Shown piece after piece: positions 1 to 36,549 of a DNA stretch of 36,549 nucleotides. The notes under the pieces are model-generated. The model saw only the letters and a list, made by a program, of their open reading frames with translations. It was not told the DNA's origin and made no database searches. Each line of letters opens with the position of its first letter. The stretch's first letter is position 1. The stretch comes from Chiloscyllium plagiosum (taxonomy: Eukaryota). The DNA lies in assembly GCF_004010195.1 (NCBI RefSeq), contig NC_057718.1, positions 9,248,209-9,284,757 on the forward strand, written 5' to 3'. A program made the position numbers and the translations under genes.

Positions 1-76
1 TCCATTCACAATGTACTCCATTCTCAATGTGCTCCATTCTCAATGTGCTCCATTCTCAATGTACTCCATTCACAAT
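1..76 (+). repeat. 16-bp tandem repeat (TCCATTCWCAATGTRC), about 4.7 copies, running off the window start
   Basis: The repeated unit tccattc(a/t)caatgt(a/g)c is directly visible. Confidence 0.9.
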
Positions 77-86
77 TCTCTGCCTT

Positions 87-182
87 TATTCCTGATGAAG
101 GGCTTTTGCCCGAAACGTCGATTTTGCCTGTCCTCGGATGCTGCCTGAATTGTTGTGCTCTTCCAGCACCACTGATCCAGAA
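87..182 (+). mobile_element. Short Penelope-derived element (family A terminal region)
   Basis: Similar to the terminal repeat of the GIY-YIG-bearing element at 10971-11063. Confidence 0.8.
89..122 (+). ncRNA. Minimal hammerhead ribozyme motif (family A)
   Basis: ttc-CTGATGA-a-GGGC tttt GCCC-GAA ACGT C-gat: catalytic core, 4-bp stem II, palindromic ACGT and a GUC cleavage triplet. Confidence 0.75.
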
Positions 183-863
183 TTTGCTCCATATCCCTCT
201 AAACCCTTCCTATCCATGTACTTGACCAAATGCCTTTTAAATGATCATGATTTGGAGATGCCGGTGTTGGACTGGGGTGTACAAAGTTAAAAATCATACA
301 ACACCAGATTATAGTCCAACAGGTTTAATTAGAAGCACTAGCTTTCGAGCAACTATAATCTGGTGTTGTGTGATTTTTAACTTTTAAATGCTGTAATTGT
401 ACCAGCCTCCACCACTTCCTCCTGCAACTCGTTCCATTCACGTACTACCCTCTGTATGAAAAAGTTAGCCCTCAGGACCCTTTTACATTTTTCCCCTCTT
501 ACTTTAAACCTATGCCATCTGGCTTTGGACTCCCCCACCCCAGGGAAAAGACCTTGGCTATTCACCCTATCCAAGCCCCTCATGGTTTTATAAACCTCTA
601 CAAGGTCACACCTCAGCCTCCAACGCTCCAGGGAAAAAGGCCCCAGCCTATCCAGCCTCTCTGTATAATTCAAACTCTCCAGTCTCAGTAACAGCCTTGT
701 AAAGCTTTTTTGCACCCTTTCAAGTTTAAGAACATCCTTCCTATAGCAGGGAGATCAGAATTTAACACAGTACTCCAAATGTGACCTTACCAAATATCTT
801 GTACAGCCATAACATGACATCCCAGCTCCTGTACTCAATGCTCTGACAGATGAAGGCAAGCAT
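183..863 (-). mobile_element. CR1 LINE 3' part (ORF2 C-terminus and 3' UTR)
   Basis: ORF 377..715 reads LNYTERLDRLGPFSLERWRLRCDLVEVYK...NFFIQRVVREWNEL, the typical CR1 ORF2 C-terminus. Confidence 0.9.
244..380. mobile_element. Fold-back PLE-derived mini-element (family B) inserted in CR1, with a 10-bp TSD
   Basis: Inverted arms gttaaaaatcatacaacaccagattatagt / actataatctggtgttgtgtgatttttaac; TSD cttttaaatg at 234-243 and 381-390. Confidence 0.8.
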
Positions 864-1458
864 GATGGATCTTTTACAACCTATCATGAAATACAGGGAG
901 AACTAGCCATTTGGATACAGAACTGGCTCAAATGTAGAAGACAGAGGGTGGTGGTGGAGGGTTGTTTTTCAGACTGGAGGCCTGGTGGCTAGTGGTGTGC
1001 CACAAGGATCAGTGCTGGGTCCATTACTTTTCATCATTTATATAAATGATTTGGATGTGAACATAGGAGGTATGGTTAGTAAGTTTGCAAATGACACCAA
1101 AATTGGAGGTGTAGTAGACAGCAAAGAAGGTTACCTCAGATTACAACGGGATCTTGACCAGATGGGCCAATGGGCTGAGAAGTGGCAGATGGAGTTTAAT
1201 TCAGATAAATGTGAGGTGCTGCATTTTGGAAAAGCAAATCAGAGCAGGACTTATACACTTAATGGTAAGGTCCTTGGGAGTGTTGTTGAACAAAGAGACC
1301 TTGGAGTGCAGGTTCAGAGCTCCTTGAAAGTGGAGTCGCAGGTAGATAGGATAGTGAAGAAGACATTTGGTATGTTTTCCTTTATTGGCCAGAGCACTGA
1401 GTACAGGAGTTGGGAGGTCTTGTTGTGGCTGTACAGGACATTGGTAAAGCCACTTTTA
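864..1458 (+). mobile_element. CR1 LINE reverse transcriptase fragment
   Basis: ORF 985..1482 reads SGVPQGSVLGPLLFIIYINDLD...KFANDTK (degenerate FADD)...WQMEFNSDKCEVLHFG. Confidence 0.92.
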
Positions 1459-2084
1459 ACATCTACTGTCTATCATCAATGATTGTGGACTGTGGGTGAA
1501 AAACATTAGCTTATTGCTGTATTGTGAATCTCAGCCTGGATAATGCATTCATATAGCTGCAGTGGATTACACCTGTTGATTTGCATCATGCCCTCTGTGC
1601 TGCGGCATAGTTGACACTTTCTATGAAGGTGGGATGCAATTGCTATGATGCTACAAATGGATACAATTATGGCCATGAAAGGGTAAAACTGGCACATGCC
1701 TCCTGTTGGCACCAACAGTAAGGTTGGCACAGAGTCAATGTGCAAGCACAAAAATAGCACAGTAGAAATTGATTGGCATCACTGGGATAATTGGCATTCT
1801 TGACACAGGTGGCCAAATGAGTGCAGATGGTATGTGTTGGCATGGCTGACACAGCTGAAAATCTCTGAGCAGCACTCAGTTGGGCACAGCTGGCAGGTTT
1901 GTTTCCGTCCTTTGTATCGGACGCGCAAGGTTGCACTGTTGTCTTTGCAAAAGTGCGCCACCACTGAGTAGTTCAGCCACCATTGATGAACTTGAAACAC
2001 GTGGACATCAACAACAACAAACTCAGTCAAAGGCAACAACCATGCATAGACTGTACAGCACAGAATCAGACCGTTCAGCCCAAC

Positions 2085-3270
2085 TGGTCCATGGCAATGT
2101 TTATTTCTTCTGCCAGAGGGTGGTGACTCTGTGGCAATCAGTGCCACAGAGGGCTGTGGAGACCAAGTGTATTTAAGCCAGAGATAGATAGGCTCTTACT
2201 GAGTATGGGGAAATGGATAGAAGACAGGAGAATGGGGTTGAGAAATGTATCAGCAAAGATCAAATGGTGGAGTAAATGATGGGCCCCATGGTCTGCTCCT
2301 GGTTTCTATGTTTCTATACAATGAGCTTTAGATAGATTACACCAGTGGACAAAACATGGTGTAATGTGTAAAGTGGGAAAATGTCAGGTTGTGCACTTTG
2401 GCAGGGAGAATAGGGCAGGTCTGGGTGGGATGGTCTTCAGAGGGTCAGTGTTGACTCAATGGGCCAAATGACCTCTTTCTGCTCCATGGGGATTCAATGA
2501 TTCTACAAGTAGAATAGCAGAATTGTGTTTCAATGAAGCAAGATTGTAGCATGCTGATGGAAGAGGGATCTGGGTGTCCTGGGACATAAACACAAAACAT
2601 TAGCACGCAGCGAATAACTGGGAAGGCACACAGAATGCTGGCCTTTATTACAATGCGGATGGAATGTAACAGCAGGGAATTTTTGCTACAGCTGTAGAGG
2701 AAATTTGTGAGTTCCCATCTCACAGCTTTGGCCTCCTTTTTTGCGGAGAGATATATCCACATTGAAAGCAATTCACAGAAGGGTTGAATGGTGGAATGAT
2801 GGGGCTGTCTTATCAGGGAAGGTGGAACAGATGGGGTCTATATTGAGGCGTTTATAATAAAGAGGAATTTATTCTCTCTGAGGGTTGTTCCTCTTTTGAA
2901 GTTCTTTCCCCAGTGATCAATGGAGACAGGATAATTGACTATAGACAGATATCTGATTGTCGTGGGAGAAAGGGTTAAATGGGGGACAGGGAGGAAACGG
3001 TATTAGGTTAGTCATCATCTGATTGAATGTAGACAAGCAGGAGGCTGGAAGAACACAGCAAGCCAGGCAGCATCAGGAGGTAGAGAAGTCGACGTTTCAG
3101 GTGTAACCTTTCTTCAAGAGTCCTGAAACGATGACTTCTCCATCTTCTGATGCTGCCTGGCATTCTGTGTCCTTCCAGCTTGTCTACTTTGGTTTCCAGC
3201 ATTTTTTTGTCTCCAACCATGATCTGATTGAATGGCAGAGCAGAGGCCGAATGGCCTCAATCCATTGTTG
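2085..3270 (+). mobile_element. Old, degenerate CR1 LINE fragments
   Basis: CR1-like segments: ttcttctgccagagggtggtg, aaatgtcaggttgtgcactttggcagggagaa and the 3' end gattgaatggcagagcag. Confidence 0.65.
3030..3221. mobile_element. Fold-back PLE-derived mini-element with a degenerate hammerhead and a 13-bp TSD
   Basis: Arms of about 70 bp at 3030-3101 and 3122-3187; TSD atctgattgaatg at 3017-3029 and 3222-3234; minus-strand ttgaaga...gaaacgtc. Confidence 0.75.
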
Positions 3271-3939
3271 GTTTGTAGGTTGTTTCCTCTTGCTCTGCCT
3301 GCAAATGGAAGCTTGCGTTTTCTCACCGACCTACACTCAGAGACAGCACTGACTCCTCGTGGGATCGATTCCCAACATCCTTCCAGCAGAGACCATGCCA
3401 GGAAAGTAGTTACCCATAGCCCTGGATCCTCTGCCACTACCGCATCCCAAACTGGAGAAGACCGGCCTTTAGCAGCAGAGCCAACTTTAAAGAGCTCACT
3501 CCCCATCAATCCATGGCCGGTGGGTCATCAAAGAGACGGAGGAGAAATTTGCTGCCTCGGTGTTTTCAAAACCAAGAGGCACATTCTTTTTACAGACTTC
3601 TCCTGTCTCACCCTATCTTCCACTTGCTCATTTTCCCAGAATCTCCCGAGATCCATCCATCTTCCCCGTGGTATTGAGCAGGATATCCTCCTTCCACATA
3701 TGGTAACAGCTGATTTGCAGAGCAATGATCAGAGAAATAACAAAACAAACCGCCTCGCATTTGCAACGACACCCAGACCGGTCAGTCCTCAAACCAAGAA
3801 GGCTGGGGGCGGGCAGCCACAATGTGTCCTTGTACAGGCAAGGGTTTTGCTCTATCAAGGGTTTGGCTGCAATACTAGCTGCAGCAGCAACAGCTTGCAT
3901 TTATGTGGCGCCCGTTAGACAGCAGAACGCCCCAAGGAA

Positions 3940-4465
3940 CATAGAGTCAGAGAGATGTACAGCACGGAAACAGACTCTTTGGTCCAATTTGTCCATGCTG
4001 ACCAGATATCCTCAACAAATCTTGTCCCCATTTGCCAGCATCCAACTCATATCCCTCCAAACCCTTCCTATTCATATACCCATCCAAATGCCTTTTAAAT
4101 ATTGTAATTGTACCCGCCTCCACCACTTCCTCTGGCAACTCATTCCATACACGTATCACCCTCTGCATGAAAATGTTGTCCCTTTGGTCCCTTTTATATC
4201 TTTCCCCTCTTATCCTAAACATATACCCTCTAGTTCTGCACTTCCCCCACCCCAGGGAAAATACTTTGTCTATTTATCCTATCCATGCCCCTCATGATTT
4301 ATAAACCTCCATAAGGGGTTTATGGACTCAGACTCCGACGCTCCAGGGAAAACAGCCCCAACCTGTTCAGCCTCTCCCTGTAGTTCAAACTCTCCAACCC
4401 TGGCAACATCCTTGTAAAATTTTTCTGAACCCTTTCACGTTTCACAATATCCTTCCGATAGGAGT
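3940..4465 (-). mobile_element. CR1 LINE 3' end
   Basis: ORF 3947..4222 reads RGERYKRDQRDNIFMQRVIRVWNELPEEVVEAG; ORF 4320..4550 reads FTRMLPGLESLNYRERLNRLGLFSLE. Confidence 0.9.
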
Positions 4466-4547
4466 CATAGAATTGCCCTTTGTATAATGCACAGAGGGAA
4501 AAGTCCTGGTTTATACCGCTGTTTGAGCTCTGCACAGAGTATACTGC

Positions 4548-4709
4548 CAAGGTTAGAGTGGTGATGGAAAAGCAGATTCCTGATGAAGGGCTCCTGCCTG
4601 AAACATCAATTTCCCTGCTCCTCAGCTGCTGCCTGACCTGCTGTGCTTTTCCAGCACCACTCTAATCTTGAGTCTGATCTCCAGCATCTGCAGTCCTCAC
4701 TTTCACCTG
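4548..4709 (+). mobile_element. Short PLE family A element with degenerate hammerhead and short inverted 5' arm
   Basis: cctgatgaagggctcctgcctgaaacatc; imperfect TSD acagagtatactgc (4534-4547) / acagcgtacactgc (4710-4723). Confidence 0.75.
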
Positions 4710-4779
4710 ACAGCGTACACTGCACCCCATGTCCTTCCATTTCTTCCTCCCTTATCCAGCTTCCTTTAGATGGGAATTT

Positions 4780-4990
4780 AAAAAACAAAGAATTGCGGAT
4801 CCTGGAAATCAGAAACATAAACTGAATTTGCTGAAGAAACTCCGTAGGTCTAGCAGCATCTGTGTGAGAGAAAGCAGAGTTAACGTCCTTCTTCAGAACT
4901 GTCACCTGACTTGAAATGCTAACTCTGCTTTCCACCCACAGAATTTGCCAGACCTGTAGAGCTTCTCCAGCAATTTCGGGGTTTTTATCC
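4780..4990. mobile_element. Degenerate fold-back element (probably PLE-derived)
   Basis: Imperfect inverted arms ...aggtctagcagcatctgtgtgagagaaagcagagttaac / gctaactctgctttccacccacagaatttgccagacct... Confidence 0.6.
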
Positions 4991-5768
4991 CTGTGCTACT
5001 CTACCCTGTGACATGGTGAGTTTCACTCTCTGATGAAGACTTGGAAACAAAATGAAAAACTCAATCTGTGTGATAGATTTTAGTAAAAACAGAGAGGCAA
5101 GGAGGTTTAGAGATGAATTTCCAGGGCTTAAAGGACAGCAGAAGGGACAGTCACCAATGATGCAGTGATTGAAGCTGTGGAGACAGCAAGAGGCTAGGAT
5201 CCGAGGATGGGCTGGGGGGGGGGGGGGGTTTACCTAGGGCCCACAGGTTGCAAATTGGACTTCTCTGCCATCTCAGACCCCAGAGCGGAAGGCCAGTCAT
5301 GCTCGATCCAGAGGGACTGCCAAAGATACCTCAGGAACGCTGCACTGTCAGAGATGCAGAGGTTACAAAACTCTGGTGAATAGCAACAAAACAGTCCAAC
5401 AGCGACAAAGTACTTTGTTGGCTATAAAGTGCTTTGGGGCACTCCTGAGACAACAAAAGGCACCATATAAATACAATGCTTTCTTTTACCAAGTAAGCCT
5501 CATGCCCTCAATTGGAAAACAAACCAGGCATATCTTTGTCCAGTTTGGGTGAGTTTTAACTGTCAATTAAACAACCTTTTAATTACCACTCCCCCACCCA
5601 ACACCCCCACCACCCCAGTATTTTTAACAATATTGAAGGAGACAGTTTTCTCAACATCCCTGTTACTTCTCTCTAAGAGTTAGTTGCTCATTGCCATGCC
5701 TGTGAGATTAATCACTCGTTCCTGTAAGACTCCATTGTGACAGCAGCAGTGTTACCCTGACCCACTCA

Positions 5769-5894
5769 TTCCTGATGAAGGGCTTATGCCCGAAACATCG
5801 AGTCTCCTGCTCCTCGGATGCTGCCTGACCTGCTGTGCTTTTCCAGCACCACTCTCTCGACTCTGATCTCCAGCGTCTGCAGTCCTCACTTTCT
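5769..5894 (+). mobile_element. Short PLE family A element with hammerhead motif and 8-bp TSD
   Basis: attcCTGATGAaGGGCttatGCCCGAAAcatcgagt; TSD cccactca at 5761-5768 and 5895-5902. Confidence 0.8.
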
Positions 5895-6399
5895 CCCACT
5901 CAACACCACTAAGCAGAAAACAAAGTCTGAAGGAAACAGTTTCGGGATAGCATTTGTGGGATATCATGAGGAATAGGCTCAATCATGATGGGTTGAAGAG
6001 CCTCCTCTTACTCAATTCCATTTCCTGCTTCTAGGCAGGCATCAACACCTACAAAATCGAACATCAGAATGGAGCAGTGACCCCCTGAATTAGGGGATTG
6101 GAATGTTTCAGACTCAGACAGTGGCCAGAAGGTTAAGCCCAATAACTCAAGGTCAAATTGTCACATTGTCATATTCCAATCGGGCAGGACGGAGGGGGGC
6201 GCTGTTGGAGGAGGGTAGCCATTTTTTGGTTTGTGTATGTATGCGTGTATGCTAACCTTTGTGCCAAGGTTAAAGACAGTATGGCTTCACTTGGGGAAGG
6301 CTGGAAAAATGACCATTTGCTTAACCATGACGTTGCCCTGAGAATGTAGCATAAACACTCTGCCCACGGTTATAAAGAGATCCCAGGGTAATTAAGTGA

Positions 6400-6680
6400 T
6401 TTTTAAAAATTCTCTGATTGCCCAGAGGGTACTTAAGAGTCAAACATGTTGCTGTAGGTGTGGAGTCACCTGTAGGCTAGACACAGATGGCAGTTTCCTT
6501 CCCTAAAGGATGTTAGTGAACCAGATGGGTTTTCCCCACAGTCATCATTAGATTCTTAATCCCAGAATTTCCGGCTATTGAATTCAACTTCCGACATCTT
6601 CCATGGCAAGACTTGAACCCAATTCCCCTCAACATTTCGGGATTGACAGCTCATGGATAACACAACTAGACCAGCACACC
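6400..6680 (-). mobile_element. tRNA-derived SINE (SacSINE1/Deu-like)
   Basis: Reverse-complement similarity to 14476-14803. The family name is from recall. Confidence 0.65.
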
Positions 6681-6997
6681 GCTTCTGTGGAGCACTGTGT
6701 CAATTCAACACTATTCCCCAATGAATGCACTTTGTCACTGGGAATAGAAAGGTTTTATTGATGAACTGGGTGAAGAACAAATATAGCTCCCAAACTACAT
6801 ACAGAGGGTTTTCAGAACAGTTTGCAGCCAGTTTTGTTCAGCAGGTTTTGTACTTTCGAAACGCAGAGACTATCAGAGACCAGGTAGCTAATTTATTCAC
6901 AGTAAGACCTCACAGTAACAATGAACTGGGCTGGGCTGCCTAACATTTGCTGGAAGCTACAGATATTCATCCACGGGGAAATTCAAATAGGAAGGGC

Positions 6998-7270
6998 ATA
7001 GAATCATAGAAACCCTACAGCGTGGAAGCTGGCCATTCGGCCCATCAAGTCCAAACCAGTCCTCCAAAGAGCATCCCACCCAGACTCACTTCCCTTGCCT
7101 TATCCCTGTAACCCTGCATTTCCCATGACTAATCCACCTAACTTACACATCCCTGGACACCATGAGACAATTTCCCATGGCCAATCCACCCTAACCTGCA
7201 CATCTTTGGACTGTGGGGGGAAACCCACATAGACACAGGGAGAATGTGCAAACTCCACATGGACAGTCAT
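6998..7270 (-). mobile_element. HE1/V-SINE-like SINE, partial
   Basis: Shares ccaatccaccctaacctgcacatctttggactgtggg...gtgcaaactccaca with 34774-35076. Confidence 0.8.
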
Positions 7271-7644
7271 GTTCAGTCATTACAGCATTTTTAAAAATTG
7301 ACCAAAAGCATTGGGGCAACCGTTCCCTGTTGCACTCCTCATGGTAATGCCTGGATGGATTTGATGCCAACCAATCAGCACCCTTTTCTCATGCATACAC
7401 ACTTTACTCCCTTTGACATTTGGCATTCTTGCATCTGTCCTGATGAGAAAATCTTCAGCACAACATCACTTTTGCAGAAATAGTGAATGACTGATTTCTT
7501 TGATCTCAGTGCATTGGCTATATACTGCTGGCAAGGTCAAATAGCAACATTGAAAAGCAAGTTGCTATTTCGCAAATAACTGAGAAGATGGCTGATCTGG
7601 ATCCACATTACTGGCCATCATAGATGTGTCTGAGAGCTATATAC

Positions 7645-8848
7645 CTGAAGGTCTTCAAGGATAAGGAAGGGGAGCCTCTGTTCTCCATCCTGTCAGCGAT
7701 CCCATTGTGTGTGCTTCCTGCACAGAGGAGTCGGGTTGTTACAATCCATATGTACACCCCTATGTTCCAGCAGCTGATGTCCTGACCTTCCTGGGAAGGT
7801 ACATCCAAGTTGAGGGAGAAAGCACCGATGTGGTCGACACTTTCGGGATCTGGACCAGTAAGCGGCAGGTCAGGGTAACCCTGAGGGTCGATGACACCGG
7901 GAACATTCTCCACCCCCCCTCGAGCTTCGCAATTGAAGGGAGCAGAGGCTACCTGACATATGCAGGGTAGCCAAAAGTGTGCCGAACCTGCGGGAAGTCA
8001 GGACGCATGGTGGCGGGTTGCAAGGTGACCATCTGCAGGAACTGCAAACAGGAGGGTCACCTGACTAAGGACTGTCAGGAAGCAAATAGCTGCAACCTGT
8101 GCGGAGAGGCGGGCCACATGTACAAGACCTGCCCAAGACAGGGGGGGCCCCACTTATGCACAGATGGCCGGAGGTGGCAATGTGACCCCGTGGACCCCGA
8201 AAGATCAGTAAGGTCCACCCAGACAGCAGGGAAACGGAGTCTGGTGGCACCCAGAAAGAAGAACAGACTGGAGCGGAGGAGGCGGCAGCCAGCGGAGAGA
8301 CACAGCAGCTGATCCTAGCTCTAGCTGGGCAGATGGAAGCAATGGAGGAGGAGGTAATCGAGAAGGCAGAGGAGTGGATACCTGTTAAAAACAGGAAAAG
8401 AAAATCCTGCCAGGCCCCCAAAACCTCCCAGCAAAAGGGAAAACGACAGTTGCATGAGGGAGGGACGACCAGCTCTTCGGATGGTGAAGATGGGCGCAAG
8501 GTGGGTCATCACCAGAAGACGGGACAGACCACCGTAGGTGAAGAGGAGGTCATTTCCTCCCAATCAGGAAACAACGGACCCCCCGAAGTCCACCCTCCAC
8601 CCAGTGAAAACCAGGGGGTACCCACTGCCCCACAGCTACAGCTAACTGAGAGCCGTGATCCTCTGACAGTCCCATTGTCAGACACAGGTGTGGACCCTTG
8701 CCTCGGCTCAATGACACCAGAGCAGGTAAATGACCCCAGTGAGAGCCTGGATAGCTACCTCAGCCCTGCAAGTGTCCAGCAGTTCGCGCTCACCATGGGG
8801 ATGCAGACAGCTACCCCAGAGACAGGACAGTCAAATGGACAATGGTAA
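7645..8848 (+). pseudogene. Decayed Tx1/L1-clade ORF1p (ZCCHC3-like; three CCHC zinc knuckles and an acidic low-complexity tail)
   Basis: Joined frames read LKVFKDKEGEPLFSIL...RVVTIHMY/PYVPAADVLTFLGRY...FGIWTSKRQ...RGYLTYAG*PKVCRTCGKSGRMVAGC...CRNCKQEGHLTKDC...CNLCGEAGHMYKTC. Frameshifts near 7756 and 8145, TAG at 7968-7970, first knuckle H>R. Confidence 0.85.
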
Positions 8849-9230
8849 CCCCATAAACTGGGAGTTAAAGAAAGTTCCTTTGTTATCGTATAACAGGGGG
8901 CCCATTCAGTAGGAGAAAGTGAGGACTGCAAATGCTGGAGATCAGAGCCAAAAATGTGTTGCTGGAAAAGCGCAGCAGGTCAGGCAACATCCAAGGAGCA
9001 GGAGAGTCGGGCATAAGCCCTCCTTCAGGAATGAGGAGAGTGTGCCAAGCAGGCTAAGATAAAAGGTAGGGAGGAGGGGCGTTGGAAATGCAATTGGTGG
9101 AAGGAGATTAAGATGAGGGTGATAGGCCAGAGTGGGGGTGGGGGCTGAGAGGTCAGGAAGAAGATTGCAGGTTAGGAAGGTGGTGCTGAGTTCGAGGGTT
9201 GGGACTGAGACAAGGTGGGGGGAGGGGAAA

Positions 9231-10063
9231 TGAGGAAACTGGAGAAATCTGAGTTCATCCCTTGTGGTTGGAGTGTTCCTAGGCGGAGGATGAGGCGCTC
9301 TTCCTCCAGCCATCATATTGCTATGGTCTGGCGATGGAGGAGTCCAAGGACCTGCATGTCCTTGGTGGAGTGGGAAGGGGATTTGAAGTGTTGAGCCACG
9401 GGGTGGTTGGATTGGTTGGTCCGGGTGTCCCAGAGGTGTTCTCTGAAACATTCCGCAAGTAAGCGGCCTGTCTCCCAATATAGAGGAGGCCACATCAGGT
9501 GCAGCGAATGCAGTAAATGATGTGTGTGGAATGTAGGTGAATTTGTGGCAGATATGGAAGGATCCCTTGGGACCTTGGAGGGAAGTAATGGGGGAGGTGT
9601 GGGCGCAAGTTTTGCATTTCTTGCGGTTGCAGGGGAAGGTGCTGGGAGTGGAGGTTGGGTTGGTGGGGGGTATGGACCTGACAAGGGAGTCATGGAGGGA
9701 GTGGTCTTTTCGGATCGCTGATAGGGGAGGGAAGGGAAATATATCCCTGGTGATGGGGTCCGTTTGGAGGTGGCGGAAATGACGACGGATGATACAATGT
9801 ATATGATGGTTGGTGGGGTGGTAGGTGAGGACCAGTGGGGTTCTGTACTGGTGGCAATTGGAGGGGCAGGGCTCAAGGGCGGAGGAGGGGGAAGTGGAGG
9901 AGATGCGGTGGAGAGAATCGTCGATCACGTCTGGGAGGAAATTGCGGTCCTTGAAGAAGGAGGCCATCTGGGTTGTTCGGTTTTGGAACTGGTCCTCCTG
10001 GGAGCAGATGCGGCAGAGACGAAGGAATTGGGAATATGGGATGGCGTTTTTACAGGGGGCAGG
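9231..10063 (-). pseudogene. Penelope ORF C-terminus (RT thumb/linker and GIY-YIG endonuclease), frameshifted
   Basis: AIPYSQFLRLCRICS...RTPLVLTYHP...FPCNRKKCKTC...ETGRLLAECFREH...HPVAQHFKSPSHS...MQVLGL are characteristic PLE motifs. Confidence 0.88.
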
Positions 10064-10838
10064 NNNNNNNNNNNNNNNNNNNNNNNNNNNNNNNNNNNNN
10101 NNNNNNNNNNNNNNNNNNNNNNNNNNNNNNNNNNNNNNNNNNNNNNNNNNNNNNNNNNNNNNNNNNNNNNNNNNNNNNNNNNNNNNNNNNNNNNNNNNNN
10201 NNNNNNNNNNNNNNNNNNNNNNNNNNNNNNNNNNNNNNNNNNNNNNNNNNNNNNNNNNNNNNNNNNNNNNNNNNNNNNNNNNNNNNNNNNNNNNNNNNNN
10301 NNNNNNNNNNNNNNNNNNNNNNNNNNNNNNNNNNNNNNNNNNNNNNNNNNNNNNNNNNNNNNNNNNNNNNNNNNNNNNNNNNNNNNNNNNNNNNNNNNNN
10401 NNNNNNNNNNNNNNNNNNNNNNNNNNNNNNNNNNNNNNNNNNNNNNNNNNNNNNNNNNNNNNNNNNNNNNNNNNNNNNNNNNNNNNNNNNNNNNNNNNNN
10501 NNNNNNNNNNNNNNNNNNNNNNNNNNNNNNNNNNNNNNNNNNNNNNNNNNNNNNNNNNNNNNNNNNNNNNNNNNNNNNNNNNNNNNNNNNNNNNNNNNNN
10601 NNNNNNNNNNNNNNNNNNNNNNNNNNNNNNNNNNNNNNNNNNNNNNNNNNNNNNNNNNNNNNNNNNNNNNNNNNNNNNNNNNNNNNNNNNNNNNNNNNNN
10701 NNNNNNNNNNNNNNNNNNNNNNNNNNNNNNNNNNNNNNNNNNNNNNNNNNNNNNNNNNNNNNNNNNNNNNNNNNNNNNNNNNNNNNNNNNNNNNNNNNNN
10801 NNNNNNNNNNNNNNNNNNNNNNNNNNNNNNNNNNNNNN
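10064..10838. other. Assembly gap (775 N)
   Basis: Run of N. Confidence 1.
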
Positions 10839-10973
10839 CGGGTGTCCCAGAGGTGTTCTCTGAAACATTCCGCAAGTAGGCGGCCTGCCTTCCACCAATT
10901 GCATTTCCAACGCCCCTCCCCCAAGTCCCTCCTCCCTACCTTTTATCTTAGCCTGCTGGACACACTTTCCTCA

Positions 10974-11007
10974 TTCCTGAAGAAGGGCTCATGCCCGAAA
11001 CGTCGAT
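10974..11007 (+). ncRNA. Hammerhead ribozyme motif in the Penelope pseudo-LTR (family A)
   Basis: ttc-CTGAAGA-a-GGGC tcat GCCC-GAA ACGT C-gat. Confidence 0.75.
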
Positions 11008-12231
11008 TCTCCTGCTCCCTGGATGCTGCCTGACCTGCTGCGCTTTTCCAGCAACACATTTTCGGCCCACTCAGTAGTTGGGTTCCACTGAAGCCTCAGC
11101 TAAATACTAAGAGACTGGATGGTTAATAGACAGAACTGTAAATACGATAACTGTAAATTCGATTAACTCAATCTGTTCTCTGTAATGTTAAGACGTGCAA
11201 TGTATATATGAACAGCATGATCAATTGTACATAGATTTATTTCTATGAATAAAGTACATTTTGAAATTTTAAAAAAATTATATTTATATAGCACCTTTAC
11301 AGTAGAATAACATTTGAAGGTGGTCCACACAATGACATTCCTCCTGGGTGTTTTTGGCAGTGCACTCAATGGGCTAAAAGGTTATTTCTATACTATCTGA
11401 TTCTATGATTCTAAGACAGTTAGCTTTGTAAAAACATATCTCAACATAGAAGGGATTTGTGGCCTTTCACCAGAATGAGATTCCACAAATGACAATGGGA
11501 TTTTTATTTTATTTTCCCAATTGGGGGTGTCACTGGCCGGGCCAGGAATTCTTGCCCACCCCGAACTGCCCCTTGTCAAACTAATGGTGAACTCCTTTCA
11601 GGCTCTCCTTCAAACTAGTCTCTGACCAACTTTCAGCAATTATCCCGAGTATCCCTTTATGCGGCTCCTTGCCCAGTATCGTTATTAAGGTGCTTCTGTC
11701 AAATGACTTCCAACATTTTATGACTTACGCATTTATCCCGCTCTGCAGCCCTTCCCCCATCTTCTCCCCATAACCCTGCAATTTCTCCTTTTCAGATGAT
11801 AATGGAACGTCTTCTTGAAGGTCTCTTCTGAACCTGCCTACCACCCCCCGCCCCCCCCCCCCCCCCCCGCCCCCCATCCATTCTCAGGCAGTAGATTCCA
11901 GATCCTAGCCACTTGCTGGATGAAAACATTTCTCCTCATGTCTCCATCGCTTACTCTGCCAATCACCTTCAATCCACGTGCTGAGGTTCCCCTGGCCTCC
12001 TTTCCTCCTTGTGTTTATTGAGTTTCCCCTCAAATTCATCAACATCATTCACCATGACCCCCTCATGTGGTGGAGAGTCCAATATTCCTGCCTGTGCAAA
12101 GAATTTGTCACTGTTGAACTTATGAGGGGTTGCATTAGGTGTGTCCCATGTTTTGAACTCCTTCACAAGTGGGCACATTAGGGACAATGCAACTTCCCCC
12201 CCCCCCCCCCGCCCCTCCCGTGAATAGGCAG

Positions 12232-13595
12232 AACTTTCACTGTTTGTGGTAGGGTCCTGGGGAGTGTTGTCAAACAGACAGACTGATGGGTTCATGTACA
12301 GAGTTCTTTGAAGGTAGTGTCACAGATAGACAGAGTCATTAAGAAGGTGTTTAGTGCACTTGCTTTCATTATTCTGATCACTGGGTATAGGATTTTGGAG
12401 CATAAGACATAGGAGCAGAAATTAGGCCATTCAGCCCATCGAGTCAGCTCCACCATTCAATCATGGCTGATCCTTAGATGCTGCCTGAACTGCTGTGCTA
12501 TTCCAGCACCACTAATCCAAAATATGGTTTCCAGCATCTGCAGTCATTGTTTTTACCTACCTGATAAGTTTCTCAACCTAATTCTCCCTCTTTCTCCCCG
12601 TAACCCTTGATCCCCTTGCTACTCAAGAACCTATCTATCTCAGTCTTAAATATACCTGGCCTCCACAGCCTTATGTGGCAGTGAATTCCATAGATTCCCC
12701 GATCTCTGGCTGAAGATGTTTCTCCTTATCTCTGTAAAAGGTCTTTCCTTTACTCTCAGGCTGTGCTCTCGGGTCCTAGTCTCTCCTACCAATGGAAACA
12801 TCTGCCTAACATCTACTCTGTCCAGGCCATTCATTATTCTGTAAGTTTCAATTAGATCCCCCCTCATCGTTCTAAACTCTGTTTATTATAGACTCAGAGT
12901 CCTCAAATGTTCCTCATATGTTAGGCTTTTCATTCCTGGGACCATTCTCGTGAACCTCGTCTGAACACGCTCCAGGGCCAATCCATCCTTCCTGAGATAT
13001 GAGGCCCTAAACTGTGCACAATACTCCAGTTGTCATGTTGTGATTGTACAGGACATTGGTGGGGCCACATTTGGAGTACTGTGTGCAGTCCTGGTAGGAA
13101 GGAAGGATATTAAAGTAATTGGAAAGGATTCAGAAAAGATTGACCGGGATGTTGCCAGGACAGGAGGGTTTCAGCTATAGAGAAAGGTCAGATAATCTGG
13201 GACTTTTTTCACTGGAGAATAGGAACCTTATAGAGGTTTAGAAAATCATAAGGGACACACATTAGGCGAACAGCAAAGGTCTTTTCCCTAGGGAGGGGGA
13301 GTTCAAAACAACAGGGCATGTTTTTAAGGTGAGAGGCGAAAGATTTAAGAGAGACCTTAGGGGCAACTTTTTCACACAGAGGGTGGTTCGGTGTGTGGAA
13401 TTAGCTGCCAGAGGAAGTGGTAGAGGCAGGTATAGTTACAACATTTAAAAGGCAATTGAATAGGTACATGGTTAGGAAAAGTTCGGAAGGAGATGTGCCA
13501 ATGGCAGGCAAATGGGACCAGTTTAGTTTGTGAACATGACGGCATGGACGAGTTGGACCAAAGGACCTGTTTCTGTGTTGTATGCCTCTACGACT
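12232..13595 (+). mobile_element. CR1 LINE 3' portion split by a nested antisense CR1
   Basis: gggtataggattttggag (to 12400) rejoins gtcatgttgtgattgtacaggacattgg (from 13032); ends in the CR1 tail ctctacgactctatg. Confidence 0.8.
12401..13031 (-). mobile_element. Nested CR1 LINE 3' end, itself carrying a PLE fragment at about 12472-12560
   Basis: ORF 12646..12867 reads MRGDLIETYRIMNGLDRVD...RRNIFSQR...WNSLP. Confidence 0.85.
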
Positions 13596-14475
13596 CTATG
13601 TCTTAGGGACTATCAAAATGCCCAAAAACAGATGCCAGATCAACATGTCCAATTTTATCAAATTAGGGAGGGGTGGGGGGGGGTCAGATTGTGGGGGTAG
13701 TTTCCTCATCTGTCCTCCAGAGGCAAGTGTGACATTGAGACGTGAGGACAAACAGGAGGGCTCCCGCAGACACACCGAAATCGCCCAGCTCCAGGGCAGT
13801 TGGCGATGGGTAACACCCACACGCCATGAAAGAAAACCATCTCCAAAGAGGAGATTCACCCCCACTCTCCCTCCCAACCGGATCACCCTTTCACAGTCGC
13901 CTAAAACCTCACTACTCTCACCTCTTCTTTGTGAAATTATTTGCACCTTCTCAAATGCCTCCTTTTGATAACATGGAGAGTGCGCAGTACATTCATGTGG
14001 ACTGGTTTATGTCAGGATCCCAGTTGGTTTAATAGGGACAGAACAACAAGACAACTGACTGGAAAGCACCCCCCTCTCTCCCCAGGGTGGCTCTCTCCTG
14101 TATTTTTCAACTCACTATATATAGCCAAAGGATTGAATTATTGTGCAGCTAACAACAGGGCGTAGGTGACTGATGCCATCAATAGAGATTATGTACTTCT
14201 TTTGTTCAATGATTGTTCCTGGCTCTGTGGAACCAATTGTTCAGTGAATGTGTGGCTAAGGCTGCAGGCAGAGAATTGTGAGCGTGCTGTTTTTATCCTG
14301 TTCGTAGCAAGCCGGATACAAAAGAGAAACATTCTGTGCCAAATACTTGTACACAAGTTCCTATCACATGGAACAAATGATAGAGAATGGAGGCTCAATG
14401 CAGTACAGTGCCCTAGGGCAGGGTACAAGGATACAGTGCAAATTGGGTGGGTCAATCAATACGGCAAAGCAGCAA

Positions 14476-14803
14476 AGGGGAGGCAATGGCCAAGTGGTAT
14501 CATCGCTGGATTATTAATCTAGAGATCCAGGTGATGTTCTTGGGGCCTGGGCTTTCAATCCCACCATGCCAGATGGAGGAATTTAAATTCAATAATAATC
14601 TCAAAACAAGAGATTGATGATGACCATGAAACCATTGCAAATGTCAGGGGGAAACCTCTCTGGTCCACTCTCCTTACCTGGTCTGGCATACATGTGACTC
14701 CAGACCCACAGCAAAGTGGTTGACTCTTAACTGCCCTCTGGGCAATTAGGGATGGGTAATAAATGCCAGCGATGTTCGCGTCCTATGTATGATTTTTTAA
14801 AAA
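14476..14803 (+). mobile_element. tRNA-derived SINE (SacSINE1/Deu-like), near full length
   Basis: A-box-like tggccaagtgg, B-box-like ttcaatccc, and a body shared with 6400-6680 and 29745-30090. Confidence 0.7.
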
Positions 14804-14804
14804 G

Positions 14805-15007
14805 CCACAGTCCCACTCTCCCATTGGAGTGAAAGAGTGTCTGGTGCTGGTTTAACTGGGGGAGGACAGTGTCACTGTACCTCAAGTGAGATTGAGGAGA
14901 GTCCTTCGTGATTGACTCGAGAGTCCTAGTGCAGATGTTGAATGTACGTGGTTGATCACATCTGCGTCATAAAGCAGCTATCCAGCCAATTAAGCTAATG
15001 GAGCCCA
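14805..15007 (-). mobile_element. Degenerate tRNA-derived SINE (same family as 21360-21540)
   Basis: Minus-strand head ttagcttaattggctgg and a body similar to 21360-21540. Confidence 0.5.
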
Positions 15008-15592
15008 GTACTGTGTAAGTAGATGTGAGGGTGAGGGTGGGGGTGAGAGTGGTGATGTTGCCGAGGGGGTTAGGTTGGTGGAGGTTGTTGTGGTGGGGGG
15101 TGAGATCACCTGAGTGATTCGACATGTGGTATCTCACATTTAACATCCCTGAGACAGGAGAGAGGAAAGCAATGGGAACGCTGCTCTTTGCTCAGGCTGA
15201 TACATCTAACCTATTACCCTTGAACTGCCCAGCTTGCGGAGGGCTGTTGGTCTGCAAGGGGGTGTAGGCAGAGAAAGCACAAATTCAAACTGAGCAAGGA
15301 GAGAAAAACCATGGGCAGGGAATGTTTCACTAAAATGGAAAGATGGAAGAGAAATGATTGGAATAGAAGAGTTTAAATCTCTCCACAACCAAGTCCCCAC
15401 CTGCCCAGCTCTGTTTTAAATCTTTCCCTGGTAAAATTCTTGGGTTTTTTTTCAAATCCAGCTGTGGAGTCACCCTTTCTTCTCTCAGTATATCCCCTCC
15501 AGACCTCCAACTTTCCAAAATCTCTGTGTTCCTCTACTTTTGACATCATTTATATTGAGATTTCCTTGGTTGTGTTCCTTTGGGGTCCTGAG

Positions 15593-15624
<32 letters not shown>

Positions 15625-15625
15625 T
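15593..15625 (+). repeat. (CT)n microsatellite
   Basis: Directly visible. Confidence 0.9.
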
Positions 15626-15814
15626 CCTTTCAGATGACCCTTAAAACTAACCTTGAATTTAAATTTGATTTATAATAAATCAGGAACTTAATAAAGTTCA
15701 TCGCAGGTTAATGGTGACAACGAAACCACCACAATATGCTATAAAAATGCAGATTGCTCATTGTAGAGCAATTAGGGATGAGCAGCAAGTGATATCTGAA
15801 CTCAGGGATTAAGT

Positions 15815-16240
15815 ATTGAAGAGATGCAACAACTTAGGCCTGTTTTCTATAAAATTTAGAAGGTTAAGGGGTGATTTGATCAAAGTCTCCAACATATTAA
15901 CAGAAAAACAACAGGGTAGGTAAACTATTTCCATTTGTCCGTGATTCTAGAACTTGGGCCATTGTCTGAGAATTGGGGTCATAGCGTTCAGGAGAGATGG
16001 TAGGAAGCACCTCTACACACAAAGGGTGGGAGAGGTTTGGAACTCTCTTAAACCAGTGGTAGTGAATGCTGGATAAATTATTAACTTTAAATCTGAGATA
16101 GATACATTTTTGCTAAACAAAGTTTTTAAGGGATATGAGTGGAAGGCAGATATATGGAGTTAGTCCACCGATCAGCTATAATCCCATTGAATGGCAGAAC
16201 AGGCTCGAGGGGCCGAATGGCCTCCTCCTGTTCCTATGTT
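15815..16240 (+). mobile_element. CR1 LINE 3' end
   Basis: agaaggttaaggggtgatttgat...acacaaagggtgg...gggccgaatggcctcctcctgttcctatgtt. Confidence 0.8.
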
Positions 16241-16593
16241 CATCATTTATTCCCTTCCCTTGTTTCACCTCACATATATCTGGATTGAATTCTATTTGCC
16301 ACTGACCAGCCCAACTCTCTTTGCTTTTCTCTCTCTTAAGCCCCAGTGGATATTAACCTGCTTCACTTTCCTCAAAGAAACAATCTCCCATTCTAAGCAT
16401 TAGTGAGTTAATGCATTTATCGTATTAAGGGTGTGTGAATGAAATGCAAGTTATTATGTTGTTGTTGGTAGTGCCCTCCCTGTCTTTGTTTAAAAACTGC
16501 ATGGCCTCATTCCTCCAGCCACACTAACAATTTTCTCTATGCCTCTCCTTCAGCACTTTCAGTTGGTCTATCTCTGGCCTCTCCCCATCCTAG

Positions 16594-16808
16594 TAGAAAG
16601 TGAGGACTGCAGATGAGGGAGATCAGAGTCGAGACTGTAGTGCTGGAAAAGCACAGCAGGTCAGGCAGCATCCGAGAAGCAGGGGAATTGGCATTTCGGG
16701 CATAAGCACTTCATCAAGAACGAGAAGATGACGAAGGGTTTATACCCGAACATCAATTCTCCTGCTCCTCGGTTGCTGCCTGACCTGCTGTGCTTTTCCA
16801 TCACCACA
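16594..16808. mobile_element. Fold-back PLE family A mini-element with two divergent degenerate hammerheads
   Basis: Inverted arms at about 16640-16716 and 16729-16806; flanks ctctccccatcct / ctctgcccatcct resemble a TSD. Confidence 0.8.
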
Positions 16809-17012
16809 CCCTCTGCCCATCCTTCCTGGTGACTACTGTTCAGCATCTAAACAGGGCGATTGGCATTGAGGAGAACAGAAATGTTTTCACACAGAATTGG
16901 CCACTGTTTCCTGCACCCAACCAGGAGACCACTGATTCTCAGGCTCCGTGTAACCAGAAACCAAACAGTAAATTCCAGAGAACAACAAATGAAGATACTC
17001 AAGGTGCAAACT

Positions 17013-17575
17013 TAAGCTAAAAATCACACAACACCAGGTTATAGTCCAACAGGTTTATTTGGAAGCACTAGCTTTCCGAGCGCTGCTCCTTCATCAGGTG
17101 GTTGAGGAGCAGGAAGATATGACACAGAATTTATCGCAAAAGGTTACAGTATCCTGCGGCTGAAATATATTAAACAAACTTAGATTAAGTCTTGCATCGT
17201 TTAGAATGGTTTTGCTAGTTTCGGTTCATTAATATGCAAATCCCAGAACTCCTTTTAAGTCATAGTCTCAAGGTAACTTCAGGTTTCCTAACAAAGTGTG
17301 TCATCTCAGCTCACACCATGCATTAAAGGTGTGAGGTGAAAGTCTGTCTGTGTCCCCACCTTGAGTCAGACTGGTTCTATTTCTGAAGTGGGATTTATCT
17401 AAAGTGACACATTTTTTTAGAAAACCTGAAGTTACCTTGAGAATGTGACTTAAAAGGAATTCTGGGATTTACACATTAACGAACCGAAACTAGCAAAACC
17501 ATTCTAAAAGATGAAAGACTTCATCCAATTGTGTTTAATACATTTCAGCTGCATGACACTATAACCTTTTGCGAT
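17013..17575 (-). mobile_element. PLE family B 3' end with a ~170-bp inverted arm
   Basis: 17133-17303 and 17404-17575 are reverse complements; the left end matches 244-380 and 25362-25565. Confidence 0.8.
17066..17100 (-). ncRNA. Hammerhead ribozyme motif (family B)
   Basis: Minus strand reads cac-CTGATGA-a-gGAGC agc GCTCg-GAA AGCT A-gtg, with stem I cac/gtg and a palindromic AGCT. Confidence 0.7.
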
Positions 17576-18151
17576 CTTGGTGCCAACTGACAGTCTAAAA
17601 TCTAGTCCATGGTCAGGAACATGGCAAGCCTGCCTCATAATATCAAACAGACAGCTTTAAGAAACAAGCATCGGATTTACATTCACAACTTGGAATAAAC
17701 AGTAAGAGTGGAAGAATCATAACAGACTCAAAGCGTTCACCCTGTTTCTCTCTCCACAGATGCTGCCAGACCTGCTGGGTTTCTCCAGCAATTTCTGTTT
17801 CGATTTAGTCTGTCTGTGTGGAGTGTGACTTCTTGTTGATATCTTGGATTTTGTCGGAGTGATTATTGTTCTTTGCTGTATCATTCCCTCCTGGTCTCCT
17901 CTTCACTGAGCCATTGGGTCTGGCGATGGGGCATTATGCTGAGTTTACTGAACAATGGAGGTAGTCACAATGCGAAACCTAGAGAAGGGGCAGCTACAGG
18001 GAAGCAAGCATCAGTCAGAAAATACATCATTTTCAAAGCACTGTGCTGACCTGGTGGAAGTGCCAGCTGTGCAGTGCCCCCCCCCCCGTGCAGTGCCCCC
18101 CCCCCCCCTCCACCTCTTATTCAATGGCAGGACATGCTCAAATTGAATGCA

Positions 18152-18211
18152 GCCCCAGTGGCCTAATGGATAAGGAGCTGCTCTCTGTGGGTTCAAGTCC
18201 CACCTGGGGCT
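18152..18211 (+). pseudogene. tRNA-Arg(CCT)-derived gene lacking the anticodon arm
   Basis: GCCCCAGTGGCCTAATGGATAAGG...TGTGGGTTCAAGTCCCACCTGGGG matches both halves of vertebrate tRNA-Arg-CCT as recalled. Acceptor stem GCCCCAG/CTGGGGC and T-arm GTGGG/CCCAC pair perfectly; the anticodon/variable region is replaced by agctgctctc. Confidence 0.85.
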
Positions 18212-18240
18212 TGAGTTTGGCTGGCAGTGAGGTGAATGCT

Positions 18241-18500
18241 GGGGTGGCTCAGTGGTGAGTGCTGCTGCATCACAGCACCAGTGACTTGGGTTTGATTCCG
18301 CCCTCAGGTGACTGTCTGTGCAGAGTTTGCACATTCTCTCTGTGTGGGTGTGCTCCAGTTTCCTTCCATAGTCTAAAGATGTGCAGGTAAGGTAGATTTG
18401 GAAATATGGGTTACAAGGATAGTGGCTTTGGGTCAGCAGTTCTTCAGAGGGTCAGTGTGGACATGATGGGCTAAATGGTCTGCTTCCACGTTATATGATT
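18241..18500 (+). mobile_element. HE1/V-SINE-like SINE
   Basis: gtggctcagtggtgagtgctgctgcatcacagcacca...gtttgcacattctc...aaagatgtgcagg. Confidence 0.8.
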
Positions 18501-18914
18501 ATCTCAAAGGGTCAAGTTACCTGCCTTTTCATTCACAAAGCCCAGGCTAGGACCAACGTCTCCCACAGGATCCCAGCCCTTAACAGGAAAAGTATCTGTC
18601 CTCTGGTTTTTGGCTGGACTTGTGGAATGAATTAGGCAAGAATCTGTGGAAAAGATGTTCCGATGAAGTTGCAGAGCCTCACTTGAGCACAGGCAACCTA
18701 TCTTCTAAAAGCTAACACCAGCTGGAGAATTTCAATTCAGCTTAAAAAAGCTTCTGGAAGAGTATGAATGCTGGCTTCTCCTACCCAACTGACCCTTAAT
18801 GTGCACGTCAATGCTGCAGATGACCAGGAGTGTGATAGCTGAGGCAGGTGATGCTGGAGAGAGGGAGACAGAACTCCAGGCCTCTGTGACCCCGGGGCTG
18901 GAAGCAAGAGTTAC

Positions 18915-19107
18915 TGCCAGATATCAGGGAATAGAAAAGAAAGCGAATATTCCTGATCAGTTAATTGGAATAAAAAAGAGGTGAGGCATCCAATAATCTT
19001 TCTGTTGCCTGGGCTACAGTACAAGATGCCAACAGATATTCCATACTGTAGCTATTACATCTCGTCTCTTCAGAAGCCTCCAAGAATATTCCCTGGAACT
19101 GGCGGTC
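18915..19107 (+). repeat. Local duplicated segment, copy 1 (copy 2 at 20632-20833)
   Basis: Shared near-identical core ttaattggaataaaaaagaggtgaggcatccaataatctttctgttgcctgg and colinear flanks. Confidence 0.9.
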
Positions 19108-19456
19108 GTTCATCATGGACTCAGTTTCCCTGAATGTAAAACATTAAAACTTTGAAGGAATGTGACAATCTGGACCCCTTGCCTTTGTTAAGCGTTGTAA
19201 TTAATTCAGAGACCATAGCTCGGACTCAGGTTCAGATTCTTGCTGTGATGCTTTGCTGGCTTCGATCTGCGTCAGGACATTTTCTGTCCAAGCAATTTGC
19301 GAGGGTCATGAATCTACCAGACTGCACTGTTAGTCAGCTAGTGCTCCATCCAATGGCACCTGAGGACCATCGGGCTTGGGCCCAGGACCACGTAGGAATG
19401 TTGTATTAACATAAGGCTATAAGATATAGAAGCAGAATTTGGCCATTCAGCCCAAG

Positions 19457-19768
19457 GGCAGCATGGTAGCTCAGTGGTTAGCACCGCTGCCTCACAGTAC
19501 CAGGGAGCTGGGTTTAATTCCAGCCTCAGGAAACTGTCTGTGTGGAGTTTGCACATTCTCCCTGTGCCTGCGTGGGTTTCCTCTGGGATCTCCAGCTTCC
19601 TCCCACAAGCCAAAGACGTGCAGGTTAGGTGAATTGACCATGCTAAATTTCCCATAGTGTGATGTGCATTAGTTATGGGGAATAGGTCTGGGTGGGTTAC
19701 TCTTCAGAGTGTTGGTGTTGACTTGTTAGGTCCAAAGGCCTGTTTCCATATTGTAAGGAATCTAATCA
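19457..19768 (+). mobile_element. HE1/V-SINE-like SINE, full length, inserted into a CR1 3' end
   Basis: tRNA head ggtagctcagtggttagc...ggtttaattcc, central tgtgtggagtttgcacattctcc, tail ggaatctaatc. Confidence 0.88.
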
Positions 19769-19952
19769 ACAAGTCTGATCTGTCATTCAATCAAGGCTGG
19801 TGTGTTTTTCAACCCCATTCTCTGGGCTTGAACCTCTTATCAATCATCAATCTAGACCACGGTCTCCATCGGGATTAAGAGCAGGAGAGGAATCACAGAG
19901 TGCGAATAAAATGTCATTGGGAACATTGTGTGATCCAGGAAGAGGCCATTCA

Positions 19953-20470
19953 GTCATAGAGTTATAGAGATGTACAGCAAGGAAACAGACCCTTCAGTCC
20001 AACTCATCCATGCTGACCAGATATCCTAACCTAATCCAGTCCCATTGGCCAGCACTTGGCTCATATCCCTCTAAACCCTTCCTATTCATATACCCATCCA
20101 GATGCCTTTTAAATGTTGTAATTGTACCAATGTCCACCTCAAGCCTGTTCCACAGTTCGATTGGACCATGGATGATCTCAGAGTAGGGAGTCGCTCATTT
20201 CAGATGGAGATGAGGAGGAATTCCTTCTCTCAGACCGTAGTGAATCTGTGGAATTCTTTCCCACAGAAAACTGTTGATGCTGGGTCACTAAGCATATATT
20301 GCAGGCTGGGTTAGACAGACTTTTGATCAGGAAAGAAATCGAAGATTATGGGAAAAAGGCAGGAAAGAGGATTTGAGGATGATCAGATTGGCCAAGATCT
20401 TATTAAATCACAGAGTAGACTCAGTGAGCAATTGGCCTAGTCCTTCTCCTACATGCTACGGTCTTCTGGT
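19953..20470. mobile_element. Two CR1 3' fragments (minus 19953-20128; plus about 20177-20470)
   Basis: Similarity to 3940-4110 and to CR1 ...gagatgaggaggaattccttctctcag... Confidence 0.75.
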
Positions 20471-20631
20471 CACAGACACTCAGCCTTTTCTTGAATGACT
20501 TGTTCATGATGATGATCCGAGTCAGTAAGTTATCATTTGTTAACCATCGCTGGTTTCCTTCACTGTCACTGAAAATCATCCAGTGTAGGACTGGAGTCAC
20601 GTGTAGTCAAGGTGGGAGTGTTGACATCATT

Positions 20632-20833
20632 TGCCAGATATGAAGAAGGGAAAAGAAGGAGAATGTTCCTGATCTGTTAATTGGAATAAAAAAAGAGGTG
20701 AGGCATCCAATAATCTTTCTGTTGCCTGGACTACAGGGTGTGGGACACAATGTGCCAACAGATGTTCCATTCTGTACTCATTATAGCTCATCTCTCTCGA
20801 AGCCTCCAACAATATTCCCTGGAACTGGCAGTC
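20632..20833 (+). repeat. Local duplicated segment, copy 2
   Basis: Aligns to 18915-19107 with small indels. Confidence 0.9.
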
Positions 20834-21359
20834 CCGTTTCTCTCTCCACAAGGGGCTGCCAGACCTGCTGAGCATTTGTAGCTCAGGGCCAGGGTAGCTA
20901 TTGATGGTGCCAAAGAAGTCTGAGAATGGTCAAGCGATCAACATATCGGCAACCCCTAATTACTCACAGGAAGGCGTTGGCGAACTGCCTTCTTGAAAAG
21001 CTACAGTCCATTTGGGGGCTGAAATACCTACAGTGCTGCTGCCAGTCCATCCCTAAAACCTTCTGTTTTTTAAGGGTGTTCGGCCTCTGGAACAATCTTG
21101 TGATGAGATCACAGAACTGCACATCATTGAGCATAAACAGACCAGTGTGGGCACTGTTTGGAGTCACTGTGCACTCTGGTAGGGCATCAGCAGACTGTAA
21201 CCATCTAGGCTGGACCCACACGAGCATACGGACACAAACACACACAAGGAAGGCGCACAATGTACGATTATCCCTCACCTAACATAATTCTGATTCAGAC
21301 CCTTGTCTAGCTATGATGACCATGTGTAGTGGGATTTAGTATTCATGTGCAGAAAATAG

Positions 21360-21540
21360 TGGGGATCAGTTAGCTCAGATGGTGAGTGATGCCAACAGAG
21401 TGGGTTCAATTCCCAGACTGGCTGAGGTTGCCACAAAGGTCCCACCTTCCCAACTGTCCCCTCAGCTGAGGTGGAGTGACCTTCAGGTTAGACTCACCAC
21501 CACTTGACTCTCTCTCTCTAATGAGAGAGCAAGGCTACAG
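21360..21540 (+). mobile_element. tRNA-derived SINE
   Basis: A box ttagctcagatgg, B box ggttcaattccc and a 3' hairpin ctctctc-taat-gagagag. Confidence 0.65.
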
Positions 21541-21719
21541 TATCTTATCTTTTTCTACAATAAATAGAGTCACTCTGGCATTCAATCCCAAAGATATTTC
21601 TTAACGTATCCTTCTCCTCAACTTGAACCCAAGTTAATAGTCTGGCATCAAGTCAAAAGATTATTCTGTAGAAGCCCTACGGTGTGGAAACAAGCCATTC
21701 AGCCCATCAGTACCAGGAT

Positions 21720-22302
21720 CTCAAAGGCACAACATCGCCTCTTCCTCAGGAGGCTTAGGAAATTCGGCATGTCCATACGGACCCTCACCAACTTTTACAG
21801 ATGCACCATAGAAAGCATTCTGCCCAGGTGCATAAGAGCCTGGTATGGCAACTGCTCTGCCCAGGACCATAAGAAACTGCTGATGGTGGTGTGCACAGCC
21901 CAGATCATCACAGAAGCCAACCTCCCATCCATGGACTCCAGTTACACAGCTTGTTGCCATGGAAAGGCTGCCAACATCATCACAGACCCCTCCCAGCCTG
22001 GTAATGCTCTCCTCCAACCTCTTCCGTCAGACAGAAGATACCGACGCTTGAATACACACCAACAGGTTCAGGAACAGCTTCTTCCCCGCTGTTATTAGAC
22101 TGCTGAATGGACCTCTCTAACTTCAAATGATGTTGACCTTGCTTTGTGCATCTCCTGTACAGTGTAACCCTGTATGACCTTGCGCTGTCTAAGCACCCAA
22201 TGGCCTGCATGTTCTCGTTTGCTATGATCTGCCTGGACTACTCACAAAAACAAAGCTTTCCACTGTACTTAGGTACATGTGACAACAATAAATCAAATCA
22301 AG
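21720..22302 (+). mobile_element. Rex1/Babar-clade LINE 3' end, nested in an antisense HE1-like SINE (21670-22448)
   Basis: ORF 21682..22098 reads KAQHRLFLRRLRKFG...LTNFYRCTIESIL...WYGNCS...KAANIITDPS...LPSDRRYR; tail aataaatcaaatcaa. Confidence 0.85.
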
Positions 22303-23703
22303 TCCATACCAACTCTCTGATGAGTATCCCACCCAGGCCTACACCTTACCCCATCCCTTAATTCCCCAGCCACCCTAACCTGCACAGCTTTGGACTGTGG
22401 GAGGAAGTCAGAGCACCCATAGGAAACCCATACAGACATAGGGAGAATAAGAATCGATCACATTGCTGGGGGTCTGGAGCCACGCATAGGCCAAACTGGG
22501 TAAAGACGACAGATTTCCTTCCCTAAAGGACATTAATGAATGAGTTGTGTTTTGTAATGATTGCAATTATTTCTGGGAACAGTTTTCTTCAAAGGTCTCC
22601 AGCTGGTAGGATTTGAACCAGTGGGCCTATCTGATGAGTTCTGGCCTCCTTCTTACTGCTCCTTACTACAGGACACCAGTACACACCACGGCATGTCAAT
22701 GCGTCCCCATTTACTCTGTTCACTTCTGCGAAAGGCCTTGGGATGTTTAAAAATGGCACAGGTGCAATATAAATGTAGAATGTTGCTGTAAAGGCAGTGA
22801 AGTCTTGGCACTGCATATACGTGGATTCAGCAAGTTTCCAAATGCTTCTCAGAATCATGTAGAAAAATCCTGAATCTGACTGTTTTCTTTTCCTGTAATC
22901 AGCAAACGATAGCAAAGCTCCTGTTCCTAGAAGTCTGACCTTGAATTTATAACTCAGTGTTCATTATTGTCAAGGGCAGATCTCAGCACGAACTGTGAGG
23001 TGTTTCGTGCAAGCAAAGAAATTTGGTTTTGTCACCTTTTAACGAGATTCAGTAATTTTATTTGCAGCTGAGATTGCTAACTTGCATTTAGTTAACACCT
23101 ACCACATCCCAAAATGCTTTGTCCCCAGGGTCATCAAACACAGTCTAACACCGAGTCACAAAAGTAGATAGTAGCACAAGCGACTTCAAAGGGGTAGATT
23201 TTTAACGAGTATCTTAAAGGAGGACAGAGAGGGAAAAAGATGGAGAGAACACTCCCAAGTTTAGTGTCTTGGCAATTGAAGTGATGCTGCTAGTGGTGAG
23301 GGAAGGAAATCTCAATATGTAAAAGGCCAGAATTGGAGGAGAATTACAGATCTCAGAGGGTTGGAGAAGATTATAGAGATGGGAAGGGGCAAACTTCCTG
23401 GAGGACTATACCCAATAAGATGTTGATTTTAACATCGAAGAGTTGCTTGACTGAAATCCCAGTGCAGGTGAACAAGCACTGCAGCAGTAATTTAGTTCCC
23501 TCTGGTCGTAAAGATCAACATAAAATAAACTGATTGGGGCGGGGCTTGGTAGGTGCCAGGAGAATTGTCCAATTTCACAAGGGAAGTAAACCGTAAGAAG
23601 TGGAAACCTTGACTGACTTTCTTTAAAAACCTCCCTAGCCCAGGGCTACAAAGGGTAATTGTTGCACACCCCCCAGCATCTCCACCTGTCATAGGTTACT
23701 TAC

Positions 23704-23709
23704 CTTGAA
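23704..23709 (-). other. Candidate 6-nt micro-exon (TTCAAG)
   Basis: Minus strand reads ttgtctctatttaacctCAG|TTCAAG|GTAAGTaa. Confidence 0.5.
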
Positions 23710-23786
23710 CTGAGGTTAAATAGAGACAATGATTAAACACAGGGTTGGACATAAAATTACCAGTTATCAAGGCGATTTACACTTAC

Positions 23787-23875
23787 CATTCTGATTCCCC
23801 TCATTTCTAAGCTGTTTGTAATCCAGCATTGAATGAATTGGACAATTTTGTGAACATGTGAATCTGTCTTTTATA
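23787..23875 (-). promoter_or_regulatory. Candidate TATA promoter and short first exon ending ATG|GTAAGT
   Basis: Minus-strand TATAAAA at 23875-23869; ATG AGG GGA ATC AGA ATG at 23804-23787; consensus donor GTAAGT at 23786-23781. Confidence 0.5.
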
Positions 23876-24112
23876 GCAGTGTTCCCCAGTTGTGATTTCC
23901 CCTCCCACAATCCACTGCCTTCAAAGGCCTTGCTGCAGTTTTTCCCAACAGGCTCTCCTACTCAGACTCCCTCATCAAACACCCTCGGCAAAGCAGAACT
24001 CATCCGAAGCCCTGACAGTAATATCTTAACCAAGTCCTATTCACACGTTGTCCTCACACTCTCTCCTCCTCCACTTGCTCCCAGTCCACTGATGCTCTAA
24101 CCTGTACCCTCG

Positions 24113-24989
24113 TGTTGATATGGACCAGACCAGTACCCCTCAAAATATATTAAGAAGGTAGCCTAGACCCTAACCTTTTCTTATTTCAAATGATAATGCC
24201 AGGTTCTGTGTTCCTGATGCAATTCGATTAGTCAAATTACTTGACATTAAGCAAAACACAATTTATTCAAACACTGGAGTTGAAACGCAACAAAAGAAAG
24301 GAACTTGGAATAACTTAACTCTACTGAAAAACTTAACAGAATATTAAACACAGTAACTATTACTAATAAACTGTTCCAACGTAGGAACATCCTTGGCAAA
24401 TGCAAATTCCGAAATCAGAATTGTCTCCCATGCAATCCAGCAGCCTTTGAAGAGGATCCCCAATTCTTGGCAGTACTGAAGAGACAGGAAAATAGCTTCC
24501 ACTTATTAAAGATCCCAGCAGCAACTGCTGAAAGCTAAACTAAAGATCCTTGATTCTGTGCGTGGGAGCTTGACAACACCCATTCAGGCTGCTTCTATTG
24601 TTCCAGTTTTAAAAACACACCCCAAGGCTTCACAAGTTGTTTATTCAGTTGAGTACTCAGCGCCTGTCTTTATACTTACCACACTGATTCCCCTCATTTC
24701 TGAGTTGTTTGTAATCCAGTATTGAATGAATTGGATAAGTTTGTGAACGTTTGTGTTTGTCTTTTATAGCACTGTTCCCCAGCTGTGATTTCCCTCCCAC
24801 AATCCACCACCTTCAGAGGCCTTGCTGCAGCTTTACTCAACAGGCTCTCCCACTCAGGGTCCCATCACTCCCCTTCAGAAAAGCTGAATTCATCCGAACC
24901 CCTGACAGTAATATCTTAACCACGCCCCCAATCTCTCTCTAAAAGAAACTAGGACAAAACATACCTCTTAAAGCCACAGCATCATCACA
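24113..24989 (-). mobile_element. Solo LTR inserted in an L2-like fragment and carrying a 254-bp copy of adjacent DNA
   Basis: TG...CA termini (tgttgat...catcaca), minus-strand AATAAA near 24262-24267, and L2-like sequence resuming on both sides. No clear TSD. Confidence 0.6.
24669..24922 (+). repeat. Diverged direct copy of 23776-24032
   Basis: Colinear from ttta(c/t)acttacc to cctgacagtaatatcttaacca. Confidence 0.92.
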
Positions 24990-25361
24990 CTGTTTAAACC
25001 TCTCCAGAGCATCGCCACTCTCCACTCCCAAAATCCGTCCAAACCCATGCCCTTCTCAGAGGTCAACTGAGCTCCAAGTCAAAACTTTAGTGTATTTCTC
25101 ATTTTCTTCACATCCCCTCCAGCCCCTTCCAACAGAGGCAGTTGTCCATTCAGCTTTCTAATCTGTGTCAATCCCTGCCTAGGTCTCTGCACCACATTCT
25201 CTTCTGAGAACACCCTACTTAAACCAACATTTTCGACAAAGCATTTCAGCACCCGTACTTTATTCTTTGGCTTTGAATTGATTTTCTATCTGTTGCAATG
25301 CTGTGAAATGACTTTAGGATCTTTGTAACTAAATTTAAAGTGACTTTAAATATGCTAATCA

Positions 25362-25565
25362 TTATGATTTGGAGATGCCGGTGTTGGACTGGGGGTGTAC
25401 AAAGTTAAAAATCGCACAACACCAGGTTATAGTCCAACAGGTTTAATTGGAGGCACTAGATTTTGGAGCACTGCAGGTGGTTGATGATGAAGGAGCAGTG
25501 CTCCGAAATCTAGTGCTTCCAATTAAACCTGTTGGACTATAACCTGGTGTTGTGTGATTTTTAAC
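25362..25565. mobile_element. Fold-back PLE family B mini-element with mutated hammerhead
   Basis: Near-perfect inverted arms at about 25404-25474 and 25494-25565; atgatgaaggagcagtgctccgaaatctagtg. Confidence 0.82.
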
Positions 25566-25829
25566 TATCTTAATTGTTGTAATTGAATTTGAGAGACAGC
25601 TTCATATTGGCATTTTAAGCACTTTCTTTCATGGGGCGCGGGTACCACTGACAAGACCAGCAAGTGTTTCCTATCCCTAATTGTCCTTGAACTGAGTGGG
25701 TTGCTAAGCGACCTGAATGTCAGCCACTTGCTTGTGGGTCTGGAGTGACATGTAGGCCAGACTGGGTAAGGATGGCAGATTTTCTTCCCTGAAGGGCAAT
25801 AGTGAACCAAATGATTTATTTCCCAACAG

Positions 25830-26310
25830 AGAAAGGAAAGATATAAAAGGGACCTAGGGGACAATGTTTTCACGCAAAGGGTGGTGCATGTGTGGAATGA
25901 GCTGCCAGAGGAAGTGGTGGAAGCTGGTACAATTACAACATTTAAAAGGCACCTGGATGCGCATATGAATAGGAAGGGTTTGGAGAGATATGGATCAAGA
26001 TTAGAGTGGTGCTGGAAAAGCACAGCAGGTCTGACGGCATCCGAGGAGCAGGAAAATTGACGATTCAGGGAAAAGCTCTTCATCAGGTTGAATGGGCTTT
26101 TACCCGAAACGTCGATTTTCCTGCTCCTCTGATGCTGCCTGATCTGCTGTGCTTTTCCAGCACCACTCTACTCTTGACTCTGATCTCCAGTACTCACTTT
26201 CACCTTGGAGAGATATGGGCCAAGTGCTGGCAAATGGGAGCAGATTAATTTAGAATATCAGATCAACATGGACAAAAGGGAACATTGCCATGCTGTACAT
26301 CTCTACATCT
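25830..26310 (+). mobile_element. CR1 3' end inserted in a SacSINE-like SINE and interrupted by a PLE fold-back element
   Basis: gatataaaagggacctagggg...tggaatgagctgccagaggaagtggtgg. Confidence 0.8.
25994..26204. mobile_element. Fold-back PLE family A mini-element with a 14-bp TSD
   Basis: TSD ttggagagatatgg at 25980-25993 and 26205-26218; inverted arms; two degenerate hammerheads back to back. Confidence 0.85.
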
Positions 26311-26721
26311 GTTGATTCATTATTACACTCTAAATTCCAGATTGCTTTTTATTGAATTGAAATTTCACATCAGCCATGGCAGGATTTAAAGCTCAGAACA
26401 TTACTTTTGTCTCTGTGTTAACAGTCCAGTGGCAATACCACGAGGCCATCACCAAACCAGGGATGGAGAGTAGATTGCCTTCTCTAAGGGCATTATTGAG
26501 CCTAGATGGGTTTTCAATTCGAGATTTATTAATTGAATTCAGATTCCACCAGCCGCCCTGATGGGATTTGAACCCATGCTGCGGTGTTACCATCTCCCCT
26601 GCATTTCCCAGGAGATCACCCTGATTGTTGGTCCCTCTATCTGCAGCAATCCTGCTGAAATCTCTACTTTCCTTCCATAGATTTTTAACACATGCCTAGA
26701 AACCTAGTACCTCTTATACCT

Positions 26722-26883
26722 ACGCACACTTGTACACACGCACATACTTACACACACACATGCGCGTGCACACATATGCACACACACAAGCACAGACGTA
26801 CACACACACATGCTTACGCACACAAGCATACACACACGTATATATACACATGCATGTGTACACACACACACACACACACACAG
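26722..26883 (+). repeat. Degenerate (CA)n microsatellite
   Basis: Directly visible. Confidence 0.9.
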
Positions 26884-28294
26884 AGTTAACACTCCAGGTT
26901 AACATTGTCTGTTGCACTCTCGTACCTGTTTCCAGAGATTCTCTCACTATCATTTTCTTTCAAGGCTAAAGACATAAGTTCCAGTGAATTCAAGATAGAG
27001 TGGCTACAGAAGGTTAAGGGGCATTTGGAAATCTTAGCACATTGACATGCCAACAATTTTATATCTGAATAGAGTGAGTTATCTTTCAGTAAATGCTGAG
27101 GTAAAACAACCACGTGTTTCACTAAAGCCTAGACTTCAACATTGACCACGCTGTGCAAGTGGTTAGAAAATACTTTGGGCACCATGAGATCATGAAAGGT
27201 GCTATATAAATGCAAGGTTGCTCCTCAAAGCTCTTGCAGTAAACAATTACAACAGTTATAGATGCCAGCATACTTCAGATCATTCATGGGCCAATGCTTT
27301 GGAAAGCCAATTCTTGGAAGCCACAGCGATGGGACAGTGAAATACTGCTATCACGACCACATCCTGAGGTCAAAACTGGAGGAAATGGAACCATCAAGTG
27401 CCAACTTTAACTAATTCTATCTTGAGCAGAATGGGGCATTCTGAACTGGATACCAATCACGATGGCACACTCAGCCTTTGTAAACAGAACCTCAGCATAA
27501 CTTGCAACAAATTCCACATGAAGCCAATGTATAGACAATGTTGGCACTCAATAAGATGGCTGCTGACAGAGTGCAAAGTCTTGTTTGCAATTCCGCAGTA
27601 CAAGGGCTACATTGTTCCTTGACTTTGATCAGTAAACATCAACACTGTGACGGGATGCTTGAGACTCTTGGGCCCAGTGAATCGGACCTTTGTATCAAAG
27701 CCGGGCACTGGAGCCCCACATGCATCATGTGCTGCTAATTATGGACTTAAGGGTGTATTGTGATCTGCTCAAGGGCCTCACAAGACAGGCCGCCGATAGG
27801 GTCACTCCTGTGACATAACCATCTTCTAAGGTCGTCTGAAGAAAATGGATTCTCCCTGCCAGCCCCTTCCCCCTCTGCCCCCAACCACCGCCAACTCCCC
27901 TCATACACCCTGACACTTCCAGACAACAAACATCTCAAGATACAAGGGCCTCCAATCAGCAAAGTCATCTGCTCTTCTCCATCAACATAGTTTGATAATT
28001 CTGATAACTCTGCTGCCCTCTCGCCCAGATGCTAAGGAAAACATTGACCATTTAACAATGTCCTTTAAGACGTCAAATCAAATCCGACACTCTGGCATAA
28101 TGTGACTGAAGTAGATATGCTCCTGCCAGTCCATTAAAAAGGGGCATATTGTACTTCATATATATCCAGTCAAAATCCGGGACAGTGTCCCAGGCTGTGC
28201 AACAACTAACCTCCATATCATCTAGTTAGAGGAAAGCAATTCAGCTATATAATTTGTTAATTAATGTATCAAGTAAATTGAAATGTGTCAGGGC

Positions 28295-29008
28295 ATGTGT
28301 GTAAATTTATGTGTGAGAGTGTGTGTGAGTGTTCATATATGTGTGTGTATATTTGTGTGGGGGTTCATGTACGAGTGAGTGAGAGTGAATGTCTGTGTGT
28401 GTGACAGAGGTGTCTGAGTGTGTGACGTATGAATGTATATGTTTACGCATGTGGGTGTGCATTTGTGTGTGTGATTAGCTGAGTGTGTAAGACTTTGTTT
28501 GTGAGAGTGAATGCGTGCATGTGAGAGAGAGGTATTTGAGTGTGTGTATGAATGTGTGTGTGTCTGTGAATGTGAGGGAGTGTGAGAGTGTGAATTCTTG
28601 CCCCAGAGGGCAGTTAAGAGTCAATCACATTGTTATAGATCTGGAATCACATGTACGCCAAGCCCAGTAAGGACAATGGATTTCCCTCCTTAACGGGATC
28701 AATAACCCAGATGGGTTTTTTCAACAATTGTGTGAGGCAATGTGGGTATGCACGTGTGTGTGTGCGTGAGTGTGCATGCGGAACTATGTAATTGTGTGTG
28801 AACATGAGCTGGAGCGCATTTGTGCATTTATGCAAGTGAATGTGTGTGTGCGAGCTGTGTGTGTATGAATGTGGTACAGTTTGTTCATGGGACTGCATGT
28901 GTGTGCTTGTGTGAGTGTGAGTAAGCTTGAGCTGGGCTGTGTGTATGAATTTGAGAGAGTTTGTGAGATCATAATTGAGAGAATGGATGCAATTAACTGT
29001 GTGTGAGA
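28295..29008 (+). repeat. GT-rich low-complexity tract split by a SINE fragment (about 28592-28730)
   Basis: Degenerate (TG)n; the central piece matches 29790-29925. Confidence 0.8.
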
Positions 29009-29526
29009 CTGGGGCAGGGGAACCTTGGACAATGAAGGAGGAATTTGCAATATTAAGGTGTCCCCACACTAATGATGTCTATCACACCAGTATGATATCT
29101 AGTTACTACTGTGCAATAAACTTTGTCTGGATTAAGACAACAGCCTTTCTCATTAAACTAATTTTCCTCATCCATACCAGATCAACAGGCCCTATAAATC
29201 CCAACCAATAAAGGGGATGGTGGCAACAGATCTACCAGGTAGATCTTACCCCATGCTGAGCTGTGGTGAGGATTTATCTTAGATCATGATGGCAGTGATG
29301 GGTAACATTGCTTCTTATAACGAGACAGCAAGTCATGGATGTCAACAAGAGTTGAATCTTCAAGAACCCTATAATTAAGAAATCTGTGCAAGATTCTAGA
29401 GGCAGGATCTGCCATCGATGGTGAAAGATGCCCAGCAGTGAGTATGACCGCAAACCTCCATGGAGCTGTCAAATCACTCACACCAGAACAGCTACAGATT
29501 GCATTAGGAGCCAACAATGTGTAAAA

Positions 29527-29640
29527 CTCAGAAGAGACAGAATTGCTGATGAATCTTTGTCGGATCTATCAAGAGTCAAAGGAAGATTTGACTCTGGAGA
29601 AAGCCATTCAGGTGGGAAGTGAAGCAGAAGTCTAGAAGCA
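29527..29640 (+). pseudogene. Small Ty3/Gypsy gag-like remnant
   Basis: Joining two frames gives LRRDRI..ADESLSDL/ESKEDLTLEKAIQV, resembling the gag motif IRDRIV.GI.D..L...L....DLTL.KA. Confidence 0.5.
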
Positions 29641-29744
29641 ATACTGATCAACATTAAGAAGGGAAGATCAACTTTATTACAGGAGATCAGCATAACATGA
29701 TCATGCCAAGTAAAAGACAATCCTCAAGTGAAGCTCCTCACTTT

Positions 29745-30090
29745 TTAAAAAATTCATTCATGGGTTCTGGCCTGGCCAGCATTTAGCAACCTAATTGCTT
29801 CAGAGGGCAGTTAAGAGTCAATCACATTGCTATGGATCTGGAATCCTATGTAGGCCAAACCGTGTAATGACAGCAGGTTTCTTTCCCCAAAGGGCATCAG
29901 AGAACCAGATGGGGTTTTCCCAACAATTGACAATGTTGCATGGCCATCATTGTATTCTTAATTCCTGACATTTATTGGATTCAAATTCCACCATCTGCCA
30001 TGGTAGGAATCAGACCCAGGTCCCCAGAGCATTACCTGTGTCTCTGGATTAAAAATCCAATGATAATACCACTAGGCCATCACCTCCCCA
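29745..30090 (-). mobile_element. SacSINE1/Deu-like SINE, near full length
   Basis: Reverse-complement similarity to 14476-14803 from head to tail. Confidence 0.75.
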
Positions 30091-30204
30091 GTAACCATTT
30101 CACCAGCAATGTAATTACTGCAAATACACTCCATCCACAGCTGAAATTAACATCCTGTATTGTGGGAGAGTGCATGGGCAGGATTTTGCAGTGTGATTGA
30201 GTTT

Positions 30205-30755
30205 ACGTATATGTGGGAGCATGTGTGCATGCGTGAGTGGTTACACGCATGAGTGACTGAACATGTGTGAGAGTGAGTATATATGGGCGCATGTGTACAC
30301 GTGTGAGTGAGCGGTTACACGCATGAGTGACTGAACATGTGTATGAGAGTGAGTATAAGTGTGAGAATGTGCGCATGTGTGTGTGAATGGTTACAAGCAT
30401 GGGTGACTGAACATGTGTATGAGAGTGAGTATATGTGTGAGCATGTGTGCACATGTATGTGAATGGTTACATGCATGAGTGACTGAACATGTGTATGAGC
30501 GTGAGTATATGTGTGAGCATGTGTGCACGTGTGTGTGAATGGTTACACGCGTGAGTGACTGAACATGTGTATGAGCGTGAGTATATGTGTGAGCATGTGT
30601 GCACATGTGAGTGAATGGTTACATGCACGAGTGACTGAACATGTGTATGAGAGTGAGTATGTGTGTGTGCATGTGTGCACGTGTGTGTGAATGGTTACAC
30701 GCATGAGTGACTGAACATGTGTATGAGAGTGAGTATGTGTGTGTGCGTGTGTGTG
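30205..30755 (+). repeat. 76-bp minisatellite, about 7 copies
   Basis: The anchor gtgactgaacatgtgt recurs at 30253, 30327, 30403, 30479, 30555, 30631 and 30707. Confidence 0.95.
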
Positions 30756-31219
30756 ATTTCCAGAACAACATTGATTTAGCTGTTTAAGGAGGCTTTGATC
30801 CCATCATCACCACGGTTATGTGGTCCCCATTGGAGTCAATATTTATTAATCATACCATCATAAAGAACAGGATTGAAATAAACAACAAGGAAAGAGCTCA
30901 ATGATAGGCCTCCATACCACGCCAGTAAACTGTCACATAAAACAAAAAGTAATTGTTAATTACAGCACTCACACTCAATAGAAATTGATCCATTCAACAA
31001 ATCCTTTGGGACATCAGAAAGGATTTGCTGTCATGCTCAAGATTAATGACAATAGAAGGACACAGGAATAGAAGCATTACTGAGACAAGGCAGAATATTT
31101 AAATGTCAACAGGATAGGAACTCCCAGTATTAATGGGGAACAATTCTCTTTAAAATATCAGCAACATGTTCATGCTTGTAACCTAATCTGCTGAAGGCCA
31201 AGGGGCTACTTCAGCATCT

Positions 31220-31992
31220 GTTGTAACCTCCACCAACTCAAGTTTCTCAGGCCCTGACCCACACCAATTCCCGTTCACTCAGAAACCCCGTCTTCACTTC
31301 CCAACATTACCTCCTACTCCTACAGTGCCTCCACGTTTAAAATTCTCATCCTACTTTACAAATCTCTCCCTGGTGTCACCCCCTCCCTACCTGAGTGACC
31401 TCCTCCACCTCACAAACCTATGGGATCTCTCCATCCCTCGGGACTGTGGCTCCTTTAGCATTCAGTGACTTACTTAGGGGTGGTGTGGTGGCTCAGTGGT
31501 TAGCACCGCTGCCTTATAGCACCAGGGACCCAGGTTTGATTTCAGCCTTGCATGACTGTCTGTGTGGAGTTTGCACATATCCCCCCCATGTCTGCGTGGG
31601 TTTCCTCTCATAATCCAAAGATGTGCAGGTTAGGTGAATTGGCCATACTGTTAGGTGCATCAGTCAGAGGGAAATGGGTCTGGGTGGGTTACTCTCTAGA
31701 GGGTTGGTGTGGACTTGTTGGGCCGAAGGGCCTGTTTCCACACTGTAGGGAATCTAACCTTACTTTATCCCCATTTTCGATAACCTTGCCCGCACCATTG
31801 AACTCTGAAATTCCCTCTCAAAATTTCTACCACTCCCTGCCCCTTCAAGACAGATCCTCACTGAGGTCTTCCAATCTGATGCAGTGCCTTTGATTCAGTC
31901 TCCAATCCTGTCTGGCTTACCTTCCTGCAACGCTCCTTGGCAGTGGTTTGCGAAGTTAAAGGCACTACATGAATTCAAGTTGTTGTTGTTGC
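31220..31992 (+). mobile_element. L2-like LINE 3' end interrupted by a SINE
   Basis: tttaaaattctcatcct...aaatctctccctgg...; ends gttaaaggcactacatgaattcaagttgttgttgttg. Confidence 0.6.
31478..31760 (+). mobile_element. HE1/V-SINE-like SINE
   Basis: gtggtggctcagtggttagcaccgctgcc...gggccgaagggcctgtttccacactgtagggaatctaa. Confidence 0.88.
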
Positions 31993-32329
31993 AAATGGCC
32001 TGTCTTTGAAAATTGTTCCAGTGGCTTTGTAAGCATGAGCCATGCGCAGGGGTCTGAAGCAGGTATAGAGATCAGGGTGTTGGCTAGGACATTATTGCTG
32101 GTCTCAAAGATCCTGACATAGAGAGGCTAATAAAAATTATTTCCAGTATCTGTGGCGGCACAATTCCAGATTCAGGGATTTGTTGATGTAAGGGCAGCCT
32201 GCAACAGGATGCTAAAGGGTAGAAGCAGAATTTTACTCATTTCCCCACTACAAACTTTGTCCTGGTATTCATTCTCCTTTAATATTGGTTTGGTTCAATA
32301 TTATTCTTTATTCACAATCTCCTCACTTA

Positions 32330-33370
32330 GATCATAGAACAGTACAGCACAGTACAGGCCCTTTGGCCCATGATGTTGTGCCAAGCATTTACCTTTATCT
32401 AAGATCAACCTAACCTACACACCCCTCAATTTACTGCTGTCCATATGCTTGTCTAGCAGTCGCTTAGATGTCCCTAATATCTCTGACGCTACTACCACTG
32501 CTGGCAGCGCATTCCATGCACCAACCACTCTCTGCGTAAAGAACCTATCTCTGGCATTGCCCCTACACCTTCCTCCAGTCACCTTGAAATTATGACTCCT
32601 CATGACAACCATTTCTGCCCTGGGGAAAGGTAGGAATGACCGCTATCTACTCTCTCTGTGCCTCTCATTACCTTGTACACCTCTATCAAGTCACCTCTCT
32701 TCCTTCTCTCCAGTGTGAAAAGCCCAAGCTCACTCAACCTCTCTTCATAAGACAAGCCCTTCAATCCAGGCAGCATCCTGGTAAATCTCCTCTGCACCCT
32801 CTCTAAAGCAGCTACATCATTCCTGTAACAAGGCGATCAGAACTGGACACAATATTCCAAGTGTGGTCTAACCAGGGTTATAGAATCATAGAGTCGTAGA
32901 GATGTACAGCACGGAAACAGACCCTTTGGTCCAACTCATCCATGCCAACCAGATATCCCAATCAATCTAATCCCATTTGCTAGTATTTAGAGTCATAGAG
33001 TCATAGGTCCACAGCATGGAAACAGGCCCTTCAGCCCAACTTGTCCATGTCAGCCAGTTTTCACAATTTAAACTAGTCCCATTTCCCTGTGTTTGGCGCC
33101 TATCTCATCCATGTACCTGTCTAAATGTTTCTTAAATGACAATATTGTACTCAGATCCACCACGACCTCTGGCAGCCCTTCCCAGACACTCACCACCCTC
33201 TGTGGGAAGAAACTGGCCCCTGGACCCTTTTGCGTTTCTCCTCTCTCACCTTAAACCTATGCCCTCTAGTTTTAGACTCCCTACCCTGGGGAAAAGCTGT
33301 TGGCTATATATACCCTATCTATGCTTCTCATGATTTTATGGACAGCTATAAGATCATCCCTCAGTCTCTT
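32330..33370 (-). mobile_element. Three stacked CR1 3' ends
   Basis: ORFs 32600..32797 (QRRFTRMLPGLKGLSYEERL...) and 32415..32612; new tails begin at about 32881 and 32989. Confidence 0.85.
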
Positions 33371-34773
33371 ACACTCAACCTGTCCAGCAATATTATGACA
33401 CACCTCTGGAGAAGGTGGACTTGTAGCTGGGTCTCCTGGATCAGAGGTAGAGACATTACCACTACATGACAAAAGCCCCAGTCCTCCTACATCTACTTTT
33501 AATGGTCATATTTCCTCTTGAGAAAATGGATGTGCATTTATGTAGCACCTTGGATGATCTCAGGACGCCATGGATCATTTAACGAAGCAATAGATGATCA
33601 CCATGCCTTCCACTCCAGCCTCATGGAATGGGAATGACAGTCATCCATCCCTGATGGATGGAAAAAGTCCCTGGAACAATGTTGAGGGGGACAGGATGCC
33701 TCTCCTAGTGTCCTGGTTAACATTAAACCCTCATTCAACCTCACCAAAGCATGGTCATTATCACATGGTCGTGTGGGGGAACTTGCTGAGCACAAATTGG
33801 GTCTGGTGCTACCTACATTACAGCCGCTGGCTATGCTTCAGAAACTACTTTTTTTTTGTTCATTTTTGGGACTTAGATGTCACTGGCTGGCCAGTATTGA
33901 TAGTCCATCCCTGTCTGTCCTTGAGAAGGTGGTGGTGAGCTGCCTTCTTGAATGGCTGCAGACTGCTTGCTGTGGGTTGACCCACAATGCTCATGCTTGA
34001 CTCAGTGCTGTGGGTTGACCTACTTCATTGGCTGCAATGCACATTGGGTAGAAGCGGCGCTATACAATCGGAAATCTAGCTTTCAAAGACAGGTATTAAT
34101 CGAGCGGCAGAGTGGTAATGGATGGGGTTCCCCAGGGGCAGGCACCTGAACCTCAGCTTCTTCCATTTGGCATTTATCATCTTGACGCAGAGCTGGGAAC
34201 ACAAAGCCGACGGGAATACGGTGAACAGCGTTCAGAAAGCAACGACTGGAGAGTATTTTTGAAGGTGAATAAATGACAGCGCATAGATTGATCGGAAGAT
34301 AAATGAGCTAAGCCAGAAGGAGGTGGGGTAGGAGAGCAGATGTAGACCAGTCATTAAAAATCTCCCTGACAGAAGAGATGGTGATAAATGAGGCAAATGT
34401 AGACTCAGGCAGTTATCCACAGCTTGACCCCCACATTTAAGGCTCTGCTGATGGTCTTACAACATCCAATGGTGAGGCTTTTGCTTTGGACATTAATATC
34501 AGATCAGGTGCAGGCCATTCAGCCCTTCTTACCTTTTACACTGAAACAGGAGAAGGGGCCTCAGACCACTTTAAACCTTAATCAGCCCATGACTGTTCTA
34601 CGCTTTTCAAGTCTACTTGGATCATAGAACCATTTTAAAGTTACAGCACATTAAGAGGCCATTCAGCCCATCATGACTGAATAGAAAACAGCCGCTCGTT
34701 CTAATCCAACCTTCCAGCACCTGGTCTGTAGCCTCACAGGTTATAGTAATTTAGGGGTAGATCCAAGTTTTTT

Positions 34774-35076
34774 TTAGATTAGATTACTTACAGTGTGGAA
34801 ACAGGCCCTTCAGCCCAACAAGTCCACACCGACCCGCCAAAGCGCAACCCACCCAGACCCATTCCCATACATTTACCCCTTCACCTAACACTACGGGCAA
34901 TTTAGCATGGCCAATCCACCTAACCTGCACATCGTTGGACTGTGGGAGGAAACCGGAGCACCCGGAGGAAACCCACGCAGACACGGGGAGAATGTGCAAA
35001 CTCCACACAGTCTGTCGCCTGAGGCGGGAATTGAACCCGGGTCTCTGCGCTGTGAGGCAGCAGTACCACCGTGCCG
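34774..35076 (-). mobile_element. Young-looking HE1/V-SINE-like SINE
   Basis: CpG-rich; B box ggttcaattcccg on the minus strand; full body and (taatc) tail. Confidence 0.88.
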
Positions 35077-36321
35077 TTCTGTCTGTTCATAGCTTTGATT
35101 TCAATTGCCACCCTTTTACCTCACCTATTCCAAGGAAAACAACCCTAACCTATCCAAGCTTTCATCATAATTGCCATTATCAAGCTCTGGCAAACATTCT
35201 TATAAATCTCTTCTGTACTCTCTCCAGAGCAACTATGTCTTTCCTCTGATTCAGTTACTGTACACATTACTCCAACTGTGCTCTGCATGTCTCTGATACC
35301 TTTTCCCAAAGAAAATCAACTTATCTCAGAATTGGAGGCTCCAGCCCTCCTATGAACAAGGATAGTTCAACAATTCAACAGTTATGTGTTCGATTCTCTG
35401 AGGAATGTAAAGCAACAATGTAAGAAGTGCCGCTAAGGCTGCAGTCAGGTGAGCAATGATCTTCTTCAATGTCAGAACAGGCTCAATGGGCTGAATGACC
35501 TACACCTGATCCTATTTCTTGTGTTCTGATGATCTTTTCAGCTCAGGTAAAGGAGCTGCCCCCAGGCTGGTCTTCATAACAGTGATTGTTTAATGCCTTG
35601 TCATATCAAAATTGCTTCACGCAGTGAATCAGATGTAAAGTGTAGTGACTGCAAACGTGCTGACAGCCATGGGAGAGGAAGCTCAGTCAATCGGCTTTTG
35701 GATCGAGGAAGCGGTGTAGGCTGGGAAGCCACGGCGCTTCCTGGCTCTCAGGCAGAACCGATCAAAGCGCCCAGACATCACATGTTTAGTCCCACTGTGA
35801 CACTGAATTCATTCAAAGTTGAGCTGGAGAGATTCATGACAGACAAGCCTCAATAGTCAAATGTGATGAAGGACAGAAGGAAAAGTGGGATTGAGATCAG
35901 AAAGATGTAGAAGACTGGAGGGGCTGAACAGCCTGAGCTTCTTCTGAAGTTCCATGTTCCCACTTTCCACACGGTGACGTACAATGATTCTTTAAATTGT
36001 CATGTTGAATCCTTTTACAGCAAACATCTCGCTATTTATCATCTATCTTAATCTGTATCGTTCCATCTTTATCTATCATCAATCTCTCACTGGCTATATA
36101 TACATATTATAGCTTTCCTAATTTAATTACGTTTATTCTTAGATTGACACCATCACGCTCAATGAAATTATTTAGTGAGGCTTGAAAGTGCTCATTACTG
36201 CCCGCCTGTCTAGATAACCCATTGTCTGTAATTGAGACAGAGTATAGCTGTGATATTTCACCCACGTCAGGACTGTTGACAGTCATTTGGATGTTAGATT
36301 TAAGGAGGAAAAGAGGAATTC

Positions 36322-36549
36322 AAAGTTTGGGCGAAGATTTGTAGCTCGGGTGCTCGTTGTTGTGGTTCTGTTCACCGAGCTGGGAATTTGTGTTGCAGAC
36401 GTTTCGTCCCCTGTCTAGGTGACATCCTCAGTGCTTGGGAGCCTCCTGTGAAGCGTTTCTGTGATCTTTCCTCCGGCATTTGTAGTGGTTTGTATCTACC
36501 GCTTCCGGTTGTCAGTTCCAGCTGTCCGTTGCAGTGGTCGGTATATTGG
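36322..36549 (-). mobile_element. 3' terminus of a third PLE family (C), running off the window
   Basis: CpG-retaining segment containing a hammerhead motif. PLE assignment is by analogy, as no ORF lies in the window. Confidence 0.6.
36395..36434 (-). ncRNA. Hammerhead ribozyme motif (family C)
   Basis: Minus strand reads gca-CTGAGGA-t-GTCaCCT agac AGGgGAC-GAA ACGT C-tgc, with stem I gca/tgc. Confidence 0.75.

Follow-up and report, generated by a model that had tools for sequence, protein, structure and literature searches.

The hammerhead-like motifs in the stretch of DNA analysed here (36,549 nucleotides, referred to as the window) are very probably minimal type I hammerhead ribozymes (min-HHRs), located in the pseudo-LTR part of three endonuclease-bearing lineages of Penelope-like elements (PLEs). 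Of these lineages, family A has a Neptune-like linker, family B is a second, distant lineage and family C is Poseidon-like. What the preliminary description of this DNA had caught is correct; the kind itself has been known since 2014, when min-HHRs were described in the pseudo-LTRs of metazoan PLEs (Cervera & de la Pena 2014, PMC4209133), and it is the members in a shark-like genome that are new. Nearly all genomic copies, including most of those in the window, are dead, that is, 5'-truncated, arranged head to head or mutated.

All hammerhead motifs that had been assigned coordinates are present in the sequence. Family A follows the pattern CTGANGA-A-GGGC-N4-GCCC-GAA-ACGT-C at 92-119, 5772-5799 (with ACAT for ACGT) and 10977-11004; these three sites had been listed, and a further copy at 4580-4607 had been overlooked. 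The motifs of families B and C are found on the minus strand at 17097-17069 and 36431-36398, respectively, the form reported for B needing correction at position 11.1, which in this copy is G and not C. The estimate of about ten motifs can be itemised: a hammerhead descriptor matches the window four times when applied strictly and five times with one stem mismatch tolerated, and only three copies (92, 10977 and 36431) are fully consensus. In 300 dinucleotide-preserving shuffles of the window, the mean number of matches was 0.01 (maximum 1) for the strict and 0.04 (maximum 2) for the one-mismatch version. Using blastn, 19 family pieces are detected in the window (13 A, 5 B and 1 C), about 13 of which retain part of the motif. 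Over the whole genome, the exact patterns occur 18,219 times for A, 14,834 times for B (stem form GGAGC-N3-GCTCC) and 4,621 times for C, compared with 0 for each of the reversed-pattern controls, and a loose descriptor gives 229,115 matches versus 927 in its control, so that calling the genome "heavily seeded" was justified. The families had also been considered unrelated, which is true of their nucleotides outside the core (blastn-short between families returns just 11-nt and 9-nt core matches); all three are nonetheless PLEs. The individual pieces are:

77-186, plus strand: family A, 5'-truncated 3' end in the short-end form, 97% to a young genomic copy.
89-122 (core 92-119), plus strand: fully consensus hammerhead of the 77-186 element, preceded by a 16-nt tandem repeat.
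248-347, minus strand, and 352-384, plus strand: B head-to-head remnant, hammerhead cut within stem II.
3044-3179: A-like pair arranged head to head, diverged, its hammerhead core decayed; weak mir-641-like Rfam match.
4576-4695, plus strand: older A copy; hammerhead 4580-4607 with G.U at 10.1/11.1 and ACAT for ACGT.
5768-5884, plus strand: older A copy; hammerhead 5772-5799 with intact core, helix III palindrome lost (ACAT).
8924-9032, minus strand: 3' end of a longer A element; hammerhead broken by an insertion in the CUGANGA box and deletion of GAAACGUC.
9208-10063, minus strand: remnant, with frameshifts, of the ORF belonging to the 8924-9032 element; it includes a CX4CX2C linker plus GIY-YIG endonuclease (9208-9598, 64-72% identity to the family A endonuclease) and stops ~176 nt short of the hammerhead remnant.
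10973-11057, plus strand: A copy facing the minus-strand element 8924-10900 head to head; its hammerhead, at 10977-11004, is fully consensus (N7 = A).
12471-12557, plus strand: A 3' end with a 35-nt tail; the truncation lies downstream of the hammerhead, leaving no motif.
16605-16720, minus strand, and 16729-16807, plus strand: A head-to-head pair, both hammerhead cores mutated, with a weak MIR2118-like Rfam match.
17014-17109, minus strand: B copy; in its hammerhead, 17066-17100 (core 17097-17069), G replaces C11.1.
25365-25469, minus strand, and 25485-25566, plus strand: B head-to-head pair with arms 96% complementary; in the right-arm hammerhead C3 is changed to A and AGCT to ATCT.
26005-26087, minus strand, and 26089-26190, plus strand: A head-to-head pair, both hammerheads decayed or truncated.
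36316-36549, minus strand: end of a C element (3' end ~36316) with a fully consensus hammerhead at 36431-36398, stop codon TAG in loop II, and an ORF C-terminus (36549-36418) with 95% identity to the family C endonuclease tail.

The segment 10064-10838, upstream of the ORF remnant, reads N.

The catalytic core, defined as C3 U4 G5 A6 N7 G8 A9, G12 A13 A14, A15.1-U16.1 and H17, is complete in the copies at 92-119, 10977-11004, 36431-36398 and 5772-5799 as well as in the genome-wide form of B, and broken in the remaining window copies; both B copies of the window (17097 and the right arm of 25365-25566) have a core-damaging change. A palindromic ANNU, the G10.1-C11.1 pair and a single unpaired base after A9 are found together in the window copies 92, 10977 and 36431 and in genome-wide B. 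Helix II is closed by G10.1-C11.1 in nine of nine lineage representatives, the exceptions in the window being the A copy at 4580 (G.U) and the B copy at 17097 (G.G), in which the G at 11.1 breaks this key pair. The unpaired base between A9 and G10.1 is A in families A and B and U in family C. Helix I has only 2-3 bp, loop-loop contacts are absent and helix III is, as had been described, cut down to a self-complementary tetramer, namely ACGU in A and C and AGCU in B; in older copies the palindrome has been lost by CpG decay (ACAU, AUGU, AUCU). Judged by its sequence, such a tetramer would allow a predicted helix III formed between two motifs (dimer). The stem covariation noted previously exists between lineages and not among copies of one family. 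In helix II, 26 of 27 cells at positions 2-4 are paired across the nine representatives, with 3-4 pair types; for helix I, the lineage representatives have 2-4 pair types at positions 1-3. Within family A, a sublineage has A-U for G-C (GAGC/GCUC), with U at 11.2 in 23 of the 74 copies having A at 10.2. Compensatory change among copies of family A was not detected: for copies mutated at 10.3, 3 of 100 are compensated, compared with 5 of 100 that have a neighbouring-position change, and individual copies therefore decay neutrally.

The proposed link to PLEs is supported for all three families by ORF context, homologues and insertion structure. Each motif is sense-oriented, follows an ORF that has a GIY-YIG-type endonuclease at its end or overlaps this end, and lies 75-135 nt before the element 3' end in all three lineages. 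In family A, it is located ~190-215 nt downstream of the ORF stop (copies L028-L030), the endonuclease scores 23.2 bits against Pfam GIY-YIG (cut-off 22.6) and is preceded by a Neptune-like CX4CX2C linker; in family B, a contiguous endonuclease ORF end is followed by ~640 nt and then the hammerhead. The motif thus lies in the 3' UTR without coding overlap in both families. The B and C endonucleases, for which a Pfam search gave no match, were recognised by similarity (35-39% to A), and since the three endonucleases have 35-39% identity or none detectable, the earlier wording "several PLE lineages" is right. Longer database homologues contain RVT_1 ahead of GIY-YIG in three of the four scanned, and one homologue has an RVT_1 score of 29.4 bits, just below the cut-off of 29.6; the reverse transcriptase part of the ORFs reads N in the full-length copies fetched from this genome. 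The insertions have variable 5' ends, a partial tandem, inverted 5'-truncated neighbours and an optional tail, in line with published PLE structure, which includes 5' truncation, partial tandems, an adjacent inverted copy and a 30-40 bp tail (PMC8557442; PMC11167929). There are two alternative 3' ends, 35-40 nt apart (~39 nt in family C), and 5 of 9 family A and 4 of 12 family B copies have the longer one, with the tail; for the Anolis element, the tail has been explained by two RT start sites and the ORF start placed at stem II (Frangieh et al. 2024, PMC11167929). Close pairs are head to head in 1 of 4 cases in family A (the other 3 being same-strand), 11 of 14 in family B and 16 of 16 in family C.

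Two explanations that would make the hammerhead likeness incidental were considered. The core is short, and Rfam hammerhead models, proposed previously as a check, do not match the window motifs: with release 15, nothing was found at the gathering score or at E<=10 over the window, nor in the 91-nt and 101-nt ranges around the A and C motifs, an outcome expected for motifs that have no helix III. A chance resemblance to the hammerhead consensus is nevertheless exceedingly improbable, as 4-5 motifs are observed versus 0.01-0.04 per shuffled window, thousands of genomic matches stand against 0 in the reversed-pattern controls, and the core is kept with different stems in three independent lineages. 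The hairpin could instead be part of a LINE or SINE 3' tail on the opposite strand: the A copies of the window have in common an abrupt boundary immediately upstream of CTGATGA, and the 16-nt tandem repeat at one such boundary could pass for a LINE 3' end. However, genomic copies continue upstream of the motif into the sense-strand GIY-YIG ORF, and their ends are fixed ~100-135 nt downstream of the motif with variable 5' truncation, so the motif is on the sense strand of the element; this reading was rejected on these grounds and we regard it as hardly credible.

The family C motif overlaps the stop codon of the ORF as well as its start codon. In five of six copies the ORF's stop is the TAG of loop II, and in 11 of 14 the frame starting at the in-motif ATG runs without a stop through all of its 35 codons. 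In copy L067, a partial tandem with ORF continuity, this frame extends 325 aa into the PLE N-terminal region, and its N-terminal part matches an RT+GIY-YIG protein with 43% identity (91 aa, E 4e-18). In the favoured reading, the AUG made up of A9-U-G10.1 starts the ORF of the element, and the following copy ends it with the UAG of its loop II. The predicted cut lies 25 nt behind the AUG, and the downstream RNA would therefore lose its start codon. We tentatively suggest, as a possibility that is still rather doubtful, that the family C ribozyme brackets the whole gene in this manner, the ORF being ~11 nt longer than one element unit so that only tandem or circularised RNA could encode the protein, and that the hammerhead serves as a switch between messenger and template RNA. 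If true, such a switch would operate in a genome containing some 2 x 10^5 of these motifs.

In tandem RNA of active elements, the motif would be expected to cut 3' of GUC (families A and C) or CUA (family B). As helix III consists only of ACGU or AGCU and helix I of 2-3 bp, cutting would need pairing of two motifs and/or the element's own protein, the latter possibly helping as in the Anolis element. Published min-HHRs cleave poorly in vitro (PMC4209133), dimer cleavage of minimal hammerheads has been described (Lunse, Weinberg & Breaker, via review PMC6765202), and the Anolis motif cleaves once protein is added, with a C3G/G8C rescue test (PMC11167929). Alternatively, the hammerhead-derived motif could be kept in active elements for a selected role other than RNA cutting, either as a binding or folding site for the RT/EN protein near the start of reverse transcription or, in family C, as translation start/stop context. 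The fixed spacing of 75-135 nt to the 3' end in three lineages and the minimal helix I fit such a role, as do the start and stop codons inside the family C motif, through which coding constrains it. RNA data are in line with it as well: the 1,137 reads of a poly-A single-cell run (X19) come from both strands, their depth tracks copy number and no molecule ends are reported at the cut site, from a library type unable to show such ends. For Anolis, hammerhead mutants are described as leaving insertion in vitro unaffected and RNA-seq reads as neither beginning nor ending at the site (PMC11167929), and PLE clades without hammerheads are reported to proliferate well (Craig et al. 2021, PMC8557442). 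Still, all 13 catalytic-core positions are kept in three lineages that share no other flank sequence, which a mere protein-binding hairpin would not need, the motif does not overlap coding sequence in families A and B, and the protein-assisted cleavage and C3G/G8C rescue of the Anolis motif speak for cutting. A purely non-cutting role therefore appears unlikely.

With this assignment, three abundant repeat families of the shark-like genome are placed as PLE ends, their hairpin-forming head-to-head pairs are explained by PLE identity, and the hosts of minimal hammerheads are extended to cartilaginous fish. Knowledge of the min-HHR kind itself is unchanged by these families; about 2 x 10^5 motif copies, together with young consensus-like ones, would be good material for the question of in vivo cutting and its helper.

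Canonical type I hammerheads include the Schistosoma and newt satellite ribozymes. The motifs described here have the same catalytic core and NUH cleavage-site rule, but lack a helix III stem and contacts between loop I and loop II, and have one additional base following A9. Animal non-LTR retrozymes are tandem type I hammerhead repeats giving circRNAs, whose hammerheads are derived from or related to PLE pseudo-LTRs (PMC7229834), and they are reported from the one cartilaginous fish sampled (Li, Clavereau & Pollet 2026 preprint). Unlike these, the window is without a tandem array of short hammerhead units, and its copies are dispersed ends and head-to-head pairs. Family C resembles the Poseidon element PAc of Anolis carolinensis (PMC11167929): the ORF starts where stem II begins, the AUG is followed after 25 nt (26 bp in PAc) by the cut site, the element 3' end is reached ~105 nt after the ORF start (111-118 in PAc) within an AC-rich stretch that has a stem-loop, and there is an optional 30-40 nt tail. 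The preceding ORF of family C also stops in loop II of the motif, for which no counterpart was seen in the description of PAc, and in families A and B the motif is in the 3' UTR without coding overlap. Compared with the metazoan PLE min-HHRs (PMC4209133), a shark-like host was not seen among those of that paper, and the 229,115 matches to our loose pattern are far more than the ~4,000 in coelacanth and ~9,000 in Xenopus, but were obtained with a different descriptor and are not directly comparable. The two groups have in common a type I layout lacking a true helix III and a palindromic 15.x-16.x, a single base left unpaired between A9 and G10.1, the conserved G10.1-C11.1 pair, a short helix I and a helix II of 4-7 bp, several consensus families per genome, and copies that are mostly single and truncated, with opposite-strand pairs 100-700 bp apart.

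A regular-expression scan of the window finds CTGANGA followed 12-50 nt on by GAAA in 11 places, and in six of these a hairpin lies exactly between both boxes and is followed by A-NN-T-H, the minimal hammerhead motif (min-HHR):

92, plus strand, family A motif
4580, plus strand, family A motif
5772, plus strand, family A motif
10977, plus strand, family A motif
17097, minus strand, family B motif
36431, minus strand, family C motif

This confirms the motifs of the preliminary description, whose strings and coordinates are correct; its family A list holds good for the copies that it names and overlooks the one at 4580, and its family B motif is right in place and strings, but that copy reads GCTCG where the family has GCTCC, so that the G10.1-C11.1 pair is broken. 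Under a stricter descriptor (CTGANGA, no more than one unpaired base, a hairpin with a stem of 4 bp or longer and a loop of 3-7 nt, then GAAA-NN-T-H) four sites remain, or five with one stem mismatch permitted, compared with means of 0.01 and 0.04, respectively, in 300 dinucleotide-preserving shuffles. With one natural copy per family as query, blastn detects 13 pieces of family A, five of B and one of C in the window, most of them truncated or mutated in the core, and only 92-119, 10977-11004 and 36431-36398 are fully consensus. In the whole assembly (3.56 Gb), the exact patterns of families A, B and C have 18,219, 14,834 and 4,621 matches, respectively, with none in the reversed controls, and a loose pattern (CTGANGA-N-G-N8-18-CGAAA-NN-T-H) has 229,115 matches against 927 in its reversed control. 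The genome is thus heavily seeded with such motifs, as had been proposed, and the window is typical of it, since its four loose-pattern matches compare with a genome-wide rate of 2.4 per window-length (about 64 per Mb); the accompanying term 'potential self-cleaving RNAs' suits only those copies, a minority, in which the core is intact.

The window copies of family A have a common abrupt boundary immediately before CTGATGA, from which came the idea that the hairpin is an opposite-strand LINE or SINE 3' tail. We dropped it because nine genomic copies fetched by the exact pattern are conserved upstream of the motif over variable lengths and have a fixed downstream end, which identifies a retroelement with 5' truncation that has the motif on its sense strand. 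In three long copies an ORF stops 190-215 nt upstream of the motif; its visible end reads ...VIYCIRCSRCGLLYIGETG..LAERFREH...LGTLQPQGINVDFNSF and is GIY-YIG by Pfam (23.2 bits, cut-off 22.6), with N covering the bulk of the ORFs in long or full-length genomic copies as read here. The window itself contains a remnant of this ORF:

9208-9598, minus strand, frameshifted family A ORF remnant (endonuclease), 64-72% identical to the family A endonuclease

The remnant is preceded by a CX4CX2C linker and followed, about 176 nt downstream, by a decayed hammerhead at about 9032, and a run of 775 N (10064-10838) takes up the expected place of the reverse transcriptase in the same minus-strand element; the intact plus-strand copy at 10973 is placed head to head with it. 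A GIY-YIG Pfam profile search of this genome, in which 150 of 14,403 candidates were scored, gave one weak match. A 16-nt tandem repeat of about four and a half units (window 1-88) borders the family A copy at 77 on its 5' side, which fits the insertion bias toward simple repeats described for some Penelope-like elements (PLEs; PMC8557442). In family A a second block, GATGCTGCCTGA..TGCTGTGCT.TTCCAGCACCAC (window 100-172 and other A copies), follows the hammerhead at a distance of about 20-80 nt; it is conserved among subfamilies to the same degree as the motif itself and may be the region where reverse transcription starts.

In family B, a second endonuclease ORF (...AWYIGETEQRLRQ...HFNGPGHS...) stops about 640 nt upstream of the motif and is contiguous with it in two loci fetched from elsewhere in the genome (L034 and L043), and the motif of family C overlaps the end of a third (...NVVYKISCKDCTKHYIAQTGRQL...REFLEAWHS...DLDPIYRPL...STEDVT*), whose TAG stop sits inside loop II in five of the six copies examined. 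No Pfam family matched the B and C endonuclease pieces. The endonucleases are 39% identical over 46 aa between A and B and 35% over 57 aa between A and C, with no detectable similarity between B and C, and at the nucleotide level blastn-short returns core matches of 11 and 9 nt only and nothing among the three families outside the core, where they are indeed unrelated, as first described. For the A and C pieces, the closest named homologues come from orectolobiform sharks, where they are annotated as 'uncharacterized protein', and in three of the four longer homologues scanned RVT_1 precedes GIY-YIG (one of the three RVT_1 matches, at 29.4 bits, being just under the cut-off of 29.6), which is the canonical layout of endonuclease-bearing PLEs. 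The interpretation of the three repeat families as PLE lineages with hammerheads is supported. The genome is densely repetitive, and around the elements there are numerous LINE fragments that retain pieces of a reverse transcriptase, e.g. ...NYRPVSLTSVVGK... (downstream flank of locus L044; also L010 and L009).

PLE insertions are 5'-truncated and partly tandem, often have a further 5'-truncated copy attached in inverted orientation, and carry an optional 'tail' of 30-40 bp that reflects two adjacent start sites of reverse transcription (PMC8557442; PMC11167929). All of these hallmarks are found in the shark families. The tail is a 35-nt extension in five of nine copies of family A and one of about 37 nt in four of 12 distinct copies of family B (absent in seven, interrupted in one), and family C has a longer and a shorter 3' end about 39 nt apart. 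Close pairs differ in orientation as follows.

Close pairs (at most 3.4 kb apart), counted in the 100 matches listed per pattern
Family A: 4 pairs; 1 (-,+) head to head, 0 (+,-), 3 same strand
Family B: 14 pairs; 11 (-,+) head to head, 1 (+,-), 2 same strand
Family C: 16 pairs; 16 (-,+) head to head, 0 (+,-), 0 same strand

Among the matches listed, four of the 11 head-to-head pairs of family B are only 47-51 nt apart, and in four of the 11 the junction is only 15-19 nt away from the two motifs, on their upstream side. For family A copies that align at 90%, read depth and loose ends show that most end no more than about 4 nt before C3 (positions 418-431 of the fetched copy L029; in the window at 4576, 5768 and 10973), where depth drops nine-fold. 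Together, the depth drop and the family B joints point to a preferred site of 5' truncation or strand switching at the 5' edge of the ribozyme and not at its cut site. Head-to-head pairs in the window are:

248-384, head-to-head pair
3044-3179, head-to-head pair
16605-16807, head-to-head pair
25365-25566, head-to-head pair
26005-26190, head-to-head pair

In these pairs, arms of 72-92 nt with 85-96% complementarity form long and nearly perfect hairpins, which accounts for the weak microRNA-like Rfam matches at 3061-3162, 16646-16799 and 25450-25519 (mir-641; MIR2118, E 0.0018; mir-290); if transcribed, such pairs would yield double-stranded RNA. Most other weak microRNA- or snoRNA-like Rfam matches are due to long, imperfect (TG/CA)-rich simple repeats (26700-26890 and 28280-30800) and a 76-nt tandem array of at least six units (30188-30795).

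For PLE min-HHRs, the features that lie outside the published descriptor are a base between positions 9 and 10.1 and a conserved G10.1-C11.1 pair, together with a palindromic 15.2-16.2, covarying consensus families, a short helix I and pairs on opposite strands (PMC4209133). We compared nine natural representatives (two of A, two of an A sublineage, two of B, one of C and two of a C-related lineage), counting pairs from the core outward, as a MAFFT alignment misplaced the stems. The base after A9 is A in families A and B and U in C. Helix II starts with G-C in all nine, and its positions 2-4 have three to four pair types each and are paired in 26 of 27 cells, the sole exception being a conserved A.G in C that is A-U in the C-related lineage. 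Helix I is paired in eight of nine at positions 1-2 (two to three types) and in six of nine at position 3 (four types), with no pairing beyond. Stems that differ in sequence and still pair, as the preliminary description had it, are thus borne out between lineages, with a stem I of only 2-3 bp. Among individual family A copies no compensatory change is evident: position 10.3 is changed in 1,078 copies, and among the 100 listed three are compensated versus five changed at the neighbouring position, as expected from neutral decay of dead copies. One sublineage is compensated: of the 74 listed copies in which 10.2 is A, 23 carry U at 11.2 and mostly a loop of their own, and there is no compensation in the 26 in which 10.2 is U or C. 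We count this sublineage as a single event within a lineage that was propagating. The Rfam hammerhead models, which had been named as a check, matched no motif of any family (cmscan with the gathering-score cut-off, with E<=10, and in two short ranges), likely because they include helix III, which is absent here, and were set aside as a test of this type. RNAfold and cofold, which are unable to represent a double hammerhead, recovered stem II in single motifs and homodimers of A, B (genomic form) and C.

Min-HHRs in PLEs have been known since 2014. A whale-shark repeat list names Penelope (PMC8455134) and a 2026 preprint by Li, Clavereau and Pollet samples one cartilaginous fish; in the literature on shark Penelope elements, hammerheads and retrozymes we found no account of shark hammerheads, although the supplements of the preprint and of PMC4209133 may list such species. 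New here are the host, with three PLE lineages assigned, the scale of motif numbers, and the overlap of start and stop with the motif in family C.

No RNA run was listed as containing the family A 3' region. Of four runs aligned, a poly-A single-cell RNA run (X19) gave 1,137 reads from both strands, with a peak over the motif, an about nine-fold fall just upstream and, among the loose ends there, heterogeneous continuations that mirror how the copies are built in the DNA; neither starts nor stops of molecules were reported in this library type, which is unable to reveal ribozyme ends. Two further runs (X6 and X1, contigs of uncertain kind) show copy structure only, and the fourth (X20) gave 0 reads. 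At the corresponding site of PAc, the Poseidon element of Anolis carolinensis, PMC11167929 likewise reports no reads. As dimers, or when helix III is extended, min-HHRs show weak cleavage (PMC4209133; PMC6765202); according to PMC11167929, the PAc motif cleaves only with the element's protein present, either C3G or G8C abolishes this activity and the two combined restore it in part, and hammerhead mutants leave insertion in vitro unaffected. By analogy, tandem transcripts of the shark elements would undergo dimer- and/or protein-assisted cleavage.

In family C, A9-U-G10.1 forms an ATG. Among 14 distinct copies, 11 keep the frame from this ATG open through all 35 codons as far as the long 3' end, two have the short end and one has a stop. 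In L067, an unmasked partial tandem, it continues for 325 residues, in which no Pfam family was matched and of which 234-324 are 43% identical over 91 aa to the N-terminal part of an RT+GIY-YIG protein (E 4e-18). As the motif ATG opens the frame and the stop sits in loop II, start and stop, seen in separate copies, suggest an ORF bracketed by two copies of the motif. PAc has its cut site 26 bp behind the AUG and its 3' end 111-118 into the ORF; in family C the predicted cut site is 25 nt behind the AUG and the 3' end about 105 nt into the ORF.

Follow-up and report, generated by a model that had tools for sequence, protein, structure and literature searches.

Solo and head-to-head insertions of Penelope-like element termini in Chiloscyllium plagiosum, with 5′ ends clustered at the outer edge of a minimal hammerhead motif

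The 36,549 nt stretch of Chiloscyllium plagiosum DNA analyzed here (hereafter the window) contains many short insertions derived from the terminus of Penelope-like elements (PLEs). Each insert consists of a terminal module with or without a 31–43 nt tail and shows a target site duplication (TSD) of variable length where one is detectable. Nine are fold-backs that carry an adjacent inverted, 5′-truncated copy, seven of them short and two longer. Eight fold-backs have two termini, and all eight pair a tailed arm with a tail-less one. The tail is ~35–38 nt in family A, 42–43 nt in family C and 31–33 nt in the decayed families B and D. Arm-to-arm identity is 76%–97%, and five of the seven short fold-backs are 188–218 bp long. 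Compared with shuffled sequences, the seven short fold-backs have folding z-scores of −5.3 to −18.7, versus −1.9 for the single-arm copy at 5769.

Three of the short fold-backs belong to family A; arm starts are given relative to hammerhead position C3. The insertion at 4548–4709 (plus strand) has a 27 nt tail-less arm on the minus strand (4548–4574) and a tailed arm (4576–4709) that starts from the A at −4, with C3 at 4580. Direct reading of the sequence shows a non-templated G at 4575, between the two arms. Its TSD (4534–4547/4710–4723) is 14 bp with two mismatches. The insertion at 16592–16809 (minus) has a tailed minus-strand arm from 16592 to ~16724, start ~−7, a tail-less plus-strand arm at ~16729–16809, start +2, and a 14 bp TSD with one mismatch (16578–16591/16810–16823). 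At 25994–26204 (plus), the tail-less arm is on the minus strand (25994–26087, start −1), the tailed arm is on the plus strand (~26090–26204, start ~+5), and the 14 bp TSD is exact (25980–25993/26205–26218).

Family C is represented by fold-backs at 244–380 and 25360–25565, both on the minus strand. The former has a tailed minus-strand arm from 244 to ~347 (start ~+15), a tail-less plus-strand arm at ~352–380 (start ~+52) and an exact 10 bp TSD (234–243/381–390). The latter has a tailed minus-strand arm with a start at −6 to −8 and a 9 nt core deletion, and a tail-less plus-strand arm with a start at +2. The family B fold-back at 3030–3217 (plus) consists of a tail-less minus-strand arm (3030–3121) from the A at −4 and a tailed plus-strand arm (3122–3217) from +17; its TSD (3013–3029/3218–3234) is 17 bp with one mismatch. 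The family D fold-back at 4780–4990 (minus) has a tailed minus-strand arm (4780–4901, start −4/−5) in which stem II is deleted and a tail-less plus-strand arm (4902–4990, start +11/+12).

Single tailed arms of family A are found on the plus strand at two positions. The copy at 5769–5894 has C3 at 5772 and an exact 8 bp TSD (5761–5768/5895–5902); its 5′ end can be placed only at −3 to −7, since the end letters of the TSD are also the upstream letters of the element. The copy at 12472–12560 starts at ~+44, downstream of the hammerhead, and its 5 bp TSD is no better than chance, with scores at least as high in 136 of 294 random intervals. Two further plus-strand copies show no TSD, i.e. a tail-less family A copy at 88–183, which has an intact hammerhead motif (C3 at 92) and a 5′ boundary that is not fixed, and a family D remnant at 17730–17800.

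The two longer fold-backs are on the minus strand. The family A insertion at 8913–11063 has a tailed minus-strand arm that extends into the element for 1150 nt or more, a gap of N at 10064–10838, a tail-less inverted plus-strand arm at 10839–11063 and a 14 bp TSD with one mismatch (8899–8912/11064–11077). The family C insertion at 17013–17578 has a tail-less minus-strand arm (17013–17303) that extends ~215 nt past the hammerhead, and a plus-strand part that ends ~40 nt upstream of the hammerhead and has no terminus. Its flanks contain a 10 bp repeat with one mismatch (score 7, 20 of 294 random intervals). Both of these insertions and the copy at 12472–12560 were missed by the preliminary description.

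TSDs were scored as matches minus twice the mismatches, and a score of at least 8 is reached by 5 of 294 random intervals. All six TSDs reported in the preliminary description were recovered, each with a score of at least 8. The 13 bp core at 3030 is exact as given there, and the ends of the 16592–16809 insertion had been placed 1–2 nt off. Two fold-backs had been described as having no clear TSD. This agrees with the flank repeat score of 3 at 4780–4990, where there is no TSD, and with the 15 bp repeat with three mismatches at 25360–25565, whose score of 6 is reached by 56 of 294 random intervals. TSD length varies, with 8 and 14 bp in family A, 17 bp in B and 10 bp in C.

Positions 9313–10062 (minus strand) contain a frameshifted remnant of the C-terminal part of a PLE protein, recognized from its translations, which comprises the post-RT region, a Cys/His linker and an endonuclease-like end. 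These translations are 63%–71% identical to carpet-shark proteins, and the relatives carry PF00078 and PF01541 (GIY-YIG). A direct Pfam scan of three decayed PLE frames gave no match. Between the RT and endonuclease parts the remnant has a C-x4-C-x2-C-x-H motif. The PLE literature describes a zinc-finger-like motif at this place as a trait of Neptune, also present in Nematis, and the PLE families of the window are probably of the Neptune type. For family A, the long copy links the terminal module to an RT and endonuclease open reading frame. No tail continues into an open reading frame among the copies and proteins inspected. A full-length shark open reading frame with an N-terminus from the terminal module was sought, and none was found among 62 matches (4 inspected, plus 9 of the first search). 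The leader is not claimed as coding sequence; the frame through the tail differs between subfamilies. No partial tandem (pseudo-LTR followed by open reading frame) is found within the window; an 87 nt head-to-tail joint, from 11062 to 10976, is present at other loci in 5 and 2 contigs of two DNA runs (X1 and X9, respectively). When metagenome contigs, prokaryote genomes and viral contigs were searched with a degenerate terminus motif, no match was found.

The terminal repeat contains a minimal type I hammerhead in which the core, bulged base, helix II, palindrome and helix I are all recognized. The family A motif at 10973–11008 (plus strand) is intact, with a predicted cut at 11004/11005. It displays the 5′ strand of helix I at 10973–10976, C3 at 10977, a bulged A, a 4 bp helix II and a palindromic ACGT where helix III would be. 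Helix I has three to five pairs including a mismatch, and shows family-specific compensating pairs. The core is mutated in several copies, and three arms have deletions inside the hammerhead. Published accounts of minimal hammerheads in metazoan PLEs describe, in the parts cited here, the same bulged base between A9 and helix II, palindromic 15.2–16.2 and short helix I (PMC4209133). A search of Rfam gave no hammerhead family match, as expected for a motif lacking helix III, and only sub-threshold miRNA-like hits.

The 5′ ends of the arms are clustered with respect to this motif. Ten of 19 arms begin within the 15 nt from −9 to +5 of the hammerhead core, and nine begin elsewhere; clustering of this degree occurred in 0–28 of 40,000 simulations under six length models. 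The 19 positions are by-hand readings, and where an insertion has two arms their positions are not independent. The copies at 88 and 17730, which have no TSD, are excluded from the count, as is the right-hand part of 17013–17578, which has no terminus. None of the 19 arms begins within 3 nt of the predicted cut site. The breakpoint enrichment near the hammerhead foreseen in the preliminary description is therefore present, but not at the point of cleavage. The same description placed the turn-around of the fold-backs at or just beyond the hammerhead. This holds for six of the seven short fold-backs, where one arm begins at −9 to −1 of C3; the point is the 5′ edge of the ribozyme rather than its cut site, and the two longer fold-backs have centers far upstream. 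In each family the boundary coincides with the outer end of helix I (−4/−5 in A, B and D; −6 in C) and is common to tailed and tail-less arms, i.e. it is a sequence position and not a length. It lies ~30 nt upstream of the predicted cut site and thus is not set by cleavage.

Reads and contigs of two species were compared with the family A terminus, using the DNA runs X1 and X9, which may have orthologous insertions in common, and an RNA run (X21). Among the 18 loose ends listed of 709, five of six 5′ loose ends fall at 10972–10974 (293 and 449 contigs in X1, 467 and 326 in X9, 216 reads in X21). Their flanks are mixed (agreement 0.31–0.39), and long in the DNA runs. Read depth in X21 rises from 278 to 1320 over 10959–10988, a step that may in part reflect subfamilies diverging upstream (loose end at 10982). 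Four of six strand-switch joints have one side at 10971–10974, among the 15 of 33 joints listed. There is no loose end at the cut site among those listed, and no depth step. One inverted joint is present in 21 RNA reads. The preliminary description suggested that fold-back transcripts could feed small-RNA pathways as long hairpins; any such hairpin would be imperfect, given an arm identity of no more than 76%–97%.

Position 10973, the first base of helix I, is the A of an initiator-like motif which fits both YYANWYY and BBCABW. Both consensus sequences are matched by 128 of the 9777 A's on the plus strand of the window, and by 5 of 52 in the 330 nt end of the element; the family C start matches the CA core only. 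An extra G stands beside the equivalent of 10973 at 4575 and at two of the joints listed. Such an extra G has been interpreted as cap copying (PMC4038843). The last letter of the loose-end consensus is G in both DNA runs and T in X21, and extra-G cases are few. X21 is a polyA single-cell RNA library, a design not suited to transcript starts, and no site at which many molecules start or end is listed for it. A second RNA run (X22) yielded no reads for the terminus, which has no bearing on the boundary. A 3′ splice site as the boundary is ruled out, as no AG precedes 10973.

That the inserts are PLE products built at insertion can hardly be doubted. Most appear to be old and to stem from single integration events, with at least four related families of endonuclease-bearing PLEs as their source. 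Hairpin centers differ among copies of the same family (4548, 16592 and 25994 in A; 244 and 25360 in C), and therefore the hairpins arise at insertion and are not MITEs or retrozymes. Taken as a whole, the observations are best explained by PLE stubs made at insertion from an RNA starting at helix I, which is considered likely. The template RNA itself likely ends at helix I, and a capped start site is slightly favored as the nature of that end. The boundary ahead of the ribozyme probably marks the start of the element RNA.

According to this explanation, transcription would initiate at the base that opens helix I, inside the terminal repeat belonging to an upstream tandem copy, and the capped, uncleaved RNA would serve as template. 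An RT/endonuclease dimer would cut both target strands, by analogy with the published biochemistry of PAc, the Poseidon element of Anolis. Synthesis of cDNA would start at either of two internal RNA sites, ~125 and ~90 nt downstream of the hammerhead, and the tail would be the stretch between them. With its capped start at helix I, the RNA is proposed to let priming on the 5′ leader run off after 90–130 nt, and the run-off, strong-stop-like product would be integrated unchanged. One cDNA would give a single arm; one cDNA at each target end would give a head-to-head fold-back with a one-sided tail. The second arm would reach no further than this RNA end and could stop short of it, which would place the hairpin center at the ribozyme without the ribozyme being the cause. 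Long inserts such as 8913–11063 may come from priming on the downstream copy of the terminal module.

A SINE-like master RNA, comprising only the 125–130 nt module with its own internal promoter and copied in trans by PLE protein, with the inverted arm still made at each insertion, is improbable as the source of the single-arm unit, though less so than the other alternatives. A recurrent 123–132 nt unit is present in seven of ten tailed arms, and the literature knows non-autonomous PLE derivatives. In D. virilis, an internal promoter drives a PLE transcript whose start is inside the pseudo-LTR. This agrees with the preferred explanation as well as with a module-only RNA, but that start is ~120 nt upstream of the hammerhead, unlike the one proposed here at helix I. 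Against a module-only RNA, the boundary is common to four families, and the window contains a long coding copy of the aacacat-type subfamily, on which the hotspot is defined. In PAc, activity needs RNA to +172 of the open reading frame, beyond the mapped start at +111–118 (PMC11167929), and the solo copies may lack the equivalent part.

An RNA structure that sets the boundary, either by a 5′-to-3′ nuclease trimming to the base of a protein-bound hammerhead or by release of the RT on leaving helix I, is improbable. In its favor, every family has the boundary at the outer edge of helix I, and the hammerhead is interrupted by deletions in three arms. However, helix I has just a few pairs with a mismatch, the RT would meet the structure from its 3′ side first, and both the extra G and the initiator-like context are left unexplained. 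The PAc hammerhead is described as protein-assisted in the sections cited (PMC11167929), which favors a structural role.

Self-priming, in which the first cDNA folds back and is copied while the endonuclease trims the tail, concerns the second arm only and is compatible with the preferred explanation. It was proposed earlier for palindromic PLE junctions. The tailed arm extends further 5′ in five of the seven short fold-backs, and arm pairs are always of one subfamily. In the fold-backs at 3030 and 25994, however, the tail-less arm includes 5′ sequence absent from the tailed arm, and the tail is present in the tailed arm alone. Each arm there has unique sequence, thus neither is a copy of the other and pure cDNA self-priming fails at these two loci. 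As the source of the inverted arms, it is about as improbable as a boundary set by structure.

Self-cleavage as the origin of the RNA end where cDNA stops is very improbable. Intact motifs exist, and two of the joints listed, one per DNA run, have one side at 11005, the first base past the cut site. Against this stand the window arms, loose ends and read depth described above, and the insertion of PAc from uncleaved RNA, as stated in the part cited (PMC11167929).

Self-propagating MITE-like or retrozyme-like families, proposed in the preliminary description as independent non-autonomous families, can be set aside almost entirely in spite of similar lengths, strong hairpins and TSDs, since every same-family copy has its own center, the PLE tail makes the ends asymmetric and a long copy with coding sequence is built likewise. 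Symmetric terminal inverted repeats with a conserved unit and a fixed-length TSD, as in a MITE, are not found; the TSDs are 8–17 bp. Nor are the same-sense head-to-tail repeats of a non-LTR retrozyme, as the arms are head-to-head with no tandem unit array in the window, and the hammerheads of a fold-back are on opposite strands, so that any one transcript carries only one in sense. The other option in that description, heavily 5′-shortened PLE insertions with a boundary tied to the ribozyme region, is borne out, the boundary being the outer end of helix I.

The fold-back stubs as such follow an already known pattern; the stop of many of them just ahead of the ribozyme instead of at the cut site is the point added here. 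Insertion units of endonuclease-bearing PLEs have a 5′-truncated copy, an adjacent inverted copy and a one-sided 30–40 bp tail, according to the parts cited of PMC8557442, PMC3846280 and PMC2377424. The window insertions resemble those of Penelope/Poseidon and Neptune in the inverted tail-less copy, the one-sided tail, the hammerhead in the terminal repeat, the long coding copy and the TSD length. Truncation is variable in the published units, as described in those parts, whereas here mostly the terminal 90–130 nt alone are present and the 5′ ends are clustered. For PAc in vitro, the sections cited report two internal RT starts ~110–150 nt downstream of the hammerhead that bracket the tail, cutting and extension of both target strands, and uncleaved RNA as template (PMC11167929). 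The window insertions would share all three features, although PAc is a Poseidon element and the Cys/His linker of the window remnant suggests the Neptune type. Integrated run-off products and a fixed 5′ boundary are not discussed in the main text of that paper, and a search of the open-access literature found no fixed 5′ boundary or strong-stop-like product described for PLEs.

PLE hammerheads are mostly solo and derive from truncated PLEs, and in Schistosoma opposite-strand pairs are 100–700 bp apart, in the parts cited of a survey in which sharks are not discussed (PMC4209133). The window pairs are closer together, with adjacent centers. Non-LTR retrozymes form head-to-tail arrays with at least two same-sense hammerheads (bioRxiv 10.64898/2026.07.22.740005; PMC6765202). 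They are likewise non-coding and derived from PLE terminal repeats with a type I hammerhead, and one chondrichthyan is reported, but the window units are solo or head-to-head.

If the preferred explanation holds, the stubs also have a likeness to the minus-strand strong-stop DNA of LTR retroelements, where priming is near the RNA 5′ end and synthesis runs off at the cap. The primer here would be nicked target DNA and not a tRNA, integration would be direct, and there is no LTR, PBS or integrase. As a tentative extension, the PLE RT may normally start in the 5′ leader, make a target-primed strong-stop run-off cDNA of 90–130 nt, and then have to jump to the other end of the RNA to give the long copy and pseudo-LTR. 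In these sharks this intermediate may have been integrated en masse as solo or head-to-head stubs, with the hammerhead as the first 35 nt of the transcript.

Such PLE hairpins are open to being mistaken for MITEs or miRNA precursors in annotation. The PLE literature regards it as an unsolved question how these elements make their pseudo-LTRs, tails and inverted copies. Some 58,000 contigs in each DNA run overlap the family A terminus, and their junctions are thus a very large natural data set on the origin of these features. If the extended proposal is true, the stubs would be a genome-wide record of unresolved steps in PLE transposition.

The window is vertebrate DNA rich in repeats, with one N gap. 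A coding remnant on the minus strand at positions 9541–10060 displays 63–71% identity to proteins named from Chiloscyllium, Rhincodon and Stegostoma, which suggests a genome of carpet-shark type. PF00078 and PF01541 were found on relatives of this protein remnant; a Pfam scan of the decayed frames of the Penelope-like elements (PLEs) themselves gave no match. The read-through C-terminus of P0005, a protein named from Stegostoma, is LMKG. Judged by its sequence, this would be what a hammerhead core located after the endonuclease is expected to encode, here in a different PLE family of sharks.

A long family A insertion is found at 8913–11063, with its tailed arm on the minus strand and a 14-bp TSD with one mismatch. 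The minus-strand arm carries the complete terminus of family A and no less than 1150 nt of element sequence, within which lies the frameshifted end of a PLE protein. The plus-strand arm is an inverted copy that stops about 35 nt before the terminus; at 10839–10894 it is about 317 nt short of sequence present in the other arm. The preliminary description placed the short hairpin-shaped inserts correctly but missed this long copy. The short inserts are built like it. The tail, an extra 31–43 nt at the terminus, is on exactly one arm in all eight fold-backs (arms head to head) with two termini. The centres differ among all three short family A fold-backs and between both short family C fold-backs, thus the hairpin is made anew at each insertion. 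Arm-to-arm identity is 76–97% in nine fold-backs, and most are therefore old. Folding of seven short fold-backs gives z values of −5.3 to −18.7. The six TSDs previously claimed were all found (scores 8–14, a level reached in 5 of 294 random intervals), and of two hairpins described as having no clear TSD, 4780–4990 has none and 25360 has a repeat at chance level only. In the family C fold-back at 17013–17578 the plus-strand part does not reach the hammerhead, stopping some 40 nt upstream of it, and has no terminus; sequence may have been deleted later, or a third priming site used.

The termini sort into four families, A–D, each with a minimal hammerhead motif: the core, a single bulged base, helix II with 4–5 pairs and, where helix III would be, a palindrome of 4 nt. 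Helix I is short and its pairs vary from family to family. The min-HHR described in the portions seen of PMC4209133 has these same features. Several copies have mutated cores. Small deletions (8–15 nt) lie inside the hammerhead of three tailed arms (8913–9060, 4780–4901 and 25360–25490); at 4780 and at 25360 what is missing corresponds to the place where the other arm starts. A fifth PLE-type end, family E, is on the minus strand at 36321–36549 and continues past the window end; its minimal motif is intact, with the core position C3 at 36431. A decayed plus-strand remnant with a hammerhead-like core (7370–7470) is possibly a further PLE family.

Published PLE anatomy, in the sections consulted of PMC8557442, PMC3846280, PMC2377424 and PMC8969392, is an inverted 5′-truncated copy with a one-sided 30–40-bp tail, and the inserts match it. 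Opposite-strand hammerhead pairs 100–700 bp apart are already ascribed to truncated PLEs in the excerpted text of PMC4209133. On four testable features the inserts are members of the endonuclease-bearing PLE insertion class, and mostly represent its known pattern. They had been likened to retrozymes or MITEs. The inserts lack the same-sense tandem by which non-LTR retrozymes are defined (bioRxiv 10.64898/2026.07.22.740005, in part) and also fail the MITE class tests.

Eleven insertions provided 19 arms whose 5′ ends were positioned by hand relative to C3; two copies that lack a TSD and one arm that lacks the terminus were set aside. Three start at +6 to +27, three downstream of the cut site and three far upstream. 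The proposed enrichment of breakpoints near the hammerhead is present at −9 to +5 (10 of 19 arms) but not at the cut site (0 of 19 within 3 nt). With six length models, 0–28 of 40,000 simulations reached ten arms in one 15-nt window; two arms of a shared insertion are not independent of each other. The stop position is shared by tailed and tail-less arms despite beginnings some 35 nt apart; this speaks for the template, not processivity, as setting the arm end. The outermost base of helix I is 10973, and in families B, C and D too the boundary tracks the outermost helix I base.

The family A end (10839–11138) was compared with DNA runs of two organisms (58,322 and 58,488 matching contigs) and two RNA runs (X21, 3,253 reads; X22, 0). 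The best DNA run shares 0.62 of the window's words and may be from a relative, not the same species. Among 18 of 709 rows listed, five of six 5′-side loose ends are at 10972–10974 (DNA runs X1, 293 and 449, and X9, 467 and 326; X21, 216). Their agreement is 0.31–0.39 and the median length 255 in the DNA runs, as expected for unique flanks unrelated to one another. At 10982 the sixth, with agreement 0.68, shows the upstream region of a different subfamily. Depth in X21, in 10-nt bins from 10959 (278, 702, 1320, 1745, 2062, 2274, 2513), climbs fastest at the 5′ edge of the ribozyme; across the cut site, 11004/11005, there is no step. Fifteen of 33 joints were listed; six are strand switches, four of these with a side at 10971–10974. 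One is also in 21 RNA reads with 17 starts, thus at least one fold-back is transcribed. The listed joints include a head-to-tail one with an 87-nt unit, in which the tail-less end meets position −1; 5 contigs of one DNA run and 2 of the other contain it.

Base 10973 is the A of a motif that matches both initiator consensi in the part seen of PMC5287107, where a match by itself does not make a promoter. Of the 9777 A's in the window, 128 match both in this way, as do 5 of the 52 within the end of this element. A non-templated G just before the boundary base is found at 4575 and in two listed joints, and the loose-end consensus ends in G in both DNA runs, not in X21. An extra G of this kind is read as cap copying in the passages available from PMC4038843, citing Gilbert 2005. 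In D. virilis the transcript begins inside the pseudo-LTR of an upstream copy (PMC2377424, in part). Taken together, the motif, the extra G and the D. virilis start suggest that the boundary is explained by leader priming and run-off cDNA. The end module would double as the 5′ leader of the element RNA; priming 90 or 125 nt inside it would give a run-off cDNA, which would then integrate. Strong-stop DNA resembles this in its way of working, not in class membership. Against the run-off reading, 9 of 19 arms end elsewhere, and the extra G is thinly supported. A tail running on into the ORF was not seen in the copies or proteins examined, and the molecule-start listing of X21 is empty, the library being unsuited to showing RNA starts.

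In the anole element PAc, as far as the extracts of PMC11167929 go, the tail corresponds to the sequence separating two internal RT start sites, the template is uncleaved RNA, and both target strands are cut and extended, with a dimer predicted. On the far side, two listed strand-switch joints lie at 11005, so a minor cleavage route may also exist. Self-priming of the second arm is disfavoured: at 3030 and 25994 neither arm can derive from the other, which favours two RNA-templated cDNAs.

The long PLE sits directly behind ZCCHC3-like RNA-binding and CCHC zinc-knuckle frames (Pfam) of an element at 7600–8900 and from 11078. This is probably a non-LTR retroelement with these frames as its first ORF; the flank 11078–11138 is multi-copy in X21. 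Fragments at 907–1479 and 21568–22095 with RVT_1 and an ALKBH8_N-like frame (Pfam) are probably LINE remnants. Tandem arrays are found at 30207–30753 (76-nt unit), 1–76 (16) and 32881–33084 (105), and the hammerhead module is absent from all three units. We take the targets of inserts 244, 12472 and 25994 to be LINE 3′ ends; the dispersed copies at 18243, 19465, 31487 and 34880–35080 are presumably SINE-like.

No description of a fixed 5′ boundary in PLE stubs was found in the open-access papers searched. The clustered boundary is the part that merits follow-up, since through it an unsettled step of PLE transposition can be put to the test.
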